This document shows, one piece after another, positions 1 to 64,000 of a stretch of DNA of 64,000 bases (its first letter is position 1; every line of letters starts with the position of its first letter). The DNA lies in IMG/VR virus record IMGVR_UViG_3300021142_000002, positions 1 to 64,000 of that record; one strand, given 5' to 3'. The translations under genes were made by a program, and so were the position numbers. The notes below the pieces were generated by a model. That model saw nothing but the letters and a program-made list of their open reading frames with translations, was not told the DNA's origin and did no database searches.

Positions 1-2235
1 CAAACATTAGCTACTAATATAACAGGTACAAACAATACTGCAATGGGTGTTAGTGCATTGTTTAACAATACTGCAAGTAGTTTAACTGCTATAGGTTATA
101 ATGCGCTTTATTCAAACACAACCGGTACAGCAAATACTAGTGTGGGTAGTAGTTCATTAGTATCTAATACCACTGGATCTAATAATACAGCTTATGGTAA
201 TCAATCTTTACAAAACAATACGACTGGTTCTGTTAATACTGCCATCGGCGTAAATGCATTAATGTCAAATACTACAGGTAATAATAATACTGCTTTAGGT
301 TATTTAGCACTGCAGTATACTAGTACAGGTAGCTATAATACTGCTGTAGGATACCAGAGTGGCGAACTTAATACTACTGCTTCAAATGGTTCTTTCTTTG
401 GCTATAATAGTGGATATTCTAACACAACTGCTGTAGCTACCTTAGGTACAATAGTAGGCGGTAGTTCTTATACTAATGGTACTTACACTAACGTACAGCT
501 TACCTATTCTTCTGGTTCTACAGCCATTACTTACCCTAGAGCTAATATAGTAGTTTCAGGCGGGGCTATAACGTCTGTTACATTATTAACTTATGGTACT
601 GGTTTTAAGGATACCACTACCGTTATGTCCTGTGCTGCTTCCTCTATCGGTGGTACTGGTAGTGGGTTTACAGTGGCAACATCTACTTTGAATGGTGCTG
701 GAAGTAATGTAAATATAGGGTCACAAAGTGGTTATAATACATCTATTGGTTATAATACCACCGCTGTAGGTTATCAAAGTCTGTATTACAATACTACTGG
801 AAACAACTCAGTTGCAGTTGGTTATCAAGCTTTATATAGTAATACGACTGGTAGTGGTAATACAGCGGTAGGGTATTCAGCTTTAAAGAGTGCTACTAGT
901 GTTTCAGCTACATTTAATATAATTGTAGCCGGTACTGGATATTCTAATGGAGCTGCTACATTAACTGCATCTGCTGGTGGTACTCAGCCTACCAGTACAT
1001 GTAGCGTTACTTTAACTACTTCATCAGGTGCTATTACTGCTGTAACTTATGTATCCGGTGGTTTAGGCGTAGATTTAACTACTTCTTTTACTGTAACACA
1101 AGCTGGTGGCAGTAACGGGTTTGTAACAATAGCTACTGTTAATGCCGGTAACTTAAATACAGCTGTTGGTTATAATGCATTGACCAATAGTACAACTGGA
1201 TCCTATAACACTGCCATTGGATTTAATAGTTTAAGTTTTTTAACAACTGGTGTGCAAAACACCGCATTGGGATATCAAAGTTTGTATAGTAGTACGACTG
1301 GTACAAGCAATACAGCAGTGGGATGGAATTCAATGCAAAGTAATACCACTGGTGGTTCTAACACTAGTTTAGGTATGTACAGTTTAAACGCTAATACCAT
1401 AGGTTCTAATAATGTTGCTATTGGATATGGCAGCCTTCAGTATAATACTTTTGGTGGAGCTAATACCTCAGTAGGTATGCAAGCTATGCAGTATACCACA
1501 ACTGGTAGCCCCAATACTGCCGTTGGATACTCATCATTAAGATATAATACTATCGGCTTTAATAATACTGCTATAGGTTATCAGGCTTTAACTAATGCTA
1601 CCAGTCAAGCTGGTACTGTTGGCACAATAGTCGGCGGTTCTAGCTATACTAATGGTACTTACACTAACGTACAGCTTACCTATTCTTCTGGTTCTACAGC
1701 ACTAACCTATCCTACAGCTAATATTACTGTATCTGGAGGTAGCGTAACATCTGTTACTTTAGTGACATATGGTACTGGATTTGTAGATACCACTACCGTT
1801 ATGTCCTGTGCTAATACGAGTATTGGTGGAACAGGTAGTGGGTTTACCGTAGCCATTACAACATTGCAAACTGCTACAGGCAATACAGCTCTAGGGTATC
1901 AGTCAGGTGCGGTAGTGACTACAGGCTCTAACAATACTTATATAGGTACTAATGTTGGTGCATCAGGTGCTGCTGTAACCAATGAAACAGCTATTGGTTA
2001 TAACTTGAATGGCTCAGGCTCTAATACAGTAGCTATTGGTAACTCATCAGTTACTAACAATATTTTTAATGGTACTATTACGACTAATGGTAACAAAATG
2101 AATATTGCTACTGCTAAAACACCTGCAACCTCTTCTGATACAGGTACACAAGGAGATCATTGCTGGGATAGTAACTATCTTTATATCTGTACGGCTACTA
2201 ATACGTGGAAACGTATTGCTTTAACTACTTTCTAA
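1..2235 (+). CDS. Tail fibre/adhesin-like beta-helical repeat protein (5' truncated by window edge)
   Basis: Frame is open from base 1 (QTLATNITGTNNTAMG), so the real start lies upstream. Many ~17-aa NTAxGYxALxxNTTG repeats interrupted by three GxxGxxYTNG...GGTGSGF modules. C-terminal CWDSNYLYICTATNTWKR motif typical of phage fibre ends. Confidence 0.75.
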   Translation, partial: QTLATNITGTNNTAMGVSALFNNTASSLTAIGYNALYSNTTGTANTSVGSSSLVSNTTGSNNTAYGNQSLQNNTTGSVNTAIGVNALMSNTTGNNNTALGYLALQYTSTGSYNTAVGYQSGELNTTASNGSFFGYNSGYSNTTAVATLGTIVGGSSYTNGTYTNVQLTYSSGSTAITYPRANIVVSGGAITSVTLLTYGTGFKDTTTVMSCAASSIGGTGSGFTVATSTLNGAGSNVNIGSQSGYNTSIGYNTTAVGYQSLYYNTTGNNSVAVGYQALYSNTTGSGNTAVGYSALKSATSVSATFNIIVAGTGYSNGAATLTASAGGTQPTSTCSVTLTTSSGAITAVTYVSGGLGVDLTTSFTVTQAGGSNGFVTIATVNAGNLNTAVGYNALTNSTTGSYNTAIGFNSLSFLTTGVQNTALGYQSLYSSTTGTSNTAVGWNSMQSNTTGGSNTSLGMYSLNANTIGSNNVAIGYGSLQYNTFGGANTSVGMQAMQYTTTGSPNTAVGYSSLRYNTIGFNNTAIGYQALTNATSQAGTVGTIVGGSSYTNGTYTNVQLTYSSGSTALTYPTANITVSGGSVTSVTLVTYGTGFVDTTTVMSCANTSIGGTGSGFTVAITTLQTATGNTALGYQSGAVVTTGSNNTYIGTNVGASGAAVTNETAIGYNLNGSGSNTVAIGNSSVTNNIFNGTITTNGNKMNIATAKTPATSSDTGTQGDHCWDSNYLYICTATNTWKRIALTTF
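469..524. repeat. 56-bp exact repeat (copy at 1645-1700) within a fibre insertion module
   Basis: TATACTAATGGTACTTACACTAACGTACAGCTTACCTATTCTTCTGGTTCTACAGC occurs twice. Confidence 0.9.
2161..2208. repeat. 48-bp near-exact repeat (copy at 6930-6977) shared between two fibre genes
   Basis: 46/48 identical, encoding CWDSNYLYICTATNTW. Confidence 0.9.
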
Positions 2236-2249
2236 AACTCTTCATAACT

Positions 2250-2283
2250 GAGATACTAGAGTGGATGTCCACTCTAGTATCTC
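2250..2283. terminator. Intergenic palindrome, 16-bp arms, 2-nt centre
   Basis: GAGATACTAGAGTGGA-tg-TCCACTCTAGTATCTC, flanked by CATA upstream and TATG plus a T-tract downstream. Confidence 0.7.
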
Positions 2284-2299
2284 TATCTATGTTTTATTT

Positions 2300-2324
2300 T
2301 TTACAAAATTCTATGTATGGAACT
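2300..2324 (+). promoter_or_regulatory. Putative late promoter (TATG-containing), identical 25-mer copy 1
   Basis: TTTACAAAATTCTATGTATGGAACT is identical at 7315-7339, each time just upstream of the RBS of a fibre gene. phiKZ late promoters are centred on TATG. Confidence 0.6.
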
Positions 2325-2342
2325 TACTATAGGAAATCCAAT

Positions 2343-5300
2343 ATGTCTGATAATATCGACAATGATCTAATAGCTTTATCGGCTAAAACAGATCGACTGC
2401 TTGCTCTTTTTAATCAACAACACAGTACGTTTGGATCAGCAATTGCCAATTTAAATGCTAATCTAAATAGTCTGCAATTACCTGTTATACAATCTATTGA
2501 AGCTACATTAACTAACTCTATTAATACCAGAGAAGTATTAGCTAACAAAACCGATACCATTGCTAACAATGGCAATGGCACTAATTATCCATCAACAGCG
2601 GGTGTAATTAACTATGTTACATCACAGCTAGCTAGTTATGTAACTTCTAGTTCTTTAACAACTACATTATCTAGTTATGCGTCTTCTAGTGCTATTGGTA
2701 ATTTAGCTAATCTACCTAACAGTACCACTAATTTAGTAGCAGCTATTCAATATGTTAATAGCATCATTGGTAGTGGAGGCGGTAGCTTAGGTTATACTGC
2801 AGAAAATATTGCTCATAAAAATGCTAGTGATGGATATGCCGGATTAACCGGTTATAATTTAAACTTAGTTAATACAGCTAATACTTTTACCAATCAATTA
2901 ACTAATAATGCCACTGCAGCTAGAACGTTTACACTCCAGGATAAATCATACACATTAGCTGGTCTTGATGACTTAGCCAATTATCTACCACTATCTGGTG
3001 GTACTATTTCTTCTACATGGAATAGTGGGTCGACTACCTTTACTGGATTAACACTTAACTTTACAGATACTGCTAGTCAGGGTAATAGCTTAATACAAGA
3101 TTGGAGACTTAATAACTCCAGTAAAGTATCTATTAAAAAGACAGGTGATATGTTGATTAATGGCATTACTATTGGGTTAGGTAATAACCAATTATCTGGC
3201 TGCACTGCCATAGGTTATCAAAGTCTGAATTCAAATACAGGTGGTACTAATAACACAGCTATTGGCTATTCAGCTTTATCAGGCATTACCACAGGTGTGG
3301 GTAACTTAGGCGTTGGATACACAGCAGGAGCTGGTATTACCACGGGTAACTATAATGTTGTTATCGGCACTTATAATGCTACTTTAGCAGCTAGTAATAC
3401 TGTATTAATTGCTGATGGTAATAATAATGAAAAACTAAGAGTTAAAGCATCTGGGGATCTTTTATTCAATGGTATTACATTAGGTCTAGGGTTAGGTAGT
3501 GTAGCTAGTAACTTAGCTTATGGTGCCAATGCTTTAGCAGGTTATACTACAGCTACTTATAACATTGCATTTGGCAACAATGCTTTAAATGCTAATACTA
3601 CAGGTGCTGGAAACTTAGCAATCGGCTATAATAGTTTAGCGGTTAATACAACCACTAACTATAACTTAGGTATTGGTGGTTATACATTAACTTCTAACAC
3701 TAATGGTACTTATAACTTAGGGATTGGTTATAATGCCTTATATACCAATAATACAGGTAACTACAATATAGCCTTAGGTTATAATAGCCTTTATGCGAAT
3801 ACTGCGGGCTCTAGTAATATTCATTTAGGTTATTTATCAGGCGCTGCTAATTTAACGGGTAACTACAATATAGCTATTGGATATAATAGCTTAAATGCTA
3901 ATACTGCCAATAGTGGATTAGTAGCTATTGGGCATAATGCTTTAGCAGTTAGTACAACCAGTGCAGTAGCTAATACTGCTATTGGTTATCAGTCTATGCA
4001 AGCTATTACTTCAGGCTATAACAATACGGCAGTAGGTTATAATACACTAAAAACAAGTACTTCTGGCTATAATAATTCAGGCTTTGGTTATCAGGCTTTA
4101 ACACTTTTAACTACTGGTACTAATAATGCTGCTTTTGGTTATAATAGTTTATCTACCGTAACATCAGGCTCTAATAACTCAGCCTTTGGTTATAACTCAC
4201 TGGCTAAAGTCACTACCGCAGGTGGTAACACAGCGTGTGGGAATAGTGCACTGTATACTCTATCTGGCGGGTCTCAAAATAATGCCTTCGGTATGAATGC
4301 ATTAAACTTAGCTACATCAGGTGCTTATAACTGTGCATTTGGTTATAATAGTTTTCCTGCATTAACCACTGCTCAGTATAATACGGGTTATGGTAATAAT
4401 ACAGGTTTATTAGTAACTAGTGGCAATAACAATACGTTTATTGGTTATAATAGTGGATCGACCGTAACCACAGGTACTAACAACATTATTGTGGGTTATA
4501 ACTCAAATACATTAGCTGCTACCGATACCAATGAAATTATTATTGGTGTAGGATTAACTGGAGCAGGTTCTAATACAGTGACTATTGGTGGTAGTGCAAT
4601 TACGGCTACTTACCTTTATGGTTTAATTTATCCAACCAGTTATACTACATTAGCTGCACCAGCTTATGCACTGGGCTCATTATATTTTGATAGCACCTTA
4701 AATAAACTAGTATTAGGCGGTGCCACTGCTAAAGAAACAATAGCTACATATGCTGATTTAAGCAATTATGTAACCTCTAGTTCTTTAACGACCACTCTAG
4801 GTGGTTATACCACTACAGCAGCCACCGCCGCCATTAGTAATAGAGTAGCTGTATTTGAATCAAGTGGTGCATCAGCAGTTGGCGCATTATCTAGTTTAAA
4901 TAGTGCAGTCACAGGCACCTCAATAGTAGCGGCTATTAATAACTTAAATGCAATCGTTGGATCATTAGGTAGTTTAGCGACTTCCGCAACCTCTATTGTA
5001 GCTGCTATTAATAGTGTAGCTGTTGGTGGTGGTGGTACAGTAAACTTATCTAACTATGCGCTACAGGCTGATTTAACAACTGAGGTTTCTAATCGTTCTA
5101 GTGCAATATCGGCAGTTAATACTACTATTGGGTCTTTAGGTGCTTTAACAGCAGGCATTACTAATACCTCTATTGTTAATGCTATCAATAGTAACTATTC
5201 AGCCATAAATAGTAATGCTTCGGCTATTAGTGCGGAATCTAGTACTAGAACATCTGCTATTAATTCAGTTAATACAACTATTGGTGCATTAACTAGTTTA

Positions 5301-7262
5301 AATACATCAGCAACCTCTTCCATTGTATCAGCTATTAATAGTTTAGTATCGGCAGGTGCTGGTGGTAGTTATTTACCGCTATCTGGCGGTACATTAACTG
5401 GTAATCTACTGTTTAATGAAACCACTGCCTTAATAGATGTTACTACAGCTACCGATACGGTTAGTTTATTTCCAACGGCTACAGGTACATTAGGTTTAGG
5501 TGTTGCAGCAACCACTATTAACATGGGTGTATCAGGTGGTACATTAAATCTAAATAGTACTAACTTAACGATGGCGAATGGATCAGCTATTAATTTAAAT
5601 GGTACAACACCTAGTATTAATACAAATCAAACCAGTATTTCATTATTCCCCAATGTTGCAACATACACTATTGCTGGTGCTAATTTAACCACATTAACGG
5701 CTGGAACAAATACGACCGCTGCATTAACCGCTACCTTTGGCGGTGCAATTACTGGTAATACTTTTAATTTTAATGGCACTGCTGCGGGTACTGTAACTCT
5801 AGCATCACCTACCACTACGGGTATATTAAACTTATTTACTGGTTTAACCAGTGGTACTGTAAATCTATTCACTAGCATGATTGCCAGCAGTGTTATAAAC
5901 TTAGGCGCATCAGCCTCTACTATTAATACAGGTGGTACTATTTCTACTACTGCCACTACAGGTAGTTTATTTAATAGTGCTGTGACCACTCTAAACATTG
6001 GTAGTGCAGCCACTACTATTAAAATAGGTAATGCGACCAGTACAACTACTTTAACAGCTTTTGGTTATAATAGTTTAACTGGAAATACTGGTACTAACTG
6101 TACGGCATTTGGTGTAGGTACATTAAACGTTAATACAGCAACTGGCGCTACAGCCTTTGGTTATAATGCATTAAATGTTAATACGAGTGGTGTTAATACT
6201 GCATTTGGTTATAGCGCATTAGCTTTAGCAACCACTGCTGCTGCCAGTGTTGCCGTAGGCTATAATAGTTTAACTAAGTCAACCACAGGTAGTAATAATA
6301 CTGCTGTAGGGTATAGTACATTAACTACAATGACTACTGCAAGTTCAAACACAGCGGTGGGTTTTAGTGCTTTAAACTTAACAACGGGTTCCAACAATAC
6401 AGCAGTTGGTGCCAGTGCACTGCAGAAAACTGCTGGCGGTGGATCAAACACTGCTGTGGGTTCTAGTACTTTATTTAACAATACTTCAGGTAACTATAAC
6501 TGCGGCTTTGGCACAAATACATTAAATGCTAGTACCACTGCTGCTAATAATGCGGGGTTTGGTTATCAATCAATGTATGTATCTACCACTGCGTATAATA
6601 ACGTAGCGGTAGGATATGAAACATTATTTGCTTTAACGACTGGTTATGCAAACGTAGCTATTGGTTATAATACTGGTTTAGTCTTAACAACGGGTAATAA
6701 CAATATTTATATTGGCGCTAGTAACTCAGCCTCTGCTATTGGTGCAGTCAATGAAATAGTCATTGGTACGAGTTTAACTGGAGCAGGTTCTAATACAGTG
6801 ACTATTGGTGGCTCTGGTATTACTGCTAATTACTTTACAGGCACTTTAAATATTGCTGGTAATCAGTTAAGTATTAGTACCACTCAGACACCTGCTAGTT
6901 TATCTGCTACTGGTACCGCAGGTACTTTCTGTTGGGATAGTAACTATCTTTATATCTGTACCGCTACTAATACGTGGGTTAAAAATGATATTAATGCAAT
7001 GGCTTATGCTAGTGTTGCAGTTAATACCACTTTAACTGTTGCTAATGGACATGTAGAAGTAACAGCATCAGGTGTTACCATTACGCTACCTACAGCAGTC
7101 AATAATACAGGTAAGAAGTTTACCATTGACAATAGTAGTTCTGGAAATATTACTGTTAATACGACTTCTAGCCAAACTATCAATGGTAGTACGACTAATA
7201 CAGTAGCTACAAATACTGCTATTAGAGTCATTAGCAATGGCAGTAACTGGCGTTTAATATAA
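2343..7262 (+). CDS. Long tail fibre/adhesin-like repeat protein
   Basis: Likely start is ATG 2343 after AGGA, because the track start at 2205 runs through the hairpin. N-terminal domain is shared with the next gene. Contains 17-aa NxAxGYxAL repeats, SIVxAIN coiled segments, YLPLSGG motifs and a CWDSNYLYICTATNTW motif. Confidence 0.8.
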   Translation: MSDNIDNDLIALSAKTDRLLALFNQQHSTFGSAIANLNANLNSLQLPVIQSIEATLTNSINTREVLANKTDTIANNGNGTNYPSTAGVINYVTSQLASYVTSSSLTTTLSSYASSSAIGNLANLPNSTTNLVAAIQYVNSIIGSGGGSLGYTAENIAHKNASDGYAGLTGYNLNLVNTANTFTNQLTNNATAARTFTLQDKSYTLAGLDDLANYLPLSGGTISSTWNSGSTTFTGLTLNFTDTASQGNSLIQDWRLNNSSKVSIKKTGDMLINGITIGLGNNQLSGCTAIGYQSLNSNTGGTNNTAIGYSALSGITTGVGNLGVGYTAGAGITTGNYNVVIGTYNATLAASNTVLIADGNNNEKLRVKASGDLLFNGITLGLGLGSVASNLAYGANALAGYTTATYNIAFGNNALNANTTGAGNLAIGYNSLAVNTTTNYNLGIGGYTLTSNTNGTYNLGIGYNALYTNNTGNYNIALGYNSLYANTAGSSNIHLGYLSGAANLTGNYNIAIGYNSLNANTANSGLVAIGHNALAVSTTSAVANTAIGYQSMQAITSGYNNTAVGYNTLKTSTSGYNNSGFGYQALTLLTTGTNNAAFGYNSLSTVTSGSNNSAFGYNSLAKVTTAGGNTACGNSALYTLSGGSQNNAFGMNALNLATSGAYNCAFGYNSFPALTTAQYNTGYGNNTGLLVTSGNNNTFIGYNSGSTVTTGTNNIIVGYNSNTLAATDTNEIIIGVGLTGAGSNTVTIGGSAITATYLYGLIYPTSYTTLAAPAYALGSLYFDSTLNKLVLGGATAKETIATYADLSNYVTSSSLTTTLGGYTTTAATAAISNRVAVFESSGASAVGALSSLNSAVTGTSIVAAINNLNAIVGSLGSLATSATSIVAAINSVAVGGGGTVNLSNYALQADLTTEVSNRSSAISAVNTTIGSLGALTAGITNTSIVNAINSNYSAINSNASAISAESSTRTSAINSVNTTIGALTSLNTSATSSIVSAINSLVSAGAGGSYLPLSGGTLTGNLLFNETTALIDVTTATDTVSLFPTATGTLGLGVAATTINMGVSGGTLNLNSTNLTMANGSAINLNGTTPSINTNQTSISLFPNVATYTIAGANLTTLTAGTNTTAALTATFGGAITGNTFNFNGTAAGTVTLASPTTTGILNLFTGLTSGTVNLFTSMIASSVINLGASASTINTGGTISTTATTGSLFNSAVTTLNIGSAATTIKIGNATSTTTLTAFGYNSLTGNTGTNCTAFGVGTLNVNTATGATAFGYNALNVNTSGVNTAFGYSALALATTAAASVAVGYNSLTKSTTGSNNTAVGYSTLTTMTTASSNTAVGFSALNLTTGSNNTAVGASALQKTAGGGSNTAVGSSTLFNNTSGNYNCGFGTNTLNASTTAANNAGFGYQSMYVSTTAYNNVAVGYETLFALTTGYANVAIGYNTGLVLTTGNNNIYIGASNSASAIGAVNEIVIGTSLTGAGSNTVTIGGSGITANYFTGTLNIAGNQLSISTTQTPASLSATGTAGTFCWDSNYLYICTATNTWVKNDINAMAYASVAVNTTLTVANGHVEVTASGVTITLPTAVNNTGKKFTIDNSSSGNITVNTTSSQTINGSTTNTVATNTAIRVISNGSNWRLI

Positions 7263-7276
7263 AAGCTTTATAAATA

Positions 7277-7308
7277 GAGCATAGAGAGGATTAATCCTCT
7301 CTATGCTC
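7277..7308. terminator. Perfect loop-less 32-bp palindrome
   Basis: GAGCATAGAGAGGATT|AATCCTCTCTATGCTC. Confidence 0.75.
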
Positions 7309-7314
7309 ATTATG

Positions 7315-7339
7315 TTTACAAAATTCTATGTATGGAACT
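7315..7339 (+). promoter_or_regulatory. Putative late promoter, identical 25-mer copy 2
   Basis: Exact copy of 2300-2324, followed by an AAGGA RBS and ATG 7359. Confidence 0.6.
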
Positions 7340-7358
7340 CTTATAAGGAACTCTAATC

Positions 7359-10208
7359 ATGAGTACAACCGATATACTCTATCAGAAATTTGAAGACCTA
7401 TTAAATCTATTTAATGTACAAAATACTACATTTAATAGTACGATTGCTGGTTTGCAAACAACCATTAATTCAATACAAGTACCCAATATTCAATCTTTAC
7501 AAAATGCTATTACTACTAAAGAGAGTCTATCTAATAAGGTAGATGCTATTTTATCTAATGTTAATAGCAATGATTATCCATCCACTCTAGGCTTGGTAAA
7601 CTATGTTAGTAGTCTAACAGGTAATTTAAATAATTTACCTAATGGCACATCAACTATTGTTTCAGCTATTAGTTACATTAATTCTCAATTAACTAGTGTA
7701 TTAGCAGCCTATAATGTTTCTACGTCAATGGTTACCTCCATTGATAACATTAACACTACTTTAAATACCTACTTTGCTAATGGTGGTGGAAGCAACGTAA
7801 ACACGAGTAATTTAGTCTCTAATACATCTTTAGCAACTACATTAGCAGGTTATGTAACTTCTAGTGGGTTAACTTCTACACTTTCTAGTTATGCATTAGC
7901 TTCTTCGTTATCTAGTGAGATTACTAACCGCAGCTCTGCGATTACTACATTAAGTAATAGACTAGCTGTGTTTGAATCTGGCAGCAGCGCAATAGGTTCT
8001 TTATCTACATTGACTAATAGCGCATCCAGTATTGTTGCTGCAATAAATAGCATTACTGCTAGTTCAGCCAATTATGTTACCTCTAGTAGCTTATCAACAA
8101 CTTTAGCTAATTATGCTAGCACTAGTTCTTTAGGTAGCTTAGCTTCTGCCTCCACACTGTCTGCAGAAACGGCTAGTCGAACGAATGCGGATACAGCTCT
8201 CAGTAATAGGATTGCTATTTTTGAAACAAGTGGAAATAGTGCTATTGGTTTATTAAGTAATCTAACTGTCAGTGCAACGAGTATTATTTCAGCTATTAAT
8301 TCAGTTAACACTTCTTTAACTTCTGTTAATACAAAGATTGGTACAATGGCTAATTTGCCAGGCGCTACAACCGATTTAGTGAGTGCAATTAACTATGTAT
8401 CCTCTCATGCTTCTGCTAATTTAACCTTTACTAATGGACTAATAAATACCAGTGGTACCGTTACACCTACGTATGGTACAACGGCTGGTACTTTTTGTCA
8501 AGGGAATGATTCTAGATTAAACTATATGAACAGTAGAGTCTTTGTAACCAGTACTCAGCCTAGCACGCCTGTCTTTGGTGATGTATGGATTAATCCAACT
8601 GATCCGAGTACTTTAGTGACTGGACCTGCTGGACCCTCTACTCAAGTATATATTACAGGGGGTTATACTACCTTTACTTATAACCCAAATAATGGTACTA
8701 AATATCCAAGCTCTGTAGCTCCTTATACCTTTGTATTTACAAAAAATGGGGTAGCGGTAAGTTCTTCACTTTATTCAATAGCTTGGGCATTGTCAGATCC
8801 TACGAATAGTTTATTTACAGTGAGTGGATCAACTACAGGCACTAGCTTTGCACCTACTTTAAATAGTACTTTTGATGCGACTAAATGTAATAATGCTATT
8901 ACACTAACTATTACAATGAATGATGGTTCTGGTACTTATGTGGTCACTCAGCCTATTTCCATTACTCAATTAGGAACTAATGGTGCAAATGGCACTAATG
9001 GATCAATAGGTAGTAATGGTGCAGCAGGTCCTACTACTCAGTTATTTATTACTAGTAACACGACTAGCTTTTTATATAATGCAGCAGGCACTAGCTTTGC
9101 ACCTGCCATACAAGCATTTAGTTTTACCTTTACGCAAAATGGAGCTACTGTTAATTCTAGCAATTATACAATAGCTTGGAGTATTCCTAATAGTGCTAAT
9201 AGTTTATTATCGGGTACAAGCACTGCCGCTACGTTTACACCTACATTAGCCAGTAACTTTAACTCAGCTTTAGCAAGTAATGCAGTTAAGCTAGTTATTA
9301 CCATGTCAGATAGTATTACCATTTATCAAGCTATACAACCAATCTCTATTACTCAGGTAGGTGCTACCGGTGCTACAGGACCAGCAGGTGCTTCAGGTGG
9401 TTTTACTAGAACATCCACCACTTTAATGTGTGATTTCATTAGTTCGGTAAATACTACTTTTGCACCCTTTTCTTTGATTAATCAATACGGCAATTACTGG
9501 CAAGGAGCTAGTACAGCTTATATAGACCCTAATCATCCTGGTGTAGTGACTTTAAACTCTGGAACGAGTGGTAATGGAAATGGTATTTGGGCAGATAAGG
9601 AAATAATGATATTTCCTACAGCTAATACCACTAACCCAACAGTTTATACCTATGAAAATCAAGTGATGTTCCCAACTCTACCATCATCTAATGAGATATT
9701 TATTTTTGGTATTTATGATGGTAATACCAGTGGATCTTCTACTAATGGTATTTACTTTAAAAATACAGGCGCTGTATTTACCGGTTATTGTAATCACTCT
9801 GGTAGTCCTTATTTGCCAAACTATAATACAAATGTTCACACATCTACTACTTTTACAGTATCAGCTAATGTCTGGTATACATTCCAGATAGTAATAACGA
9901 CTACTTATCCTAGCGGTGGTGACATGGATATTAGCATTGCCTATAACATTTTAAACAGTAGTGATACTGTAGTATTTACTAATACATTAACACTAGTAGG
10001 TGTGCAAAGTGCTAATGGTGGGGGTAGTACAGTTGCTGCCATTAGAACAGCTAATGGAACAACAGCTGCTGCTTTAGCTCAGTATATACCCAGCACTAAT
10101 GCGATGCCAATGAGAGTTTATTTATCAGCTTACAGTACTTCAACTACCAGCATTGATTACATTGCTTTAGATTATTTATTATATTCAGTTACTAACTTAG
10201 TGAGATAA
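7359..10208 (+). CDS. Tail fibre protein with collagen-like triplets and a duplicated beta-sandwich-like domain
   Basis: N-terminus is homologous to that of the 2343 gene (LLxLFNxQxxTF...YPSTxGxxNYV). GxxGxx runs (GTNGANGTNGSIGSNGAAGP). Two ~115-aa internal repeats, each ending QPISITQxG. Confidence 0.75.
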   Translation: MSTTDILYQKFEDLLNLFNVQNTTFNSTIAGLQTTINSIQVPNIQSLQNAITTKESLSNKVDAILSNVNSNDYPSTLGLVNYVSSLTGNLNNLPNGTSTIVSAISYINSQLTSVLAAYNVSTSMVTSIDNINTTLNTYFANGGGSNVNTSNLVSNTSLATTLAGYVTSSGLTSTLSSYALASSLSSEITNRSSAITTLSNRLAVFESGSSAIGSLSTLTNSASSIVAAINSITASSANYVTSSSLSTTLANYASTSSLGSLASASTLSAETASRTNADTALSNRIAIFETSGNSAIGLLSNLTVSATSIISAINSVNTSLTSVNTKIGTMANLPGATTDLVSAINYVSSHASANLTFTNGLINTSGTVTPTYGTTAGTFCQGNDSRLNYMNSRVFVTSTQPSTPVFGDVWINPTDPSTLVTGPAGPSTQVYITGGYTTFTYNPNNGTKYPSSVAPYTFVFTKNGVAVSSSLYSIAWALSDPTNSLFTVSGSTTGTSFAPTLNSTFDATKCNNAITLTITMNDGSGTYVVTQPISITQLGTNGANGTNGSIGSNGAAGPTTQLFITSNTTSFLYNAAGTSFAPAIQAFSFTFTQNGATVNSSNYTIAWSIPNSANSLLSGTSTAATFTPTLASNFNSALASNAVKLVITMSDSITIYQAIQPISITQVGATGATGPAGASGGFTRTSTTLMCDFISSVNTTFAPFSLINQYGNYWQGASTAYIDPNHPGVVTLNSGTSGNGNGIWADKEIMIFPTANTTNPTVYTYENQVMFPTLPSSNEIFIFGIYDGNTSGSSTNGIYFKNTGAVFTGYCNHSGSPYLPNYNTNVHTSTTFTVSANVWYTFQIVITTTYPSGGDMDISIAYNILNSSDTVVFTNTLTLVGVQSANGGGSTVAAIRTANGTTAAALAQYIPSTNAMPMRVYLSAYSTSTTSIDYIALDYLLYSVTNLVR

Positions 10209-10213
10209 ACATT

Positions 10214-10696
10214 ATGAATTCAAAATATGATTCTGCTAGAATTGCCTTTGGTACTAAACAAATAGATTGGTTAAATGATAATATTAAATGCGCTGCACTA
10301 TCACCTAGCTATCCAGGCGGTACTATTGCTCTAACTACTCATTCTACCTTTAATGATATTGCTAGTTATGTATTAACGGGCAGTCAGCCTATTATCACAC
10401 TCACTAATAAAGTAACCAGTGTTGGATCATTAGCCGGTGCTTTTTCGTCAGGTCAATTTAACTTTGTAGCGTTATCTGGAAACCAAACCATTGGATTTTT
10501 AGCTATCTTTAAAGATTATAACTTAGCTAATATTAATGGTGCACCACTACAAGGCTCTTATGGCTCTCAAATATTAGCTAACCAAGCTTGCCCATTAATC
10601 GCTTTAATGGATTCAGGGGAAGGTATTGGTGCAGGCACTAATGGGTTTGACATACAGGTAATATGGGATACCACAAAGGGTATTTTTAGATTATAA
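10214..10696 (+). CDS. Phage tail-associated structural protein
   Basis: YDxxRxxFxxxxIDWLNDxIK...PLIAxxD...TNGxDIxVxWD...IFRL pattern, recalled from small phage minor tail proteins. Confidence 0.55.
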   Translation: MNSKYDSARIAFGTKQIDWLNDNIKCAALSPSYPGGTIALTTHSTFNDIASYVLTGSQPIITLTNKVTSVGSLAGAFSSGQFNFVALSGNQTIGFLAIFKDYNLANINGAPLQGSYGSQILANQACPLIALMDSGEGIGAGTNGFDIQVIWDTTKGIFRL

Positions 10697-10721
10697 TTAA
10701 TTTTATTTTTTGGTAGGATTT

Positions 10722-13700
10722 ATGAATTTACTCTTAAACCCAACATCGTTTAATCTGTGGTCTTTTAATAAAACGACAGGTGGTGTACCATGCTTTACTA
10801 TTTATAAGGACATTGCTCAAAATCCATTTGGAACAGATAATTTAGCTGATTTAATAGTACCCGATATTAATGCCTATGGTGGGTTATATGAGGATATCAT
10901 TCTCCAGCCAAACACTACTTATTGGTTTTCTTTTTACACGTATACGCCGATTGGTAAATATGTTAGTTTTAGTTTAAATCTAACTCAAGGTGTTAATAGC
11001 ATTTACTGGGATTCTAATACAGGCACTACAACAACAGCAACCACCAAGTATCTATCTTCACCCACTACTTTTACTCAAGGTAGTGGCTATACACCTTCTT
11101 ATCAAGAAGCTACTTATAACAATGTAACCTTAACTTTAGTCTCTGGTACGCCACCTTCCGTTTATCCCGTTGCCAATATTAAAGTCATTAATGGTAGTGT
11201 TAGTACAGTTACCATTGTAACACCAGTTACCGGCGGTGATAACACAACTATTTATACAGCTACTAGCAATCTATTAGGTGGGACTGGATCTGGATTTACT
11301 TATAGCGCTAGTACCTCCACTATAATAGGTGGAGGCGGTTATACACCTTTATGTACAACTGTTTATCCTAATGTTACTTTAACTTATGTTTCAGGTACTA
11401 TTGTTACTACCCTACCTACGGCTAACATTACAGTGACTGCAGGTAAAGTGGTTAATGTAGCCTTGGTAAATAATCCAGTCGGTGGGGATATTACTACACT
11501 ATATTCAGTAGCGCCTTCTTCTATTGGTGGAACAGGTAGTGGGTTTAGTATTAGTCATTCTGCATTAACTGGATTAACACCTTATACCAGAATAGTTTGG
11601 AATTTGACTACGCCTAGTACTTTTGTTAATACATCCACTACTCGTGTTACTATTAATATTAGTGCGCCTTACCCGCAAATAGCTAATGCCTCTCAAGTCG
11701 TTATTTGGGGCGGGGTACTGGATACTAGTAATACTGGCTATGTTGAAACCAATATGTCTTATGGCATGTTAGGTATGGATGATGATACTGTACTGAGTAA
11801 TACGGTCTCTATTGATTTAAAGGATAGCTCAGGTAATCTGATTACTACACCATTTGATCCAGCTAGGTATAGGGTACATAATTACAATTTATTGCCCTTT
11901 CCAGACTCTTATGATTTAACTAAATGGACTTATACTAAATCTACTCTAAATACAGTCACTGCATTAAATAATTTAGTAGCAGGTAGTGGTTATGCGGACG
12001 GTGTTTATAATAACGTACAATTAGTTTATAACTCAGGTACAGCTGTTACAACATGTCCTGTTGTAAATATTACTGTTTATAATGGATCAGTATCTTCTGT
12101 TACTCTAGTCACTAATGGTTCTGGCATTACGAGCACTACCACTACCTTTACATGCAGTAATACACTGCTTGGAAATAAAGGATCTGGGTTTAGCATAGCA
12201 GTAGGCACGATTGGTTCTCAAGCTGGATTAACTATTACTAATAGTCTATATGAGAATCCTGGTAATACCTCTAAATTAACTAGCCTAGTCGTATCAGATA
12301 CAGGTAGTTATGGCGGTGTTAGTAAAGCTATTACAGTGTCTGCTGGAGCTACCTATACATTAACCTTTAGTGCTAACAGAATAAATCCTAATGGTAGTAG
12401 CTTTGCACTGCGCTTAAGGGTAAGTATTAATAACTTAAGTACTAATCTTTATTTAAATAATACAGCTACCAGTGGATATCAAACCAATTATGATAACTTT
12501 GTAACCGCAGCAACGGCTTGGACTACTTACACTTATACCTATACTGTGCCTGCTAATATTAGCAGTAATGCAGCTACCTTAGTTGTCTATATGACAGGTG
12601 CTACTAGCATTGTGTTTTATGGGTTTAATAATGTCTTAGGTAATGTACCTATTTCTTATTTAGAGCCTTATTTATTTTCATATAACTTTAATGGTTATGG
12701 AATAGATGATGACTCAGCTAGTGATACCCGCTTCCCATCTATTGATTTATACAACTCTAATCATGAGCTAACAACAGTACCTTTTGACCCTTATAGATTA
12801 GCACAGACTACTTACTTAGGGAAAAACTATTTTCCATGGGGAAATACTATCGGTAAGTTAGTTAACAATGCTTTCTTATATACTGTTAATACAAGTGTTG
12901 GAACACAGATCATTAATGACGTAGCGACGCCGCCTGCCGATATTGTTAATAACCCAGCTTACTTAGGCAATGCTGCTGATCTAATACAAGCGCCTAATGA
13001 TCCTACGTTAATTGGTAGTTATTTTAGCACACCTTTATCTTGGAATCTATTGCCTGCTTTAACTATAGGAAAACAATATGTTATTTCCTGTTGGGTAATG
13101 TCTAAGTACTTACCGTTAACAGGAACTATGTCAGTAAGTCCAGGTGGTAATTGGAATACAGGTTTACAGGTTCAAGGCTCTGAAGGTAATTTAGCTGATC
13201 CATCATGGAAAACATTAAATGGTAGTTATTCTATCATTTTACAAAATGATAGTAATAATGCAGGTTTATACAATGACATGGGTATTCCTAATGTAATACC
13301 TACTAATGAGTTATTGTTTACTAAACGAGCTGACCAAATTAGAGCCATTAGTAATAATGGCTCTACTAGTCTGTTAGTACAAGGCTGGACTAATAGTACC
13401 GTTTATGATATCTCTACAGCAACGAGTCTACCTACTGAAATTGCTAATATTAAATCATCTGTTTTAATCTATCAAGAATTAGCGTATGATCCCAATACCA
13501 GTAGCTACAATTATGATCTATGGGCTAAATATGCTGCCGATTACTCGTATGTAAATGGCAATGGAAATACAATTGTTGCATTAGATTCTACTAAACTAGC
13601 TTCTATTACAGCATGGGCTGTTATTTACCCAATGAAAGATGGTACTAAGGTGGTTAAGATATTCCAGTTCTATGGTACCCTATTTGGGGATACCTGGAGA

Positions 13701-16700
13701 TATCAATCTACTCAGGCTTATAGCCTTTATGACTCTGTTAATCAAGATTTAACTAAGCCCGTAGGCTATGGTTTCTTTTTTACCGGTTATTTATCTATTT
13801 ATGGTGGTATTAGGATTTATGATAATAGTAGTAAGACTACACCTACTAATATCAGTATCCTACCCAATGTCTGGACTAGGGTATCTTTACCATTTACAGC
13901 TACTCTACCTATGAATAACTTAACTCATTTTCTAGATAGACCTGGGAATAATGCAGGACCTTTATTTACTCAGAATACTAATTCCTGGACTATTACAGCT
14001 TTTATGCCTACTAATCCAAATGATGGTATTCATACGCCATGGTCACCTTTATACAGTAGTTATTACATCTATGGAATAATGATTAATGAAGGGACTGTGC
14101 CTTCAGTATATTTTCCTGATCCTTATCAGTTATATGCCTATAGCTTTCCAGGTATTGACTCAGAAGTTTATAATAGCTCACATACACTGCAACATGTTAA
14201 TGGCCCTAGCAAGATAACCTCAGGTGGAATATTAGCTGAAGATGAATATCCTCATCATCACATTGGTATAGATGTAGCAGGTTGTAGTTATTATGGAACT
14301 GCTAAAATATTTCTTAATTTAATGAAGTTAAGTAATGCAAGTCCTGTACTCACTGTAAATGATCCAACTGGCACATGGCCTGCTCAGTCGACTACACTCT
14401 GGAGACTCTATAGATCTTTATCGGTTAATAACATTGATACTTCTAGTAATGTATTAGGTACTCGTCTAATATTAAATGGTGTAGTCTTTACTACGGGTTC
14501 AACGACGATGACTTCCCCTAGTAATAATGGTGATAGTTGGTGGAGTTTTGATCCCACTAATTTAGTTAGATTATTAATTGGCACTAATGTGGCCAACAAT
14601 ACTAAAGTAGTTTCTTTTACTGTTAATAACACGACTAACTTGGTTACTTGGGTAGTTGATACTCCCTTTACAGGAAACAGTAGTGGTCAATATGGTATTA
14701 AGGCAGAGCTTATAGATGATTATACTATTTTGAATTTAGATTCAGATGGTTATCCTAGAAACTTACCGGTTGGTTATTATCTATATTCTTTAGTCTATAG
14801 AACAACACCAATATCATTTTTATTATTTTTAAATCCAGTAGCACAGCTGAATCATCCTATTTTACCAACAGGTTATTATACAGTTACTTGGGATGGCGAG
14901 GGCATTGTTGCCTTAGAGACCGATGTAGCTATTTTACCTAAACAGTATCCTGCCACTTTAATATCTTCTACTTCAAATAGTGCCTTATATTACGTCGATA
15001 CCAGTGGTAGTGCTGCCTTTACTACCTATACTAATATTACCTTAAGTTATAGTAGTGGCACACGGCCTTCTGTAATGCCCGTGGCAACACTTTGTGTGGA
15101 TTACTATGCAAAGTATGTATCAGCAGTTTTTGTGACTACAGCGCCTACTGGAGGCGATGCAAATACTGTTTATACAGTAGATAATACTTTAATGGGTGGT
15201 ACTGGAAATGGCTTTATCTGTAAGATAGATACTAGCAATCATAATAAGGTAACTATCCCTTGGGGTGGTCAAAACTATACGGCTAACACCAAGACATCCG
15301 CTAGTTTTAAATACTATAGAGGCTATGATACTAATGGTAATTTAACACTGCAAGGTTATACTGCTTTAAACTCTGAGACAGGTATTTTTACTATCATTAA
15401 AAGTAGTAATCCTAATAACAATGGAAACTATGTTAGAAATATTAAAGTCTTTGAAACTCAATATGCTGATTTAGTTAATGCTGGTGATATTTTTTATCCA
15501 GATTTTATTAATAGATTAGCTGATTTTAAATGCTTAAGATTTCTAGACTGGATGGCAGGTAATAGCTATCAGTACTTAACATCTATTAATAGTTTAACTA
15601 CTGAGTCTCATGTATCATGGGCTAATGGTAATATGGTGCCCTTATCTGTTATTATTGGCTTGTGTAATTTAGTTAAGAAAGATTGCTGGATTAACATACC
15701 CGTTTATTCCTCGGATGGGGATGCTTATTATTGGTATATTGCTAATCTATTTCAAAGTACTTTAGATCCCTCATTAAGACTTTATATTGAATATGGCAAT
15801 GAGCAGTGGAATGGTGGACTAGGACCTGGTTATTGGATTACTCAAGCGGCTACCTTTTATGGGTATGATAGCACTAAGGTATATTCAAATCCACCTAATT
15901 TGCTATGGTATAATCACATGTTTGCATATGCTATTTTATCTCAAAAAGTATTTAATATCTTTGCTAATGTATTTATCGGCTGTAGGAATAAACTCAATCC
16001 TCCAAGACTATGGGATAATCCTAAGAATCAAAAAAGACGATTATTTAGATGTTTAAGTACCATGCAGGGTAGTCAATCCATTACTTCTCAAATATGGTCC
16101 TTTGCATTGCCTTACTGTACTGCGGACTTTAATATTCCGTATGATGTTATTACACCTGCAGGCTATTATGACATTATAGGTGATGCAACAGTTAATGCTA
16201 ATACGTTAGCAGCATCTCCCAATGAGTGGCCTTGGACTAAAGAAGAATTAGAGCCTATCTTTGCAACCTCTTTAAATAATCAGACTAGTCAAGAAACAGC
16301 AGCAGCAATAGGTATTTTATCCAGTACTATTAGCACTGGCAGTAATGGCGTATTAGGTAGAGACAGTACAGGCGATCTATACAGTCCACTTATTTGTATG
16401 TATGAAGGAGGATTCGGTAGTGCCGGACCTAGCCCTTTAATGCTACAAGCTATTATGCAGTTATGCTTTGAAGAAGATGCACCCACTAACACTGTTTATA
16501 ATCTATCATTACAGCAATTTAATTGGTGGACTAATACCATGTTGCCTATGATGAGTAACTGTGATCTAGATGCCGCTGTTTATAACCAATGGGAAAGTAG
16601 TGTACAGTGGGCATCCAGTGGACAATGGGGTTTATCTGATAAGAGCAATTATACTGATACTCAGTATTATCAATTTCCAAGGCCTAGACTCTATAGTCAA

Positions 16701-16892
16701 ACGGCTGGTAGAATGGGAATGCCTACTATTACTATACCTATTTCACCTAGTAATACATATACGAGTAAACCCATGGTCTATGTTAATAATAGCTGGGTTT
16801 ATATGAGTAATTTTTATATGTATAACAATAGCTATTTTGCTAAAGTAGGTGCGCCTTCTTTAAGTTATTGGAATACATTAGTTTGGAAGTAA
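10722..16892 (+). CDS. Large multidomain virion protein with carbohydrate-binding-like modules and a C-terminal clan GH-A-like glycoside hydrolase domain
   Basis: ATG 10722 after AGGA. CBM-like segments (VSAGATYTLTFSA...WTTYTYTYTVP). Four GGTGxGF-type modules. C-terminal FYPDFINRLADFKCLRFLDWM, WINIP, YIEYGNEQWN and MYEGG motifs. Confidence 0.65.
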   Translation: MNLLLNPTSFNLWSFNKTTGGVPCFTIYKDIAQNPFGTDNLADLIVPDINAYGGLYEDIILQPNTTYWFSFYTYTPIGKYVSFSLNLTQGVNSIYWDSNTGTTTTATTKYLSSPTTFTQGSGYTPSYQEATYNNVTLTLVSGTPPSVYPVANIKVINGSVSTVTIVTPVTGGDNTTIYTATSNLLGGTGSGFTYSASTSTIIGGGGYTPLCTTVYPNVTLTYVSGTIVTTLPTANITVTAGKVVNVALVNNPVGGDITTLYSVAPSSIGGTGSGFSISHSALTGLTPYTRIVWNLTTPSTFVNTSTTRVTINISAPYPQIANASQVVIWGGVLDTSNTGYVETNMSYGMLGMDDDTVLSNTVSIDLKDSSGNLITTPFDPARYRVHNYNLLPFPDSYDLTKWTYTKSTLNTVTALNNLVAGSGYADGVYNNVQLVYNSGTAVTTCPVVNITVYNGSVSSVTLVTNGSGITSTTTTFTCSNTLLGNKGSGFSIAVGTIGSQAGLTITNSLYENPGNTSKLTSLVVSDTGSYGGVSKAITVSAGATYTLTFSANRINPNGSSFALRLRVSINNLSTNLYLNNTATSGYQTNYDNFVTAATAWTTYTYTYTVPANISSNAATLVVYMTGATSIVFYGFNNVLGNVPISYLEPYLFSYNFNGYGIDDDSASDTRFPSIDLYNSNHELTTVPFDPYRLAQTTYLGKNYFPWGNTIGKLVNNAFLYTVNTSVGTQIINDVATPPADIVNNPAYLGNAADLIQAPNDPTLIGSYFSTPLSWNLLPALTIGKQYVISCWVMSKYLPLTGTMSVSPGGNWNTGLQVQGSEGNLADPSWKTLNGSYSIILQNDSNNAGLYNDMGIPNVIPTNELLFTKRADQIRAISNNGSTSLLVQGWTNSTVYDISTATSLPTEIANIKSSVLIYQELAYDPNTSSYNYDLWAKYAADYSYVNGNGNTIVALDSTKLASITAWAVIYPMKDGTKVVKIFQFYGTLFGDTWRYQSTQAYSLYDSVNQDLTKPVGYGFFFTGYLSIYGGIRIYDNSSKTTPTNISILPNVWTRVSLPFTATLPMNNLTHFLDRPGNNAGPLFTQNTNSWTITAFMPTNPNDGIHTPWSPLYSSYYIYGIMINEGTVPSVYFPDPYQLYAYSFPGIDSEVYNSSHTLQHVNGPSKITSGGILAEDEYPHHHIGIDVAGCSYYGTAKIFLNLMKLSNASPVLTVNDPTGTWPAQSTTLWRLYRSLSVNNIDTSSNVLGTRLILNGVVFTTGSTTMTSPSNNGDSWWSFDPTNLVRLLIGTNVANNTKVVSFTVNNTTNLVTWVVDTPFTGNSSGQYGIKAELIDDYTILNLDSDGYPRNLPVGYYLYSLVYRTTPISFLLFLNPVAQLNHPILPTGYYTVTWDGEGIVALETDVAILPKQYPATLISSTSNSALYYVDTSGSAAFTTYTNITLSYSSGTRPSVMPVATLCVDYYAKYVSAVFVTTAPTGGDANTVYTVDNTLMGGTGNGFICKIDTSNHNKVTIPWGGQNYTANTKTSASFKYYRGYDTNGNLTLQGYTALNSETGIFTIIKSSNPNNNGNYVRNIKVFETQYADLVNAGDIFYPDFINRLADFKCLRFLDWMAGNSYQYLTSINSLTTESHVSWANGNMVPLSVIIGLCNLVKKDCWINIPVYSSDGDAYYWYIANLFQSTLDPSLRLYIEYGNEQWNGGLGPGYWITQAATFYGYDSTKVYSNPPNLLWYNHMFAYAILSQKVFNIFANVFIGCRNKLNPPRLWDNPKNQKRRLFRCLSTMQGSQSITSQIWSFALPYCTADFNIPYDVITPAGYYDIIGDATVNANTLAASPNEWPWTKEELEPIFATSLNNQTSQETAAAIGILSSTISTGSNGVLGRDSTGDLYSPLICMYEGGFGSAGPSPLMLQAIMQLCFEEDAPTNTVYNLSLQQFNWWTNTMLPMMSNCDLDAAVYNQWESSVQWASSGQWGLSDKSNYTDTQYYQFPRPRLYSQTAGRMGMPTITIPISPSNTYTSKPMVYVNNSWVYMSNFYMYNNSYFAKVGAPSLSYWNTLVWK

Positions 16893-16929
16893 TTTGTTTT
16901 AACCTTTAATTACCTGGATATTGAAAAAT

Positions 16930-17343
16930 ATGAAAAAATTTATTAAGCTTATGATTATTGCTAATTTTGTTAATTTTTTAGCAAGTTGTTCAGTAACAGA
17001 TTCTCTAATTAAAAAAGAAGAAGCTTTAATTATCCCAACCATTACAGCTATTAATAAAGTAGCTATTGAAACTATCTGTAGTCAACCAGAAGATACTAGA
17101 GTAGTTGCTTTAGTAAATATGGTTAATTCTGAAATTAAACCTAATACCTTAAGTATAAGTTGTCCACAACAAGTTATTAGTACAGTTAACTTACCTACTT
17201 TAAAACCTTTTTCTAAACTACAGTTAACCGCTATTAAAGGTAGTGTATTAACTTACTGTACTGACCCACTATTAGCTGGGGGCATTTTAACAGAAGTCAA
17301 TACTGTACTCAGCCCAATTAGTGTATCTATTACCTGTAATTAA
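16930..17343 (+). CDS. Predicted lipoprotein
   Basis: MKKFIKLMIIANFVNFLAS-C: basic N-terminus, hydrophobic stretch and LASC lipobox. Two internal Cys-pair repeats (TIC...ISC, TYC...ITC). Confidence 0.6.
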   Translation: MKKFIKLMIIANFVNFLASCSVTDSLIKKEEALIIPTITAINKVAIETICSQPEDTRVVALVNMVNSEIKPNTLSISCPQQVISTVNLPTLKPFSKLQLTAIKGSVLTYCTDPLLAGGILTEVNTVLSPISVSITCN

Positions 17344-17353
17344 AATTTATGAG

Positions 17354-17392
17354 GTGAGTTAATACTGTGCCAAAAGGCAGTCTTTAACTCAC
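17354..17392. other. Imperfect hairpin in the 5' region of the 17410 gene
   Basis: GTGAGTTAA...GCC-AAAA-GGC...TTAACTCAC. Confidence 0.4.
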
Positions 17393-17409
17393 TAAATGGG
17401 AATTAATAA

Positions 17410-18078
17410 ATGTCAGAATATAAACAATACATCGGTGTTAAATTAGTAGAAGCTTTTGAAAGAGCAGCGACTGAAGAAGATAGACGCGGTGTACATCCAG
17501 TGGGTGCTCTAGGTTATCAGGTTAAATACCCAGATGGTTATTTATCTTGGTGCCCAAAGGTCGAGTTTGAAAAATACAATCGTCAAGTAAGTGGCTTAAC
17601 CTACGGCATGGCTAATACAGTTACTAAAGAGCATATTGATAGTATTATCATTGACGAGCAATATAGTCGCGTTATAGGTACTACTATCACTCATTGTGCC
17701 TTAACATTGCTAAACGGGTTTGTGGTAACAGGTGAATCGTCTTGTGTTGATGCTACCATTTTTAATAAAGCAATGGGTGAGAAATACGCCAGAGAAAAAG
17801 CTTATGAGAAAATATGGGAATTAGAAGGCTATCTTTTAAAACAAAAAATGTATGAGCAAAACCAAACTTATACCTTTGAAGAAGCGATTAAATTATTAGA
17901 TAGTGGAAAAACAATATCTCCTGTATCTTTTCCTAGCGTATCTTTCTTTAAAGGTATTGCTGGTCCTATCTATGGAACAGCTGCTGGCGAGGAGGCCTAC
18001 TTCATTAACAGAAATAATAAAATAGCTTTATTTAAGCTAGAAGAGTTTGTCAAAGAAGATAAGTATATCGTAGTATAA
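17410..18078 (+). CDS. Fusion protein: YIGxK N-terminal domain + N4 Gp49/Sf6 gp66 family domain + DUF2829-like C-terminal segment (candidate nucleotide-signal sponge)
   Basis: KQYIGVKLVEA...GYQVKYPDGYLSWCPKxxFEK. TVTKEHID...TxCxLTLxNGFxVTGESSCVD...FxxxxGEKYA...IWELEGYLLK. TFEEAIKLLDSGK. Confidence 0.7.
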   Translation: MSEYKQYIGVKLVEAFERAATEEDRRGVHPVGALGYQVKYPDGYLSWCPKVEFEKYNRQVSGLTYGMANTVTKEHIDSIIIDEQYSRVIGTTITHCALTLLNGFVVTGESSCVDATIFNKAMGEKYAREKAYEKIWELEGYLLKQKMYEQNQTYTFEEAIKLLDSGKTISPVSFPSVSFFKGIAGPIYGTAAGEEAYFINRNNKIALFKLEEFVKEDKYIVV

Positions 18079-18094
18079 AAACGTTCTAACAATG

Positions 18095-18139
18095 TATCAG
18101 ATGCGTTAGATACTCAAAAGGTATCTAACGCATCTGATA
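18095..18139. terminator. 19-bp inverted repeat with 7-nt loop
   Basis: TATCAGATGCGTTAGATAC-tcaaaag-GTATCTAACGCATCTGATA. Confidence 0.7.
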
Positions 18140-18158
18140 TGTTCCTAATTTAAGAGAC

Positions 18159-18800
18159 TTGATTATGAAAAAGTTAATCGGATTATTAATCCTACTGTTT
18201 AGTAGTGCTGTCTTTTCAGCACCTATACAGAAATCAATAACAACGAAGAAACAACATAGTAGTCACGTCGTATCTTTTATAAAGAATGAAAGCAAAGTGA
18301 CAGAAGTACTTTCGATCTTTAATGCCAATAAACAATACGATGATTCATTTAAACAGTCGAGTAACCAATATTCACTTGACTATCGGCTACTCAAAGTAGT
18401 CTGCACTGTAGAATCAAAACTAAAGTATGATGCAGTATCTAAAGAAGGTGCAATTGGACTTTGTCAACTTATGCCAAAGACTTGGAATAACATAAAGAAA
18501 ATCAGTAAGAAGAAATTAAATAAAATAAAAGATCCTCATCAATCTATTCATGCAGCTGCCACTTATTTTAATTATTTAGATAATTTTTGGAGAAATATAG
18601 ATAATAAAGAAAACCGCATTAAATTAGTTCTGGCGAGTTATAATGCTGGGGAAGGTAATATATCCAGATCTAAGAAAAAATGTCGTAGTGGCGATTACAG
18701 AGCGATTATGGGGTGTTTAAAGAGCTTTACTAGTAAGAAATCTGAAGAAACTAAAAATTATGTAGATTTAGTAATGAGTAGTTATTATAGGGTGATTTAA
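18159..18800 (+). CDS. Lytic transglycosylase (SLT domain) with N-terminal signal peptide
   Basis: Catalytic VES, AVSxxGAIGLCQLMPxT, ASYNAGEG and ETxNYV motifs. N-terminal MKKLIGLLILLFSSAVFS-A. Confidence 0.85.
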   Translation: MIMKKLIGLLILLFSSAVFSAPIQKSITTKKQHSSHVVSFIKNESKVTEVLSIFNANKQYDDSFKQSSNQYSLDYRLLKVVCTVESKLKYDAVSKEGAIGLCQLMPKTWNNIKKISKKKLNKIKDPHQSIHAAATYFNYLDNFWRNIDNKENRIKLVLASYNAGEGNISRSKKKCRSGDYRAIMGCLKSFTSKKSEETKNYVDLVMSSYYRVI

Positions 18801-18823
18801 AACAAAAAAAAAACGAGCATAAT

Positions 18824-18853
18824 CCATACAGTGATCCTAGGATCACTGTATGG
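18824..18853. terminator. Perfect loop-less 30-bp palindrome between convergent genes
   Basis: CCATACAGTGATCCT|AGGATCACTGTATGG, A-tract and CATA on the left, TATGTTT on the right. Confidence 0.8.
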
Positions 18854-18861
18854 TACTATGT

Positions 18862-19467
18862 TTACTTTAAGTTATAATTAAAATCTCTAGCAATCATATT
18901 TTCTGACTCCATTAGTTCCTCTGAACTATGGGGCAATTTAAGTAAGTTACAATCTTCTGTAATCCACACTTCATTCTGCCCAATAGATAAATCACGATAT
19001 ACTGTGGTAACCCAATATCTAACATTGATGGTATTAAGACCCACTTCCAAAACAGGTTCAGCAATACGAACTAGCTGGCGTTCATTTTCTTCATATGCTA
19101 ATTCACTGTTTTTAAATCTAATGTATTTATTAGTATCAATAGTTATTATACCTTTAGTTTCAATATTAACTTCAGGTTCAGCGCTAACTGTCTTTGGCCC
19201 ATTTGTTAATTTAGCCTTTAAAGTAGATTTCAATTTTTCATATAAATCTTTTTGTTCCTTATCAGTGATGAGCTCTAGCGCATCTTCATGGACTATCAGT
19301 TCCAAAGAAAACATTTCTTCATTTGTACAAGAATGTCCATGGGTTAATGTAATCGTGGTATGCACTCTGCATGACTTATCAGCTTTTTCTTCAACTAATC
19401 CTGGAATAATACCATAAACACAATGGTAATATTTAACCTTTGATAATTCTTTAATTATTTTTGCCAT
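18862..19467 (-). CDS. Hypothetical protein
   Basis: 201-aa ORF with a strong AAGGAG RBS. Confidence 0.6.
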   Translation of the reverse strand: MAKIIKELSKVKYYHCVYGIIPGLVEEKADKSCRVHTTITLTHGHSCTNEEMFSLELIVHEDALELITDKEQKDLYEKLKSTLKAKLTNGPKTVSAEPEVNIETKGIITIDTNKYIRFKNSELAYEENERQLVRIAEPVLEVGLNTINVRYWVTTVYRDLSIGQNEVWITEDCNLLKLPHSSEELMESENMIARDFNYNLK

Positions 19468-19553
19468 TTTCTTTCTCCTTTAAATTTTAAACGGTTTTAA
19501 TTCAATTTCATACTGCCTTACACTATCTAACTTTAATAATTTCTTGATTATTA

Positions 19554-20267
19554 TCATTTTATCTTCTTGATTAAATTCTTCCAGTTATCTGTTTTCACAG
19601 GTTCCTTAACCGGCTTAGTTTTATTATACAGTCTTGGAAAAGAATTTCTACTAACTGAAACTTGATAACCATCCCAGGTTGTGATAACCTCTTTATATCC
19701 AGCGTTAATAGATGAGCCTTGAGAATAGCTACTGTAGGAGTCTATTGTGACAATAACTGGTTGATAATAATTGGCATATAAACTAAGAGTATTCATCACT
19801 CCTTTTACTCTATTTAATTCAAGAGGATTAGCAAGGTAATACATTGCTTTAACAAACCCTAATGCTTTAAAGGGATCATTAATTATATACTCTTCAGAAT
19901 CAGATTTTTTAAAAAAAGAATACTGCTTTAACCTAAAGTACCTATTGGATAATAGGTTATTTGCAAACCCAATATACAGCTCAGCAAATCTTTCTGCGTC
20001 AATATCATCTTCAACAAAATAGAAATCCGGAGGCGGCATATCTTTAACAGTCTGTCTTGTTTTGAGTCTATGAATATTTAATAGACCATTTTCAACATCG
20101 TGTTTGTTTAACGATATCATAAAGGGCAACAGTTTTGTTTCATAAAGAGAATTCGGATAATCTTCTTTGCTGATAAATAGAGTTTTATTGGTTAGTGTAG
20201 CAGGCTCTTCCAACATTAACTTTGTTATTCGACTACTCATTGTGCTGAGTTCACTGGCTGTCGGCAT
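19554..20267 (-). CDS. Hypothetical protein
   Basis: 237-aa ORF overlapping the upstream gene in an operon. Confidence 0.6.
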   Translation of the reverse strand: MPTASELSTMSSRITKLMLEEPATLTNKTLFISKEDYPNSLYETKLLPFMISLNKHDVENGLLNIHRLKTRQTVKDMPPPDFYFVEDDIDAERFAELYIGFANNLLSNRYFRLKQYSFFKKSDSEEYIINDPFKALGFVKAMYYLANPLELNRVKGVMNTLSLYANYYQPVIVTIDSYSSYSQGSSINAGYKEVITTWDGYQVSVSRNSFPRLYNKTKPVKEPVKTDNWKNLIKKIK

Positions 20268-20781
20268 GAGTATCTAGCTCCAATCTTCTACCACTTGCTT
20301 TAATTCGTTTAGCAGCATTTACTAAATCTTGAATACCGTTGGAGTGTTCAAAGGCATTATCAAACATCCCAACATTTCCACTTTCAATCATACAGTTTGT
20401 CATAATCTTAATTAAATCTTCTTTATGACTTTCAAAGGGTTTACAAAATGTTATTTCTACTTCCAATGATGCATTACTTACCCTATCAAAGGTTGTGACT
20501 AGATAGGTATTCTTTCTAACCTTTTTATTAAAGTCTACTTTAAAGGTAAACAATTGCATTCCATTGTCTATACTATCAAAGGATAAAACCTTTATTATAT
20601 AGACATTGGGTTCAATATACTCTCTATCAGTAATATACCCAACCCACTCAGACTGATATACTCCACCACCTGCCATTACAAATACTGTTCTAGAATGGTC
20701 CTGGTTTGGCAATATAGAATGTATCCATTTAAATAATTTATTATATAGTTTAATTCTTAATTCATTAATTTTTTCTTTCAT
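20251..20781 (-). CDS. Hypothetical protein
   Basis: ORF in the same operon; probable start MKEKINEL. Confidence 0.55.
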   Translation of the reverse strand: MKEKINELRIKLYNKLFKWIHSILPNQDHSRTVFVMAGGGVYQSEWVGYITDREYIEPNVYIIKVLSFDSIDNGMQLFTFKVDFNKKVRKNTYLVTTFDRVSNASLEVEITFCKPFESHKEDLIKIMTNCMIESGNVGMFDNAFEHSNGIQDLVNAAKRIKASGRRLELDTHADSQ

Positions 20782-20971
20782 CTTTATTTCCACTTAAGTT
20801 TTGTTTAATAGTTTCTTCAAGAACATCATTTAAACATTCATTGCAATAAAGTCGTTTACCTTTCTTTTTACCCACTGGAGTATGTTCATTTAATACTCTA
20901 CCAGCTTTTCTACATTTTTGACATTCTCCTATTATATATCCTCCATTAAGATATAGTATTTTCTTTGCCAT
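20765..20971 (-). CDS. Small CxxC...CxxC zinc-ribbon-like protein
   Basis: MAKKILY start after GGAG; CQKC and CNEC pairs. Confidence 0.55.
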   Translation of the reverse strand: MAKKILYLNGGYIIGECQKCRKAGRVLNEHTPVGKKKGKRLYCNECLNDVLEETIKQNLSGNKDERKN

Positions 20972-20999
20972 AAATTTACTCCAATATACTAACATCTAT

Positions 21000-21012
21000 T
21001 AGATAATGTATA
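21000..21012 (-). promoter_or_regulatory. Putative early promoter motif TATACATTATCTA
   Basis: Exact motif also at 36645 and 42063, with variants at 24315, 25280, 43214 and 47917, always shortly upstream of a minus-strand gene. Confidence 0.65.
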
Positions 21013-21019
21013 GATAAAA

Positions 21020-21051
21020 AATACTAGAGTATCCTAGGATACTCTAGTATT
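21020..21051. terminator. Perfect loop-less 32-bp palindrome
   Basis: AATACTAGAGTATCCT|AGGATACTCTAGTATT. Confidence 0.75.
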
Positions 21052-21061
21052 AATAGTCTCT

Positions 21062-21310
21062 TTATTTCTTTTTCATTTCTTCTTCATATACTTTCAAAGG
21101 TGCTGGATGCAAAGTAAATGAACTAAACCATTTACTAAGTGGTCTAGACCAATAGGTATTATCCTTTAATCGTCTATAGACTACAGTGGCTGGATATTCT
21201 TCCTGTCTTTCTGCCTCTAAGTTAGTTACTACAATAACCTGATAAATGTTATTAGTCTTTAAATGTATCCAATAACTCTCTTTATTAGGAATGATTTTAA
21301 AACTTACCAT
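21062..21310 (-). CDS. DUF1653-like protein
   Basis: YWxHxKxxxxYxV...E...VVYRR...WSRPLxxWF pattern. Confidence 0.6.
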   Translation of the reverse strand: MVSFKIIPNKESYWIHLKTNNIYQVIVVTNLEAERQEEYPATVVYRRLKDNTYWSRPLSKWFSSFTLHPAPLKVYEEEMKKK

Positions 21311-23429
21311 AATAGCCTTCTTTTAAAGCATCAAATAAATTAGCAGCAGAATGCAATTCATTATCATATTCTATTTCTTCATTACCCTTTACCTCTACTA
21401 TGCTACCATCTTCCAATGTAAACTGATAAATAGTATTTTCTAAATCAGATTCTTTTACTAAAACGCCTTGAAAAACTTCAGGGTTAAATCTAAAAGTAGC
21501 AGTTCCTTTAAGCCCACTATCATAGCCGTATATATAAACCTTTTTAAAGTCTTCAAAGGGATAATCAGTAGGTACATTCACTGTTTTAGATATAGATGAG
21601 TCAATCCATTTTTGTGCAGCAGCTTGAATATTAACATGCTGCTCTATAGTAATAGTTTCAGATGAGATAAAATAATCTGGCAATTTCTCTTCTTCTTTTT
21701 CACTGTAGGGTATTGCATTAGGATTAATCAATTCTCTATAAGCTAATAACTCATAAGAGAATACATCTACTTTCTCTTTAGTCTTCTTACCCTCTCTAAT
21801 AATGTTTCTAGAATAGTGATGTGCAAAGCTAGGCTCAATACCATTGGATACATTATTGGCTAATGATAAGGATATAGTGCCAGTAGGTGCAATTGAGCTA
21901 TGATGGGTAAAACGACAACCATATCTTTCTATTTCTCTTCTAAAGACTGGTCCTAATTCATCAAATATTTTTGCCATATAAACACTTTTACTGAATAAAT
22001 ATTTTCCAGGAACTTGTTTACCGACTTTAGACCCATTTAAAATAGAAGGATTCTTATTAGCCATGCCCTCTGTAATGGTAAACATTTTATCCATTATAGG
22101 CGCTGCACCTTTCTCTTTAGCTAATTCTAACCCTACTTCAAATCCAGTTACTGCCATGATTTTAGTTACCTGTTCAGTAAAGTAAATAGATTCATCACTG
22201 CCGTAGACTTTACCTAACATAGCTATTGTGGAGCCTAATCCTAAATAACCCATACCATGTCTTCTCTTTTGTTCTAATTCATAACGTTGTTGTGCTAACG
22301 GCAATCCATTAATCTCAACGACATTATCAATCATTCGTGTGAATATTCTAACTACTTCAGTATACTTATCAAAGTCAAATCTTGCATTTTCAGTAAAAGG
22401 ATTAGTAATAAACTTAGTTAAATTAATAGATCCAAGCAAACAAGAACCATATGGCGGAAGCGGCTGTTCATTGCAGGGATTAGTGGATCTAATGTTTTCA
22501 CAAAACCAATTGTTATTCATTTCATTGACTCTATCTATTAAGATAAAGCCAGGCTCTGCATAGTCATAGGTAGATGACATAATGACATCCCATAATCTTT
22601 TAGCAGAAATTGTTTTATAGATTCTACAAGCTACAAAACCTTTATCATTAGTAATATAGTTTTCAGTAACTGGGAATTCTCTATATTTAATAATGGTTGG
22701 ATCAGTTAAGTCAAATTGATTGAGCTCTTGTTCCTTTAGAGTAATAGGGAAAGATAATGGCCAGTCTTTATCTTCTTTAACAGCATTAATGAATTCATTA
22801 GTAATTAGAATAGAAAGATTAAATTGTCTTAATCTACCATCTTCTTTTTTAGCTTTAACAAATTCTAAGATATCTGGATGGTGTATATCAAAAGTACCCA
22901 TTTGAGCACCGCGTCTACCACCGGCTGATGATACTGTAAAACACATTTTATCGTAGATGTCCATAAAGGATAATGGACCAGAGGTATAAGCACCAGCACC
23001 AGCAACGAATGAATCTCTGGGTCTAAGTGTAGAAAACTCATAACCAATACCGCAGCCAGCCTTTAGTGTTAAACCGGCCTCATGGAGCTTAGCAAGAATA
23101 CTATCCATAGAGTCATTAATAGTATCCGATACTGTACAGTTAATTAAAGAAGTAGCAGGTTTATATTGCTCTGCTCCAGCATTGGACATAATACGACCAG
23201 CTGGGATTGCACCGTTTTGTAGAGCCCATAGAAACTTATTATAGCAGTGTTCTCTTAACGATTCATGTTCTACATTAGCGAGTGCTCTAGCGACCCTTTT
23301 AAAAGAGTCTTCCATAGTCTCATCAATGATATTTCCATTGTTATCTTTTAATCTATATTTTTTATCCCAGATATCATAAGAGGCAGGTTGTACTGGAATA
23401 ATAGTTTCGTTATTAATAGATTGAGTCAT
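21297..23429 (-). CDS. nrdJ: Adenosylcobalamin-dependent (class II) ribonucleotide reductase, NrdJa-type subunit
   Basis: IPAGRI, SLINCTVS, GCGIGYEFSTLRP, GGRRGAQM, TNPCxEQPLPPYGSCLLGS, SIAPTGTIS and IDSSISKTVN motifs. Ends LFDALKEGYYGKF as in proteobacterial NrdJa. Start MTQS after AAGGA. Confidence 0.92.
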   Translation of the reverse strand: MTQSINNETIIPVQPASYDIWDKKYRLKDNNGNIIDETMEDSFKRVARALANVEHESLREHCYNKFLWALQNGAIPAGRIMSNAGAEQYKPATSLINCTVSDTINDSMDSILAKLHEAGLTLKAGCGIGYEFSTLRPRDSFVAGAGAYTSGPLSFMDIYDKMCFTVSSAGGRRGAQMGTFDIHHPDILEFVKAKKEDGRLRQFNLSILITNEFINAVKEDKDWPLSFPITLKEQELNQFDLTDPTIIKYREFPVTENYITNDKGFVACRIYKTISAKRLWDVIMSSTYDYAEPGFILIDRVNEMNNNWFCENIRSTNPCNEQPLPPYGSCLLGSINLTKFITNPFTENARFDFDKYTEVVRIFTRMIDNVVEINGLPLAQQRYELEQKRRHGMGYLGLGSTIAMLGKVYGSDESIYFTEQVTKIMAVTGFEVGLELAKEKGAAPIMDKMFTITEGMANKNPSILNGSKVGKQVPGKYLFSKSVYMAKIFDELGPVFRREIERYGCRFTHHSSIAPTGTISLSLANNVSNGIEPSFAHHYSRNIIREGKKTKEKVDVFSYELLAYRELINPNAIPYSEKEEEKLPDYFISSETITIEQHVNIQAAAQKWIDSSISKTVNVPTDYPFEDFKKVYIYGYDSGLKGTATFRFNPEVFQGVLVKESDLENTIYQFTLEDGSIVEVKGNEEIEYDNELHSAANLFDALKEGYYGKF

Positions 23430-23521
23430 TATTAATATTTCCTTTTGTGTTATTAGTGAAGACAAATGATAGGAATTAGGACTATAAATTTATTGAAAAA
23501 AAAAAGAATAATAAAGATAGG

Positions 23522-23550
23522 TAGATAGACTCCCTTAGGGAGTCTATCTA
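23522..23550. terminator. Palindrome, 14-bp arms, 1-nt centre
   Basis: TAGATAGACTCCCT-t-AGGGAGTCTATCTA. Confidence 0.7.
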
Positions 23551-23717
23551 GAAGAATGGTTACTTAATGCACTGCTAAAATATTGATCGACGTTTAAGAT
23601 GATAAGTTTTTGTTTTTGTTCTTCAGTAAGAACCAACTGTGATGGCTCTAATGGGTGTCGGCAGAACCGATAAAATCTACTCGCTTCAATAATTTTGGCT
23701 TGAGGAATTCTAGCCAT
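23544..23717 (-). CDS. Small hypothetical protein (57 aa, not in ORF track)
   Basis: AGGAG RBS then MARIPQAKIIEASRFYRFCRHPLEPSQLVLTEEQKQKLIILNVDQYFSSALSNHSSR*. Confidence 0.45.
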   Translation of the reverse strand: MARIPQAKIIEASRFYRFCRHPLEPSQLVLTEEQKQKLIILNVDQYFSSALSNHSSR

Positions 23718-23743
23718 TCCTGTCTCCTAAAAAAAAATATAAA

Positions 23744-23765
23744 GTGGGAGGTTTTACCCTCCCAC
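23744..23765 (-). terminator. Conventional intrinsic terminator
   Basis: GTGGGAGG-6nt-CCTCCCAC followed on the minus strand by a T-tract. Confidence 0.7.
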
Positions 23766-23777
23766 CAACACGATGGA

Positions 23778-24242
23778 CTATTTTAGTCCGATATAATCAT
23801 CGTGTTTAAATACAGCGGTTTTGGTTACAACACCTGTAACAGGGTCGGTTGTTTCCACACTTTGGCGAACTGAAAAGGCGTGCACCACGGTGAAGCCGGC
23901 TTTCTCAAGCATAGGGATTAAGTGATGTAATAACCCTCCATGGCCCCCTACCATTACAGTGGTGGCAATTGAGAGGATGTGGCGTGCATCCTCTCTATCA
24001 GGTTGAGGGAAGTTCCCGTTCCCGTCGGTCCACACATTTTTGAGGTACTCATGTACCTCCCCATAGCGCCATTCTTGCGCTAAAGCGGTAATCAGGGTTG
24101 CCCTTTCGAGCAACTCCGCTTTGGTTAAAGCTGAGCCAAGGGTCAGCGCAGTTTTCAGGACTTCTAGTTGTTGACCTTGAAGGTCAACAACTTCAACTTG
24201 ATCAGCCGTTCTTTGGTGTTGCGTGGCGTTTAAAATTTTCAT
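23778..24242 (-). CDS. Csx20-like/CARF-like protein, candidate cyclic oligoadenylate ring nuclease
   Basis: N-terminal HxxTxxQ, central VMVGG...GFTVVHAFSVR and C-terminal SVE...GVVTKTAVFKH resemble my recollection of the Csx20 consensus. Locally GC-richer. Confidence 0.5.
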   Translation of the reverse strand: MKILNATQHQRTADQVEVVDLQGQQLEVLKTALTLGSALTKAELLERATLITALAQEWRYGEVHEYLKNVWTDGNGNFPQPDREDARHILSIATTVMVGGHGGLLHHLIPMLEKAGFTVVHAFSVRQSVETTDPVTGVVTKTAVFKHDDYIGLK

Positions 24243-24314
24243 ATCAAATCTCCTGCCTCTATGAGGACTTTAAAAGTTATGGTAAGTTGGATTACTTATA
24301 TAAGTTAATCCATT

Positions 24315-24327
24315 AAAATAATATATA
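24315..24327 (-). promoter_or_regulatory. Putative early promoter variant
   Basis: Minus strand TATATATTATTTT upstream of the 24242 gene. Confidence 0.45.
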
Positions 24328-24373
24328 CATGAAATTTTTTTTGAATCCATTTTAAACAAAAAAAAACATAGAA

Positions 24374-24407
24374 TAGATAGAGTAGGGTATATACCCTACT
24401 CTATCTA
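24374..24407. terminator. Perfect loop-less 34-bp palindrome
   Basis: TAGATAGAGTAGGGTAT|ATACCCTACTCTATCTA. Confidence 0.75.
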
Positions 24408-24412
24408 ATTAG

Positions 24413-24604
24413 TTAACTTTTGCCAGATTGTCGATAAGCTATTTTTAGCTTTCTAATATCTTCTTGATCTTTAGGCCTATTAAGGGACTTCTTTTGCAGC
24501 AGCAATTTAAAGATTGAATAACAGGTAATGCCTTCAATAAATTTATGAAATACTTCTGGCGGTACTGTAGCATCTGTGAGTAGGTGCGGTAAAGAATTTA
24601 CCAC
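24413..24604 (-). pseudogene. Short ORF or fragment resembling a nucleotidyltransferase-like C-terminus
   Basis: LLLQKKSLNRPKDQEDI motif. No good start codon/RBS; the nearby ATG at 24614 is out of frame. Confidence 0.3.
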
Positions 24605-24617
24605 TAATGTTCATGGA

Positions 24618-25247
24618 TTAATCCAATGTAGTTAAGTGTCCATGTATTGGATCCATAAAATAGCTTTGTGGATTACTGGTCCTTGAAAGCACAGTTCTGT
24701 CAGGATTGCAGGAAGCCTTTAAAATATCTGCCATACGCTGACTGCTTTCATTTCTTTCTGCAGCCGCTTGGAATGCAAATTGACGAGAATAATCGTCTTG
24801 AATATCTAATACGATAGACACTCTAGTATTCTCTTTCCTTCGCAGGGTATACCCTTTATATGCCCATGCATTTTCTTCATCGGACCAATTAATGTCTGAA
24901 AAGTTACATGTATAGACTACGTTATGGACGGAATAAAGCAGATAAATCAATTTCTCATCCAATTGATATATCTGGATTATGGAAAAGTTTTCACAACCTT
25001 TCCATGGTGTAACAATGCTACCTAAGTTACCTGGCAAATGATCAACATCTGTTTTTTGCAATTGAGCTTTATTTACGGATTGGTAAATGTTTTCCATTCC
25101 GATAAAGTAAACACCACACACCTTTTCACCAGCAGAGTGTATTTCAGCCAATAATATATTATTGCCAAAACGAAACAATCTTTCGTCAGAGTTTTTATCT
25201 AATTGAATTAATACATACTCACCTTCTTTAAATTCATTTTCTTGCAT
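24618..25247 (-). CDS. Hypothetical protein
   Basis: 209-aa ORF with AGGAG RBS, downstream of an early-promoter-like motif. Confidence 0.6.
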   Translation of the reverse strand: MQENEFKEGEYVLIQLDKNSDERLFRFGNNILLAEIHSAGEKVCGVYFIGMENIYQSVNKAQLQKTDVDHLPGNLGSIVTPWKGCENFSIIQIYQLDEKLIYLLYSVHNVVYTCNFSDINWSDEENAWAYKGYTLRRKENTRVSIVLDIQDDYSRQFAFQAAAERNESSQRMADILKASCNPDRTVLSRTSNPQSYFMDPIHGHLTTLD

Positions 25248-25279
25248 TTTAGTTTCTCCTAAAGATTATTAATATCCTA

Positions 25280-25292
25280 TAAATAATATATT
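25280..25292 (-). promoter_or_regulatory. Putative early promoter variant
   Basis: Minus strand AATATATTATTTA, 33 nt before ATG 25247. Confidence 0.45.
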
Positions 25293-25310
25293 TATCTAAT
25301 TAATTAGAAT

Positions 25311-25344
25311 AGTGAGTATAGTAGCCTAGGCTACTATACTCACT
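25311..25344. terminator. Perfect loop-less 34-bp palindrome
   Basis: AGTGAGTATAGTAGCCT|AGGCTACTATACTCACT directly after the portal stop codon. Confidence 0.75.
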
Positions 25345-25351
25345 CAATTAA

Positions 25352-27895
25352 TTACTTTTTAGTATCATCTGGTTCTTCTTCTTCTTCATCGACTGTAGGT
25401 AAGTCTTTATCACCTACTCCAAAATCATCTTCATCATCAGTAGGTTCTGTAGAGCCATCATCAGCTCCCTCAGTATCTTCTCCCTCACCATTATCCATAT
25501 CGCCCATTCCATCATCTGTTTCTTCTGGAGGTGGTGGATTGAGTTTATCTACTTCAGCTTGAATTTCTTTTTCTTCTTTATTTTCTACCTTCTTAACATG
25601 TTTAATAGTGTCGGCTATTAGTTTCATAACAGTGTCATTATGTTTACTCAATTGCTCTTCTACGTTGTTTTCAGGGTTAATTAAGATAGCATCTATTTCT
25701 GGCATAATGTTTTTAGATCTTAAGAACTGTCTCTTTAATAGATTTAAATAACACGCTTTAACATCTTCAATACCTAAACCTATATACTCACCTGTTAGCA
25801 TATCTTTAATCATACCTTCAGAGATATAGTTATCTATTACTTTCTCAGCTAGACTACAGAAATCATCATACTCTTGAGATTGTGCTTTAATAACAGCATC
25901 GTCAGGCTGTGGTAATACGACTTTAATACTAGCAATTAACTCAGGCATGGTTAATTTAGATTTTTTACCGAGTTCTTCAAATTTCTTTTTTATTTCTGAA
26001 AATAAAGAACCACCATGACTAATATACTTTTGCACAAAGTCTGTTAAATGACCTGTATAGTCTTTTTGTACTAGAGCATATTTTTTAGCTTTAATTAAGT
26101 TATTAGATATTACAGTGGCTGCAAAATCAGCTTCTCCTGTTTTATCAACGTCCTCTCTAGATACCCAAAGTCCTGCATAGTGAATATCTTTTAGCATATC
26201 CATAATACCAGTATCGGGTGGAGTAATTTCTTTTTTAGTTTCTACTACATCTATTTCCGTGCCAGGAAATCTACTCCCGCCATTAATCTTAACTTGAATA
26301 CCACTTTTTTGCAGTGAGTCAATAATATCTAATGGGTTTAATCGACCTATTGGAACGCCAGATGCCTGTAGTGCTACATATTCATTTAGGATTTGCTCTA
26401 CAGTTGATTGAGGATCAATGTCATCTTCATCTAGCGTAATCTCTAATCTTCTTAAATTAACAGAAGATTTAATAGCTGTCATGACCATAGCAAAGGTAAG
26501 AATAGCTCTAAATGAAGCATAGAGTTTAGTCTTCTCTAATAGAGAAATACCATGTCCTGTTTCTGAATAATTAAAAGCAATGTAAGTGATCATTTCAGCA
26601 GGTACATAGAGAATTCTAGTCTTTTGCTTTTCTAACTGTCTATAGAGCATGATTCTATAAAACTCTCCAAGGTCTGCCACTTGTATTTTCTTTCCAGTAA
26701 CGCCTTTACCAATAGCAGCCGTTAGTTTAGCTTCAAACTGTTCTTGATAGGCACTGTTAATAGTCTTATTAAATTCTGTACTATGATCTTGCTTTAAGTT
26801 ATTATTAACATAGGAAACACCTAAACCAATATGATTCATTAGTGTTTGGTTTTCCATTTGGTTTTCTAAGCGTTGATTTAACTGCTTCCATTTATTACTA
26901 TTTTTAGCATAATGAATCGGCACACCATCTTCGTCTATAAAGATTAAATAGCCTACATGTTCTTTAGGCTCAGATGGTTTATGGACAGGTACTACCGATT
27001 CAGGCGGTAGAGTAATGACTAATGGATCATAATCCTCATCGACATCTTTTTCTTGTACACCATCGACTAATTCTGTTTTTAATCCAATAAAGGGTTTATA
27101 AGCTACACTCCTGTTCTTATAAATGTTATTTGTCTTTTTATCAATAATAGCTTCTAGGCCATAAGCATGCATAAGGACATCTTTTACTTTAGCAGAACTA
27201 ATACCATCGGCTATAGCAGGTTGTGCTAGATATAAAAGATTATCAGTAATTTCAACATAAGACTCTTTAAATAGGTCATCAGGATCTAATGGTTTATTAT
27301 CAGGACCCACATCATTAATAGCTTCAAAGGCATAGGTGTAATCTTTATTTCGGTCATTATAAATAATGCCTATATTACCTAATCTTTGATTAGTAATTTT
27401 ACTGGAATCTAATTCACTAATAGACTCTAAGCCGTGAGTATTTTCTTTAATTAAATTAGAAACTGCAGAAGGTGGTATAACCATAATGGGATAACTGCCT
27501 TTACTAAAGAGAGCTTTCCCTAAGATATCAGCCTTTTCACCATTTAAATCATAGACTGTCGAAAAATGTTCTTTAATGAGTTCAGCAATTTCTGGCGGAG
27601 CATCTTTATCCACAGTGATATTAAGATTAGTATCTTTCATATCAGTAGGCGATAGTATCGTTGATACTAGGATCTCTCTAACTTGTTCTAGGTCTGGGAG
27701 TAATTCCATAATACCTTCATTATCATCTAGTTTTTCTGCGTGTTCAATAACGATAGCACGAAGCTTATTATAATCTAGATGTCTGTCTATCCGAGTCTTC
27801 TTTTCTACTGATTGTTCTACTGCATCTAAAATAGGTACTTTCCATTGTTTTTGTATTTCAGACTTTAATTGTAATTTGTCTTTTTTATCTTTCAT
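25352..27895 (-). CDS. Portal protein (phiKZ gp129-like)
   Basis: LLPDLE...ILVSTILSPxDM, LPPESVVPVHxP...HVGY, YIAFNY...GxSLLE motifs. Acidic C-terminal tail. Divergent from the gp128-like gene as in phiKZ-like phages. Confidence 0.75.
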   Translation of the reverse strand: MKDKKDKLQLKSEIQKQWKVPILDAVEQSVEKKTRIDRHLDYNKLRAIVIEHAEKLDDNEGIMELLPDLEQVREILVSTILSPTDMKDTNLNITVDKDAPPEIAELIKEHFSTVYDLNGEKADILGKALFSKGSYPIMVIPPSAVSNLIKENTHGLESISELDSSKITNQRLGNIGIIYNDRNKDYTYAFEAINDVGPDNKPLDPDDLFKESYVEITDNLLYLAQPAIADGISSAKVKDVLMHAYGLEAIIDKKTNNIYKNRSVAYKPFIGLKTELVDGVQEKDVDEDYDPLVITLPPESVVPVHKPSEPKEHVGYLIFIDEDGVPIHYAKNSNKWKQLNQRLENQMENQTLMNHIGLGVSYVNNNLKQDHSTEFNKTINSAYQEQFEAKLTAAIGKGVTGKKIQVADLGEFYRIMLYRQLEKQKTRILYVPAEMITYIAFNYSETGHGISLLEKTKLYASFRAILTFAMVMTAIKSSVNLRRLEITLDEDDIDPQSTVEQILNEYVALQASGVPIGRLNPLDIIDSLQKSGIQVKINGGSRFPGTEIDVVETKKEITPPDTGIMDMLKDIHYAGLWVSREDVDKTGEADFAATVISNNLIKAKKYALVQKDYTGHLTDFVQKYISHGGSLFSEIKKKFEELGKKSKLTMPELIASIKVVLPQPDDAVIKAQSQEYDDFCSLAEKVIDNYISEGMIKDMLTGEYIGLGIEDVKACYLNLLKRQFLRSKNIMPEIDAILINPENNVEEQLSKHNDTVMKLIADTIKHVKKVENKEEKEIQAEVDKLNPPPPEETDDGMGDMDNGEGEDTEGADDGSTEPTDDEDDFGVGDKDLPTVDEEEEEPDDTKK

Positions 27896-27965
27896 ATATT
27901 TCTCTTAGAAATCATTTAAATATAATTATTATTGTTTTCGTATGTACAATAATAAAGGAATCATT

Positions 27966-30191
27966 ATGTTAATTTCTGACGATTACTCTAACTATGTTAG
28001 GGATACTATTAATTTAGTACGAGGTCTTGTTATAAAGTCTCAACAAACGATAGACTCGATAAATTCTTATTTATCAGTAATAGGTTATACTGTTTCATCA
28101 GATCCTACTACCTGGAAATACTATTTAAACTTAGTAGGGCAATATCATCCATCTGATATTCCTATGCAAATTTATTCTTTAGATACTAAATCTTTAGTTA
28201 GTTTTGATAGTACAACAATGCTAAATCACCCAATGACAATGGCTAATTTAAGGACTTATCAAACAACATATGATAATTTGGTAGCTCAATATGAATTAGT
28301 TTGTGATAATGCAGGTAAGCTACATCAGACTGATTTAATTAGAGGTATTATCTCTCCTATACCGAGTATAACTGATGCTATAGCGGCTGATAATTATACC
28401 ATTTTACACTATAATAAAACAATGACTGGGCAAGGTAATATTAATTTAATTGGATTGGGGGAATATAATCTAATTAATGATATTCAGCAATACATCAACA
28501 ATGTGACTACTCGTTGGGAAGTCCCTGCCTTTGCAATATCTGATCCATTATACCCTGCTGCTTTTTTAGGTATTTTATACGTCAATCTAGTACCCGCTAT
28601 TATCGCTATTCGCTTAGAAAATTGTAAAACTGATCAAGTCCATGAATATCATATTTGGAATTACTTATCTGGTTATTTTAATATTAGCCAGTTTAAGGAT
28701 ATACTTCCTTATGAACAAGCTTTCTTTTTGTATAGAAACATAGATTGGATTACTCATAATGCGGGTAAGAAATCGACTCTAAACTTTTTAAACAGTAATT
28801 TTGCTTATCCCTTTGGTATTCAGTTATATAGTTTTGATATCAGGATAGCAATGGGTACAGCACTGGATAATTTAAATCTAGGTAATTTAAAAGAGTTAAA
28901 TAGAGAGACTAGAATTAGTAGGTATCCTTATAATCAAATAGATACTATTAATAGTACCACTCGATTAGATACCCCAGATTACTTAGTTAATAAGTTAGTT
29001 AATAGCGCACCTTTAAATTTGGTTAATTTACAAGCAGATACTGATTACTTAAACAATCTTTATAATGTTACACCGAGCATTGAGATGCCTACAGGCGTTA
29101 TTGATGCAGAGATTATTGTTACCAGTACAGTAGCTTTAGTTTATAACTATAAGGAGAGAATAAATTATTGGCTCTATTTAACGACTAATGGAAAAATGGA
29201 TGTTAATCTATCTATTGATATTCCAGGTTTAGCAATTAGTGGTTTAAGTATTAATGCTCAAGATGCTGCTATTTTATTAATTTATGCATCGAGTCAGTAC
29301 TTTTTAGCTAACAACAAAACTACATTTACCCCTGCTCCTAATTTATTAGTTAATATACCCACTATTAATGTAATGGATATCATGCAGCCCATTACATTAA
29401 TTACTGAATATCAGGCTAGAGGATTAATTGATAATTATATTTCTAGTCAAATAGATTACTACTCAGTCATTGCAAATCATATTACCTTTCCAAATACTAT
29501 TCTTTATTCATTGGATGAATTTAATAACTTTATTAACTCAGTCATTAATAATAAAGTTTTTCACATTTTATTAAAGTATTCAGAACCCAGCTCTATGGGA
29601 CAATCTGAAATACAAACCATTTTAGATTTGTATTATCAAAATAGTGTTTGCGCCATAGCGACCGCTGAAACAAAATATGCAGACTTCTTTAATAGAATAG
29701 GATTTGACCCATCTACATTAGATTCTGGACAAACATTAGATTTAATTAATACAATACTACAAACTTTTGTGGGTATACTGCCAGAGACTTATACACTACA
29801 ACAGCCTTATGAGGCATTAATTGAAATCTTAAGAACTGTTTGTAGCTATACTATTCAGTTTGTTGAAGGCAATGCCACTAATGATATCGAACCTATTGAT
29901 TTAAGTTTCTCTAATATATCGTGGTATCAAAAAGGATTAATTGATCCCGGTGTAGGAATAGACTTTACAGACAGTTATACCATTATATCTAATGGACTCG
30001 ATGTGCAATCTATTATGCCTTTACTGCATGAAATTGATGTATCTGGAGATATTGAATTAGATTATGGATTAGATACTGCTAATGTGGTAGAAATATCAGC
30101 CACTATAGAGGCTGGACTTGGGTTAAATTGTACTACTTTCATTGATTCCTATGATAGAGTACACATAGGCGTTAACGTAAACACACACTAA
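27966..30191 (+). CDS. Virion structural protein (phiKZ gp128-like)
   Basis: PxTWKYYLNLxGxYHxxDxxMxIxSLDT, IRLENCKTxxVHxYH and FLYRNIxWIxxNAGK motifs; synteny. Confidence 0.75.
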   Translation: MLISDDYSNYVRDTINLVRGLVIKSQQTIDSINSYLSVIGYTVSSDPTTWKYYLNLVGQYHPSDIPMQIYSLDTKSLVSFDSTTMLNHPMTMANLRTYQTTYDNLVAQYELVCDNAGKLHQTDLIRGIISPIPSITDAIAADNYTILHYNKTMTGQGNINLIGLGEYNLINDIQQYINNVTTRWEVPAFAISDPLYPAAFLGILYVNLVPAIIAIRLENCKTDQVHEYHIWNYLSGYFNISQFKDILPYEQAFFLYRNIDWITHNAGKKSTLNFLNSNFAYPFGIQLYSFDIRIAMGTALDNLNLGNLKELNRETRISRYPYNQIDTINSTTRLDTPDYLVNKLVNSAPLNLVNLQADTDYLNNLYNVTPSIEMPTGVIDAEIIVTSTVALVYNYKERINYWLYLTTNGKMDVNLSIDIPGLAISGLSINAQDAAILLIYASSQYFLANNKTTFTPAPNLLVNIPTINVMDIMQPITLITEYQARGLIDNYISSQIDYYSVIANHITFPNTILYSLDEFNNFINSVINNKVFHILLKYSEPSSMGQSEIQTILDLYYQNSVCAIATAETKYADFFNRIGFDPSTLDSGQTLDLINTILQTFVGILPETYTLQQPYEALIEILRTVCSYTIQFVEGNATNDIEPIDLSFSNISWYQKGLIDPGVGIDFTDSYTIISNGLDVQSIMPLLHEIDVSGDIELDYGLDTANVVEISATIEAGLGLNCTTFIDSYDRVHIGVNVNTH

Positions 30192-30206
30192 ACATTTAGG
30201 ATTAAT

Positions 30207-31052
30207 ATGTCAAACTCAGTTAAAACAAGAAACTTTACTAACTTAGATATTCTAAGAGCTTTAAACTTACCCTTTGCAGTAGATCAATACACTACATTAA
30301 ATGAAAAGTTTAATGTAGGCAATGTATCGCCTCCTTCATCTGGCTATCCAGTTATTCAGTATTTAGCAATTGGCCGCGGTGGACATCAAAATGTGGTAGG
30401 CTCTGGAAATAACACTTTAACACAACCTTTATTTCATGGTTGTACAGATTCTGCTTTATTTGAACAAATACCTTTTGTATTAGCACCTGTGGGCAATGAT
30501 CTTACTACATTACAAAGAGCTAATTATAGACTGAGAGTGCCTGTTACTATTGGTGGAAACGCATATTTTGCATATTACTTAAAAGTCATTAGCATTAGTG
30601 GCATTACACCCAGTTCAAACATTGTTACTTTATCTAATGGTATAGTAACTACCGATACTCCTTTTTCTACATCTATTGCCAATTTAAGTCCTAGTCCTGT
30701 TAATGTATCTAATACCACTATCAATATTTCAACAGGTCAGCACTTAGTAACACAAGCAGTATTGCCTATTACTTTAAACAGTACTGATATTACTAACATT
30801 AATAATGCAGTTAATATCATTTATGGTGATCCTCGCTATGCGACTATCTCTGAAGTAGGTATTGTTGGTGGTTTTGATATTAGTGTAACATCGAGTGCAG
30901 GTGGCTCTACTGTAACCTATACTGATATTCAAACAGCTCAGATTATGGCTTTTGTAAGTACTCAGTTAGAACTACAACAAAATCCATCCTCCATAACATT
31001 GCAGTATGCAATATCTAACTCAGCGCCTTACCCACCAGTCATTACTTCTTAA
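30207..31052 (+). CDS. Virion structural protein (phiKZ gp127-like)
   Basis: TTLNEKF, YLAIGRGGH, LFxQIPFVL...NDL...RxxYRLR and YxAYYLK motifs. Confidence 0.75.
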   Translation: MSNSVKTRNFTNLDILRALNLPFAVDQYTTLNEKFNVGNVSPPSSGYPVIQYLAIGRGGHQNVVGSGNNTLTQPLFHGCTDSALFEQIPFVLAPVGNDLTTLQRANYRLRVPVTIGGNAYFAYYLKVISISGITPSSNIVTLSNGIVTTDTPFSTSIANLSPSPVNVSNTTINISTGQHLVTQAVLPITLNSTDITNINNAVNIIYGDPRYATISEVGIVGGFDISVTSSAGGSTVTYTDIQTAQIMAFVSTQLELQQNPSSITLQYAISNSAPYPPVITS

Positions 31053-31054
31053 AG

Positions 31055-31603
31055 ATGAATACATATAGAGTGATGGGAATAGATCCTGGTTCTTCCCATT
31101 GCGGTATATGTATAATGGATATGGATATAAAAGGTCAGTGTAGAGTATGTCATATAGAGACTATTCATGCTGATCTTTTATTAAAGCATTATCAGGATGT
31201 TATTTATATTCATGGAGAAAGATTTGCTAAAGAATTAGCTATTGGTGATAAATTCAAATTAATAATTAATCTTTATAGACCTAACTTAGTTATCTCTGAA
31301 GCACCTTATTTTAATCCAGGCAGACCTCAAGTTTATTCCGTATTAGTAGAATTACTCACCATGTTTAGACACTTTGTATTTCAAGTTAGCAATACTTTGC
31401 AGTTTGAAACGATTGATCCTAGTTCAGTAAAAAAGTGCTTAAAGGTATCTGGAACATCAGGTGATAAAAACTTGATGTTAGAAGGTTTATTAAAACAACC
31501 AATATTATATGACGAACATGTAACTATTACTGCATTAGACGAACATAGCGTCGATGCAGTAGCTGTTGCGTACTATAAATGTGTTGAATTAAATAAGCTA
31601 TAA
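31055..31603 (+). CDS. ruvC: RuvC-like Holliday junction resolvase
   Basis: MGIDPGS, ISEAPY, PSSVKK and DEHSVDAVAVAY catalytic motifs. Confidence 0.85.
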   Translation: MNTYRVMGIDPGSSHCGICIMDMDIKGQCRVCHIETIHADLLLKHYQDVIYIHGERFAKELAIGDKFKLIINLYRPNLVISEAPYFNPGRPQVYSVLVELLTMFRHFVFQVSNTLQFETIDPSSVKKCLKVSGTSGDKNLMLEGLLKQPILYDEHVTITALDEHSVDAVAVAYYKCVELNKL

Positions 31604-31618
31604 GAGGAGTAGCCACAA

Positions 31619-31972
31619 ATGGGTTTATTTAAACATCTACTGGAAATAGATAGTTCAGATTTAGATTCATTTGTAGAAAGACTATTGCTCTACATTCAAC
31701 TCTATCTGGAATTAAATTCTAATGACAATGCTGCGGAAATAAACACAACTCATGAATTAGGTGGTTACGCAATATTAGGTATTGTATTTACATATGCTAT
31801 TAAAGTAATGCCAGTATTGGTTGTGGTTATATATAAAGGAATACGGTTTTATAAAGATTCTATTAGATTTATGCAGAGAAGAAAACGAAGACAAAATGTA
31901 GATGATGCTTTTGAACGTTTATCCAAAATGTCAAATGCGGATAGAAAGAAAAAAGAAGAAGAGAATAAATAA
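31619..31972 (+). CDS. Small membrane protein
   Basis: Hydrophobic segment (YAILGIVFTYAIKVMPVLVVVIY) and a highly charged C-terminus; GAGGAG RBS. Confidence 0.55.
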   Translation: MGLFKHLLEIDSSDLDSFVERLLLYIQLYLELNSNDNAAEINTTHELGGYAILGIVFTYAIKVMPVLVVVIYKGIRFYKDSIRFMQRRKRRQNVDDAFERLSKMSNADRKKKEEENK

Positions 31973-31973
31973 C

Positions 31974-32007
31974 AGATAGTGCATGGCCAATTGGCCATGC
32001 ACTATCT
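31974..32007. terminator. Perfect loop-less 34-bp palindrome between convergent genes
   Basis: AGATAGTGCATGGCCAA|TTGGCCATGCACTATCT then TATGTTC and a T-tract. Confidence 0.8.
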
Positions 32008-32025
32008 AATTATGTTCTTTTTTTT

Positions 32026-33546
32026 TTACATCAGTTCAACTGAGTACTTATACTCACAAGGTGACATAATAGGTTTACCTAAACGCCACACTTTATATCG
32101 GGTATAAGTTTGATCCAACATTTCGACACAGACTGCCGCAGGGGGTAACAAAGCAAAAGCCTGATCAAATAGATCATTGATAATTTCCTCATTAACACCA
32201 GGCTCTAAGCACTTTAATGCTTTGCTATTTTTAAGATACTTAAACAGATAAGGCATGAATATAACTTCAGTATACTTAGAAATCATAATAGCAGGGATTT
32301 CTTTATCAGAATAACTCCTGATAGTAATTGGTACTATACTGTCAACTAGTTTATCAATATAGTGTTCAATAATGGCAGACATATCTTCCAAAGCACCGAC
32401 ATTGCTTAAATACTGACAAACTGATACTGGATTACCGATGAAGGGTAAAAACTCAGCATCATTAATGCCATAGCGTTTATCCATGGTATTAATAATAAAG
32501 TCACTGATATTGTTTGCAAACCAAACAATTGTTTTGTAGGACTCAGGAACATTTTTAGAGACTTCTTTAAAGATAGCTGACATCTCAACTAAACTATCGG
32601 CTGAGATAACACTGTCTAATGCATTTTTAAATGCATCTTCTTCTTGCTCATCAAAACCTGGAATAATGGTTTCAGAAAAGTATCCAGTTAATGTTGGCAT
32701 AGTAATGTCACTTAACCCCACTAGATCATCGTTAAATGTCTTTTCATCACTCTTGTAAGAAAGAATATGATGTTCTTTTGCTTCGGGTGTTAAGAGCTTG
32801 TTCTTGATAGGAACAATATGCTCTTTCTTTGCAGCCAATGGATTATTTTGAGTAACTGTTCTTTCATTAAACTCAAAAGCATCCGGTGTTGGATTGGGTA
32901 TTGCAGTGCTGCTTACATGGTTTTCTCGTTGCATTGTTTCTCCTATTGCCGCTGCCAGCGGACTTTGACTAATTAAATTATCCCCATTTGCTAGACTATT
33001 TGCATAGGGGTTAATAGGCGCTGTATATACGCTAGATTGCAGTGGTGCATTGTTAACTGCATTAGTCTGCATATAAGGCTGCTGTTGCCCCGAATACTGA
33101 TACCCACTACCATAGGGTTGCTGAGCAGGATTCATCGCCTGTGGTTGAGTACGGAACGCTCTAGCGTATTCTAACACACCAGCATGGTAACTTTTGATCC
33201 AATTAGCTGAATTATCAAACTCAACTATTTGAATGCCATGTTTGAAAATCTCCTCATGCGCTATTCTCTCAATTGCTTTAATAATAATATCATTGGCTTG
33301 TTGAATATTCCACTGCGTACTATTAAAGAAGGTTAAAAGAAAGTCATCAACTAATCCTCTACCATCACTTAATATGATAGCTTCAATGGCTGGAAGATTA
33401 TTAATAACCGCATCTTTTACATGAGGTGGAATATCAGGTCTATGAGTAACAATCTTAGCTGCATTAGTTAAGACAGCCTTAGTATTGTTATAAACCATGT
33501 TATGGATATCAGCCCTATAAATATTAGGGATATCTATTACTGCCAT
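32026..33546 (-). CDS. Hypothetical protein downstream of the nvRNAP subunit
   Basis: 506-aa ORF with a Q/P-rich linker; same position as a conserved gene in phiKZ-like phages. Confidence 0.6.
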   Translation of the reverse strand: MAVIDIPNIYRADIHNMVYNNTKAVLTNAAKIVTHRPDIPPHVKDAVINNLPAIEAIILSDGRGLVDDFLLTFFNSTQWNIQQANDIIIKAIERIAHEEIFKHGIQIVEFDNSANWIKSYHAGVLEYARAFRTQPQAMNPAQQPYGSGYQYSGQQQPYMQTNAVNNAPLQSSVYTAPINPYANSLANGDNLISQSPLAAAIGETMQRENHVSSTAIPNPTPDAFEFNERTVTQNNPLAAKKEHIVPIKNKLLTPEAKEHHILSYKSDEKTFNDDLVGLSDITMPTLTGYFSETIIPGFDEQEEDAFKNALDSVISADSLVEMSAIFKEVSKNVPESYKTIVWFANNISDFIINTMDKRYGINDAEFLPFIGNPVSVCQYLSNVGALEDMSAIIEHYIDKLVDSIVPITIRSYSDKEIPAIMISKYTEVIFMPYLFKYLKNSKALKCLEPGVNEEIINDLFDQAFALLPPAAVCVEMLDQTYTRYKVWRLGKPIMSPCEYKYSVELM

Positions 33547-33547
33547 T

Positions 33548-35215
33548 TTAATCTTCTCCTTTTATTTTCAAATCTCTCAGTTCCTCTACCTCATCCAATT
33601 CATGTTCAATTAGATTAGAAATCTTATGTTTTCCTAGTAACTGTCTTATCGAGTTAATTTCCTCTTCTAATTCAGGTCTAGGTGTAATATAAGTTCTTTC
33701 ACCAAAGTTTACAAATGGATTCATCTTTTCCCTACCCAATGGATCTTTATTACCAATCCACTGATAAGTACCTACCTCTGCCTGTGATGCATGTAATAAT
33801 AATCCAGGATCATTAGTTACTTTCTTAGCCCGTTTATTACCACCGACTACAGTTGCTTTACCATGAGAAATGGTATTACAAGTTGCTGCAAACATTTTAC
33901 AATCGGTTGCAATACTAATAGGTGTTAACTCACCATGTCCCATGGTTGTAAAGATAGCATCTTTAGTTAGCTTTTTCATCATGATATTATTAATCTTTTC
34001 TACTGTCTGCAAATTCTCCGGTAGTTTTTGCAACATATACATTGCCATATGTATGTTATATACAACATGGTATAGTAAATGCTTGACAGTTGATAGCTCT
34101 TTATAATACATGCTACCGACATCATGATGGATAACTATATCTTGAAAGTTAACACAAATATAATGGAATAACTCAAAGATATCATTGCAATGTATGTTAT
34201 CACTGGCTAACACTCTACGAGTAATCGGATCCATATTAGACTTAGTAGACTGTAAATGGGTTTCCATTTTCTCATATTGCTTTCTTTCTGTACCACTGAT
34301 ACGATAGATAAATCTATCCAGTAGTATTAACCATAAATCAGGAATAGCTAAATCTTCAACTTCAGCTAAATTATCACTACAATTATCTATGATATAAAAG
34401 ATAGTCGCAATAATGCCATCGAGTAAAGGATAGTACTCTCCTTTATTAATAGCAATCCTAATTTCAGTGGGGGTATAATCGCCCTTATTTACAACAGGTG
34501 GAAGCTGCCTACTCCGATAGACCATCCACTCATTTAGATCTAATTGATCTAACTCTTGTTTACCTATCTTTGCATTGACTTTAAATAAGCGTCTAAGCAT
34601 TTCTGGCAAACCATATTCAGCCAACATATAGTGCACTAATGTTGGATTTAACTGAGCTCTCTCTTTTTCTTTCATACCATTCATGAGATAGCTGGTAACG
34701 CAACTTGAATTTATTACCCTATTGTTAAGATAACATGACACGTCCTTCTGATGAAAACCCATCCTAATTTTAGGCGTGGGCATATAAATACTATTTTTCT
34801 CAATGTTGAAAACTTTGCCTCCCACTACTGGTGTCAACAGATATTGGGTACCCTTTAAATAATAAATCCCGCCATCACTTATGAATGGTAAAAAACTGTA
34901 GTGGGGGCGAACTTCTGTACCTTTAAACTTGAATTGGTACTTCATCAGGTATACATCGGATCTTAATAGGTCAAAAGATCTCGTTGGTTTTAACTGCCGA
35001 GTAATTTCTCTAAATTGCTCAACAGGTGTGCATCTTTTACCACCAGTATAAATTAAACCTGGCGGGAAGGATTCAGATGCGCAACGAATAGTATCGTGTA
35101 TCCAAGCTTCTGCTTCTTCATTAACTTGATTAACGGCAATATTATTTATAATCTTTTTATTCATTCGAGGCTGTTGGGCATCAACTAGACCTAATAGATT
35201 TAAATCTATTGGCAT
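33548..35215 (-). CDS. Non-virion RNA polymerase beta subunit fragment (phiKZ gp123-like)
   Basis: SFPPGLxYxGxxRCTPxEQF, RSDVYLMKYxF, LPF...GGxxxLxGxxYxxxPV, LHASxAEVG and GRxKxNPF motifs; size and synteny. Confidence 0.8.
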   Translation of the reverse strand: MPIDLNLLGLVDAQQPRMNKKIINNIAVNQVNEEAEAWIHDTIRCASESFPPGLIYTGGKRCTPVEQFREITRQLKPTRSFDLLRSDVYLMKYQFKFKGTEVRPHYSFLPFISDGGIYYLKGTQYLLTPVVGGKVFNIEKNSIYMPTPKIRMGFHQKDVSCYLNNRVINSSCVTSYLMNGMKEKERAQLNPTLVHYMLAEYGLPEMLRRLFKVNAKIGKQELDQLDLNEWMVYRSRQLPPVVNKGDYTPTEIRIAINKGEYYPLLDGIIATIFYIIDNCSDNLAEVEDLAIPDLWLILLDRFIYRISGTERKQYEKMETHLQSTKSNMDPITRRVLASDNIHCNDIFELFHYICVNFQDIVIHHDVGSMYYKELSTVKHLLYHVVYNIHMAMYMLQKLPENLQTVEKINNIMMKKLTKDAIFTTMGHGELTPISIATDCKMFAATCNTISHGKATVVGGNKRAKKVTNDPGLLLHASQAEVGTYQWIGNKDPLGREKMNPFVNFGERTYITPRPELEEEINSIRQLLGKHKISNLIEHELDEVEELRDLKIKGED

Positions 35216-35267
35216 GTATATCTCCTAATTGTGGTTGGGATATACAATACAACTGCATTGTATATTT

Positions 35268-36614
35268 TTACCCAGCAGCCGCTGTCTTCATAATCTTAAA
35301 TACAGCGAATGCTGTGGTAATCGCTGTGACTACTACTTTCGCTAAATCGGTAAAAAATTGCATTCGTGACTTTGTCTTAGCTTTTTCTCTTTCTTCCTTA
35401 GCTGTTCTTTCTTCTGACTTCATTCTTTCTTGTTCATATTTTATCTTTTCTTTTGCAAACGCCTCCTCAACTCTAGCCTGTTCTCTTTTTCTTTCCAAAT
35501 CTTCTTTATCTGCCGCTAACTTTTCTCTTTCTATTTTATCTTTCTCTCGTGCCATTTCGGCTTTAAGCTTTAACATTTCTTCTTCATGCGCCCTTTTTAT
35601 TTTATCGAGTCTAGCTTCTTCTTCTTTATTCTTGGCATCTAAAATAGCTTGCGCTTCATCACGTCTTGCTTTTGCATTTTCTAAATCAATTTTTAGTTGA
35701 CTCAGTTCAAGCTGCTGAGCTGCAATATCTTTTTTAGTTCTTTCTATTTCAAGCTCATACTGTTTTAAACTATAAGCTTGTTGGTTATTTCCCTTCCTAA
35801 TCCAATCCACTGCTTCAGCATGAGTTCTAAAGCATGGAACTGGACCTTGATGATTCAATACCTGTTCTAAAGTAAAATTTATCATCATGTTAGAATCAAC
35901 ACCTTCCTCTTCTTTAGAAAAGCCTGCAAATTTTACACCAGGTGCTACTTTAACATTGGGTCGTTTTGGTTTAACTTCAGCGATTATGTTATTCCATACA
36001 GCATAAATTGGCTGATGCTGAATTTCTGGATTTTCGGGCATATACATTACTGCTGCCATAAAGTCTGTCTCCGGGTTAAATCTGTCATGATGATTAAGAT
36101 AGTTAGTCATGACAGCTTCTTTGTTAAAAGGGTGGTCGTATATGGTTTTTCCATTACAACCTAAAGTAATCATTACATCAGAGCGAGCTAAATAGACTCC
36201 TCTAGTTTTTTTCTTTAGCAATTTAAATGGAATTGTTTCAATCCATTCAATGCATCTATTTTGGTTTTCATTAGCAATAGCTGTTAGCTGCTCAGTTAAT
36301 GGATCATTTCCATTAATCGGTCTAACAAATATTTTAAAGTCTGGATTTCCTGAAACTCTTTTTCTGTGGACTACAATGAATTCTTTAGGTAAGTCTGGAT
36401 TACAAACTGGTGGTAATAAACTAACACTACCATCTCTAAAACTAATATAAATTTTAGACGGTGTATTGTTGATATATTCCAATGTAGAATGCATTATATT
36501 GCCATAACCTAATGCATTTAATTTAGTGATCATATCCCTATTATCTTTCTGAAATGTTCCTTCTACCACAGTCGCATCTATTGTTTCACGAAATCTACTT
36601 TTAGTTTTTTCCAT
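35268..36614 (-). CDS. Conserved hypothetical coiled-coil protein (phiKZ gp122-like position)
   Basis: YxNNT...RxG and GVYLxxSDV...HPF motifs; long charged coiled coil with a hydrophobic C-terminal tail. Confidence 0.6.
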   Translation of the reverse strand: MEKTKSRFRETIDATVVEGTFQKDNRDMITKLNALGYGNIMHSTLEYINNTPSKIYISFRDGSVSLLPPVCNPDLPKEFIVVHRKRVSGNPDFKIFVRPINGNDPLTEQLTAIANENQNRCIEWIETIPFKLLKKKTRGVYLARSDVMITLGCNGKTIYDHPFNKEAVMTNYLNHHDRFNPETDFMAAVMYMPENPEIQHQPIYAVWNNIIAEVKPKRPNVKVAPGVKFAGFSKEEEGVDSNMMINFTLEQVLNHQGPVPCFRTHAEAVDWIRKGNNQQAYSLKQYELEIERTKKDIAAQQLELSQLKIDLENAKARRDEAQAILDAKNKEEEARLDKIKRAHEEEMLKLKAEMAREKDKIEREKLAADKEDLERKREQARVEEAFAKEKIKYEQERMKSEERTAKEEREKAKTKSRMQFFTDLAKVVVTAITTAFAVFKIMKTAAAG

Positions 36615-36644
36615 TTTATATTCCTTTAAAGTGGCATATGTAAT

Positions 36645-36657
36645 TAGATAATGTATA
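36645..36657 (-). promoter_or_regulatory. Putative early promoter TATACATTATCTA
   Basis: Exact motif 31 nt upstream of ATG 36614. Confidence 0.65.
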
Positions 36658-36767
36658 TATTTAATTTTTTTAAGAATAAAAAAGAAGACATAGCTATAGT
36701 AGGATACCCAAGTTGTTTGCTTTAACTAAATCCTTGTGCGACACTAATGAAATATAGACTGTAAAAA

Positions 36768-36799
36768 TAGATACACAGAGCCTAGGCTCTGTGTATCTA
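36768..36799. terminator. Perfect loop-less 32-bp palindrome after the capsid gene
   Basis: TAGATACACAGAGCCT|AGGCTCTGTGTATCTA. Confidence 0.75.
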
Positions 36800-36839
36800 A
36801 CATGTTTTTACTTTTATTTAATTATTTTACTAAACAATC

Positions 36840-39185
36840 TTAGTAATGCATGATACCATTAGTTGGATTGTTTACTGGAGCTTGTGAGTTGTAAGAAGGT
36901 ACATTGTTGGTAGCTGTTAAACCAGCATTAGTAACTAATGTTGGGTACAGAGTATTCAAGTTCAATACGTCCAAACGACCTAAGATAGGCAGAGTAACAT
37001 AAGAATTACAACGTGGAACAGTATGGATTTCTTGTACTGTACGACCATTTCTGTTAATAGCCACATCATAGGTAATAGGTGGAGTAATTAACATTCTACC
37101 AAAATCTAATGGATGGATTTCTTCACCACCACCAGCTCTACGGAAAGAGATGTAGAGTTTAGACAATGAGTTAGTAGCATCATGAAAGAAATTGTTATTT
37201 GATTTAGTAATGAAATAACGACGACCATCACCGAATGTACGAGTATCGCCTGATTCCATGAAATGTGGAGCCAGTTTAGGATCAGTTGCTAAAATGATAT
37301 CAAATGCATCAATGTCACCTAGTGTCATTTCCAGAGCAGCTAAGTAATGAGATTGAGTCAACATTTGGTTTACCATGTTAGTAACCGTTGCAATCAATTG
37401 ACCTCTTAAGTTATCCAACGCATCTTTAGAGTTCATTGTAGTAACTGCCTGTGCAACATCTAATTGGTTATAGATGTAAGTAGGTGTTACAAACTCTGCA
37501 CCCATGAAAGGTGAATTGTAGTTCATTGTAGAAAGTGTAGTACCATTAATTTGTGATAATACAATTTCAGCATTTGCCAATGCTTGAACAGCACGACCAT
37601 TGTTTCTGATCTTAGCACCATAGCCTAAACCTTCCAGTGTAACATTGTTAGGTGCGCCAATTGGAGCTTGAGAAATAATAGGTGCTTGCAAGTTTACAGG
37701 GAAACGATACATGATCATTGTGTTAGAATCAATGATAGTACCATTTTGACGTAAGTTGCTGTTAGTACGACGAGCGAGGGGTTGATAGCCTAATGGCGTT
37801 ACAGTAAATGCACTGCCTGTTGCAGCTAATAATGGGTTAGATGCAGATAGAGCTGGAACATTAACGTCATAAACCAAAGTACCGGTTGGATCAAAGATTT
37901 GCGCAATACTTGCACCTGCCGCATCGACACGAACATTACCACGTTCAATGTTAGCACGAGCTGATAAGTTAACATTCAATACAATTTGGAAATTGCTAGA
38001 ACCAGAAATATTTAATGCTGCTAAAATATCAGTGACCATGTTAGTTGGACTAACAGTAAGCGCGCCTGAAGCAACTGGAGTCAATGCATAAGTGCTTAAG
38101 TTTTGGTCAAAGCTAAGAGCGGCTACCATGGTAGTTTGATACTCTTGACCTAAGCCTTGGTTCACTTGTGATAATACAGCGCCCAATTGACCAGAAATAT
38201 CAGTTGCAATAATAGCATTGGTTGTTCTAGTACCATTATTAAATGTTAACTGAGTATAAACAGTACCGATATTGATAATGTTATCCAGAGAGTCAGTTTC
38301 ATCCAATACGCCTGCTGCAAATAAAGAAGAGGCATATGAAAGAACTAATACGTCGGCTGAAGTACCAAACAAAATTGGTAAAGTATTAATAGAGTTGCCA
38401 TTAATGTTTCTTGACATAACTGGAACTTTAGTAGCAGGTACTAAAGCAGTTAAGTTAGTAGAAACATCAGAGTTAGGAACAATAGAAGTCGCTTCAGATT
38501 CCAAAATAGATGGATCTAACAATGCTTGGATCAAACTAGTTTTAGTCAATCTGTAAGCAGAAGGACTTGACAAGTTGTGCGCTGTAGTACTAAAGATTTT
38601 AGGAATAGTAATTTGTACATCCACACCGTTTTGACCGGCTGGTACAATTTGTTGTGGAAACCAAACTTCTTCAAAACTACCAGAGATTGCTGCTTGAGCA
38701 TTTGCAATAGCAGTTGCTGGCAGGTATTTTTGCACTGAAATAGGATCAAATGATTCTAAACCAATACCGGTTTGATCACCGTCTGCAGGCGATACAGTAA
38801 CACCTTTACCACCTTCCAATGGAACGATAGAACGATTAGCTTCAGTGTAAGCCCTAGCTGCTTCTTTAGAATAAAGAATAGAGTAAGCTGCTGATTCCAA
38901 TGCTGCATTTAAACGCATAGGATTCATATCTTTGTATTTAGCGCCACCTAACAGTTTGCATAATGAATCACAACCTTTTAATTCATTAACCAGCATGTCT
39001 TTTTTAGACATTGCCATGCCGTATTCAGAGTCATTTAAAGTTTCTAGTCCGATAAACTGATTAGCGGTCTCAGCATTAACGTAGTTACTTCCACCCTGTG
39101 CAATAACTGCTGCTACTTCATTTACTGCAGCAGTGTGTAATTCTCTCTCTGGAGAACCACCATTAGCCTGTATTCTTCTGATCAT
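36840..39185 (-). CDS. Major capsid protein (phiKZ gp120-like)
   Basis: FEExWFP, DETDSLD, GYxPxARRTNSNLRQxG, TDP...GDTRTFG and PRxxxxVxLPILG motifs. GLE/ALE maturation sites in the propeptide. Biased codon use; synteny with DnaB. Confidence 0.85.
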   Translation of the reverse strand: MIRRIQANGGSPERELHTAAVNEVAAVIAQGGSNYVNAETANQFIGLETLNDSEYGMAMSKKDMLVNELKGCDSLCKLLGGAKYKDMNPMRLNAALESAAYSILYSKEAARAYTEANRSIVPLEGGKGVTVSPADGDQTGIGLESFDPISVQKYLPATAIANAQAAISGSFEEVWFPQQIVPAGQNGVDVQITIPKIFSTTAHNLSSPSAYRLTKTSLIQALLDPSILESEATSIVPNSDVSTNLTALVPATKVPVMSRNINGNSINTLPILFGTSADVLVLSYASSLFAAGVLDETDSLDNIINIGTVYTQLTFNNGTRTTNAIIATDISGQLGAVLSQVNQGLGQEYQTTMVAALSFDQNLSTYALTPVASGALTVSPTNMVTDILAALNISGSSNFQIVLNVNLSARANIERGNVRVDAAGASIAQIFDPTGTLVYDVNVPALSASNPLLAATGSAFTVTPLGYQPLARRTNSNLRQNGTIIDSNTMIMYRFPVNLQAPIISQAPIGAPNNVTLEGLGYGAKIRNNGRAVQALANAEIVLSQINGTTLSTMNYNSPFMGAEFVTPTYIYNQLDVAQAVTTMNSKDALDNLRGQLIATVTNMVNQMLTQSHYLAALEMTLGDIDAFDIILATDPKLAPHFMESGDTRTFGDGRRYFITKSNNNFFHDATNSLSKLYISFRRAGGGEEIHPLDFGRMLITPPITYDVAINRNGRTVQEIHTVPRCNSYVTLPILGRLDVLNLNTLYPTLVTNAGLTATNNVPSYNSQAPVNNPTNGIMHY

Positions 39186-39197
39186 GTGTTTTTCCTT

Positions 39198-39638
39198 TTA
39201 TAAATAATTGAGATAACAGATTTCGAACTGTTTAGTTTGTTTTAAGTCTTCAAATAGCAGTACTGCCGACATAGCGTTGAGTATATTCAACATACTCTGT
39301 CTGAACATATTATCAGTATTATAGGATTCATTATATTCTTCCCACATGATAATAGTATTTTTGTTTGGACACACTGCATTTAATAAAGTGTTTCTATCTA
39401 CAACAGCATGTAATGGTTTTAAATAAGTATTATCAATAACATCGACTACTTTTTTAAAACCACATTCATATAAAAGCTTACCCTTTTCTTGTAGGTAATC
39501 GGTCATAGCAACAACAGATCTATAATCAGCTGCTGATAGTATCTCATACAATTTTTCAATCGTTAATGTTCTTATGCCAATACCAGCTTCATCGAGTATC
39601 TTTTTTTGTTGTAAATTTAAAAAGATAACTGAATTCAA
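39198..39638 (-). CDS. Protein upstream of the capsid gene (phiKZ gp119-like position)
   Basis: TTG start after AGGAG; synteny. Confidence 0.5.
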   Translation of the reverse strand: MNSVIFLNLQQKKILDEAGIGIRTLTIEKLYEILSAADYRSVVAMTDYLQEKGKLLYECGFKKVVDVIDNTYLKPLHAVVDRNTLLNAVCPNKNTIIMWEEYNESYNTDNMFRQSMLNILNAMSAVLLFEDLKQTKQFEICYLNYL

Positions 39639-39725
39639 TTATATATCTCCTGTAAGAGGTTGTAGTTACTAGTCATAATAATTACACTCAAACTATCTAA
39701 CATTCACTACCGGTAATATTAAACT

Positions 39726-41252
39726 ATGGAAAACTGTATATTACAATTAACTAAAATGATTACTGCACTGTATTATAATGATTTAGCTGAAGATAATAAT
39801 CCTCAGTTATTTGAAGAAATACAGAGTATGGTATCTGAGATAAAAATAGATACTAGAGCCAGCAGTGGCCTAGGTGGTGAAGAATTAGTAATAGAAGCTT
39901 TAAGATATACATTAGAGCGAATGCTGGCTAATAAAGAAGGTCATTATGATAGACAAGATTTAATAACCACTCTATCTATTAACTTACAAGGCAATAACGA
40001 ATATATCTTAATTGCTAAAAATGCATTAGAAGAAAATGTTACTAGCATTGATGCTAGAAAACGTGTGACTTCAATTATGCAAGAATTAAGATATGAGAAG
40101 AAAAAGAATAAACTAAGACAAGTCGTAACTAAGATGAATGCTAAAGTTAATTTTAGTGGTGAGTTTTTTGAACTCTCTCCTTTAGTTAACACTATCATGA
40201 TGGAATTACAAGAAATACAATTTAATAAAAGCAGTGAAGAGATTACAGGCTTTGTGGGTAGAGTTAATTTTACCGATGAAGAAAGTATTGAAGAAGCTTT
40301 AACTAAAGGTGTGGAATTAAATAGTGCAGAAGGATTATGGAATACAGGATTAAGAGGATTAAATGCGGCAGCAGGTGGTGGTCCTAGTAGAGGTGCATTA
40401 GTAAACTTTGGTGCATTAACTCACAATTATAAATCAGGTATATTAAATGATCTATTTCTTAATTTACCTGTATTTAATCAACCTTGGATGTGGGATAGTA
40501 CCAAAAAGCCATTAATTTTAAATATCTCCTTTGAGCAAACCATAGATCAAAACATTATTTTGCTCTATGAAAAGTTCTATGAAGTGAAGTATAATAAACC
40601 TTGTAATATAAAAGATATTAATTATGGGGATGCTAAAAAGGAATTAAAAGAGTATTTAGAACAAAATGGCTATACTGTTTTAATGGAGCATTATGAGCCG
40701 AGTAATTTTTGCATCTATGATTTATTTGATATACTTAATAGATACATAGATGAAGGTTATGAAATCCATGCAGTTATTTGTGATTACTTATCTCAGATTG
40801 CAAAAAATACAGCTGGAGATAAAGACGAAATGAAAATACAAAAGACTTTTGAGATGACAAGGAACTTTTGTTATCCAAGAGGAATAACCTTCTTTACAGG
40901 CCATCAGTTAAGCACAGAGGCGCAGCAATTATCCAGAGAGAATACTACTACCTTTACTAGAAAAGTGTGCACAGGTGGCTGGTATATGCATTGTAAGGCG
41001 CTGCATACTAAACTAGACTTAGAATTTGTAATGCACATTCATGAACATCAAGATGGTAATAAGTATTTGATGTTTAGTAAGGGTAAACATAGAATTGGCG
41101 GCAGTAAAGTACCTTTAAAGTATAATCATTTTATATATAAATTTGAACAAGTAGGTGGTATAGTACCTGATGTATTAGAGGAAAATAGTAGAGTGTTGTA
41201 TGAATTGCCACGAAGTATTAGTATGGATGATGTGGTAGAGAGCTGGGACTAG
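39726..41252 (+). CDS. DnaB-like replicative helicase (phiKZ gp118-like)
   Basis: TGLRGLNxxxGGxxRG, ALTHNYKS (phiKZ-type Walker A), ISFE, DYL, HQLSTEA and GKHR motifs. Confidence 0.85.
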   Translation: MENCILQLTKMITALYYNDLAEDNNPQLFEEIQSMVSEIKIDTRASSGLGGEELVIEALRYTLERMLANKEGHYDRQDLITTLSINLQGNNEYILIAKNALEENVTSIDARKRVTSIMQELRYEKKKNKLRQVVTKMNAKVNFSGEFFELSPLVNTIMMELQEIQFNKSSEEITGFVGRVNFTDEESIEEALTKGVELNSAEGLWNTGLRGLNAAAGGGPSRGALVNFGALTHNYKSGILNDLFLNLPVFNQPWMWDSTKKPLILNISFEQTIDQNIILLYEKFYEVKYNKPCNIKDINYGDAKKELKEYLEQNGYTVLMEHYEPSNFCIYDLFDILNRYIDEGYEIHAVICDYLSQIAKNTAGDKDEMKIQKTFEMTRNFCYPRGITFFTGHQLSTEAQQLSRENTTTFTRKVCTGGWYMHCKALHTKLDLEFVMHIHEHQDGNKYLMFSKGKHRIGGSKVPLKYNHFIYKFEQVGGIVPDVLEENSRVLYELPRSISMDDVVESWD

Positions 41253-41273
41253 AAAAAAAAATAATTAGATAAT

Positions 41274-41307
41274 GAGTAGAGATAGAGCCTAGGCTCTATC
41301 TCTACTC
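41274..41307. terminator. Perfect loop-less 34-bp palindrome between convergent genes
   Basis: GAGTAGAGATAGAGCCT|AGGCTCTATCTCTACTC. Confidence 0.8.
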
Positions 41308-41429
41308 TATGTTACTTTTTATAGTTAGTTAAATCTTCTTTAAAAGATTCTAATAAAACTTTACTGATGCCCACCTACTCCTCTTCTGAAAGCTTAATAG
41401 CTTTATCAAAGAATTCATCTAGAAATTCT

Positions 41430-41744
41430 TTAGGCACACACTGTCAACTGCTCATTTCCCATAAAAGGAATTTCGGTAATAAAGTAACCAAGCCGATTCA
41501 CGTAATGAAGGTCTGAGATAATATAAAAATTATCTTCTTCCTCAATCATGGTCCAAACGGTATATTGGTCTGCATGAAAGGCTGCAGCTACATACAACAT
41601 GTCGTTTGGATCTGTATCATAAAGATACTCCCTACCATCACTGGCTTCATTATTAGGATTTTTAACTGGCTTATAAGCTTCAAACCAATTTTCAAAACTA
41701 ATCGTTCCAATGTCTTTAGGAACAAGTACTTCTAATTCACTCAT
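41430..41744 (-). CDS. Hypothetical phage protein
   Basis: WFEAYKPVKN...VWT...HYVNRLGYFITExP pattern common in small phage proteins. Confidence 0.6.
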   Translation of the reverse strand: MSELEVLVPKDIGTISFENWFEAYKPVKNPNNEASDGREYLYDTDPNDMLYVAAAFHADQYTVWTMIEEEDNFYIISDLHYVNRLGYFITEIPFMGNEQLTVCA

Positions 41745-42031
41745 TTTAATCTCCTGTAGTTAGTAATGCCTAAACCAACACGGTCTAAGCATATGTCAAT
41801 TCTTTCAAGCATGGATGGTTTAGTATCATAGTTAGCTTCTACGATTCTTTTTCTTAAAGACTTTAAGTATTTAACTTGCTCATTTAAAGTCCTGTAATCA
41901 GAATCTAGTTCTTCTCTAGTAAGAACATTAGGATCTAACACATTCCTTAAAACCAGTATTATTTTAGAATCATTAATTTTAGCTATTCTAGCTACCATTA
42001 ATGTCGCTAAATTCTTTTCTTCAGCATTCAT
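41741..42031 (-). CDS. Hypothetical protein
   Basis: Start MNAEEK after AGGAG; 4-nt overlap with the next gene. Confidence 0.55.
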   Translation of the reverse strand: MNAEEKNLATLMVARIAKINDSKIILVLRNVLDPNVLTREELDSDYRTLNEQVKYLKSLRKRIVEANYDTKPSMLERIDICLDRVGLGITNYRRLK

Positions 42032-42062
42032 TGTTTCTCCTATAAATGATATTGATATCATT

Positions 42063-42075
42063 TAGATAATGTATA
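42063..42075 (-). promoter_or_regulatory. Putative early promoter TATACATTATCTA
   Basis: Exact motif 32 nt upstream of ATG 42031. Confidence 0.65.
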
Positions 42076-42115
42076 CTTAATATAATTTTGAGAAAAAAAA
42101 ATATTAGCATGTTTA

Positions 42116-42143
42116 TTGTAGACTAGCCTAAGCTAGTCTACAA
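42116..42143. terminator. Near-perfect palindrome (centre CCTAAG)
   Basis: TTGTAGACTAGC-ctaa-GCTAGTCTACAA. Confidence 0.65.
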
Positions 42144-42149
42144 ATACAT

Positions 42150-42419
42150 TTACAGATAATCGTCCTCTTTGGGTAAAGGGTTCTTCATCCTTGCCATAAA
42201 TGTGGATGCCAACATCATAGTAGCTGACGTTGACCTTACAGTTTTTACGCCATTGCCACTCATGGCTTTTACCTCCACCTCATAATGAACTGATGTTATT
42301 TCTTTTTTGGAATTCACTGTTTTTAAACAGTCTTTGATTTCGCCGACCATAAATGTAGTCATAGCATCTGCTGTTAACACTACCAGATCGCCGACCTTAT
42401 AATCTCTTTTTGTACTCAT
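42150..42419 (-). CDS. Hypothetical protein
   Basis: 89-aa ORF with AGGAG RBS. Confidence 0.55.
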   Translation of the reverse strand: MSTKRDYKVGDLVVLTADAMTTFMVGEIKDCLKTVNSKKEITSVHYEVEVKAMSGNGVKTVRSTSATMMLASTFMARMKNPLPKEDDYL

Positions 42420-42451
42420 TTTTTTTTTCTCCTAAATAAAAAACATAATTC

Positions 42452-42483
42452 AGATAGAGTGGGGCATATGCCCTACTCTATCT
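42452..42483. terminator. 32-bp palindrome with one mismatch
   Basis: AGATAGAGTgGGGCAT|ATGCCCtACTCTATCT. Confidence 0.7.
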
Positions 42484-42489
42484 ACTGTA

Positions 42490-43152
42490 TTAGCCCTTTA
42501 ATACTGATTGGAATTTCTTGGCCATGGCTGGATCAATGGCCTCCATGGCAGTAATTGCATCATTAAGACGCTTTACAGACCAAGCCTCCTTCACATCGTT
42601 TAACGACTGACCATAAATGCCAACTTGGCCCAACCATTGCAATGCTTCTTGCTTCCATTCAGGATGGTCTTTAAATAGAGGAAAAAGATTTTTCTGCCAA
42701 GGTGTAGCATCACGCTTACGTGCATCATGATACTCTAGCACCTTCATTGGTCTAATATCTGCCAGAGCTGCAAACCAATCTGGAATGGTGTCACGATTTC
42801 CTTCACGAACATAATAGAAACTTTTTCCATCGGGAAACTCCTGAATCAGTTCTTTATCTCCATTTTCTGACCACCAGCCGATTTCTCGACCTTTAAGGGA
42901 TTTAACCCAATCCCATGTAGGCTCAAATTTCTCAACCTGAGTTTCAATCTCCAAGTTTTTAGGATTGATTACTTCTAGTTGATGGCCAACTAATTTGCCC
43001 TTCATCTTGATGGGTACCGTTTTTAACAGCCCAGTTCCAAACTGAGGATTCTCTAAAGGATACTGATTATCGGCTGCAACCATCTTTGCAATTGCAGCCA
43101 ACACTAAAGGCCGGGTAAGGCCACTTACTTTAAATTCAGAACGATATTTCAT
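42490..43152 (-). CDS. Hypothetical protein
   Basis: Probable start MKYRSEF after GGAG; locally GC-richer. Confidence 0.6.
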   Translation of the reverse strand: MKYRSEFKVSGLTRPLVLAAIAKMVAADNQYPLENPQFGTGLLKTVPIKMKGKLVGHQLEVINPKNLEIETQVEKFEPTWDWVKSLKGREIGWWSENGDKELIQEFPDGKSFYYVREGNRDTIPDWFAALADIRPMKVLEYHDARKRDATPWQKNLFPLFKDHPEWKQEALQWLGQVGIYGQSLNDVKEAWSVKRLNDAITAMEAIDPAMAKKFQSVLKG

Positions 43153-43181
43153 TGTAAATCTCCAAAAGGGTTTGAATAAGT

Positions 43182-43215
43182 TAATTGGAATAATCACTAG
43201 TGATTATTCCAATTA
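43182..43215. repeat. Perfect loop-less 34-bp palindrome overlapping an early-promoter motif
   Basis: TAATTGGAATAATCACT|AGTGATTATTCCAATTA. Confidence 0.75.
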
Positions 43216-43226
43216 GATAATATAAA
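43214..43226 (-). promoter_or_regulatory. Putative early promoter variant
   Basis: Minus strand TTTATATTATCTA. Confidence 0.5.
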
Positions 43227-43252
43227 TGTTAATTAATTTTGAATCTATAGTT

Positions 43253-46033
43253 TTACCAATTAATAGCTGACTTTACTACAGATTTAGACTTAATATAGCA
43301 TTTTGGCATATCAGCACCTTCAATGCATGAATCTACTATCTCTTGAGATAATAGAGCATAATCTATTAGATGTTCCATACCTGCCATTTCTTCTATTTCG
43401 TCAGTTTTTACTGACTTAGCTCTAATAGTAGAATGTTCTCTACCTAAGATCTTATCAACTTGTTCTTGAGACCATTCTTGTATCTCTTGCATTCTAGTGG
43501 ATAGATTAGGTATTTCTCCAGTATCTAATACAATGTCATAGATATAGACCTGAGCTGTTTGTCCTATTCTGTAAACACGGGCTGAAGCTTGTGTTCTATC
43601 TAGACTTCTAAAAGGTGGATTTAAGAAGATACAAACATTAGCCATGATTAATGTTACACCTGTTGATAAAGACTTAATAGTAGCTATTAATGGATTAACT
43701 TTTGCATTCTCTTTAAACTTCTTTAAGATGTTTGTTAAGTCCCAGTTATTATCAGCATAGACTGCAATAGGCTCAAATCCTTTAGATTTAAAATAATCCA
43801 TAGCAGAGTTAGCTGTATCTACATAGTCAGTAAAACAAATTGTTTTCTTTTCTGCATCTTCTACTATCTTATCAATGTCGGAATGCCATACTAGCTCAGA
43901 ATGTAACTCAGCTCTTCTTCTACCTAATACACCACCTAAGTATTCGCCCATAACAACTAATATAACGTATTTATAAACACCTTTACTTTTCTTAAATTTA
44001 TTCTTTAAGTCTTTATCCAATAAAGGCATTATTTTTTTCTTTTCAAAGTCATTACAATACATGCTCATATGACCCATAGTGGTAGGATCAAAGTACTTTC
44101 TAATTTCTTTTACATATTCCTTATATAGATTATAAGCAGTAACATCTTCTTTATGGACTAAATGTTTTTCATAGACTTCAATACCCGCTTTATATATCTT
44201 TTCATGCTCAGGCATTTCCTTTACATACTTTTCTAATCTTTCTTTAAGAAACTTAGTAAATTCTTCTTTTAGATAAGGACCCGTATAGCGAGTAGCATCA
44301 GGTAATTTAATCTTTAATTCTACACTAATAGGTTTAGTATCTCCCATAACAACTGATTGTGGGATTTTGTGCGCTAACATTCCTAATCTATGCTGTAATA
44401 TTTCTAAAGCCCTATTGGCAGAACGATTATAGATACATTTAAAGCGTTCTTCAACATTAGGTGTAAACATAGGGTCAATAGCTTTTAGCAAAGGCACCAG
44501 CTCGTTACCAATGCACCTTACTGAAGTCCCTGACTCATGTATTATGTTTTTAGATCCAGATAATTTACACATTTCTAAATAGAGTTCAGTCCTTAAAGAT
44601 TTTACATCATTTAAATTATGACTCTCATCTAAGATAATACAAGGGTTTTTAAATCTAGTTTCTTTTCTACTAAAAAACTCTACAGCCTTAGATAAAGCTT
44701 CATAATGAAATATATAAAAGTCCATTCCTGGAGGAGGCGATGTTTCCATATCTGACTTCCATATTGTTTTAGTTCCTTTATACTGTACGTTAATAGCATC
44801 TGCCCAGACGGAATTAATAATGTATTTAGGACAAACTATAACTGTAGTATCTGCATGTAGGCATAATGCAATTGCTAGACCCATAATTGAGTTATGAGTA
44901 ACTATATAGTCATCTGTTATATAGAGCTGGTCTGGATGATCTATGGAAATACATTTAACTAGTTGTTTACCCTTATACTCAACAGATTTAATGCCTATTT
45001 TGTTAAATGAAGAAATAGAATACTTTACACCATTACTAAAATCATCTGCTATATAGCCTATTGATCTAAATAACTCTATGATAAGTCTTCTAATATCATG
45101 ATTAACAATAATTAGAAAACCTGAAGTACTATAAGATTTAAACTTTTCTATTAGTAAACTAGCTAATTGAAATCTTTGTTTATGAGATCCATTTAAAGCA
45201 TTATTGACTTCAGTAATATTAATATTAGGAATATCTAAATCTGGAATATCTTTAGAGATTACATCAGGTAGTGGTAAGTCTAGAAAAACATAGTCTATTG
45301 TTTTATCTTCTAATAAATCTTTAAGTACTAGAGTGGTTGCTAAATAACCATCTGGGCATTTATTGGTATATACTTTCCATAAATGATCATCAGCAGCTTC
45401 TGTAGATCTATCATCAGCTAATGTTATTTTAAAGGTAGGTTTATAAACAGGCTCAGTAGTGTTAATAACTACTGAGGATACACCAGACTGAGTAATTACT
45501 GTATCACCTACTTTAATATCACCCATAGTGGTCCAACCATTAGGCACTCTAATTTTACAATGTAAAGGCTGAGCTTTTCCTGTACCCACATCTGCTGCTA
45601 ATAAATATCCGTTTAAATGAGAGGATACTACCTTTTGATCATAGGCATTTAAAGCTTCCAGCTGAGCCGGTAATAGAGTATAGGTCATTTTAGATAACTG
45701 ACTATAATCTAGCGTATGTTCTTTATTTTCCTTTAAGTAATCTGCATACCATGTTTGACTCTTTAAACATTGCAGTATCTTAACAATATCACTGTCTCTA
45801 CTATCTCTATTTTTATATTCTAAAATCTTAGCAATAGAGTAATAAACATCAGGTACAAAAAAAGAATGGAAAGTAACTGATCTAGCACTCTCTGTATTAA
45901 ACATATACTTTCTAATAACACTCGTGCACCAGACTTTATCAATGTCTCTTAATAGATCTCTAGTTCTAATATTGTTAATGGTAACAATACCTCGATTAGA
46001 TTCCTCTACATGTATTTTGAATAAATTAAACAT
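43253..46033 (-). CDS. SF2/SNF2-like helicase (phiKZ gp203-like) containing an intein
   Basis: AADVGTGK/S Walker A split by the intein; ILDESH, SGT, SLSTGVTL and QAxARVYRIGQ motifs. Confidence 0.85.
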   Translation of the reverse strand: MFNLFKIHVEESNRGIVTINNIRTRDLLRDIDKVWCTSVIRKYMFNTESARSVTFHSFFVPDVYYSIAKILEYKNRDSRDSDIVKILQCLKSQTWYADYLKENKEHTLDYSQLSKMTYTLLPAQLEALNAYDQKVVSSHLNGYLLAADVGTGKAQPLHCKIRVPNGWTTMGDIKVGDTVITQSGVSSVVINTTEPVYKPTFKITLADDRSTEAADDHLWKVYTNKCPDGYLATTLVLKDLLEDKTIDYVFLDLPLPDVISKDIPDLDIPNINITEVNNALNGSHKQRFQLASLLIEKFKSYSTSGFLIIVNHDIRRLIIELFRSIGYIADDFSNGVKYSISSFNKIGIKSVEYKGKQLVKCISIDHPDQLYITDDYIVTHNSIMGLAIALCLHADTTVIVCPKYIINSVWADAINVQYKGTKTIWKSDMETSPPPGMDFYIFHYEALSKAVEFFSRKETRFKNPCIILDESHNLNDVKSLRTELYLEMCKLSGSKNIIHESGTSVRCIGNELVPLLKAIDPMFTPNVEERFKCIYNRSANRALEILQHRLGMLAHKIPQSVVMGDTKPISVELKIKLPDATRYTGPYLKEEFTKFLKERLEKYVKEMPEHEKIYKAGIEVYEKHLVHKEDVTAYNLYKEYVKEIRKYFDPTTMGHMSMYCNDFEKKKIMPLLDKDLKNKFKKSKGVYKYVILVVMGEYLGGVLGRRRAELHSELVWHSDIDKIVEDAEKKTICFTDYVDTANSAMDYFKSKGFEPIAVYADNNWDLTNILKKFKENAKVNPLIATIKSLSTGVTLIMANVCIFLNPPFRSLDRTQASARVYRIGQTAQVYIYDIVLDTGEIPNLSTRMQEIQEWSQEQVDKILGREHSTIRAKSVKTDEIEEMAGMEHLIDYALLSQEIVDSCIEGADMPKCYIKSKSVVKSAINW
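44891..45574 (-). mobile_element. Class 3 intein (228 aa) with degenerate homing-endonuclease remnant
   Basis: Starts AQPL directly after GTGK. Block B DHLW, block F VKCISID and block G YIVTHN followed by Ser give the W-C-T signature. Confidence 0.85.
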
Positions 46034-46101
46034 TATAATATCCTAATTAATAATGGGTTTATATAGGGTCATAAAATGAAAGCAAAAAAAAAAGATTTGG
46101 G

Positions 46102-46128
46102 GAGGGTATAGAATTATTCTATACCCTC
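46102..46128. terminator. Palindrome, 13-bp arms, 1-nt centre
   Basis: GAGGGTATAGAAT-t-ATTCTATACCCTC; T-tract on the minus strand. Confidence 0.7.
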
Positions 46129-46201
46129 TTTACTTAGTCTATATCTGCATCACCATGGACAATTTCATACATCTCATCATCATCTAATTCATTCTGCCAT
46201 G

Positions 46202-46876
46202 CTATATACTCTCAATCAGTTTATTAAAAATAGTCATTGCATGGTTGTTAATGGTAGAGCCTGTATTAATAGACACAGGTATACATTTACCCACATGCTG
46301 ATAGGTTTCATATTCAATAATAGGCAGCGGTATAGTAGGCACTACATCTTCAGTGTTAAAGAACCTGCAAGTATCAATTGGCAATGCTTCAAAGTTTTTA
46401 GCAAAGTCAATATTACCTACTCTAGGGGATGAAAATGTATAAAGAGTAGGATTTAAATAAGCGAGTTCATCTGCCATTAATGTGGCAATAGCAGCCCCCA
46501 GACTATGACCTGCAATAAATAATGGATTCTTAGGGCGCCAGGCTTTAATGTCTTGAATCATTTGCTCATGGAGCTTATAGAAGCCTTTATGGACCTTACC
46601 ACCCCTAGGGAAATCTATTAACTCACAGTCTGCATTACTAATCCAATCAGCTACACTATCAGTACCTCTAAAGATAATGAAATCAGCATCCCCAATGGTG
46701 CCAATAAAACCAAAGTATTCAAGATCTTTACAAAAGCCCATAGGTCTTGCAAAAAGAGCCATTTGTTTTTGACCTTTAATAAAGTCAGGTTCAATAATAT
46801 TCTCTTTATTCTTTACTAACTCTGCTTTGTCATACGCATATTGAATATACTGAGTGATTTCCGATAGATAGTTCAT
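46202..46876 (-). CDS. Lipase class 3 family alpha/beta hydrolase
   Basis: FRGT...DW, VHKGF, GHSLGAAIA nucleophile elbow, TFSSPRVG, DVVP and a C-terminal His. Confidence 0.88.
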   Translation of the reverse strand: MNYLSEITQYIQYAYDKAELVKNKENIIEPDFIKGQKQMALFARPMGFCKDLEYFGFIGTIGDADFIIFRGTDSVADWISNADCELIDFPRGGKVHKGFYKLHEQMIQDIKAWRPKNPLFIAGHSLGAAIATLMADELAYLNPTLYTFSSPRVGNIDFAKNFEALPIDTCRFFNTEDVVPTIPLPIIEYETYQHVGKCIPVSINTGSTINNHAMTIFNKLIESI

Positions 46877-47418
46877 GCAGCTTTCTCCGATAAGTTTAAT
46901 ACCATACGAGACTTATTAGCCCCTTGTTTTGTATAGAATTTAAAGCCCATTAATTCATACAGTTTCTTAGCTATTAAATTCCCATTATCCACTGTAAGAT
47001 ACAGGTATTTAGCTACCTGATCTTTTCTCAATAAAGCAATTAATGTATTAATCATTAATCGTCCATATCCTTTCCTTTGATACTCTTTTAAAATACCAAT
47101 TCCAAATTCCCCAGAAATAACGTCAGTAGAAGATTTATATCTTAATACACCTACTAATATATCATTGACTTGTAGTACTAGATAGTAGTTAGGTAAATCA
47201 ATATACTTATTGAGTCTATTGATCTCAAACCGTGCTTTATCGTTGGGATTAACATTATTTGATCTTAGGAAGATAGATTCTTTAACTAATTGCTTTTGCA
47301 ATTCAATTAAATTATCTTTATCTTCCATAACTGCTTTTCTTACATGAACTTCTACTTGATCAGGTTTATCATAGAAGTCACTTACTTTTAATGTTGGTCG
47401 CATAGAGACCTTCTCCAA
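46873..47418 (-). CDS. GNAT family acetyltransferase
   Basis: GIGILKEYQRKGYGR motif A; LTVDNGNxxAKKLYExMGF motif B. Confidence 0.85.
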   Translation of the reverse strand: MEKVSMRPTLKVSDFYDKPDQVEVHVRKAVMEDKDNLIELQKQLVKESIFLRSNNVNPNDKARFEINRLNKYIDLPNYYLVLQVNDILVGVLRYKSSTDVISGEFGIGILKEYQRKGYGRLMINTLIALLRKDQVAKYLYLTVDNGNLIAKKLYELMGFKFYTKQGANKSRMVLNLSEKAA

Positions 47419-47885
47419 ATGTAGCCAAAGTCTTTAACTTCGGTATTAGATTTTATAAAGTTCTTTTTGGTAAAGAAGTTAATAGAAGGTTTATTTTCTT
47501 CCTGTATTGTACAAAACAAACTATCATAACCTAAACTAATAGCTTCTTTTATAGCCAGGTCCAATAAATTAGATGCAAATCCTCTTCCTTTATAATCTTC
47601 CTTAATACCTAAACTAATTAATCCAGTTAGATTATAGAAATTAATGTTTGGTAGTTCATTACTGTTTTGAAGCATTAAATAGCCGATAGGAATATTATCA
47701 TTAATATTCTCATAAGCCAATAATATAAACTCCTTAGTCTTTTTACCCTTCTTTAAAATACGACTATCTGCCAGCCAATGGGAGTTATTATAAGGTAAGT
47801 AAGGTGTTTCATCCTTTAACCAATATCTTAAATTAACTAGACTTTCTAAATCTGCCAGTGTGGCTGTTTTAATTAATGATAACAT
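47388..47885 (-). CDS. GNAT family acetyltransferase
   Basis: LGIKEDYKGRGFAS; NKPSINFFTKKNF. Confidence 0.85.
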   Translation of the reverse strand: MLSLIKTATLADLESLVNLRYWLKDETPYLPYNNSHWLADSRILKKGKKTKEFILLAYENINDNIPIGYLMLQNSNELPNINFYNLTGLISLGIKEDYKGRGFASNLLDLAIKEAISLGYDSLFCTIQEENKPSINFFTKKNFIKSNTEVKDFGYIWRRSLCDQH

Positions 47886-47916
47886 TTTGTTTTCTCCTAA
47901 GTAAAGTAATGTCCTA

Positions 47917-47929
47917 TAGATAATGTATC
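47917..47929 (-). promoter_or_regulatory. Putative early promoter (GATACATTATCTA)
   Basis: One mismatch to the consensus, 32 nt upstream of ATG 47885. Confidence 0.6.
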
Positions 47930-47945
47930 TATTAAAAGATTTCTA

Positions 47946-49292
47946 TTATCGAGTAGCTCTTTCTATACTTAAGGTTAAATTAGTGCTAGATACATAGTTA
48001 GTATCAGTAACATTAGGTTTATAAGTCATCACTGTGGTTTCTGTGAAAGATAGAATACCAAATAGACTATAAGGAACATCTCTGTATTTATAGATGAACT
48101 TAACAGGCATGCCAGGATAGAGTAAATAAGGGTTAGAGTGTTCCCAAGTTACTTTAACGATATTAATTAAACTAGCAATTGCCTGACTAGCTGCTTCCCA
48201 TGGATTAGAAGATAATAATCCCGGCACAGCTTTAATGTTATCTAATTCACCTTCTCTTTGCTCAAAGCTTACATTAACAAAGTTTCTTCCCTTCGGCGTA
48301 TTAGCTTGACCACCTTTAACATCATGAAAATGATCGAGTAAATTACCTGTTTTAGCGAGTTTAAAACCCTGACCTGATCTATCTATTTGACTATCAGCAA
48401 AGTCAATGTGTTTAGTATCTCCAGTTGCAAAGATATAGATTTCATTACCATCTTGATAATAGCTATTGGTGATACCCATCATTTCATTTTTAGGTACATT
48501 AACAATAGTTAAGCGTGTACTGGAATTACTATACCGTGTAAAGTCAAAGAGTGGATAAATATACCATATTCCTTGAGTAAGATAGTAGCCTAATGAAGCT
48601 GAGTATACTCCCCATTTCTTTTGTAGCCAAGCTGGCAAATCTGCTAATCTAACCCCATTAGGTATTAGTCGTTGATAATACCTTTCAGTATTATTAGGCT
48701 CATAAACCGATACACTAAATCCTTTTGTCATATCCTCAGATAAAGCCTTTAAGGGCTGACTCATTAATCCTTGCAGTAATTCTTTCATTGTACAATTTCT
48801 ATAGACTCCACCTACATCCCAGAGTCTAAATTCAGATAATCCTTTTTCCACCATTTGTACATGGATAGTAATTAACTCTCCTAAGTCATCTGTATAATTA
48901 CCAGATAATTTACCTGATCTAGTTTCAATAGCCTCTGAAGTATTATCGGTTAGAAATGCATTATAGTTTTCTGTCACTACATTTCCTATCACTGATTTCT
49001 TTCCAGTAATGCCAGTGAGTGTTCTAATTAACTGACATTTTAATAGTCTTCTATCAAGCGCTATAAGCTGCATATAGATAGATTTATAAACCTGCATACT
49101 CACATATAACTGATCTGATATTTCTGTCATATACGACGATATACGATGAATTGAGACCACATTATGGACGGGTATTTCATCGTTTGTGCTACCATCAATA
49201 AAAGTGGCTGTATAATCCCAATTAACTGGATTTTGTTGATTGTTATTTATGTTATTAAATAACTGTTTATAGACTGCATCATCAATAATCAT
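47946..49292 (-). CDS. Virion structural protein (phiKZ gp101-like)
   Basis: IPNGVRLxDLPxWLQxxxGVY...WYIYPLFD and WEHSNPxLLYPGMPVK motifs; synteny. Confidence 0.7.
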   Translation of the reverse strand: MIIDDAVYKQLFNNINNNQQNPVNWDYTATFIDGSTNDEIPVHNVVSIHRISSYMTEISDQLYVSMQVYKSIYMQLIALDRRLLKCQLIRTLTGITGKKSVIGNVVTENYNAFLTDNTSEAIETRSGKLSGNYTDDLGELITIHVQMVEKGLSEFRLWDVGGVYRNCTMKELLQGLMSQPLKALSEDMTKGFSVSVYEPNNTERYYQRLIPNGVRLADLPAWLQKKWGVYSASLGYYLTQGIWYIYPLFDFTRYSNSSTRLTIVNVPKNEMMGITNSYYQDGNEIYIFATGDTKHIDFADSQIDRSGQGFKLAKTGNLLDHFHDVKGGQANTPKGRNFVNVSFEQREGELDNIKAVPGLLSSNPWEAASQAIASLINIVKVTWEHSNPYLLYPGMPVKFIYKYRDVPYSLFGILSFTETTVMTYKPNVTDTNYVSSTNLTLSIERATR

Positions 49293-49301
49293 AGTGATCT
49301 C

Positions 49302-49982
49302 TTATCTAGGACTAAACTTATAAGGATTGGTTTCATCGGTATAATCTGGACCAAAAGTAGCTGTTCTGCTAAAGCCATCAAGAAATACTTTGTTAGGATT
49401 AGTGGTTAAGTTTCCAGTGGCCGTATTGCCACCTAATAATTGTTGCAACTTAACCATAGCAGAATCACCTTGATTATTAACCGTATAACCATTAGCTAAA
49501 TCCTCTAATAAAGATTGTAAGTTTTTTAAAGCTTCAATATCTTCAGCAGGTGGTCCTTCATAAAACGGCTCTAGTAAGCCTTTATATTTAATCTCTTCTA
49601 GATAAGTACAAAGATCAGAATATATTTCTACTGAATTAATAGGGTTTAATAGCCCTACAGTACCTTTCTTATAAATCATACTAGCCAGCGTTGCTGTATT
49701 TAAACTCACTAACTCAGCAGCAGTTTTTCCAATGCTCTCATTGTATTCCTCACCAATAGAGAATCTAGAAGTGCCATAAAGCATATCAAGCACACCTTGT
49801 TCATTAGAACAAGTTTCTATTCTAGACATTTCTCTATTGACTATTCCAAACCCTGCACCCATTGGTTTAGGATTAAAGACTTCATGTTCTTTAGGAACAT
49901 TATGAATAACTGATAAAGAAACTTTAGTAGTTTCACAGAGCCAATATTTATCAAATAAAGCAGCACCGGCATCATAGGGCAT
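49302..49982 (-). CDS. Hypothetical protein (phiKZ gp100-like position)
   Basis: IYxDLxxYL...PPxEDIxxL; lies between gp99-like and gp101-like genes. Confidence 0.5.
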   Translation of the reverse strand: MPYDAGAALFDKYWLCETTKVSLSVIHNVPKEHEVFNPKPMGAGFGIVNREMSRIETCSNEQGVLDMLYGTSRFSIGEEYNESIGKTAAELVSLNTATLASMIYKKGTVGLLNPINSVEIYSDLCTYLEEIKYKGLLEPFYEGPPAEDIEALKNLQSLLEDLANGYTVNNQGDSAMVKLQQLLGGNTATGNLTTNPNKVFLDGFSRTATFGPDYTDETNPYKFSPR

Positions 49983-49990
49983 ATTAGTGT

Positions 49991-51508
49991 TTACCTAGCA
50001 ATGGTTAAAAGAGCAATAATAATAGGAATTTGATAAAACCTATCCATTGGATTTAAACTATCTAAAGAAGTAGCAATAGGTAGTATATCACTTAATAAAA
50101 TAGGTAATTTATTTATTACATTAGATACATTAAATTCAATTGGCGATTGACCTGATAATCCATTATAAAAGTTACTACTAAAGATGTAACTTACTGTACT
50201 AGTATCGACTAATTGGGATACATTAGTTAATGGAGTACTTGTTGGAACTTGATAGTTATTAACTAGGTTTTTAATGTTATCTAAAGTAGTATTTAAAGTT
50301 ACTGTATCATTAGTTAAATAAGCCTGATAGGCTGCCATAATTTGCATTGAAATAGTTAACGCATCTATCTTGGCGGCAGTAATGGCTGCATTCTGAAAAG
50401 CAGTATTTAACTGATCATTTAAAATAGAGTCAGACAGCATAGACTGAATAGCACTGACTTCTTCTACCAGAGCTTCAGATACTGTTAAATCAGGATAGGT
50501 ATTATCAGCTATACCACCTGATACATTTGGATAAATAACATAATCAATAGGAGATACCTGTAGATTATGTCTTTGAAATGGAGCTGAAAATGAGTTAGAT
50601 GAAAGAGTCGTCATCTGTTTAACAGCATGTTTTAATACCGCATTAGATTGTTTAGTAATGGCATCAAAAACAGTAGAAAAAGGCTGATAAAGAAATGAAC
50701 ATTTTAAATCATATTCAATTGGAAAATTAAGTCCTTGTAACCACTCTGTTTTAACAAAGCTGTTAAAAAACTTTACGATAAAAGGATCATACGTTAATGC
50801 AGGACTCTTGATATTTTCAGGTAATATAAATGTGGATGAATAGTAATCAAAAAACTGTAAATAATACTCTTGTATTAGATCTAAGATTATTTGATTCTTA
50901 GTCGTATACTGATTATATTCAGATTCAGTCTTTAGAGGATTAGTATTATAATCTAATAGACTAACATCAAAAATAAGTCTATTAACCACATACTGTTCAT
51001 AGTAAGCCTGCTTATCAGGATTTAAATAACTAATTTGATTATAGGTAATAGACCAAACAGATTCTTTAAATTGAGAAGCTCTAGAGACTGCAGTAACCTC
51101 AAATACACCATAAGTGTTACCTTGGATAATGGCAAAGAATATATCACCCGCTTGAGGAGTAATAACTGGATAAACATTAGATTCACCAGTCACTACAGAT
51201 ATGCCTAAACTAGTATCTAGATTGGATTCTAAAGATGAAGTAGCTCTGAGTTCAAAATTCTCTATCTTAAGATATTGTTTTAGAGTAGGGTCTTGAACAT
51301 CATTGCTATTAATAATGGGATCATCTTTACCTAAGTACTGATTAAAGTAAGTACATTGCCAAGGTGTACCATCAAGCTGTGTTATTAAAGCACCCTGATA
51401 TTGAAAACTAGAATAAGAAGATGCTGTATCAATGATAGGTATAGGTGTTTCAGAAGGTAAGGTAGGCGGTAGTGGAATAACAGGTGAGTTATCATTATAA
51501 ATAGGCAT
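49991..51508 (-). CDS. Virion structural protein (phiKZ gp99-like)
   Basis: LITxxDGxPWxxxYFxQ, QYxxIxxxELR, PxxGDxF, YDPF and RFYxIPxxxxL motifs. Confidence 0.7.
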   Translation of the reverse strand: MPIYNDNSPVIPLPPTLPSETPIPIIDTASSYSSFQYQGALITQLDGTPWQCTYFNQYLGKDDPIINSNDVQDPTLKQYLKIENFELRATSSLESNLDTSLGISVVTGESNVYPVITPQAGDIFFAIIQGNTYGVFEVTAVSRASQFKESVWSITYNQISYLNPDKQAYYEQYVVNRLIFDVSLLDYNTNPLKTESEYNQYTTKNQIILDLIQEYYLQFFDYYSSTFILPENIKSPALTYDPFIVKFFNSFVKTEWLQGLNFPIEYDLKCSFLYQPFSTVFDAITKQSNAVLKHAVKQMTTLSSNSFSAPFQRHNLQVSPIDYVIYPNVSGGIADNTYPDLTVSEALVEEVSAIQSMLSDSILNDQLNTAFQNAAITAAKIDALTISMQIMAAYQAYLTNDTVTLNTTLDNIKNLVNNYQVPTSTPLTNVSQLVDTSTVSYIFSSNFYNGLSGQSPIEFNVSNVINKLPILLSDILPIATSLDSLNPMDRFYQIPIIIALLTIAR

Positions 51509-51518
51509 TTAACTAATC

Positions 51519-52736
51519 CTAATCTAAGTTTTTAACACAGGCATTCAGATAATAATAAGCTGATCTAATAGTATTATAAAATTGTTCTGATAAATGATCA
51601 TCAAAAATATAAGCATATAAGTGCTCAGATTCTAATTTGCCCATCTCATGAGTTATTAATTTACTCGCATCTTCAAACTCTTGTTTATCATAAGCACCGG
51701 TGCCCGACGGCATGGCTATTTTCTTATTATGACAATGCTCTATCAATTCTACTTTATTTATTAAACTATCTAAATGGTCATTAAACTCATAGATGGTTTT
51801 ATAAGGATCTGGTGTAGCTATGCTATAAAACTTATCTATTAAAGAAATCATTGACTTTATTAAACTTTTAATTTCAATGCCAGAAAGAACTTTTACTTTA
51901 ATGTTAGAAGTAGATGGTGGATGATTATCGCTGCAAATGGCTGCATAATCATAAAGGGAAGTTATTACACAACCTTCATCATCTTTTTCCATAGCATCCC
52001 AAAGATAACATTGTCCAATAAAACTTTCTTTACTTCTATAAAAAATATCTCCACTAGTAGTTTCTTTTGCATCTTCTGGGAAATCATTTTTAGGGACTTC
52101 TGCCATAGATATATTGGCATTAGTTAAGTAGAGTTTACTTATTTTACCAAAGTCTAATACTTTAGATTCTCTAACTTCCTTATAGCTTTTAGCTAGTCCG
52201 GATAATGTTTCACCATTTTTGCTAATAATAACTTTTAATTTTGGATAGCATTCATCAATAATAAAGGCATTAACTGGTTTTGGATGTTTTTCATAAGCCG
52301 CTAATAAACCTTCCAAACCTTTAATTATTTCTAATTCATGAGAATCAATTAAAGCTAAATCAGGTATGTGCATATTCTTAGTAGGTATTTCTTTTTCCTT
52401 AGGTAGCTCATGTCCATGTACTTTATTATCTAATTCTTCTAAATGCTCTTTAAAGGCTTTAATTGTTTTTGTTTCCCATATTTTCTTTTCTTTCTTTTTC
52501 TCTGCATTTTTAGCAAATGATTCTTTTATCTTTTTGATAAAATCACCAATACCTTCCATGCCTACTTCCCTTTCTTGCTTAATTGCTTGATCTTCTAATT
52601 CTTTATATTCTTTTCTTGCTAATAATGCTTCTTGTTTTTTTACTTCCATTTCTTCAAATAGTTCTTCTAAACTAGGTTTAACTTCTTCTTCCACGTTAAA
52701 TTCTTTTAAAAAGTCTTTTACTTTAGTATATTTCAT
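51519..52736 (-). CDS. Internal head (inner-body-like) protein paralog
   Basis: Acidic propeptide ending VGME/G, followed by IGDFIKKIKE; C-terminal YxxACVKN as in neighbouring paralogs. Confidence 0.55.
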   Translation of the reverse strand: MKYTKVKDFLKEFNVEEEVKPSLEELFEEMEVKKQEALLARKEYKELEDQAIKQEREVGMEGIGDFIKKIKESFAKNAEKKKEKKIWETKTIKAFKEHLEELDNKVHGHELPKEKEIPTKNMHIPDLALIDSHELEIIKGLEGLLAAYEKHPKPVNAFIIDECYPKLKVIISKNGETLSGLAKSYKEVRESKVLDFGKISKLYLTNANISMAEVPKNDFPEDAKETTSGDIFYRSKESFIGQCYLWDAMEKDDEGCVITSLYDYAAICSDNHPPSTSNIKVKVLSGIEIKSLIKSMISLIDKFYSIATPDPYKTIYEFNDHLDSLINKVELIEHCHNKKIAMPSGTGAYDKQEFEDASKLITHEMGKLESEHLYAYIFDDHLSEQFYNTIRSAYYYLNACVKNLD

Positions 52737-54223
52737 TGTTGGTTCCTATAAGCAATTAAGTTAGCATTTAAAACAGCGAGTCCATTAACAATTTTGTAAT
52801 CTGTATTTCCTATTTCATTAATAGCGTCGGTTAAACTATTAGTATTAACACGAGTACCATTTCCAATAGTGGCGATAGAAACACAAGGGTCTATAAATTG
52901 TAGTAGGTTAGTTAAACTAGTTGGATCATTGAGTAGATTTCCCCAATCTACCTTAGATAAGTCAGTTAAAACAGATATTCTTACATAATTTCTTTTTCTT
53001 AAATCTAGATTAACATGACTCATTAATCTAAAGTTATTATCAATATAAAGAGCTACTGAGTTTTCAAAATCGTCGACTTCAAAGCAGTCTATATAGATAG
53101 GCCATCTAAATAAAGTACAAAGATTACTACTATATGTTTTCATTAGCGAAATAAGCCACTCAGGAACGCCATAGCTAATCAATAAATTTAAATCTAATAG
53201 ATAGGTTAGGTTATCTACTTCTAGCTGTACAGGGATAATAGCGAGCGTATAAACAGAGGGTAAATTTATCTTAGGCATCCAGCCATCTGATACAATAGGG
53301 TCTGGTATTTTCATACAAGTATGACCATGTAAGTTACTAGTTACTTTCTGTACAGATTGAGTAAAAGTAATAGGCGCATCTCTGTTATTACCATGAAATC
53401 TTCTATCATGGTATTTAGAAATATTACTTAAATCAATTACTTGATTATGAATGTACTTTTGATATTCTAATAAAATAGCCCCTGGTCTATCATAGTCTAT
53501 CTGGAAAGTAAATTCTAATGTGGATATAGGAGGCTCTTTACTGGTTTCTTGAATATCGGGTAAATCGGTAAATTGTCCTAATACACCGACATTTTTTACA
53601 TTCATGGCTAATGATCGTTGACTATCATCTAAGTTTTGTCTAACGACTAAGCCATTAGTAGAAAAGTTATTTTGTAAAAACTCTTTTAATGTTAAACCAT
53701 AAGGTGCTACAGCTTCTGATAATTTATAAACTTTATTAATATAGCTAGTAATGTCAGTGGGTATATTAAAGTTATAAAGAATATCAACATAGCAAAAAGG
53801 TTGAGCTAATGTTAAACGTCTTCTTAAAGCATTTAACCAAGAAGTTAATACATCATAGCCTTTACTTCTATAAGTAAACTTAATAGTTAATTGCATCCTA
53901 TTATACATAGGTGTTAAAGCTATGCCTAATTTAGGATGATTAAAAATAGCAGGAAATTCTGTTTGATATTTGTTCATATCAAAGAAAGCTGGATCAGGCG
54001 CTTCAGAGTATTCTACTTCAGCATAATTATCCACTGTTAGCTTTAAAGCTTCATCAGGCGTATTAGTTTGTTGCATGGGGGAAATACCTCCTCTTTGAAC
54101 ATAGAGGATATCTTTAATGATGGGCATTTCAGTAGAATATACTAATTGTTCAGTTACTGATTTAACAATAGATCGAGTGACTGTATTATCAATATCATCT
54201 ATTTTAACGACTACTGTAGTCAT
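52733..54223 (-). CDS. Virion structural protein (phiKZ gp98-like)
   Basis: TVTRxIVxSV, IFxHxxLGIxxxPxY, FxxxYDRP...YxxxIHNQ and LDLRKxxYVRxxxxTDL motifs. Confidence 0.7.
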   Translation of the reverse strand: MTTVVVKIDDIDNTVTRSIVKSVTEQLVYSTEMPIIKDILYVQRGGISPMQQTNTPDEALKLTVDNYAEVEYSEAPDPAFFDMNKYQTEFPAIFNHPKLGIALTPMYNRMQLTIKFTYRSKGYDVLTSWLNALRRRLTLAQPFCYVDILYNFNIPTDITSYINKVYKLSEAVAPYGLTLKEFLQNNFSTNGLVVRQNLDDSQRSLAMNVKNVGVLGQFTDLPDIQETSKEPPISTLEFTFQIDYDRPGAILLEYQKYIHNQVIDLSNISKYHDRRFHGNNRDAPITFTQSVQKVTSNLHGHTCMKIPDPIVSDGWMPKINLPSVYTLAIIPVQLEVDNLTYLLDLNLLISYGVPEWLISLMKTYSSNLCTLFRWPIYIDCFEVDDFENSVALYIDNNFRLMSHVNLDLRKRNYVRISVLTDLSKVDWGNLLNDPTSLTNLLQFIDPCVSIATIGNGTRVNTNSLTDAINEIGNTDYKIVNGLAVLNANLIAYRNQQ

Positions 54224-54297
54224 AGTTTTAATACCTATTAATAGGGGTTAATCTGTCTATACGATGAGTAGAATGTATTAAATAAAAGGCTGACATA

Positions 54298-54327
54298 ATA
54301 CCACTCAGGATTAATCCTGAGTGGTAT
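54298..54327. terminator. Perfect loop-less 30-bp palindrome
   Basis: ATACCACTCAGGATT|AATCCTGAGTGGTAT, flanked by ACATA and TATGT. Confidence 0.75.
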
Positions 54328-54334
54328 AGATATG

Positions 54335-55654
54335 TTATTTAACAGTTTCTAAATTATGTAAACTAGCCGTACAATAATTGGCGATTGCTGAAAAAAGACT
54401 TAAAGTATGTTTATAAATGTCTAATTGTGGCTGAACAACTGAGGCTGTAGAGTAATGGATATACGTAACAGCCTTTTTAAGTACATAATAAGAATCCGTA
54501 TGTTTATCACCTTTAGCTAAAGCATCTTCTACACCGGCACATTCCTTTAATAAAGTATTAATGGCTTGTTTACCTTTAATAGCATTATTTTTATCATTAA
54601 TGACAAAATATAAAGAATTAAGCATCGCTGTTATATATTTGTCAATTTGTCTTTTAGTTAATGCCTCAAAACTTTTAACTAATCTTTTATTACCCACCCC
54701 TTCGTTCATTACCTTACAAGTTAAATAATATACCTTTTCTTTATAGGAGAATACGTTAATCATAATAAATGCGCCCCCCAACAGTGGGGATGAGCAGAAA
54801 GTATATGTTGTACCCCCATTACCGTCATTAAGAGGTTTTAATGTATTTTCTGATAAATTAGAAATTTTACTTTTTAAAACTCCAATAACATGTTCACTAT
54901 CTAAAGGATCAAATCTTTTAGCATTATCTAATATATCTGTTATTAATTTTTGTATAATTTCATAATTAATTAATCCATGAATAAATGAATGATAATCTAA
55001 TAATTGCTTATCAATGCTCGTTCCATCAACTTTTATTATTTCTTCAGCCTTTTCGGATAAGAAAATTAAACGCTCTTTAGGCCTTTTATCATCAGTATAA
55101 AATTTCTCATTAATTTTTTGGAGCACTAATAAATGAGCTTTTAATGCTACTGCTTTAATTGATAGTTTTTCAAAGAAAGTACCTATCTTATCCATAAATG
55201 CTTTAATGAAAGCTAATATTTTCTTAAACGTTTCTTTAATTGAATCAGATACACTTTCTATAGCATATTCAGTATATTTCTTTCTTCCATCTACCTCATC
55301 AATAGACTCTAATGAAGGGAATAGGATTTCTTCATCAGGAGATAATTGCTTAATAATTTTATTAGCAGCTAATGTAGCCATTATGGCTGATTGCTTATCC
55401 ATTCCATCATGATCTAATGACTTTAACATTATTTCTTTTAAAGCTTCTATTCTGGTAGTGGTATCTACCAGAATAGAAATAGCATCGTTTAAAACATCTT
55501 CTTCAGTAAGTGAGGTATATAATTCATGATCTGGTATCATTTTAAGATCATCTAAACTAACATTTTGATTCACAGTATCTCCTTGTGTTTCAGCATTTAC
55601 TTCTTCCATTAATTCTTCAATACCAGCTCTGTAACCATATATTCTTCTTAACAT
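54335..55654 (-). CDS. Internal head protein (phiKZ gp93-97 paralog family)
   Basis: Acidic propeptide with AGIE, PSLE/S and AIE/S protease-type sites; LLGG core motif. Confidence 0.7.
   Translation of the reverse strand: MLRRIYGYRAGIEELMEEVNAETQGDTVNQNVSLDDLKMIPDHELYTSLTEEDVLNDAISILVDTTTRIEALKEIMLKSLDHDGMDKQSAIMATLAANKIIKQLSPDEEILFPSLESIDEVDGRKKYTEYAIESVSDSIKETFKKILAFIKAFMDKIGTFFEKLSIKAVALKAHLLVLQKINEKFYTDDKRPKERLIFLSEKAEEIIKVDGTSIDKQLLDYHSFIHGLINYEIIQKLITDILDNAKRFDPLDSEHVIGVLKSKISNLSENTLKPLNDGNGGTTYTFCSSPLLGGAFIMINVFSYKEKVYYLTCKVMNEGVGNKRLVKSFEALTKRQIDKYITAMLNSLYFVINDKNNAIKGKQAINTLLKECAGVEDALAKGDKHTDSYYVLKKAVTYIHYSTASVVQPQLDIYKHTLSLFSAIANYCTASLHNLETVK
55257..55332. repeat. 76-bp exact repeat (copy at 56630-56705)
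   Basis: Encodes EILFPSLESIDEVDGRKKYTEYAIE, spanning two predicted cleavage sites. Confidence 0.9.
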
Positions 55655-55673
55655 AATTGTATTCCTGTTTTAA
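55596..55673. repeat. 78-bp exact repeat (copy at 56987-57064; near-copy at ~59761-59833)
   Basis: Covers the RBS and first ~20 codons of inner-head paralogs. Confidence 0.9.
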
Positions 55674-55689
55674 TAAAATATTTTCCATT

Positions 55690-57045
55690 TTATTTTTCCT
55701 TTTTAGCTGATACAACATCACTAACCTTTCCTTTTAGATTGCGCACTCTAGCCCAAATAATGTTTCTATAAGACCGAGTAACTGCCAATGCAGTTAATAC
55801 TACAGCCATGTTTGTTTTAGAAGCAGATGTAGCCGATTCAACAGCATGTTTAGAGATTGCTTTAAGTATTTCTACCTTTGTATTAGCTTCATCAACACTA
55901 TTAGTGCTGGCCTGTGACATTTCTACCTTTAGCTCAGACATAAATTTCTTATTAGCCTCCAGTGTCTTTGCCATCATGCTATTACTATCGTAAATAAAAT
56001 CTAATAGCTTTAATAAACTTTCTATTTCTCTAATTATAGTTGATTTATTACTGGCTGGTAATTTCTCTTCAGAAGCATCAGTATGCGCCTTTCCAAGACT
56101 GACAGAAATACCTGATATAAACTCGCCTTCTTTAATTGAAGATTCTAGGAGTTTAATAGTTATAAAAATACCACCTAAATATTGTTCAGATTGAAATAAT
56201 TTTGTCGCAGTATTATAAGTAAATTTAATACCATAGGTGGAAAAGTCACTAGCTTCAACTGAAGCCATATTAACTGAACCTTCTTTTAAATGCTTAAATA
56301 TTTTTTCTTCAATAACTTTAGAAATTTTAGTATTGAAGTCTGACATACCAGCTAACATTCCAATTAACTTAGTAATTCCATCATCCGGAAAAAATACATG
56401 TCCAGCAGTAAGGTTTTTAACATCATTTTTTGAAACAGTGACTTCTTTTTCAGCAGCACCTTTACTCTCATCAATTTTTTTAGCAAATATTAGAACTCCC
56501 TTTATTAAGGTTTTATCAAATTTACTTTTAGTAATGATTTTATTAAAAAATTCTTTAGCTTTCTCTATAAATGTATTAATTAATCTAAAAACATTTTTAA
56601 TAGCATTTTCAATACTTTCACCTAAAGACTCTATAGCATATTCAGTATATTTCTTTCTTCCATCTACCTCATCAATAGACTCTAATGAAGGGAATAGGAT
56701 TTCTTTATTTTCAGGCAATGTATTACTCATTAGCTTATTAACTGCAAAGGAAGCAAAAATAGCTGATTGTTTATCTAGACCACCTTTGTTCAATGACTGA
56801 ATCATTAGATCACGAATAGCCTCTAAACCCTCTGAAGTATCCTCTGCCTGAGATAATGCATCGTCAACCACTTCTAAATCGCTGCTAGCAATGAGTTCAT
56901 CTTCCGGAAAGGTTGGCATTTCTTCATCAACAGCATTTCCAAATTCCTCTTCCTCTTCTGGAGTTACTTTATATAATTCATGCTCGTTTACTTCTTCCAT
57001 TAATTCTTCAATACCAGCTCTGTAACCATATATTCTTCTTAACAT
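55690..57045 (-). CDS. Internal head protein (phiKZ gp93-97 paralog family)
   Basis: Same N-terminal 20 aa as the previous gene; EGLE/A, PSLE/S and AIE/S sites. Confidence 0.7.
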   Translation of the reverse strand: MLRRIYGYRAGIEELMEEVNEHELYKVTPEEEEEFGNAVDEEMPTFPEDELIASSDLEVVDDALSQAEDTSEGLEAIRDLMIQSLNKGGLDKQSAIFASFAVNKLMSNTLPENKEILFPSLESIDEVDGRKKYTEYAIESLGESIENAIKNVFRLINTFIEKAKEFFNKIITKSKFDKTLIKGVLIFAKKIDESKGAAEKEVTVSKNDVKNLTAGHVFFPDDGITKLIGMLAGMSDFNTKISKVIEEKIFKHLKEGSVNMASVEASDFSTYGIKFTYNTATKLFQSEQYLGGIFITIKLLESSIKEGEFISGISVSLGKAHTDASEEKLPASNKSTIIREIESLLKLLDFIYDSNSMMAKTLEANKKFMSELKVEMSQASTNSVDEANTKVEILKAISKHAVESATSASKTNMAVVLTALAVTRSYRNIIWARVRNLKGKVSDVVSAKKEK

Positions 57046-57065
57046 AATTGTATTCCTGTTTTAAA

Positions 57066-58382
57066 TTAAACTTTTTTAAGATTAGCTAAGCATTTTAAAC
57101 CATAATTATAGCCAGCATGAATTGATCTAATACCTTGCTTATATAAATCTAACTCTGGCTGAGCTAGGGATAAAGATATATGCCCCATATTAGATATCAT
57201 TGATCTAAATGTATTATAGTTATCTAATTGTTCTGCCGTTAATGAACCTTGTACTTTGCCTGCCATTAATTTTTCAAAGTCTTCAGCTTCTTTTATATAA
57301 CGCTTTATTAATTCTTCACGTTTATTTAAATCTACTTTTTTACTATATAAAAGTTTAGCTAATTTCTTTAACTCTATAAATAAATCCATTACTTCCTTTT
57401 TATTTAGAGCCACTGCATGTAACTCTTTATGAGGTAAGGAGGCAATAATACTTTCTTGTTTAGTCATTATTTGAAAACCAGTAAAGTATCTAAAATTACT
57501 TGATTTACAAATATGGCCAGTTAATAAGCAAACGATTATTCTGCTGCCCAAAAGAGTTTCCTCTCCAGCTAATACGACTCTTTCTGTAGAATTATGAATA
57601 GTATCCGAAGTTATCTTAAGTTTAGTTGGAAAAGCATTTATTAAAGTTTTACCCACATGAATTAAAGATAGATTATCTTTAAAATCAGTATCTAGCATAT
57701 CGTGATGAACTGTTAAAATATCTACCACATTGCTTGCTATTTCTATAGCTGGGTGGCGTTCAGTTACTAGGCTATAAGCGGTATAAAATTCTTTAACTCG
57801 CTCAGATACTTTATTAACAACAGTATCTGTAGTAGATAGATTAATAAAGTCTGATTCCCTTAATTCAATTTGCTCATCTTCTTTAACATAGCCTTCATAA
57901 CGTGGTGCCAAAGATTCAATGGTTGATCCTAAATGTACCTCATAAAGTTTAGCCATTGATATATAGTTCTTCATAAAGGCATTAATTCTGTTGTACCATT
58001 TAATAACAAAAGCAATTATTTTTTGTAAGTGATGTTTAATTGAATCAGATACACTTTCTATAGCATAATTTGTAGATTCTATAGCATCAATGGATTCTGT
58101 AGCAAATCCAGGCAATGGTTTTCCAAACTTTTTATTTAGCTGATTAGCAGTCAATTGAACCACGGCTAATGAATTCTTATCTAATCCATTATACTCTAAT
58201 GATTCTAACATCATTTCTTTTAAAGTTTCTAACCCCTCAGTAACCTCATAAGCTTCATCAATTGCAGATGAAATTAATTCTGGTTCTGTTCTTAAATCAA
58301 GACTCTCATCTGATAAACTAGGCTGTACATCACCAGTTGTTTCTAAGATAGGGCCTAATTCTTCTTCGGTATCAATATCCAT
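57066..58382 (-). CDS. Internal head protein (phiKZ gp93-97 paralog family)
   Basis: EGLE/T, FATE/S and AIE/S sites; C-terminal SLAQPELDLYKQG motif shared with paralogs. Confidence 0.7.
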   Translation of the reverse strand: MDIDTEEELGPILETTGDVQPSLSDESLDLRTEPELISSAIDEAYEVTEGLETLKEMMLESLEYNGLDKNSLAVVQLTANQLNKKFGKPLPGFATESIDAIESTNYAIESVSDSIKHHLQKIIAFVIKWYNRINAFMKNYISMAKLYEVHLGSTIESLAPRYEGYVKEDEQIELRESDFINLSTTDTVVNKVSERVKEFYTAYSLVTERHPAIEIASNVVDILTVHHDMLDTDFKDNLSLIHVGKTLINAFPTKLKITSDTIHNSTERVVLAGEETLLGSRIIVCLLTGHICKSSNFRYFTGFQIMTKQESIIASLPHKELHAVALNKKEVMDLFIELKKLAKLLYSKKVDLNKREELIKRYIKEAEDFEKLMAGKVQGSLTAEQLDNYNTFRSMISNMGHISLSLAQPELDLYKQGIRSIHAGYNYGLKCLANLKKV

Positions 58383-58428
58383 TAATATATCCTCTTGTTG
58401 GAATAGTAGTCATAGTAATCAGCATAGT

Positions 58429-58460
58429 GGAGTAATAGGTCTATATAGACCTATTACTCC
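58429..58460. terminator. Perfect loop-less 32-bp palindrome
   Basis: GGAGTAATAGGTCTAT|ATAGACCTATTACTCC. Confidence 0.75.
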
Positions 58461-58477
58461 TAGTATTATTCCGAAGC

Positions 58478-59821
58478 TTATTCTTCTTTTCCAGCTTTTT
58501 CAACTTTTAAATTCTTCAATGATTTAGAAGCATAGTTATAAGCTGCTTTTGCAGAAGCCAATCCTTGTTTATGCAGTGAAAGGTCTGGTTCCATCAAAGA
58601 GAAAGATAAATTTTTAGATCCATATAAAACTTCTTTCATGTATTTATAGGGCTCAGATTTAGCTGATGGATCATTATGGCCAATTACGTCCAAACGTTCT
58701 TCCATGTTATAAATTTCATTTATAATTGTTTTTCTTTCAGTAATATTTAACTTGCTTTCTTTAATGGCTTTTGCCAATTCGGCAACTTCTCTTGCGATTT
58801 CAGCAACTTCGCCCGCATCCAATGCTTTAACTGCTGAAGCAACTTTAGGAAGTGATACACCTTCTGGTGTTCCAGTATAAACTTCTGCGCACCAAAAAAC
58901 ACTATGCCATCCAAGAAATTCAGCTTTTACAACAGTTTCACCCAAGAAGACTTCATTACTTTCTAATTTAACTTCATCTTCACCTGATTTAACTTCTTTC
59001 ATTTTAATAGGTGATGCTGAGCTATATTTTTTAGCCCAAGCCTCTGGGGAACCAATACCTTTAAGATCTTTAATATCTGGTTCTTTACCAACTTTCATTG
59101 CTGCTACTTTACCACAAAACTCTTTAATGATTTTGCAAGAAGCATTTTCAGTACCTAATTTATTAATAACTGTGGTCAAAGCTTTTAAACCAGCTGGTAG
59201 TGCAGCCACTGCGCCATTAGAAACTAAGTTACGGAATTCAGTTTTAGAAATTGATAACTCTTCTTTTTGCATTTTACCAACACGGCCAGAAGCTTTACCA
59301 GCTAATGCTAAAGCACCAGTTTGCAGGCGAGCAGCTTCAGCTTTATGACCTTCCCAGAATTCACCAATTTTAGTGATCCATGTTTTTACCATGGTAGTAA
59401 TTTTGGACCAGGCAGATTTAATAGAATCGCTAATGCCTTCAATTGCAATAGAGGTTGCAGCGACATTATCAATATCATCTTCTAAAGACTCAAGGCCTGC
59501 CGCAGTAGTATCAACTTTAATGAAATTGCCAGCAGTTGTTTTAATGGCAAAAGCTGCAAAAGTAGCTGCTTGTTTGCTAAGACCACCATCTTCTAATGAT
59601 TTAATCATTAATTCTTTAATGGATTCTAAACCTTCAGCAACTTCTTCAACGCGTTCTACTGCTTCTTCAACAACATCGGCATCTGAACTTTCTTCAATTT
59701 CTTCTTCTTCATACTCAGGAATAGGCTCACCTACTTCTTCAGGACCTTGCCCTTCCATTGCATTTACTTCTTCCATTAATTCTTCTAAACCAGCTCTATA
59801 ACCATATATTCTTCTTGACAT
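58478..59821 (-). CDS. Internal head protein (phiKZ gp93-97 paralog family)
   Basis: MSRRIYGYRAGLEE start; EGLE/S, AGLE/S and AIE/G sites; codon use resembles that of the capsid gene. Confidence 0.72.
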   Translation of the reverse strand: MSRRIYGYRAGLEELMEEVNAMEGQGPEEVGEPIPEYEEEEIEESSDADVVEEAVERVEEVAEGLESIKELMIKSLEDGGLSKQAATFAAFAIKTTAGNFIKVDTTAAGLESLEDDIDNVAATSIAIEGISDSIKSAWSKITTMVKTWITKIGEFWEGHKAEAARLQTGALALAGKASGRVGKMQKEELSISKTEFRNLVSNGAVAALPAGLKALTTVINKLGTENASCKIIKEFCGKVAAMKVGKEPDIKDLKGIGSPEAWAKKYSSASPIKMKEVKSGEDEVKLESNEVFLGETVVKAEFLGWHSVFWCAEVYTGTPEGVSLPKVASAVKALDAGEVAEIAREVAELAKAIKESKLNITERKTIINEIYNMEERLDVIGHNDPSAKSEPYKYMKEVLYGSKNLSFSLMEPDLSLHKQGLASAKAAYNYASKSLKNLKVEKAGKEE

Positions 59822-59895
59822 AATTGTATTCCTATTTAAATAGTGTAAATTTTAATTAATTAATTAGTATCTAATAGATACATAGAATTAGAAAG

Positions 59896-60299
59896 TTATT
59901 TTCTTTCTATGCTTTGATAAAACCTTTGCTTCCTAATCCAGAAGTAGCAAGATGAAATGGTCCACCAACTTTCATTTATTCAATAACTGCTGATCCTTTT
60001 TTGACCTCATCAATAAACTTAATATAATCTAATCTATTTTTTTATTTCAAACTTATTGTTAAACTTTATATTAAGCTGTAACCAACACATATTACCGTTT
60101 TCATCATGAGAAATTTCAGCAGGTTTTTCATTTTGTTACCATACCAAAACCATTCATATTTTTTTTTATTGTCTCATAATCACTCTCATTAAAATTTGTT
60201 TTTTCTTTAATTTCTTTAATATAAGTTAATTGACTTTTCCCAAAAATTAAAATTAAAGTCTTATTTAAAGATTCAGGCTTTTCTTCAGTAAGGGCAAAT
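59896..60299 (-). pseudogene. Decayed coding fragment
   Basis: Protein-like reading (FALTEEKPESLNK.../EKPAEISHDENGNMCW.../RLDYIKFIDEVKKGSAVIE*MKVGGPFHLATSGLGSKGFIKA*) broken by two frameshifts and in-frame stops. Confidence 0.35.
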
Positions 60300-60305
60300 A
60301 AAATA

Positions 60306-60337
60306 TAGAGAGATAGTCTATATAGATTATCTCTCTA
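60306..60337. terminator. 32-bp palindrome with one mismatch
   Basis: TAGAGAGATAgTCTAT|ATAGAtTATCTCTCTA. Confidence 0.7.
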
Positions 60338-60347
60338 GTATTAGTTT

Positions 60348-60578
60348 CTACCATAAAGGAAAAACTGCATTAATATCATTGAGTGCTGTTTCAACAGATG
60401 ATCCTGCAACCACTACTGGATTAGCCGTCCACCATTGTTGTACAATCCTTTTATTAACCGCTGAAATTTTATAATGACTTAAACTAACCATCACCTTTCT
60501 TTTAAAGGCTGCTGTAATTCTACCATTGCTACCACGTTTAATCTGAGTACCACTTGTTTCTAGAGTCGATGTGCTCAT
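60348..60578 (-). CDS. Small hypothetical protein
   Basis: 76-aa ORF with AGGT RBS at the end of the head operon. Confidence 0.55.
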   Translation of the reverse strand: MSTSTLETSGTQIKRGSNGRITAAFKRKVMVSLSHYKISAVNKRIVQQWWTANPVVVAGSSVETALNDINAVFPLW

Positions 60579-60609
60579 AATTTTCTACCTATTAAATATA
60601 TTAAAGAAC

Positions 60610-61218
60610 TTAAGCCATTTTATCATGTCTACCCATTGGGCGACGCCAGGCATTGGCTGTTACTTCCATCTTAGTACCTCCTTCTAAAGGCCAGATAGAC
60701 TGGTTAGCACTATCAAATGATGTTCCACCTTTAGTAACATTATTACTAATACCGCTTAATTGCATTTCTGTAAAGAATAGATGGGCTCTAAGTAGAGTAT
60801 GTGCAATGCCTAATAGATATTGCTCACCCTTTTTCATTCTTACCCAATGTAAAATAACCTCTTTATCATAAGCTTCATTATTAGGTAATCCTAATTCATT
60901 TAAAACAGCTTTACGATGAGTTAAATATTTTCTATATTCTGCATCTGCTTGATAGTCCATTAAGGGAGATGCCTTATTGCCCTCAATGCACTCTAACCAG
61001 AATCTAGGTAATGTTCTCCATTTACCTGTTTTCATATTTTCTAAGCAATCGTGGAGTAAATCCCAATAAGTAAAACTCTTTCCTAAAATAGGGTCATTGA
61101 CATTATAAGTATTAAACATACTCATTAATTCCATGATGTTAACTACTTTAGGATCTGGAGCATTCTTTGATTGTTTAAAAATGGTGTGCAGTAAATTAGC
61201 TCTCTCTTCATTAAACAT
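60610..61218 (-). CDS. Hypothetical protein in the head gene cluster
   Basis: Probable start MFNEER, overlapping the stop of the gp90-like gene. Confidence 0.55.
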   Translation of the reverse strand: MFNEERANLLHTIFKQSKNAPDPKVVNIMELMSMFNTYNVNDPILGKSFTYWDLLHDCLENMKTGKWRTLPRFWLECIEGNKASPLMDYQADAEYRKYLTHRKAVLNELGLPNNEAYDKEVILHWVRMKKGEQYLLGIAHTLLRAHLFFTEMQLSGISNNVTKGGTSFDSANQSIWPLEGGTKMEVTANAWRRPMGRHDKMA

Positions 61219-62143
61219 TATCATGAGCTTTTTCTTCCATGTCTTCAATCTTAGCAGAAATTTTATTAATCAAATTACTATAATAAGCAATTTGTTTTTC
61301 TAAAGATTGTACCTTATTAGGATCTTCAGTAGCTATTGCATCGGCCTGTAAAGCTTTTAGAATTAATTGTATTCTAATTAATTCAGCTTTATTTTTTTCA
61401 TGGCGTTCAGCTCTCCAACCATTCATAGCTAAGCCACAAATATACCAAGGATTCCATGTAACAAAGGCTGTACAGGCCTTATAAGGATCTAATTTATCAG
61501 TCATTGTAGGATGACTAGATTCCCAGTCTTGTTCATTAAAGGTATGGCCTTTAAGATCTTTAATACTATTTAAGAAATGAGTTAATGGCTGCATATGCAT
61601 ATTAACTGCTGCTGCAAAGGCCATTATATTTTCTAGTTCATTAACATATTCAATGTCGCATTTAATGGTCGGACTAAAGAAGACTTCAGGGCTATAACCA
61701 TCTTTTAAATGCTTAGATAATACGGTCTCACATGCTACTGCAGTTAGCCATGCTTTAGCATAATCACTAATTAAAGTAATTCCTTCGATGTATTTAATGA
61801 TATTAAGCCTGTAATAGTCCGAAGTAATTTTTAAATTCTCTTCAGTAAATTCTTGCTTAATTAAAGCGATGACATGATCCTCATTATCTTGAATCATTTG
61901 CACTACTTTTTTAATTGTTTCATACGCACTTTCATGATAGCCATGAATGTATTTTTTTAATTCAAATTCAGTATTATCGAGTGTTTTACCTACAAAACCT
62001 GCAACGCCTGAAATAGAGTACATAGGCTCAATAGTGCCATTAATTTCAGCAAAGGCATGCTGAGCATCAATGGAAATATCTGTTCTTTTAAAGGTAGGAA
62101 TTAATCGCTTAAAATAATTCCCTAAGTTTGATAATTTAAACAT
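61211..62143 (-). CDS. Head protein (phiKZ gp90-like)
   Basis: YFxxLIPTFxRxxI, KLDP...WNPxY and LEKQIxYY motifs; synteny. Confidence 0.7.
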   Translation of the reverse strand: MFKLSNLGNYFKRLIPTFKRTDISIDAQHAFAEINGTIEPMYSISGVAGFVGKTLDNTEFELKKYIHGYHESAYETIKKVVQMIQDNEDHVIALIKQEFTEENLKITSDYYRLNIIKYIEGITLISDYAKAWLTAVACETVLSKHLKDGYSPEVFFSPTIKCDIEYVNELENIMAFAAAVNMHMQPLTHFLNSIKDLKGHTFNEQDWESSHPTMTDKLDPYKACTAFVTWNPWYICGLAMNGWRAERHEKNKAELIRIQLILKALQADAIATEDPNKVQSLEKQIAYYSNLINKISAKIEDMEEKAHDNV

Positions 62144-62164
62144 AATTTAATTCCTGATAGTAGT

Positions 62165-63268
62165 TTATAGTTGAGCTGCATTGCCTAGATTATAAGCTCT
62201 CATGATATCATCAATATTAACACCATTAGCCTTTTTAGAATTTTGTTTAATATCATCTAGCGTATACTCACCATAATGATCAATACCTCTTTGATACATG
62301 GTGAATCTTTCCATTCTGGTATCAACAACTATTAACATCATAGTAAAGTTATTTTCAAAATACTTATTTCTAACATGAGTATCTTTTAAACTACCTTTTA
62401 AAACGAGTTCTAAATCAGAAGCTGTTTGCTTACTGATAATGACCATAGTGGAAATAGAGTTAGGTGATCCATAACCAGAAGCTAATGACGCTAATGCATC
62501 ATTGATCTTTTTACTACGTGCTTTAGATAATAAACCTGTTTTATCAGCTAAGATAGCTTTTTTATCAGCTTCAATTAAATCCTGGCATAATAAAAAATCT
62601 CTAAAGAAAGAAATCTCACCAGAGCGCCACTGGTGATAACGAGTACCAAAGTTTAAATCAGCAGAGTTAGATTTAGCAATGAATAAAAAATCATCAGGTT
62701 CAATAGATTTAGGGTTTAAACGACAAACCACAGGAATGCTGACTGTATTATTACCTTCTCTTAATTTTACATCTAATAGCTTGCCGACTGCTAAATTACT
62801 CTCTTCCGTGATATTGTGTATAGTCTTATCAAACTCAAAAGACTTCTGTGAAGAAGATTGATCACCTAGTGCTTCGGTGCCATAAGAAGGTAGATAATGA
62901 GCCGTATCATCAATGGAATTTAATCCAGTCCATCTCGATAACTCAGCGGCATGCATAACTGTTCTATCAGTAGAAAATTGGTCTAAAACCTGCATAACCC
63001 TAACACTATCTACTGACATAGCAATATTTACTGCAGATAAATAATATCCACAATAAATAGATAAAAGAGTTTGCATTAAAGATGAAACTTGTTTTGGATC
63101 TAAACCTAAAACTCTTTTGTCGATCAAGACAACTGGATTGAGTTGAGTCGGTTTAGTATATTCAGTTAATGAGCCATTAGACATACTGGCAAACTGATTA
63201 GCTGACTGAGCTGCAATAGATAATAAACTAAGGTCAGCACCTGCAATAGCACTTAAAATTTTAGACAT
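62165..63268 (-). CDS. Head protein (phiKZ gp89-like)
   Basis: SLTEYTKxxxxxPxVLID, NLAVGKLLxV, RYHxWRSGEIxFxRDxxLCxDLI and IxxAYxxGxA motifs. Confidence 0.78.
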   Translation of the reverse strand: MSKILSAIAGADLSLLSIAAQSANQFASMSNGSLTEYTKPTQLNPVVLIDKRVLGLDPKQVSSLMQTLLSIYCGYYLSAVNIAMSVDSVRVMQVLDQFSTDRTVMHAAELSRWTGLNSIDDTAHYLPSYGTEALGDQSSSQKSFEFDKTIHNITEESNLAVGKLLDVKLREGNNTVSIPVVCRLNPKSIEPDDFLFIAKSNSADLNFGTRYHQWRSGEISFFRDFLLCQDLIEADKKAILADKTGLLSKARSKKINDALASLASGYGSPNSISTMVIISKQTASDLELVLKGSLKDTHVRNKYFENNFTMMLIVVDTRMERFTMYQRGIDHYGEYTLDDIKQNSKKANGVNIDDIMRAYNLGNAAQL

Positions 63269-63306
63269 ACTACTTTTCCTTTTATAAATATTAATTTGGA
63301 CACGTT

Positions 63307-64000
63307 ATGAGCGATATCGGCAAAATAGACAGCGGACTAATAGATATCTCATCTAGAAGCCAACCCTTTGGGGGCAGTAACATATCCACTTATTCTGTCT
63401 TTAGAGGACTGAATGCTTTAGGGGGTATTCCTGCTCTTCTTCCTAACACCGACAACCAAGGCTATGTATTCTTTACAAAACCTTGCCTAAACTTATCATA
63501 CGATAATGTTATACCTTTTAGAAAATTAGTATATTTGGCGGATACTAGACCTACCTCGATGGGTAATGCTATTCGCTGTATGTTAAGTCCTAGCTTAATG
63601 GAAGGTAATGAAAACAATAGATCATTAATAGTAGATGATAAATGCGCTTTTTTACCCATTAGTAATTTACTTAGAAAACTCAGCGCACCACCTGATATTG
63701 TTGCTGATGTTTATACCTCTAGTGAAGGCTATAATAAAGAGCAGATTAGCTTTATTGATAGTAAAACAGGTATCTATAATGCCTATGATTTAACAGCTGA
63801 ATTCCAAAATATGGAGGGTGATCCCATTACTAGCATTTTTGATAGCTGGATCATTTATGCACAACGAGTCCTTGATGGCACTATGCTACCCTTTCCTAGA
63901 AATCAAATAGAAAGGCGAGTAGATTATCAAACGAGAATCTATAGATTGATTATGGATAGAAATAAAGAATATGTGCAAAAGATATCAGTCTCTGATGCAT
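63307..64000 (+). CDS. Virion structural protein (phiKZ gp88-like), 3' truncated by window edge; not in ORF track
   Basis: ATG 63307 opens MSDIGKID...NxDNQGYVFFTKPCLNLSYDNV...AIRCML...FQNMEGDPI...VDYQTRIYRLIMD, open to the window end. Confidence 0.7.
   Translation, partial: MSDIGKIDSGLIDISSRSQPFGGSNISTYSVFRGLNALGGIPALLPNTDNQGYVFFTKPCLNLSYDNVIPFRKLVYLADTRPTSMGNAIRCMLSPSLMEGNENNRSLIVDDKCAFLPISNLLRKLSAPPDIVADVYTSSEGYNKEQISFIDSKTGIYNAYDLTAEFQNMEGDPITSIFDSWIIYAQRVLDGTMLPFPRNQIERRVDYQTRIYRLIMDRNKEYVQKISVSDA

What the first reader, a model, noticed from the sequence alone, without database searches (positions are those of the whole stretch)
2250..60337. Family of fixed-length, loop-less intergenic palindromes with a T|A dyad centre
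Seen in sequence: about 17 intergenic palindromes of 27-34 bp. Eleven are perfect through the centre (starts 7277, 18824, 21020, 24374, 25311, 31974, 36768, 41274, 43182, 54298, 58429). Three have one mismatch (42116, 42452, 60306) and three have a 1-2 nt centre (2250, 23522, 46102). Arm sequences differ but share architecture: 30-34 bp in the perfect ones, a purine-rich left arm (often AGATAG/TAGAG), and centres CCTAGG x5, AGGATTAATCCT x2 and TATATA x3. The axis is T|A in 10 of the 11 perfect ones. Many are flanked by CATA...TATG. Established: hairpin terminators at gene boundaries are normal in phiKZ-like phages, but an RNA hairpin needs a loop of at least 3 nt and does not require that loop to be self-complementary. 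Inference: something acts on DNA-level dyad symmetry or on an identical hairpin on both strands. Candidates are a strand-symmetric signal for the phage RNAPs, cruciforms cut by the encoded RuvC, or binding sites for genome organisation or RNA processing/export. A mutational process that symmetrises hairpins is the alternative.
Basis: partly seen in the sequence, partly recalled or inferred. Interest (0 to 1): 0.78.

Follow-up and report, generated by a model that had tools for sequence, protein, structure and literature searches.

The report
Loop-less palindromic terminators of a jumbo phage
The 17 palindromes are real and almost certainly mark where this giant phage's genes stop being transcribed, but most of them are exactly symmetrical through a T|A centre, which no folded hairpin needs, so some process acting on the DNA itself probably writes that symmetry.

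Summary
All 17 palindromes are at the stated coordinates. The whole 220-kb genome (a phiKZ-like jumbo phage from freshwater metagenomes) has 38 loop-less palindromes; simulated genomes give none with arms of 12 or more.

They start about 10 nt after stop codons. Across four related genomes, strong hairpins occupy 76% of convergent, 27% of co-oriented and 11% of divergent gene junctions. A T-rich tail follows, often TATG. This matches the published phiKZ terminator (hairpin plus TTAT(G/T)), so they are intrinsic terminators, with longer AT-rich stems.

The odd part is also real. The central 4 nt are self-complementary in 57-85% of strong even-centred hairpins in four related genomes, against 7-8% by chance. 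The dyad is T|A in 77 of 95. Controls give 0-21%: phiKZ, SPN3US, Vibrio Yong XC31, phiR1-37, AR9 and an unrelated AT-rich jumbo phage; TTCG loops recur in three of them.

RNA folding energy does not favour these centres. Orthologues keep the symmetry through paired changes, even at would-be loop positions.

My best reading is terminators whose centres are kept symmetric by arm-to-arm DNA copying (template switching). That step is inferred, not shown. The RuvC-cruciform idea is not supported.

The parts
2250..2283 (.). 34-bp palindrome; 16-nt arms around a non-complementary TG centre; between co-oriented + genes; TATG 5 nt downstream
7277..7308 (.). Perfect 32-bp palindrome, centre ATT|AAT, 14 nt after the stop codon of the 1685-aa ORF, followed by ATTATGTTT
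   Evidence: RNA fold -25 kcal/mol, z = -5.0
18095..18139 (+).
18824..18853 (.). Perfect 30-bp palindrome, centre CCT|AGG, at a convergent junction; CATAAT on the left and ACTATG on the right
21020..21051 (.). Perfect 32-bp palindrome, centre CCT|AGG, between co-oriented - genes, with a T-run on the transcribed strand
23522..23550 (.). 29-bp odd palindrome (CCCT-T-AGGG): a T|A palindrome with one extra T
24374..24407 (.). Perfect 34-bp palindrome, centre TAT|ATA; on the - strand it is followed by TTCTATG and a T9 run
   Evidence: (z = -7.1)
25311..25344 (.). Perfect 34-bp palindrome, centre CCT|AGG, 8 nt after the stop codon of the 847-aa virion protein gene
31974..32007 (.). Perfect 34-bp palindrome, centre CAA|TTG (the one A|T axis in the window), at a convergent junction, 1 nt after a stop codon
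   Evidence: called terminator-like on both strands
36768..36799 (.). Perfect 32-bp palindrome, centre CCT|AGG, downstream of the major head protein gene; the flanking A-run and T-run extend the stem
   Evidence: (z = -6.7)
41274..41307 (.). Perfect 34-bp palindrome, centre CCT|AGG, at a convergent junction after the DnaB-like helicase gene, followed by TATG
   Evidence: z = -6.5 on + and -5.7 on -
42043..42064 (.). Small 22-bp hairpin (loop TG) over a start codon. In lake strain X10, three linked changes make it a perfect T|A palindrome
42116..42143 (.). 28-bp palindrome, one substitution from perfect (centre CCTAAG)
42452..42483 (.). 32-bp palindrome, centre CAT|ATG, with one G.T mismatch at stem pair 7; TATG and a T-run on the - strand
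43182..43215 (.). Perfect 34-bp palindrome, centre ACT|AGT, after the 926-aa helicase gene
46102..46128 (.). 27-bp odd palindrome (GAAT-T-ATTC), followed by a T10 run on the - strand
54298..54327 (.). Perfect 30-bp palindrome, centre ATT|AAT; TATG directly at the edge on the - strand
58429..58460 (.). Perfect 32-bp palindrome, centre TAT|ATA; ACTATG on the - strand
60306..60337 (.). 32-bp palindrome, centre TAT|ATA, with one G.T mismatch at stem pair 6

Best explanation
Layer 1: what they are (confidence about 0.85). They are the factor-independent transcription terminators of a phiKZ-like jumbo phage. Each is a 14-17-bp RNA hairpin of about -21 to -27 kcal/mol that starts about 10 nt after a stop codon. 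A U-rich tail follows, and it often begins (U)UAUG, the tail of the mapped phiKZ terminators. TATG is also the phiKZ late-promoter start motif. Each element therefore probably ends one transcript and may let the next one start, and it can act from either strand.

Layer 2: why they have no loop (confidence about 0.35-0.4; inferred). In an RNA hairpin the central 4 nt cannot pair. In a DNA hairpin the central 2 nt cannot. Folding therefore cannot select for their complementarity, and independent half-site recognition by a protein dimer is excluded by the data. The symmetry is best explained by DNA copying across the dyad. In this model a strand switch at the central TA step copies one arm from the other. 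This would be a variant of quasipalindrome template switching, peculiar to this phage lineage. It makes or remakes exact even-length palindromes. Selection then keeps the stems. The centre decays by single substitutions or 1-nt indels, or drifts towards one-way loops such as GNRA. That drift would be slowest at convergent junctions, where a loop that improves one strand worsens the other.
For: Terminator identity:
- Over four related genomes, strong hairpins occupy 35 of 46 convergent, 114 of 424 co-oriented and 5 of 46 divergent junctions.
- The palindromes begin a median of about 10 nt after the upstream stop codon.
- T makes up 50-60% of the 20 nt downstream. TATG is enriched 5.5-fold just downstream.
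- The published phiKZ terminator motif is a hairpin plus TTAT(G/T), n = 61 (PMC10914365). I saw the same in phiKZ 1-50 kb, including CATAA-hairpin-TTATG at convergent genes.
- An independent terminator scan puts the palindromes at the top of its list: 20 sites found against 8.6 +/- 2.7 in shuffles.
- Fold z-scores are -5 to -7.
- Stems covary between orthologues in G003 and G004, which share 80% nucleotide identity. By my hand count from the alignments there are 22 compensated changes against 1-2 uncompensated.

The centre:
- It is self-complementary in 36/48, 29/41, 8/14 and 23/27 hairpins, against 7-8% by chance.
- In the controls: phiKZ 1/10, Yong 0/9 and phiR1-37 0/10 by the same centre test (stems of at least 7 pairs); SPN3US 0/17 and AR9 2/24 loop-less among hairpins with arms of 9 or more; G001 6/29.
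- Even centres far outnumber odd ones in the clade (48:5, 41:2, 14:0, 27:3). In control G001 the ratio is 29:23.
- The dyad is T|A 77, A|T 16, C|G + G|C 2.
- When position +/-1 is complementary, position +/-2 is symmetric in 96 of 102. This excludes independent half-sites.
- The real centres are of average or poor predicted RNA stability.
- One orthologue pair changed its centre from GTT|AAC to GAT|ATC, a paired change inside the would-be loop. In another pair four of the five innermost base pairs changed on both sides and stayed complementary, while the outer arm stayed homologous.
- Some orthologous hairpins are wholly replaced although the genomes are 80% identical.
- Paralogues differ by 1-nt indels at the dyad.
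- Strain X10 carries three linked changes in 16 nt that make a 22-bp hairpin perfect.
- The transition share of compensated changes (15 of 22) equals the genome background of 57%. There is no excess of changes that could pass through a G.U intermediate.
- The trait-bearing genomes form one major-head-protein clade (support 100/99) that excludes Yong XC31 and SPN3US.
- Template switching that perfects quasipalindromes is established, first in phage T4 rIIB (PMC7202029).
Against: - No RNA 3' ends could be mapped, because no RNA run was listed. Termination itself is therefore inferred.
- The classical intramolecular template switch perfects stems, not loop positions. A switch exactly at the dyad is my extrapolation.
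- Availability of microhomology does not explain the T|A preference. CTAG is the commonest centre (14), while AGCT, TGCA and AATT are more frequent in the genome but rare or absent at centres. An unidentified specificity or some selection is therefore needed.
- Perfect centres are commoner at convergent junctions (p = 0.029). This fits selection for strand symmetry at least as well.
- Strong selection in huge phage populations could also give paired changes without visible intermediates.
- No lineage-specific enzyme was identified.
Confidence: 0.45

Rival explanations
1. Selection for a strand-symmetric signal. With a 4-bp promoter motif (TATG), phage RNA polymerases may start on either strand, so every gene boundary must stop polymerases from both sides with an identical hairpin. 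A self-complementary loop is the only loop that reads the same on both strands.
For: Perfect palindromes make up 27 of 35 hairpins at convergent junctions against 63 of 114 at co-oriented ones (Fisher p = 0.029). Outward-facing TATG is on the right side at 10 of 14 convergent sites and on both sides at 4. On the upstream side of co-oriented sites it is enriched 2.8-fold. Convergent sites carry an A-run on one side and a T-run on the other.
Against: Any hairpin stem is already identical on both strands, and no known termination mechanism reads loop complementarity. More than half of the hairpins at co-oriented junctions are perfect although they lack the upstream A-run. The paired change at position +/-2 has no reader in an RNA tetraloop. 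The real loops are not the stable ones. phiKZ and SPN3US manage bidirectional sites with ordinary loops.
Confidence: 0.2
2. A DNA hairpin or cruciform function. The palindromes would extrude from supercoiled DNA with a minimal TA loop. They would then serve as RuvC cutting sites, as sinks for supercoiling, or as N4-like hairpin elements that help the phage RNA polymerase open the adjacent TATG.
For: Only DNA mini-loops could pair position +/-2 (my knowledge of DNA hairpin NMR work; not tested here). TpA is the most easily opened step, which would explain T|A being preferred over A|T. The palindrome covers about -5 to -37 relative to the G of TATG (PMC4666361, PMC12809450). A RuvC-like gene lies at 31055-31603.
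Against: Palindromes are rarest at divergent junctions (5 of 46), where negative supercoils collect, and commonest at convergent ones, where positive supercoils oppose extrusion. The RuvC is a core gene with matches in 246 phage records, including SPN3US and phiKZ-like phages; sampled stretches of SPN3US and phiKZ lack the trait. No HU/IHF or GyrA-type topoisomerase gene was found in the four genomes. The commonest centre, CCTAGG, is not AT-rich. TATG is also part of the phiKZ terminator tail, where the loops are ordinary.
Confidence: 0.12
3. Mobile or copy-spread regulatory cassettes of the T4 PeSL or REP kind. The palindromes would spread with their flanks by recombination and mark the edges of shuffled gene modules.
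For: There are paralogous copies with shared flanks of 25-51 nt: the CTCTAGGATAGC copies at 71659 and 190095 in this genome (plus a third copy of the arm at 150040), identical copies in G003, G004 and G005, and a 152-nt repeat around one. Gene-content differences between G003 and G004 sit next to palindromes. One 18-mer core recurs in an unrelated 224-kb phage.
Against: Most arms are unique. No Y1/RAYT transposase was found. Spread by copying does not explain exact symmetry at the centre or the T|A axis. One or two chance hits to an 18-mer are my own rough expectation for that collection; its size was not checked.
Confidence: 0.08
4. An RNA-level role beyond termination. The hairpins would be processing sites, as under the Mimivirus 'hairpin rule' (cut by an RNase III-like enzyme). 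Alternatively, the self-complementary loops would let transcripts pair loop-to-loop or form dimers.
For: The same general picture holds as in giant viruses: sequence-variable palindromes at the 3' ends of genes in an AT-rich virus with its own multisubunit RNA polymerase and its own compartment (PMC4402537). An intermolecular duplex is one of the few things that would 'read' an exact centre.
Against: No RNase III domain was found in the genome. Four-nucleotide loops are poor kissing partners. There is no polyadenylation machinery and no RNA data.
Confidence: 0.05

Closest known systems
phiKZ conserved intrinsic terminator motif (Putzeys et al. 2024, PMC10914365; also 201phi2-1, PMC11512511)
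   Same: A hairpin just after the stop codon, followed by TTAT(G/T) and then T-rich sequence. At convergent genes the form is CATAA-hairpin-TTATG. The virus group is the same (phiKZ-type major head protein, two phage RNA polymerases).
   Different: phiKZ stems are 7-11 bp and GC-rich, with ordinary 4-6-nt loops, often TTCG. Here the stems are 14-17 bp and AT-rich, and in most cases the centre is exactly self-complementary around T|A.
Canonical bacterial Rho-independent and bidirectional terminators
   Same: A stable hairpin plus a U-rich tail. There is an A-run upstream at convergent sites, and enrichment after stop codons.
   Different: The U-run is often set back behind UAUG. The stems are unusually long. 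Loops of 4-5 nt with no complementarity are the rule in bacteria (PMC13155455).
Mimivirus/Megavirus 'hairpin rule' (PMC4402537)
   Same: Intergenic palindromes define transcript 3' ends and are conserved in structure, not sequence. The virus is AT-rich and has its own transcription machinery.
   Different: There the hairpin is cut by a viral RNase III-like enzyme and the RNA is polyadenylated. No RNase III gene is present here.
Quasipalindrome template-switch mutagenesis (Ripley 1982; Lovett lab, PMC7202029)
   Same: A replication error makes imperfect inverted repeats perfect, often by several linked changes at once. It was first seen in phage T4.
   Different: It is known as a sporadic mutational hotspot acting on stems. 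Here it would have to act genome-wide, through the dyad, with a T|A preference, and in one phage lineage only.
T4-type PeSL promoter-terminator cassettes (PMC2839356, PMC4122927)
   Same: A composite stem-loop-plus-promoter unit at gene boundaries. Some copies share flanks and lie next to gene-content differences.
   Different: PeSLs are conserved in sequence and are not exact palindromes. Here the arms differ from site to site.
Phage N4 virion RNA polymerase hairpin promoters
   Same: This is the precedent for a phage RNA polymerase that uses an extruded DNA hairpin.
   Different: N4 hairpins have 5-7-bp stems, 3-nt loops and conserved sequence, and lie upstream of early genes (my knowledge). 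The elements here follow stop codons and are scarce at divergent junctions.

Membership tests
phiKZ-type intrinsic terminator | Stable stem-loop in the 3' untranslated region just after a gene | tested here: met
   Median distance from the stop codon is about 10 nt. Fold z-scores are -5 to -7. Junction occupancy is convergent 76%, co-oriented 27%, divergent 11%.
phiKZ-type intrinsic terminator | Hairpin followed by a TTAT(G/T) / U-rich tail | tested here: met
   TATG lies within about 5 nt downstream at 16 of 45 co-oriented sites, against a 6.4% background. T is 50-60% over positions +1 to +20. The same tail is seen in phiKZ.
phiKZ-type intrinsic terminator | GC-rich stem of 7-8 bp with a 4-nt loop (consensus CCYCCCC-HWWD-GGGRRGG) | tested here: not met
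   Stems are 14-17 bp and AT-rich, and 38 of 78 hairpins have zero spacer.
phiKZ-type intrinsic terminator | Transcript 3' ends map at the element | not testable with these tools
   No RNA run was listed for this genome.
Mimivirus hairpin rule | Virus-encoded RNase III-like enzyme that cuts the hairpin | tested here: not met
   PF00636 has no match in G000, while it rings in 8 of the 14 control genomes.
Mimivirus hairpin rule | Sequence-variable palindromes at gene 3' ends | tested here: met
REP/BIME elements with a RAYT transposase | Conserved repeat sequence and a Y1 (RAYT) transposase gene | tested here: not met
   The arms differ between sites. PF01797 is absent from G000, G003, G004 and G005.
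Quasipalindrome template-switch hotspot | Clustered, linked changes that raise or keep the complementarity of an inverted repeat | tested here: inconclusive
   Strain X10 has three linked changes at 42046, 42054 and 42061. Orthologues show symmetric centre changes. Coverage was too thin and haplotypes were not phased genome-wide.
N4-type DNA hairpin promoter / functional cruciform | Placement where negative supercoiling and initiation occur (upstream of genes, divergent junctions) | tested here: not met
   Only 5 of 46 divergent junctions carry a strong hairpin, against 35 of 46 convergent ones.
N4-type DNA hairpin promoter / functional cruciform | Extrusion in supercoiled DNA | not testable with these tools
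   This needs nuclease or 2-D gel probing of clones.
Known RNA families (Rfam) | Match at the gathering score | tested here: not met
   No match in the 64-kb window.

The most novel reading that the evidence does not exclude
One lineage of phiKZ-like (by inference nucleus-forming) jumbo phages has machinery that reads or writes exact dyad symmetry at nearly every gene boundary. Either its terminators are continually rewritten by a strand switch at a central TpA step, which would make them the first genome-wide 'self-symmetrising' regulatory elements. Or the DNA form (a minimal-loop hairpin or cruciform) is itself the working signal for the phage's non-canonical RNA polymerases.
Probability: 0.3. 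Interest if true: 0.8.

Novelty: new variant of a known kind. Interest (0 to 1): 0.6.

Why it matters
Terminators are normally explained entirely by RNA folding. Here a whole clade of phiKZ-like phages keeps a property, exact symmetry through a T|A centre, that RNA folding cannot see. Standard controls, including phiKZ itself, lack it.

If a DNA copying process writes this symmetry, it is a clean natural system for studying template switching at palindromes, a process linked to genome instability from bacteria to cancer.

If the symmetry is selected, it points to an unknown step in how the phage multisubunit RNA polymerases stop or start. Promoter and terminator recognition by these enzymes is still poorly understood.

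In practice, the rule (stop codon, a 30-34-bp T|A palindrome, then a TAT(G)/T-rich tail) marks operon ends and gives a simple signature for recognising this uncultured clade in metagenomes.

Tried and rejected
- RNA evidence: no RNA run was listed, so 3' ends could not be mapped.
- Population variation: the one read-laying run gave only thin, fragmented contig coverage. No family palindrome showed a listed variant; only the small hairpin at 42043-42064 did.
- Close relatives: the major-head-protein searches in IMG/VR and JGI contigs found only the same genome again (100% identical).
- An 18-mer palindrome core searched in IMG/VR hit two unrelated contigs. This is not evidence of kinship.
- Rfam: no match.
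- Candidate partner genes: RNase III, HU/IHF, GyrA-type topoisomerase and Y1 transposase are all absent. RuvC is present but is a core gene.
- RNA thermodynamics as the cause of the centre: rejected.
- Restriction-site logic: CCTAGG is not avoided elsewhere (25 in the genome, 13 of them at centres), and the centres are too varied.
- A dimeric protein reading two independent half-sites: rejected, because position +/-2 is symmetric in about 94% of sites.
- A generic AT-richness effect: rejected using phiR1-37, AR9 and G001.
- Origin by inverted duplication of local sequence: I looked for one-armed orthologues between G003 and G004 and found none that were clear. Inconclusive.
- Transition/transversion test for evolution through G.U intermediates: 15:7 against a 57% background, p = 0.39. 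No power.
- Assembly artefact: rejected. The elements recur in several sequencing runs and in four related genomes.

Full report
**What the window is.** The window is the first 64 kb of a single 220,366-bp contig with GC 33.4%. Its proteins match phiKZ-type families: major head protein phrog_3231, virion protein phrog_3004, a DnaB-like helicase and a RuvC-like resolvase. The nearest cultured relatives share only about 32% identity in the major head protein; they are the Vibrio 'Yong' phages. Only freshwater and lake metagenome DNA runs hold the sequence. It is therefore an uncultured phiKZ-like jumbo phage.

**The observation.**
- Genome-wide there are 38 zero-spacer palindromes with arms of 10 or more, most with arms of 15-19. 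A further 40 hairpins have spacers of 1-8 nt and the same total span.
- Twenty Markov-1 simulated genomes gave essentially nothing with arm 12 or more.

**What they are.**
- I called ORFs crudely and classified sites. Over this genome and three relatives, strong hairpins occupy 35 of 46 convergent junctions, 114 of 424 co-oriented ones and 5 of 46 divergent ones.
- They begin a median of about 10 nt after the upstream stop codon.
- Read in the direction of transcription, they are followed by T-rich sequence (50-60% T over 20 nt). This often begins TATG (16 of 45 co-oriented sites, against 6.4% background).
- Convergent sites have an A-run on one side and a T-run on the other, and several carry CATA...TATG.
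- The terminators mapped by ONT-cappable-seq in phiKZ share a motif of hairpin plus TTAT(G/T) (PMC10914365). In phiKZ 1-50 kb I see GC-rich 8-11-bp stems with ordinary loops, then (T)TATG, and CATAA...TTATG at convergent genes.
- TATG is also the phiKZ late-promoter motif, with G as the start site (PMC4666361; PMC12809450).
- A generic terminator scan ranks the palindromes first. Their RNA folds are 14-15-bp stems with 4-nt loops and z-scores of -5 to -7. Rfam has no match.
- I conclude that these are the phage's intrinsic terminators of the phiKZ architecture, with long AT-rich stems.

**Is the missing loop real and special?**
- I defined hairpins only by pairs 3-12 from an even centre and then inspected the central 4 nt.
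- These are self-complementary in 36 of 48 hairpins (this genome), 29 of 41 (G003), 8 of 14 (G004) and 23 of 27 (G005). Chance is 7-8% (p from 1e-6 to 2e-30).
- G003, G004 and G005 are metagenomic relatives with 32-49% major-head-protein identity, fetched whole.
- Controls: by the same centre test with stems of at least 7 pairs, phiKZ gives 1/10, Vibrio Yong XC31 0/9 and phiR1-37 (GC 32%) 0/10. Among hairpins with arms of 9 or more, SPN3US has 0/17 loop-less and AR9 (GC 27%) 2/24. An unrelated AT-rich 224-kb phage, G001, gives 6/29 by the strict test.
- In phiKZ, SPN3US and Yong XC31 the TTCG tetraloop recurs.
- Even centres outnumber odd ones about 10:1 in the clade, against about 1:1 in G001.
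- The trait-bearing genomes form one supported major-head-protein clade that excludes Yong XC31 and SPN3US.

**The centre in detail.**
- The dyad is T|A in 77 palindromes, A|T in 16 and C|G or G|C in 2. Composition would predict roughly 40:40:20.
- The centre 4-mers are CTAG, ATAT and TTAA. CTAG leads in this genome although AGCT, TGCA and AATT are commoner genome-wide.
- When position +/-1 is complementary, position +/-2 is symmetric in 96 of 102 cases. Two independent protein half-sites would not give this.
- I replaced the central 4 nt of four elements by all 256 tetramers. The real centres rank 60th to 249th for predicted stability.
- RNA thermodynamics therefore does not explain the centre.

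**Evolution.**
- G003 and G004 are collinear and about 80% identical.
- Orthologous hairpins keep perfect pairing through 22 compensated changes, against 1-2 uncompensated (my hand count from the alignments).
- One pair changed its centre from GTT|AAC to GAT|ATC, a paired change at would-be loop positions.
- In another pair four of the five innermost base pairs changed on both sides and stayed complementary, while the outer arm remained homologous.
- Two orthologous sites carry unrelated palindromes. One GAAA-loop hairpin is conserved as such.
- In this genome the CTCTAGGATAGC element occurs three times and differs by 1-nt indels at the dyad. Odd palindromes read like T|A palindromes with one extra T.
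- A lake strain (X10) carries three linked changes that turn the 22-bp hairpin at 42043-42064 into a perfect T|A palindrome.
- The transition share of compensated changes (15 of 22) matches the 57% background. There is no sign of evolution through G.U intermediates, but the test has little power.

**Mechanism.**
- In an RNA hairpin the central 4 nt are the loop. In DNA at least the central 2 nt are. Intramolecular folding therefore cannot demand that they be complementary.
- What can read or write them is copying of one arm from the other across the dyad, pairing between two molecules, or birth as an inverted duplication.
- I rank copying first. Template switching that perfects quasipalindromes is established and was first seen in phage T4 (PMC7202029). 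It also fits the dominance of even centres, the one-step decay products, the wholesale replacements and the linked changes.
- Weaknesses: the classical switch corrects stems rather than loop positions; the T|A and CTAG preferences need an unidentified specificity; and perfect centres are commoner at convergent junctions (27 of 35 against 63 of 114, p = 0.029), which equally suits selection for strand symmetry.
- A born-perfect model can absorb that last point, because one-way loop optimisation is blocked where both strands are used. I hold layer 2 at about 0.35-0.4.

**Rivals.**
- The RuvC-cruciform idea fares badly. The RuvC is a core gene with matches in 246 phage records, including SPN3US and phiKZ-like phages. 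The palindromes avoid divergent junctions and favour convergent ones, the opposite of what supercoil-driven extrusion predicts. No HU/IHF or GyrA-type topoisomerase gene is present.
- The Mimivirus-like processing idea lacks an RNase III (PMC4402537).
- A REP/RAYT-like origin lacks the transposase.
- A PeSL-like cassette role (PMC2839356, PMC4122927) may add to the picture, since some copies share flanks. It does not explain the centre.

**Novelty.** Terminators of this architecture are known. A large survey notes that viral inverted repeats favour spacers of 0 or 4 (PMC13155455). I found no description of a phiKZ-like lineage whose terminators are predominantly exact T|A-centred palindromes, nor of paired change at loop positions. 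I class this as a new variant of a known kind, of moderate to high interest, because it makes a DNA-level symmetrising or symmetry-reading process directly testable.

Noticed in passing
whole genome G000 (window included): Several 6-bp palindromes are strongly avoided: ATCGAT 2 observed against 24 expected, GGATCC 7 against 29, GCTAGC 11 against 28, GGTACC 20 against 51. This looks like restriction-site avoidance and may hint at the host's defence systems.
   Followed up: no
window 42043-42064: In a 2020 lake metagenome strain (X10), three linked changes (42046 A>T, 42054 G>A, 42061 T>A) turn a 22-bp hairpin over a start codon into a perfect T|A palindrome. ATG would become TTG.
   Followed up: partly
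window 18001-38000: Sigma-70-like promoter matches are fewer than in shuffles (69 against 94.5 +/- 9.4). This fits transcription that does not depend on the host RNA polymerase.
   Followed up: no
window 2284-2330 and 7309-7340; window 24320-24372 with G000 159547 and 190095: Repeats of 25-51 nt flank several palindromes; for example, a sequence containing TTACAAAATTCTA follows both 2250 and 7277. They may be shared promoters or 5' leaders of paralogous genes.
   Followed up: partly
G000 189477-189508 (outside the window): A hairpin with an 11-nt stem and a C10 loop lies directly beside the perfect palindrome at 189438. A homopolymer loop of this kind could vary in length.
   Followed up: no
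G000 89936-90004 and 139096-139153 (outside the window): Two back-to-back 34-nt hairpins with 6-nt loops, and the longest inverted repeat of the genome (23-nt arms, 12-nt loop). These are different in kind from the loop-less family.
   Followed up: no
L010 (Vibrio Yong XC31), L044 (SPN3US), L004 (phiKZ): Terminator loops in these cultured phiKZ-like phages repeatedly use the hyperstable TTCG tetraloop (CGAA on the other strand). The contrast with the uncultured clade is sharp.
   Followed up: yes
G003 75040-75260 against G004 35900-36760: Where G003 has a single perfect palindrome, G004 has a two-gene convergent module with its own near-perfect palindrome (one T.G pair). Gene gain or loss happens right at these elements.
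   Followed up: partly
L013 / G001 (IMG/VR contig, 223,708 bp, GC 30%): A complete jumbo phage with terminal repeats and no phiKZ-type head protein carries the same AGATAGAGCCT|AGGCTCTATCT palindrome core at a convergent junction. Its other hairpins mostly have ordinary loops.
   Followed up: partly

What the first reader, a model, noticed from the sequence alone, without database searches (positions are those of the whole stretch)
17410..18078. Three-part fusion of candidate immune-signal sponge domains
Seen: residues ~1-60 form the YIGxK...GYxVxYPDGYxSWxPK domain that often precedes DUF2829. Next comes SGLTYGMA, which looks like the first residues of a DUF2829 domain cut short. A complete N4 Gp49/Sf6 gp66-type domain follows, then a second DUF2829-like start (TFEEAIKLLDSGK) with a diverged tail. 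Established: DUF2829 corresponds to the Tad2 sponge family. My recollection is that the Gp49/66 family corresponds to the Acb4 sponge; this needs verifying. Inference: a shuffled multi-sponge able to absorb Thoeris and CBASS signals, with an N-terminal domain that may be a further sponge.
Basis: partly seen in the sequence, partly recalled or inferred. Interest (0 to 1): 0.7.

Follow-up and report, generated by a model that had tools for sequence, protein, structure and literature searches.

The report
Mosaic Acb4 sponge with decayed Tad2
A freshwater jumbo phage encodes a 222-residue patchwork protein with one intact anti-CBASS "sponge" domain (Acb4), an accessory head domain shared by many phage sponges, and only the wreck of a second (anti-Thoeris, Tad2) sponge, so it is probably a single-target rather than a multi-target immune-signal absorber.

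Summary
The middle (residues 67-150) is a bona fide Acb4 domain. It scores 91 bits on PF13876 against a cut-off of 27, its model superposes on SPO1 Acb4 (9E4W) at 1.5 Å, and it is predicted to form the Acb4-type tetramer (ipSAE 0.80, best control 0.01). The recollection "Gp49/66 = Acb4" is correct.

The N-terminal domain (1-60) has no Pfam entry. It is homologous to the N-terminal domain of the published RyR Tad sponge gp68 (hhalign 97.8%). That domain alone had no anti-Thoeris activity and forms a domain-swapped dimer. In viral contigs it heads Tad2, Acb4 and Sequestin proteins and also occurs alone.

`SGLTYG` (61-66) is a genuine remnant of a Tad2 start. Of the C-terminal part, only residues ~152-173 (Tad2 helix α1) are recognisably Tad2. 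The last ~50 residues have no detectable relative anywhere, and residues 148-222 contain no tryptophan, so the tryptophans that bind gcADPR in Tad2 are absent.

Verdict: a new mosaic variant of known fusion sponges, most likely anti-CBASS only. The "multi-sponge" reading is only partly supported.

The parts
17410..18078 (+). Whole ORF, 222 aa plus stop (P0001): mosaic sponge-family protein
   Evidence: An identical copy lies on a second IMG/VR contig. Freshwater metagenome contigs laid on it (three runs, together covering most of the gene) are letter-for-letter identical.
17410..17589 (+). N-domain (residues 1-60): small SH3/Tudor-like beta-rich module with no Pfam family, homologous to the N-terminal domain of RyR Tad gp68
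   Evidence: AF2 pLDDT 86. No significant PDB match. Profile hit in gp68 at E 9.1e-13, hhalign 97.8%, BLASTP 38% identity at E 6e-7. Partners in viral contigs are Tad2, Acb4, Sequestin, or none.
17590..17607 (+). Remnant of a Tad2 helix-alpha1 start (residues 61-66, SGLTYG): a scar of an ancestral N-domain-Tad2 gene
   Evidence: Positional match to N-domain-Tad2 junctions. The motif is specific to that architecture: 12/20 against 0/48.
17608..17859 (+). Acb4 domain (residues 67-150). M67-ANTVTKEH resembles the native N-terminus of Acb4-Tad2 proteins
   Evidence: PF13876 91.1 bits. Profile reaches 9E4W at E 1.4e-9. AF2 pLDDT >90. Foldseek to 9E4W: probability 1.00, rmsd 1.5 A. Tetramer ipSAE 0.80 against 0.01. 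N-termini of Pm86, P0004 and P0007.
17863..17928 (+). Tad2-like helix alpha1 and the start of beta1 (residues 152-173): the only recognisable piece of the second Tad2
   Evidence: BLASTP to Pm86 Acb4-Tad2 continues to residue 180. hhalign 22.2 against shuffles 9.9 +/- 2.2. hmmsearch aligns 152-170. AF2 helix 156-164, pLDDT about 78.
17929..18075 (+). Orphan C-terminal tail (residues 174-222): no detectable relative and no Trp; possibly a decayed mini Tad2 beta-sheet
   Evidence: Only self plus two repeat-inflated chance hits among 1.84 billion representatives, and none in 5.8 billion clusters. hhalign at chance. No similarity to mini-Tad2 variants. No frameshifted remnant. AF2 pLDDT 43-53. Atlas gives lead-level hits only: features 0.80, TM 0.65 to a 67-aa cluster that is 23% PF11195.
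17347..17399 (+). Upstream intergenic hairpin
   Evidence: dG -19.8 kcal/mol, z -4.3, 0/200 shuffles.
18091..18143 (+). Downstream 24-bp perfect hairpin (no T-run)
   Evidence: dG -34 kcal/mol, z -8.7, 0/200 shuffles.

Best explanation
The gene encodes an Acb4-family cyclic-dinucleotide sponge.

How it works:
- Its central domain assembles into the pinwheel tetramer typical of Acb4.
- The tetramer sequesters CBASS signals (3'3'-cGAMP-type dinucleotides), so the host's CBASS effector is not switched on.
- The N-terminal domain is an accessory, probably dimerising, module that many phage sponges carry.
- The C-terminal part is the decayed remainder of a Tad2 sponge and most likely no longer binds Thoeris signals.

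How it arose: the protein looks like the product of joining an N-domain-Tad2 gene, cut six residues into its Tad2, to the start codon of an Acb4-Tad2 fusion gene. The surviving Tad2 then degenerated after its first helix.

Shown here: domain identities, the fold, the predicted tetramer, and the loss of Tad2 hallmarks. Inferred: ligand binding, the role of the N-domain, and the order of events.
For: Acb4 domain:
- PF13876 at 91 bits against a cut-off of 27.
- Profile hit to the crystal structure 9E4W.
- Confident model superposing at 1.5 A.
- Predicted homotetramer with ipSAE 0.80, best control 0.01, run agreement >=65% and partner pLDDT >=69. The mark was reached by 20 of 30 proteins solved as pairs of one chain and by 1 of 23 solved as single chains. 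These counts hold only roughly here, because my own alignment and four copies were used.
- The confident contacts (residues 84-111 sheet to sheet; 101-104 with 137-149) are the two interface types described for SPO1 Acb4.
- Pocket positions F104, F118 and N119 equal SPO1 F48, F62 and N63. The other positions carry the residues typical of its closest relatives.
- All eight Acb4 homologs tested in the literature bound 3'3'-cGAMP.
- The Pm86 Acb4-Tad2 fusion, 45% identical over residues 67-180, blocked CBASS and Thoeris in vivo.

N-domain:
- Homologous to gp68_N, which was inactive alone and dimerises.

Tad2 decay:
-.

Mosaic origin:
- Junction motifs.
Against: - No binding or phage-rescue data exist for this protein.
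- Several SPO1 ligand contacts differ (E49->V105, Y57->V113, T70->Y126), so ligand specificity is uncertain.
- The tetramer pass may reflect the model's memory of 9E4W.
- The gene lies at the end of a late-looking structural gene block rather than in an early anti-defence island, and no promoter was identified.
- The intact, clonally conserved 50-residue tail could mean it still has a function that sequence methods cannot see.
- Atlas structure hits hint that a Tad2-like sheet persists.
Confidence: 0.6

Rival explanations
1. One reading: a true multi-sponge. Acb4 absorbs CBASS signals, the C-terminal Tad2-like domain still absorbs Thoeris signals (gcADPR or His-ADPR), and the N-domain may be a third sponge.
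For: - Acb4-Tad2, Acb4-Sequestin and Sequestin-Tad2 fusions exist, and two have been shown to be dual inhibitors.
- The Tad2 helix alpha1 is retained.
- The tail has roughly the length of mini-Tad2 variants.
- The low-confidence beta-beta-alpha order at its end resembles Tad2 beta4-beta5-alpha3.
- Atlas structure TM 0.65/0.59 to a short viral cluster that is partly PF11195.
- The N-domain associates with at least four sponge families.
Against: - No Pfam Tad2 hit even at E<=10.
- The tail is at chance against canonical and mini Tad2.
- Both ligand-stacking tryptophans and the GWN and SQxD motifs are absent.
- No confident oligomer contacts lie beyond residue 149.
- gp68_N alone had no anti-Thoeris I activity.
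Confidence: 0.15
2. Neofunctionalised tail: the C-terminal 70 residues are a new small domain, derived from Tad2 or replacing it. It would bind a different signal or a host protein, or modulate the Acb4 tetramer.
For: - The reading frame is intact and identical across several freshwater samples.
- There is no frameshift debris.
- Tad2 homologs are known to have shifted ligands, for example to cUMP/cCMP or His-ADPR.
Against: - There are no homologs at all, so no evidence of selection.
- AF2 confidence is low.
- The population is clonal, so conservation across samples says nothing about constraint.
Confidence: 0.15
3. The N-domain is a host-targeting Tudor-like module, for example binding RNA polymerase as the CarD, Mfd and UvrD Tudor domains do, rather than an oligomerisation module.
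For: The best structural neighbours include the CarD N-terminal domain, the Mfd RID and the UvrD/PcrA C-terminal Tudor domains, at Z 4.2-4.5 and Foldseek TM 0.56.
Against: - Z<5 is at the noise level stated by the tool.
- There is no sequence similarity.
- The crystal structure of the homologous gp68_N shows a domain-swapped dimer.
Confidence: 0.05
4. Non-functional chimera: an assembly artefact or a gene in decay.
For: It carries two Tad2 relics and an orphan tail, and has no full-length homolog.
Against: - The same sequence lies on independent contigs from many runs.
- The Acb4 core and interface residues are fully conserved.
- The start matches those of homologs: MSEYKQY against MSELKQY in gp68.
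Confidence: 0.05

Closest known systems
Acb4-Tad2 fusion of Pasteurella phage Pm86 (ORF47, 185 aa; Tal et al. 2025 preprint, 10.1101/2025.07.12.664507)
   Same: - The Acb4 domain is followed directly by a Tad2 helix alpha1.
- 45% identity over window residues 67-180.
- The same native N-terminus motif, M-x-N-x-VTKEH.
- It lies next to lysis genes, as the window gene lies next to an SLT gene.
   Different: - Pm86 has a complete canonical Tad2 (GWNGKG..., ...VPWLASQTDVLAEDW) and no N-domain.
- Its activity against both Thoeris and CBASS was shown experimentally.
- The window protein has only helix alpha1, followed by an orphan tail without Trp.
SPO1 Acb4 (PDB 9E4W; Chang et al., 10.1101/2024.12.30.630793)
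   Same: - The same Pfam family.
- The same alpha-beta-beta-beta-alpha core (rmsd 1.5 A over 69 residues).
- The same predicted tetramer interfaces.
- F48, F62 and N63 are conserved.
   Different: - Only about 25% identity.
- The guanine-reading E49 and the phosphate contacts Y57 and T70 are replaced (V105, V113, Y126).
- SPO1 Acb4 is a stand-alone 96-aa protein of a Gram-positive phage.
RyR Tad, gp68 of Pectobacterium phage vB_PatP_CB1 (10.64898/2026.06.04.730250)
   Same: It carries the same N-terminal domain (hhalign 97.8%, BLASTP 38% identity), placed in front of a sponge domain.
   Different: Its C-terminal partner is a RyR-repeat gcADPR sponge, not Acb4. The protein is a dimer.
Phage N4 gp48 and gp49
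   Same: gp48 is Acb4 (47-48% identical in the domain) and gp49 is N-domain + Tad2. These are the same three modules, in adjacent genes.
   Different: In N4 they are two separate proteins, in the order Acb4 then N-domain-Tad2, and the Tad2 is intact.
crAssphage gp41 (Carjivirus communis KP06_gp41) and other N-domain-Acb4 proteins
   Same: N-domain + Acb4 in one chain, covering window residues 6-148 at 37-38% identity.
   Different: They have no Tad2 remnant at the junction (0/17) and no C-terminal extension.

Membership tests
Acb4 (Pfam PF13876, Phage_gp49_66) | Sequence match to the family HMM above the curated threshold | tested here: met
   91.1 bits against a cut-off of 27, E 6.6e-26, profile positions 1-81 of 82. 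93.4 bits in the genome search.
Acb4 (Pfam PF13876, Phage_gp49_66) | Three-stranded antiparallel sheet flanked by helices (dsRBD-like), as in 9E4W | tested here: met
   AF2 pLDDT >90 over residues 70-151. Foldseek to 9E4W: probability 1.00, rmsd 1.5 A over 69 columns, TM (target) 0.73.
Acb4 (Pfam PF13876, Phage_gp49_66) | Homotetramer built from a beta-sandwich dimer plus a helix-alpha4 'joint' interface | tested here: met
   Prediction only: ipSAE 0.80, best control 0.01. Contacts at residues 84-111 and at 101-104 with 137-149, matching the description read. The pass may be from memory of 9E4W.
Acb4 (Pfam PF13876, Phage_gp49_66) | Ligand-contact residues of SPO1 Acb4 (K36, F48, E49, V56, Y57, F62, N63, I66, T70, K81) | tested here: inconclusive
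   F48, F62 and N63 are conserved and I66->M. E49->V, V56->C, Y57->V and T70->Y, but these are the consensus residues of its nearest relatives. K36 and K81 could not be aligned reliably.
Acb4 (Pfam PF13876, Phage_gp49_66) | Binds 3'3'-cGAMP or related CBASS dinucleotides and relieves CBASS | not testable with these tools
   Needs EMSA, SPR and plaque assays.
Tad2 (Pfam PF11195, DUF2829) | Sequence match to the family HMM | tested here: not met
   No hit at E<=10 on the whole protein, on 147-222 or on 55-222, and none in the genome search. My 74-sequence HMM gives 2.3 bits over residues 152-170 only.
Tad2 (Pfam PF11195, DUF2829) | N-terminal helix alpha1 (the tetramerisation helix) | tested here: met
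   hhalign 22.2 against shuffles 9.9 +/- 2.2, 0/100. BLASTP continuity with Pm86 Tad2. AF2 helix 156-164.
Tad2 (Pfam PF11195, DUF2829) | Five-stranded antiparallel sheet after alpha1 | tested here: inconclusive
   The tail is at chance against Tad2 profiles. AF2 pLDDT 43-53. Atlas TM 0.65/0.59 to a short viral cluster that is 23% PF11195 (lead only).
Tad2 (Pfam PF11195, DUF2829) | gcADPR-contact residues W25, N26, W73, D79 (the GWN and PW...D motifs) | tested here: not met
   Residues 148-222 contain no tryptophan and neither motif. The residues come from the paper read. They are invariant in my Tad2 alignment.
N-terminal domain of RyR Tad gp68 (unnamed fold; no Pfam) | Sequence homology to gp68 residues ~1-70 | tested here: met
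   Profile hit within gp68 at E 9.1e-13. hhalign 97.8%, E 7.6e-13. BLASTP E 6e-7.
N-terminal domain of RyR Tad gp68 (unnamed fold; no Pfam) | Domain-swapped dimer forming a five-stranded sheet | not tested
   Only a monomer was modelled: four strands and two short helices, pLDDT 86.
Sequestin (Pfam PF21825) | Sequence match to the family HMM | tested here: not met
   No hit in the protein or its pieces or in the genome. The N-domain is beta-rich, not the helical Sequestin fold.

The most novel reading that the evidence does not exclude
Two readings remain open.

(1) The N-domain is itself an undiscovered ligand-binding (sponge or sensor) module for a signal not yet tested. It has no Pfam entry, so it is invisible to the Pfam-architecture screen that found Sequestin. 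It sits at the front of Tad2, Acb4, Sequestin and RyR Tad proteins and also occurs as 48-84-aa stand-alone ORFs.

(2) The orphan tail is a re-tuned mini-Tad2 that binds a non-canonical signal.

Either would make this protein a genuine multi-signal absorber with a new binding fold.
Probability: 0.12. Interest if true: 0.75.

Novelty: new variant of a known kind. Interest (0 to 1): 0.42.

Why it matters
Fusion sponges are a recent theme in phage counter-defence.

- This protein shows that such fusions are made by recombination between existing two-domain sponge genes, leaving a six-residue Tad2 scar.
- It also shows that a fused domain can decay afterwards, so counting domains by eye overestimates a phage's anti-defence breadth.
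- The N-terminal module turned out to be one of the most frequent partners of sponge domains: Tad2, Acb4, Sequestin and RyR Tad.
- That module has no database family, and only one negative activity test is published. It is a concrete, cheap target for biochemical work on how sponges assemble, or on whether another signal is bound.

Tried and rejected
- **N-domain related to Acb4.** MAFFT placed N-domain pieces onto the Acb4 region, suggesting a relationship. hhalign of the two profiles gave probability 1.4%, so it is an alignment artefact.
- **Hits to the C-terminal 75 aa among 1.84 billion representatives.** The two hits (P0056, P0057) are repeat-inflated chance matches to a `GIAGPIYG`-type motif.
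- **Frameshifted Tad2 remnant.** None in other frames or downstream.
- **Bridging the tail to Tad2 through short Tad2 variants (L159-L161, P0054).** z-scores ran from -0.9 to 1.1.
- **Polymorphism to test selection on the tail.** All metagenome pieces are identical.
- **N-domain against the PDB.** Nothing significant by sequence profile, by Foldseek (best E 0.2; weak repeated SPO1 Tad2 hits at TM 0.41) or by VIA-align (best Z 4.5).
- **A canonical N-domain-Acb4-Tad2 protein.** None among 68 N-domain proteins, 71 nearest Acb4 proteins or 605 phage records. An Atlas cluster (255 aa, Acb4+Tad2, 711 members) with an N-domain-like fold could not be verified, because the tool returns no sequences.
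- **Promoter scan.** Fewer sigma-70-like sites than in shuffles.
- **Full-length AF2 model.** Not attempted with a composite MSA, because MAFFT misaligned the pieces. The protein was folded in two parts instead.

Full report
**1.

- An ORF of 222 codons lies at 17410-18078 on the + strand.
- The window belongs to a 220,366-bp IMG/VR virus record, about 33% G+C and an estimated 75% complete.
- The same DNA turns up in many freshwater and lake metagenome runs. An identical copy sits on a second IMG/VR contig.
- The contig pieces laid from three of those runs, which together cover most of the gene, are letter-for-letter identical. The gene is therefore real, but the population is clonal.
- The gene sits at the end of a block of very large + strand genes of 730, 1685, 949 and 2060 aa. 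The last of these carries a CBM_4_9 carbohydrate-binding module.
- It follows a lipoprotein-like ORF and precedes a secreted SLT transglycosylase. A terminator-like hairpin and a strand switch come next.
- Two strong hairpins bracket the gene: -19.8 kcal/mol (z -4.3) and -34 kcal/mol (z -8.7).

**2. The middle domain is Acb4**

- Pfam gives a single hit, PF13876, covering residues 71-146 at 91.1 bits against a cut-off of 27.
Chang et al. defined SPO1 Acb4 as the founder of PF13876 and showed that eight of eight homologs bind 3'3'-cGAMP.
- A profile of this domain reaches the crystal structure 9E4W at E 1.4e-9.
- An AlphaFold2 model has pLDDT above 90 over residues 70-151. It superposes on 9E4W at 1.5 Å over 69 residues, with Foldseek probability 1.00.
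- Four copies of residues 60-222 are predicted to bind each other: ipSAE 0.80, best control 0.01, run agreement ≥65% and partner pLDDT ≥69.
- In the tool's calibration, that mark was reached by 20 of 30 proteins solved as pairs of one chain and by 1 of 23 solved as single chains. The counts hold only roughly here, because my own alignment and four copies were used.
- The confident contacts are sheet to sheet (residues 84-111), and the β2-β3 loop against the end of the long helix (101-104 with 137-149). These are the two interfaces described for SPO1 Acb4. The pass may partly be memory of 9E4W.
- Of the SPO1 ligand contacts, F48, F62 and N63 are kept as F104, F118 and N119. E49, V56, Y57, I66 and T70 are V, C, V, M and Y here. 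These residues are typical of its nearest relatives from phages of Gram-negative hosts.

**3. The N-terminal domain**

- Residues 1-60 have no Pfam or NCBIfam family and no relative in the PDB by sequence profile.
- The model is confident (pLDDT 86) and shows a small SH3/Tudor-like β-rich fold. Fold searches give only noise-level neighbours: Foldseek best E 0.2, VIA-align best Z 4.5.
- The domain is common. At least 398 viral loci carry its motif and 145 phage records match it, including phage N4 gp49.
- I classified 68 distinct proteins that carry it:

| Architecture | Count |
|---|---|
| N-domain–Tad2 | 20 |
| N-domain–Acb4 | 17 |
| Stand-alone ORF (48-84 aa) | 18 |
| N-domain + another C-terminal part | 13 |

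- Among the 20 N-domain–Tad2 proteins, one (L154) is a three-part N-domain–Sequestin–Tad2 protein.
- I scanned six of the 13 "other" proteins with Pfam. Five carry PF21825 (Sequestin) and one is a sub-threshold Acb4.
- Atlas structure neighbours add an Acb2/Tad1-hairpin partner. BFVD adds RyR-domain and MazG partners.
- A 2026 preprint describes RyR Tad (gp68 of Pectobacterium phage vB_PatP_CB1). [quoted passage not shown] Alone it had no anti-Thoeris I activity, and in the crystal it forms a domain-swapped dimer.
- My N-domain profile hits exactly that part of gp68 at E 9.1e-13. hhalign gives 97.8%, and the window protein aligns to gp68 directly at 38% identity.
- So the N-domain is an already sighted, unnamed accessory module. 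It is probably used for oligomerisation, and it has not been shown to be a sponge.

**4. The two Tad2 traces**

*First trace.*
- Directly after the N-domain the window reads `…YNRQVSGLTYGMANTV…`. N-domain–Tad2 proteins read `…AYRPVTGLSFGLAVEALK…` at the same spacing.
- The motif `[LM][ST][FY]G` occurs there in 12/20 N-domain–Tad2 proteins. It occurs in 0/17 N-domain–Acb4 proteins and 0/31 others.
- From M67 the sequence (`MANTVTKEH`) matches the native N-terminus of Acb4-Tad2 fusions, for example Pm86 `MENRVTKEH`.

*Second trace.*
- After the Acb4 helix, BLASTP against the experimentally validated Pm86 Acb4-Tad2 fusion continues into Tad2 helix α1, up to residue 180. The alignment is 45% identical with E 5e-34.
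- Against a 74-sequence Tad2 profile, residues ~152-173 score 22.2, against 9.9 ± 2.2 for shuffles. The remaining 51 residues score 7.9, at chance level.
- Pfam PF11195 finds nothing even at E≤10. A six-sequence Tad2 profile finds every solved Tad2 at 1e-19 to 1e-31, so the method has the power to detect one.
- The tail has no relative among 5.8 billion clusters or 1.84 billion representatives, apart from two repeat artefacts.
- It carries no frameshifted Tad2 remnant and shows no similarity to short Tad2 variants.
- SPO1 Tad2 binds gcADPR with W25, N26, W73 and D79. Residues 148-222 contain no tryptophan and neither the `GWN` nor the `PW…D` motif.
- AlphaFold2 is unsure about the tail (pLDDT 43-53).
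- The Atlas gives only lead-level hints of a short Tad2-like sheet.
- No confident oligomer contact lies beyond residue 149.

**5. Best explanation**

- The protein is an Acb4-type tetrameric cyclic-dinucleotide sponge, so it is anti-CBASS.
- It carries the common N-terminal accessory module and a decayed Tad2.
- It most likely arose by joining an N-domain–Tad2 gene, cut six residues into its Tad2, to the start of an Acb4-Tad2 gene. The second Tad2 then eroded.
- Phage N4 shows the same three modules as neighbouring genes, gp48 and gp49.
- No other Tad2, Sequestin, Acb2/Tad1-hairpin or RyR domain is found in the 220-kb record. No recognisable anti-Thoeris sponge is therefore present in the part of the genome that is held.

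**6. Novelty**

- Acb4, Tad2, their fusions and the N-domain have all been seen before, so nothing here is categorically new.
- What I did not find elsewhere is this four-piece mosaic. There was no full-length relative, and there was no N-domain–Acb4–Tad2 protein among 68 + 71 sampled proteins or 605 phage records.
- I also did not find a clear recombination scar like this one, or such a documented example of a fused sponge domain decaying.
- The broader by-product is that the unnamed N-domain is a recurrent partner of at least four sponge families. The Pfam-based fusion screen could not see this.

Noticed in passing
window 10710-16892 (+): A 2060-aa protein with a CBM_4_9 carbohydrate-binding domain (residues 528-627). 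By eye it holds four copies of a ~60-aa repeat (Y-x-N-[VI]-T-L...SGT...GG[TN]G[SN]GF). It is probably a giant tail fibre or receptor-binding protein, and it has no PHROG hit.
   Followed up: partly
window 16921-17343 (+): A 140-aa ORF with a lipoprotein-type signal (…NFLASC, a lipobox-like motif). It has no family in Pfam or PHROGs and lies directly upstream of the sponge gene.
   Followed up: no
window 18159-18800 (+): An SLT lytic transglycosylase with an N-terminal signal peptide lies immediately downstream. Acb4-family genes also sit next to lysis genes in Pasteurella phage Pm86 and in P22-like phage IME10.
   Followed up: partly
window 17347-17399 and 18091-18143: Two unusually stable hairpins bracket the gene (z -4.3 and -8.7). 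The second is a perfect 24-bp stem without a T-run. Low-depth metagenome contigs break at both. Their function (terminator, processing site or recombination site) is unknown.
   Followed up: partly
L169 (phage N4, NC_008720 33632-34485): In RefSeq numbering, N4 gp48 is the PF13876/Acb4 protein and gp49 is N-domain + DUF2829 (Tad2), although the Pfam family is named 'N4 Gp49'. The two genes overlap by one base.
   Followed up: partly
L159:1078-1695, L160:1030-1695: These proteins have an N-domain, then an unknown ~70-aa middle part, then a short sub-threshold Tad2 variant ending in …LLAEDYKL (22 bits against a cut-off of 25). The middle part may be another unrecognised sponge-associated domain.
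   Followed up: no
L090, L092, L089, L165 and others: Stand-alone N-domain ORFs of 48-84 aa are frequent in viral contigs (18 of 68 distinct proteins). This mirrors how known sponge domains mostly occur alone.
   Followed up: partly
P0049, P0029: Acb4 domains are also fused to a RyR domain (PF02026, 246 aa) and to a PHP domain (PF02811, 212 aa) in metagenomic proteins. The RyR partner is now known to be a gcADPR sponge.
   Followed up: no
P0007, P0013, P0018: Acb4-Tad2 fusions of 234-235 aa carry a ~50-aa Cys-rich linker (C…C.C motif) between the two sponge domains. It may bind metal.
   Followed up: no

What the first reader, a model, noticed from the sequence alone, without database searches (positions are those of the whole stretch)
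23778..24242. Candidate phage-encoded Csx20-like ring nuclease (anti-type III CRISPR) behind an early-type promoter
Seen: a stand-alone 154-aa gene, visibly GC-richer than its surroundings, with its own promoter-like motif and terminator. Its motifs (QHxxTxDQ; VMVGG..; VVHAFSVR; SVE..GVVTKTAVFKH) parallel, from memory, the Csx20 pattern (SHxLTxEQ; VLIQG; PVYATTxR; E..DGxVxKxSxFKH). Established: nucleus-forming jumbo phages evade DNA-targeting CRISPR but stay sensitive to RNA-targeting type III systems. Csx20-type CARF proteins have been reported as cOA ring nucleases. Inference: this may be an anti-CRISPR distinct from the AcrIII-1/DUF1874 family that closes that vulnerability.
Basis: partly seen in the sequence, partly recalled or inferred. 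Interest (0 to 1): 0.75.

Follow-up and report, generated by a model that had tools for sequence, protein, structure and literature searches.

The report
Jumbo-phage Csx20-like ring nuclease candidate
A nucleus-forming jumbo phage from freshwater carries a foreign-looking small gene from the Csx20/MJ1673 family, enzymes shown to destroy the alarm molecule of type III CRISPR immunity, placed behind a predicted early promoter; this is a plausible but untested way for such phages to block the one CRISPR type known to reach them.

Summary
Window 23778-24242 (-) is an intact 154-aa gene and the GC-richest of 215 ORFs in a 220-kb phage record. It has a terminator directly after its stop codon and an AGGAG ribosome-binding site.

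The phage is a chimallivirus (chimallin, PhuZ-like tubulin, phiKZ-type capsid).

The protein belongs to Pfam PF27247 (MJ1673), the family the literature calls Csx20:
- 379 relatives in an exhaustive search.
- All strictly invariant polar residues retained.
- A confident AlphaFold model whose only significant Swiss-Prot match is MJ1673.

It is a divergent member:
- 22 bits against NCBI's 70-bit Csx20 cut-off.
- A ~35-residue helical insertion.
- 12 of 44 conserved positions changed, including the loop after strand 4.

Its promoter-like motif matches the mapped early (virion RNA polymerase) promoter template of phiKZ-related phages. It is part of a ~110-nt leader repeated before other GC-rich orphan genes.

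The most likely function is an early-made cyclic-oligoadenylate ring nuclease acting as an anti-type III CRISPR. Activity, substrate and host are untested.

The concept is not new: Csx20 homologs in phages and mobile elements are already published. This copy, and a second in another uncultured chimallivirus, appear to be the first in nucleus-forming phages. Verdict: new member of a known kind, moderate interest.

The parts
23778..24242 (-). CDS, 154 aa; divergent member of the MJ1673/Csx20 family (Pfam PF27247); candidate cyclic-oligoadenylate ring nuclease
   Evidence: ORF. Csx20 HMM hits. 379 relatives. PF27247 tag on a 99%-identical protein. AF2 model pLDDT 92.6. Fold match to MJ1673. Conserved residues.
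23964..24071 (-). Codons ~58-93: lineage-variable helical insertion between the long helix and strand 4. Most relatives (120-130 aa) lack it.
   Evidence: Two-block matches at residues 1-57 and 94-151 in most hits. Alignment A2. Model has helix 41-70, a loop with pLDDT ~75, then helix 83-91.
23743..23766 (-). Intrinsic-terminator-like hairpin plus T-run, directly after the stop codon
24311..24330 (-). Predicted early (virion RNA polymerase) promoter: AT-rich element TGTATATATTAT, 6-nt spacer, G as predicted +1 at 24311
   Evidence: Matches the AR9 early consensus AAATATATATTAT-(6N)-G (PMC5312081). Genome-wide placement of the pattern. The same motif class precedes the chimallin gene.
24243..24310 (-). 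Predicted ~68-nt 5'UTR, with a near-palindrome at its 5' end (about 24289-24311), a small hairpin before the ribosome-binding site, and AGGAG at 24250-24254
   Evidence: Structure is not statistically distinctive (z = -1.5).
24229..24375 (-). Full extent of the repeated leader cassette (promoter, 5'UTR and first codons), shared with at least five other sites in the genome
   Evidence: blastn against the genome: 93.8% identity over 146 nt and 96.6% over 118 nt, plus three copies at 75-79% identity and one partial copy at 81% over 58 nt. Alignment A3. 3-5x depth and assembly breaks at this point in four samples.
24374..24407 (-). Terminator hairpin of the upstream transcription unit, which isolates the gene as its own unit

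Best explanation
The gene encodes a small, probably homodimeric, Rossmann/CARF-like protein of the MJ1673/Csx20 family. It was acquired horizontally by a nucleus-forming jumbo phage and sits as an independent unit of early promoter, leader, gene and terminator.

Proposed mechanism:
1. The injected virion RNA polymerase transcribes it immediately after infection.
2. The protein stays in the cytoplasm.
3. There it binds and cleaves the cyclic oligoadenylates (most likely cA4, possibly cA3) that host type III CRISPR complexes make when they detect exported phage mRNA.
4. The cOA-activated effector nucleases are therefore never switched on.

Shown here: the gene and its flanking signals, family membership, retention of all invariant polar residues, the fold match to MJ1673, and the chimallivirus identity of the phage.

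Taken from the literature: ring-nuclease activity of Csx20, and the sensitivity of nucleus-forming phages to type III CRISPR.

Inferred: early transcription, dimerisation, substrate, and the anti-CRISPR role.
For: Family membership
- Csx20 HMM hits.
- 379 relatives at E <= 1e-3; 105 of the 115 aligned relatives hit Csx20; all carry PF27247.
- All strictly invariant residues are kept: N5, T7, Q8, H9, Q15, R126, K141, F145, H147. G99-G100 after strand 4 is also kept.
- AF2 model has pLDDT 92.6.
- MJ1673 is the only significant Swiss-Prot fold hit (E = 1.1e-4, full length).
- A viral homolog matches with TM 0.73/0.87.
- AFDB top hits are small CRISPR-associated proteins and Csx16.

Published function
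- Csx20 degrades cA4, and cA3 at higher enzyme concentration (PMC12409355).
- MJ_1673 is linked to type III-A loci (PMC3973734).

Mobile-element bias
- At least 130 IMG/VR contigs, 205 plasmids, phages RM378 and Pm86 and Fusobacterium phages carry relatives; nearest Atlas clusters are 60-82% viral.
- Every relative whose neighbourhood was examined lacks cas genes nearby.
- The Pm86 copy sits next to an RHH gene, as in the published csx20-aca14 operon.

Phage and expression
- Chimallin, tubulin and phiKZ-type capsid.
- Type III protects against such phages.
- Early-promoter match.
- The gene is intact and nearly invariant in at least four samples.
Against: - Only 22.3 bits against the 70-bit curated Csx20 cut-off, and only the C-terminal third aligns.
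- 12 of 44 conserved columns differ, including GGAP to GGHG in the loop after strand 4, loss of a conserved Ala-Gly, P39L and G149D.
- There is a ~35-residue insertion, and the protein sits on a very long tree branch.
- Foldseek finds nothing significant in the PDB.
- No family member from a phage has been assayed.
- The host is unknown, so there is no evidence it has a type III system or which effector it uses.
- In Serratia, immunity to jumbo phage ran through cA3-activated NucC, and Csx20 cleaves cA3 only weakly.
- The promoter assignment is by analogy with other phages; no transcript data exist.
- No Aca-like regulator was found next to the gene.
Confidence: 0.6

Rival explanations
1. It is a ring nuclease or phosphodiesterase whose real target is not type III CRISPR, or not only that. 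It could act on other cyclic-oligonucleotide defences such as cA3-signalling CBASS, or have a shifted specificity (cA3 or cA6) caused by the altered loop after strand 4 and the insertion.
For: - Csx20 shows some cA3 activity.
- cA3 is shared by type III and CBASS, and viral cA3 nucleases are discussed as dual anti-defence enzymes.
- The ligand-loop residues differ from the family consensus.
- Family members are abundant on enterobacterial conjugative plasmids. From my own knowledge, type III CRISPR is uncommon in those hosts.
Against: - The only biochemistry for the family shows cA4 preference.
- The family namesake and the NCBI and PADLOC models are CRISPR-associated.
Confidence: 0.17
2. It binds cyclic oligoadenylate without cleaving it, acting as a sponge by sequestration.
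For: - A sponge role was raised for the related Csx15 when no turnover was seen.
- This protein is a divergent member with a changed binding loop.
Against: All invariant His, Arg and Lys residues typical of a catalytic site are retained, and Csx20 itself turns over substrate.
Confidence: 0.08
3. It has a function unrelated to cyclic-nucleotide signalling, for example another small-molecule or RNA-end phosphodiesterase, or a regulatory nucleotide-binding protein used in phage metabolism. The Csx20 link would then be only a shared fold.
For: - The gene lies next to ribonucleotide reductase.
- MJ_1673 was once annotated as a dipeptidase-like protein.
Against: - The sequence-level family link is significant and covers the full length.
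- The gene is an insulated unit, not part of the reductase operon.
- The family is strongly biased toward mobile elements.
Confidence: 0.1
4. It is a recently acquired passenger gene with no current benefit to the phage.
For: - Strong GC and codon-usage outlier.
- Long branch.
- Other copies of the same leader are decayed: one is followed by a 9-codon stub and one is an orphan.
Against: - The reading frame is intact and every invariant residue is kept.
- It has its own promoter, ribosome-binding site and terminator.
- It is present and almost invariant in at least four, and probably seven or more, samples.
Confidence: 0.05

Closest known systems
Csx20 (CRISPR-associated ring nuclease; NCBIfam NF040559, PADLOC Csx20; Pfam PF27247 MJ1673 family)
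   Same: - Same sequence family at Pfam level.
- Same conserved blocks: N-x-T-Q-H after strand 1, M-x-G-G after strand 4, and the R...K...F-x-H C-terminal hairpin.
- Same predicted fold as MJ1673.
- Same small size.

   Different: - Below the curated equivalog cut-off (22 against 70 bits).
- ~35-residue insertion.
- 12 of 44 conserved positions changed.
- Encoded by a phage, not in a type III locus.
- Activity untested.
Published mobile-element Csx20 homologs: four phage genomes in Hoikkala et al. 2025, and the csx20-aca14 operon of Pasteurella multocida (NAR 2026, gkag862)
   Same: - Same family; the Pm86 fragment shares the MxGG, AFSxR and KTAxFKH motifs.
- Same proposed role as a co-opted anti-CRISPR.
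   Different: - Those are in temperate or ordinary phages and plasmids, and at least one is controlled by an RHH repressor.
- This one is in a chimallivirus, behind a predicted virion-RNAP early promoter, with no adjacent regulator.
- Its nearest relative is only ~36% identical.
AcrIII-1 / Crn2 (DUF1874, PF08960), the established viral ring-nuclease anti-CRISPR
   Same: Same proposed strategy: a small viral enzyme destroys cA4 before the effectors fire.
   Different: - Different family: no PF08960 match in the protein or anywhere in the phage record.
- The literature notes only a distant Csx16-DUF1874 resemblance.
Crn1 (Sso2081) and other CARF-domain ring nucleases
   Same: - Rossmann-like alpha/beta core.
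- Conserved loops after strands 1 and 4.
Crn4b, a ring nuclease also found in phages and plasmids
   Same: Small ring nuclease found both in CRISPR loci and on mobile elements, and proposed as an Acr.
   Different: Crn4 has an unrelated novel fold and broad substrate specificity.

Membership tests
NCBIfam NF040559 CAS_Csx20 (equivalog) | Whole-protein score at or above the curated cut-off of 70 bits | tested here: not met
   22.3 bits, E = 1.4e-4; residues 94-150 align to model positions 66-121 of 124. The best E-value among the 115 aligned relatives is 3.5e-14; per-member bit scores were not listed, so I infer but did not see directly that none of them reaches the cut-off either.
Pfam PF27247 (MJ1673 family) | Match to the family HMM | tested here: met
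   The precomputed PF27247 hit is on P0001, which is 99% identical over all 154 aa, and on every profile hit. The nearest ESM Atlas clusters are 83-100% PF27247. The model is missing from the local Pfam copy, so I could not re-run it directly.
MJ1673/Csx20 family | Conserved polar residues: N-x-T-Q-H...T..Q after strand 1, G-G after strand 4, and R, K, F-x-H in the C-terminal hairpin | tested here: met
   N5, T7, Q8, H9, T12, Q15, G99, G100, R126, K141, F145 and H147 are all present. 32 of 44 conserved columns are identical.
MJ1673/Csx20 family | Predicted fold equals that of MJ1673 | tested here: met
   Foldseek against Swiss-Prot AFDB: Q59067 (MJ1673) at E = 1.1e-4, TM 0.53/0.61, residues 2-154; the next hit has E > 0.1. 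BFVD homolog TM 0.73/0.87.
CARF superfamily | Significant structural match to a solved CARF or SAVED domain | tested here: inconclusive
Ring nucleases | Cleavage of cyclic oligoadenylate to linear products | not testable with these tools
   Biochemistry exists only for one cellular Csx20 (PMC12409355).
Ring nucleases (CARF-type) | Homodimer forming a composite ligand site | not testable with these tools
   Only monomer prediction was available. The long helix and long beta-hairpin are compatible with a dimer interface, but that is inference.
Cas accessory protein | Encoded in or beside a type III CRISPR-cas locus | tested here: not met
   The gene lies between ribonucleotide reductase and virion genes of a phage. 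Every relative's locus I examined also lacks cas genes.
Anti-CRISPR (Acr) | Inhibits a CRISPR system in vivo | not testable with these tools
Anti-CRISPR (Acr) loci | Adjacent Aca-type HTH or RHH regulator | tested here: not met
   The neighbouring 57-aa and 209-aa ORFs have no Pfam or PHROG hits. This contrasts with Pm86, where an RHH ORF follows the gene.
AcrIII-1 / DUF1874 (PF08960) | Match to the family HMM | tested here: not met
   No Pfam hit for the protein and no PF08960 match in the whole record.
Chimalliviridae (nucleus-forming phages) - context | Chimallin shell protein, plus PhuZ tubulin and a phiKZ-type capsid | tested here: met
   PF25677 at 47.7 bits (cut-off 27); PHROG nuclear shell protein E = 5e-34; phiKZ gp54 match E = 6e-9. 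Tubulin at 37.7 bits. Capsid relatives are all phiKZ-like. An RNAP beta-like ORF is present.
phiKZ-like early (virion RNAP) promoters | Extended AT-rich conserved element with the start site 6 nt downstream | tested here: met
   Sequence level only. TGTATATATTAT-N6-G against the AR9 consensus AAATATATATTAT-(6N)-G. 28 of 30 genome matches are intergenic. The transcription start site is not measurable here.

The most novel reading that the evidence does not exclude
The ~110-nt leader (early promoter plus 5'UTR) marks a small regulon of horizontally acquired counter-defence genes in this chimallivirus. On this reading the Csx20-like protein is its one recognisable member, and the other GC-rich orphan genes behind the same leader (168, 151, 153 and 207 aa) would be new anti-defence proteins. 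The altered ligand loop (GGHG) and the helical insertion would retune the ring nuclease toward cA3 or a broader substrate range, countering the NucC-type abortive infection that is the documented type III route against nucleus-forming phages.
Probability: 0.15. Interest if true: 0.75.

Novelty: new member of a known kind. Interest (0 to 1): 0.5.

Why it matters
Nucleus-forming jumbo phages shield their DNA from restriction enzymes and DNA-targeting CRISPR. Their exported mRNA still exposes them to type III CRISPR.

In the literature I could search, I found no dedicated counter-measure reported for these phages. A ring nuclease made from an early promoter would be exactly that, and it can be tested directly with existing assays.

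More broadly, the search shows that the Csx20/MJ1673 family is far commoner on mobile elements than the four phage isolates reported so far suggest:
- at least 130 viral contigs;
- 205 plasmids, mostly conjugative;
- Atlas clusters that are mostly viral.

Degrading cOA may therefore be an under-counted anti-defence strategy.

The shared leader in front of several foreign-looking genes also offers a simple way to pick further candidate counter-defence genes in this phage.

Tried and rejected
- Local Pfam scan of the protein and of 115 relatives: no hits, because PF27247 is missing from the local copy.
- PDB sequence search, single sequence and family profile: nothing meaningful.
- Foldseek against the PDB: no significant hit.
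- Megablast and tblastn of the window protein against the phage and plasmid collections: no match. Only more central family members retrieve hits (against 56, 57, 116, 117).
- Supplementary tables of Hoikkala et al. and the Makarova 2020 CARF paper are not held, so I could not compare against the published conserved or catalytic residues of Csx20.
- Long 'fusion' relatives: uninformative, probably low-complexity artefacts.
- Generic sigma-70 promoter scan: not above chance. Raw count of the early-promoter pattern in the window is also not above chance; only its placement is significant.
- RNA structure in the leader: z = -1.5, weak covariation. No Rfam family.
- The leader does not occur in other phage lineages; the only hits are fragments of the same phage.
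- Tree: the window protein is on a long branch and no donor can be named.
- The other leader-driven genes have no recognisable family.
- One search was a mistyped placeholder reference that returned an error and produced no data.

Full report
**Observation**

AGGAG lies 8-12 nt before the ATG.

Its GC content is 0.477. The mean over the 215 ORFs I called in the 220,366-bp record is 0.332, giving z = 3.7 and joint first place. GC3 is 0.458 against 0.247 (z = 3.5). The gene has the fourth-lowest codon-adaptation value.

A terminator-like hairpin (9 pairs, 6 of them GC, followed by a T-run) lies at 23766-23743, 11 nt after the stop codon. Another terminator at 24407-24374 closes the preceding unit, so the gene is an insulated transcription unit.

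The gene is not an assembly artefact. The locus is held by at least seven freshwater metagenome runs. In four of them a single contig runs from the ribonucleotide reductase gene through the terminator and the whole gene at the same depth as the phage backbone. The assemblies break only inside the upstream repeat. Only two differences were seen, in one run: one is A53T and the other is most likely synonymous.

**What the protein is**

Single-sequence family scans gave only weak hits, and only to the C-terminal third:
- NCBIfam CAS_Csx20: E = 1.4e-4, 22.3 bits against a cut-off of 70.
- PADLOC Csx20: E = 2.4e-4.
- Local Pfam gave nothing. PHROGs gave only one insignificant match, E = 0.069.

The word-indexed search of 5.8 billion proteins found only a 99%-identical copy and one relative at 36% identity. 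Both carry the precomputed tag PF27247.

The exhaustive HMMER search of 1.84 billion representatives found 379 relatives at E <= 1e-3. Most are 120-150 aa and match in two blocks, residues 1-57 and 94-151.

An alignment of 115 of them (A1) has strongly conserved blocks with invariant R126, K141, F145 and H147, and near-invariant N5, T7, Q8, H9, T12 and Q15. 105 of the 115 hit the Csx20 model, but the best E-value is 3.5e-14, which I take to be below the equivalog cut-off.

PF27247 is the Pfam family 'MJ1673'. MJ_1673 is a ~130-aa protein associated with type III-A loci in Methanococcales (PMC3973734).

A profile search with A1 returned 390 proteins; all of the 120 listed carry PF27247 and nearly all are unnamed.

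**Structure**

With A1 as the input alignment, AlphaFold2 gave a confident model (pLDDT 92.6, pTM 0.84). It is an alpha/beta core with short strands at 3-6, 18-20 and 95-98, a long helix at 41-70, and a long C-terminal beta-hairpin at 118-151.

- Against Swiss-Prot models, the only significant match is MJ1673 (Q59067): E = 1.1e-4, full length, TM 0.53/0.61. The next hit has E > 0.1.
- A viral protein in BFVD matches at TM 0.73/0.87 and rmsd 2.0 A.
- In the AFDB clusters, the top hits are small 'CRISPR-associated proteins' and a Csx16.
- Against solved structures there is no Foldseek hit at E <= 1e-3.
- The family profile finds no PDB sequence.

Family and fold identity with MJ1673/Csx20 is therefore well supported. 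Membership of the CARF superfamily rests on the literature, not on my comparisons.

**How typical a member it is**

Of 44 columns conserved in at least 70% of the other 114 sequences, the window protein matches 32. These include every strictly invariant polar residue.

It differs at twelve:
- It lacks a conserved Ala-Gly before V18.
- P39 is Leu and G149 is Asp.
- The loop after strand 4 reads GGHG instead of GGAP.

It also has a ~35-residue helical insertion (residues ~58-93). A minority of relatives have insertions of varying form at the same place.

In a quick maximum-likelihood tree it sits on a very long branch with no well-supported close sister. It is a divergent member with the putative active-site set intact. 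Its substrate preference could differ from that of the characterised enzyme.

**What is known about the family**

Hoikkala et al. (PMC12409355) showed that a Csx20 fully degrades cA4 at 100-fold substrate excess, degrades cA3 only at ten-fold higher enzyme concentration, and does not degrade cA6. It was the commonest ring nuclease in their type III loci (78 loci). They also found it in four of 28,114 phage genomes.

A 2026 NAR paper (PMC13551039) describes csx20 homologs in anti-defence operons controlled by an RHH repressor, Aca14, in Pasteurella multocida. It suggests they are cas genes co-opted for counter-defence.

I could tie these to the present family directly. A central family member retrieves Rhodothermus phage RM378 (47% identity, full length) and Pasteurella phage Pm86. 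In Pm86 the family fragment is followed by a 71-aa RHH-like ORF.

**Distribution**

Relatives are overwhelmingly on mobile elements:
- At least 130 IMG/VR contigs.
- 205 plasmids, mostly large conjugative plasmids of Providencia, Citrobacter, Proteus and Klebsiella.
- Three large Fusobacterium phages.
- Nearest ESM Atlas clusters that are 60-82% viral.

Five neighbourhoods of relatives that I inspected have no cas genes. They look like phage accessory regions or plasmid toxin-antitoxin regions.

**The phage**

The record encodes:
- a chimallin homolog (661 aa; PF25677 at 47.7 bits against a cut-off of 27; PHROG nuclear shell protein E = 5e-34; phiKZ gp54 E = 6e-9);
- a tubulin-family ORF;
- an RNA polymerase beta-like ORF;
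- a 781-aa major head protein whose relatives are all phiKZ-like jumbo phages, with Vibrio phages closest at 32% identity.

The published work confirms that type III CRISPR protects Serratia against nucleus-forming phages by sensing exported mRNA. In that system immunity ran through cA3-activated NucC, and the system also makes cA4.

No AcrIII-1 (PF08960) is present in the record.

Of ten other large viral contigs that carry a family member, one (269 kb) also encodes chimallin. Its copy is not sister to this one.

None of the three family queries I ran by tblastn against the isolate collection (P0164, the L038 copy and P0009) retrieved any of the roughly 140 cultured phiKZ-like phages, and the window protein itself matched nothing there. 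I found no paper reporting a ring nuclease in a nucleus-forming phage.

**Promoter**

The generic sigma-70 scan is uninformative.

Lavysh et al. mapped the early virion-RNAP promoters of the phiKZ-related phage AR9 as AAATATATATTAT-(6N)-G(+1). They state that phiKZ and phiR1-37 likewise start 6 nt after an extended AT-rich element (PMC5312081).

Upstream of the gene the sequence reads TGTATATATTAT, then six bases, then G at 24311. This predicts a 5'UTR of about 68 nt.

The relaxed pattern TAYATTAT-N6-G occurs 30 times in the genome:
- 28 occurrences are intergenic, although only 8.7% of the genome is non-coding by my ORF call (P = 7e-28).
- 24 lie within 200 nt upstream of a same-strand ORF.
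- One precedes the chimallin gene, a hallmark early gene.

The count within the window alone is not above chance. No transcript data exist.

**An unexpected feature: the repeated leader**

The ~110-146 nt upstream of the gene (24229-24375) is a repeat. Besides the target, the other copies are:
- two near-identical copies (94-97% identity), in front of ORFs of 168 and 151 aa;
- a diverged copy in front of a 153-aa ORF;
- a diverged copy followed by a 9-codon stub, with a 207-aa ORF beginning shortly after;
- one orphan copy with no gene behind it;
- a partial copy upstream of a 57-aa ORF.

In four metagenomes the read depth rises 3-5 fold exactly over this stretch.

The genes behind the leader are the GC and codon-usage outliers of the genome. 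None has a recognisable family.

The leader contains the promoter element, a near-palindrome at the predicted 5' end of the transcript, and a small hairpin before the ribosome-binding site with some compensatory variation. Folding statistics are weak (z = -1.5) and no Rfam family matches.

The leader occurs only in this phage lineage.

A caution on the GC argument: family members are GC-richer than their host genome in most viral contigs I checked. Part of the excess may therefore reflect amino-acid composition rather than recent transfer.

**Conclusion**

The most likely reading (about 0.6) is an early-expressed cytoplasmic ring nuclease that degrades type III CRISPR second messengers.

Family membership, retained invariant residues, fold, mobile-element bias, phage type and promoter class are shown or supported here. 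Catalysis, substrate, dimerisation, timing of expression and the anti-CRISPR effect are inferred.

The rivals are a different or broader nucleotide target, a sponge, an unrelated function, and a passenger gene.

Because phage-borne Csx20 homologs and their proposed Acr role are already published, this is a new and divergent member of a known kind. Its particular interest is the chimallivirus context.

Noticed in passing
window 24229-24375 (-); also genome 159405-159550, 189966-190083, 140003-140099, 149921-150017, 116844-116942, 74753-74809 (loci L098-L103): A ~110-146-nt leader (early-promoter-like element, 5'UTR, ribosome-binding site, first codons) is repeated at six or more sites. It precedes the genome's GC-rich, codon-atypical small ORFs (168, 151, 153, 207 and 57 aa), all without a known family. 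One copy is followed by a 9-codon stub and one has no gene behind it. This looks like a common expression cassette for acquired genes.
   Followed up: partly
whole genome G000; in the window at 20996-21010, 25276-25290, 42059-42073, 43210-43224, 47913-47927 (-): A commoner promoter class, TATACATTAT-CTAATA-G, typically puts the predicted start about 25-50 nt upstream of the start codon of roughly two dozen genes, including chimallin. It fits the same template as mapped early promoters of phiKZ-related phages. 28 of 30 matches are intergenic.
   Followed up: partly
window 24374-24407, 23522-23550, 25311-25344, and about 42435-42490: Terminator hairpins are long (13-15 pairs). Several share the same stem ends (TAGATAGA...TCTATCTA), so they appear to form a repeat family of their own.
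   Followed up: no
plasmid hits H4-H43, e.g. L091 Azotobacter pAcX50f, L090 Caminibacter plasmid: MJ1673/Csx20-family genes annotated only as 'hypothetical protein' are present on 205 plasmids. Most are large conjugative plasmids of Providencia, Citrobacter, Proteus and Klebsiella. On the Azotobacter plasmid the gene lies between toxin-antitoxin modules. This suggests a widespread unannotated anti-signalling gene on plasmids.
   Followed up: partly
L038 (IMG/VR contig of 269 kb, handle G002): A second uncultured chimallin-encoding jumbo phage (56% GC) carries its own family member, about 32% identical to the window protein and not its sister in the tree. This points to independent acquisitions.
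   Followed up: partly
L092 (Pasteurella phage Pm86, record end 55543-56048): The family member in Pm86 is unannotated and is cut by the end of the linear record. Only the C-terminal 66 codons are present there, directly followed by an RHH-like 71-aa ORF.
   Followed up: partly
viral loci L010, L022, L025, L053, L071, L079: In most viral genomes the family member is 5-12 GC points richer than its surroundings. Elevated GC is therefore partly a family trait and not on its own proof of recent transfer.
   Followed up: partly
phage records ON464764, ON464763, PV175345: Three 175-180-kb Fusobacterium nucleatum phages (JD-Fnp4, JD-Fnp6, JD-Fnp7) show weak matches to the family. Only the JD-Fnp4 match covers most of the query (97%, E = 6e-3); the JD-Fnp6 and JD-Fnp7 matches cover 26-29% of the query. 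I do not know whether they are among the four phage genomes counted in the published survey.
   Followed up: no
window 24413-24604 (-) and 23544-23717 (-): Two small ORFs (63 and 57 aa) flank the gene's transcription unit. The 57-aa ORF has no family hit. The 63-aa ORF was not searched.
   Followed up: no
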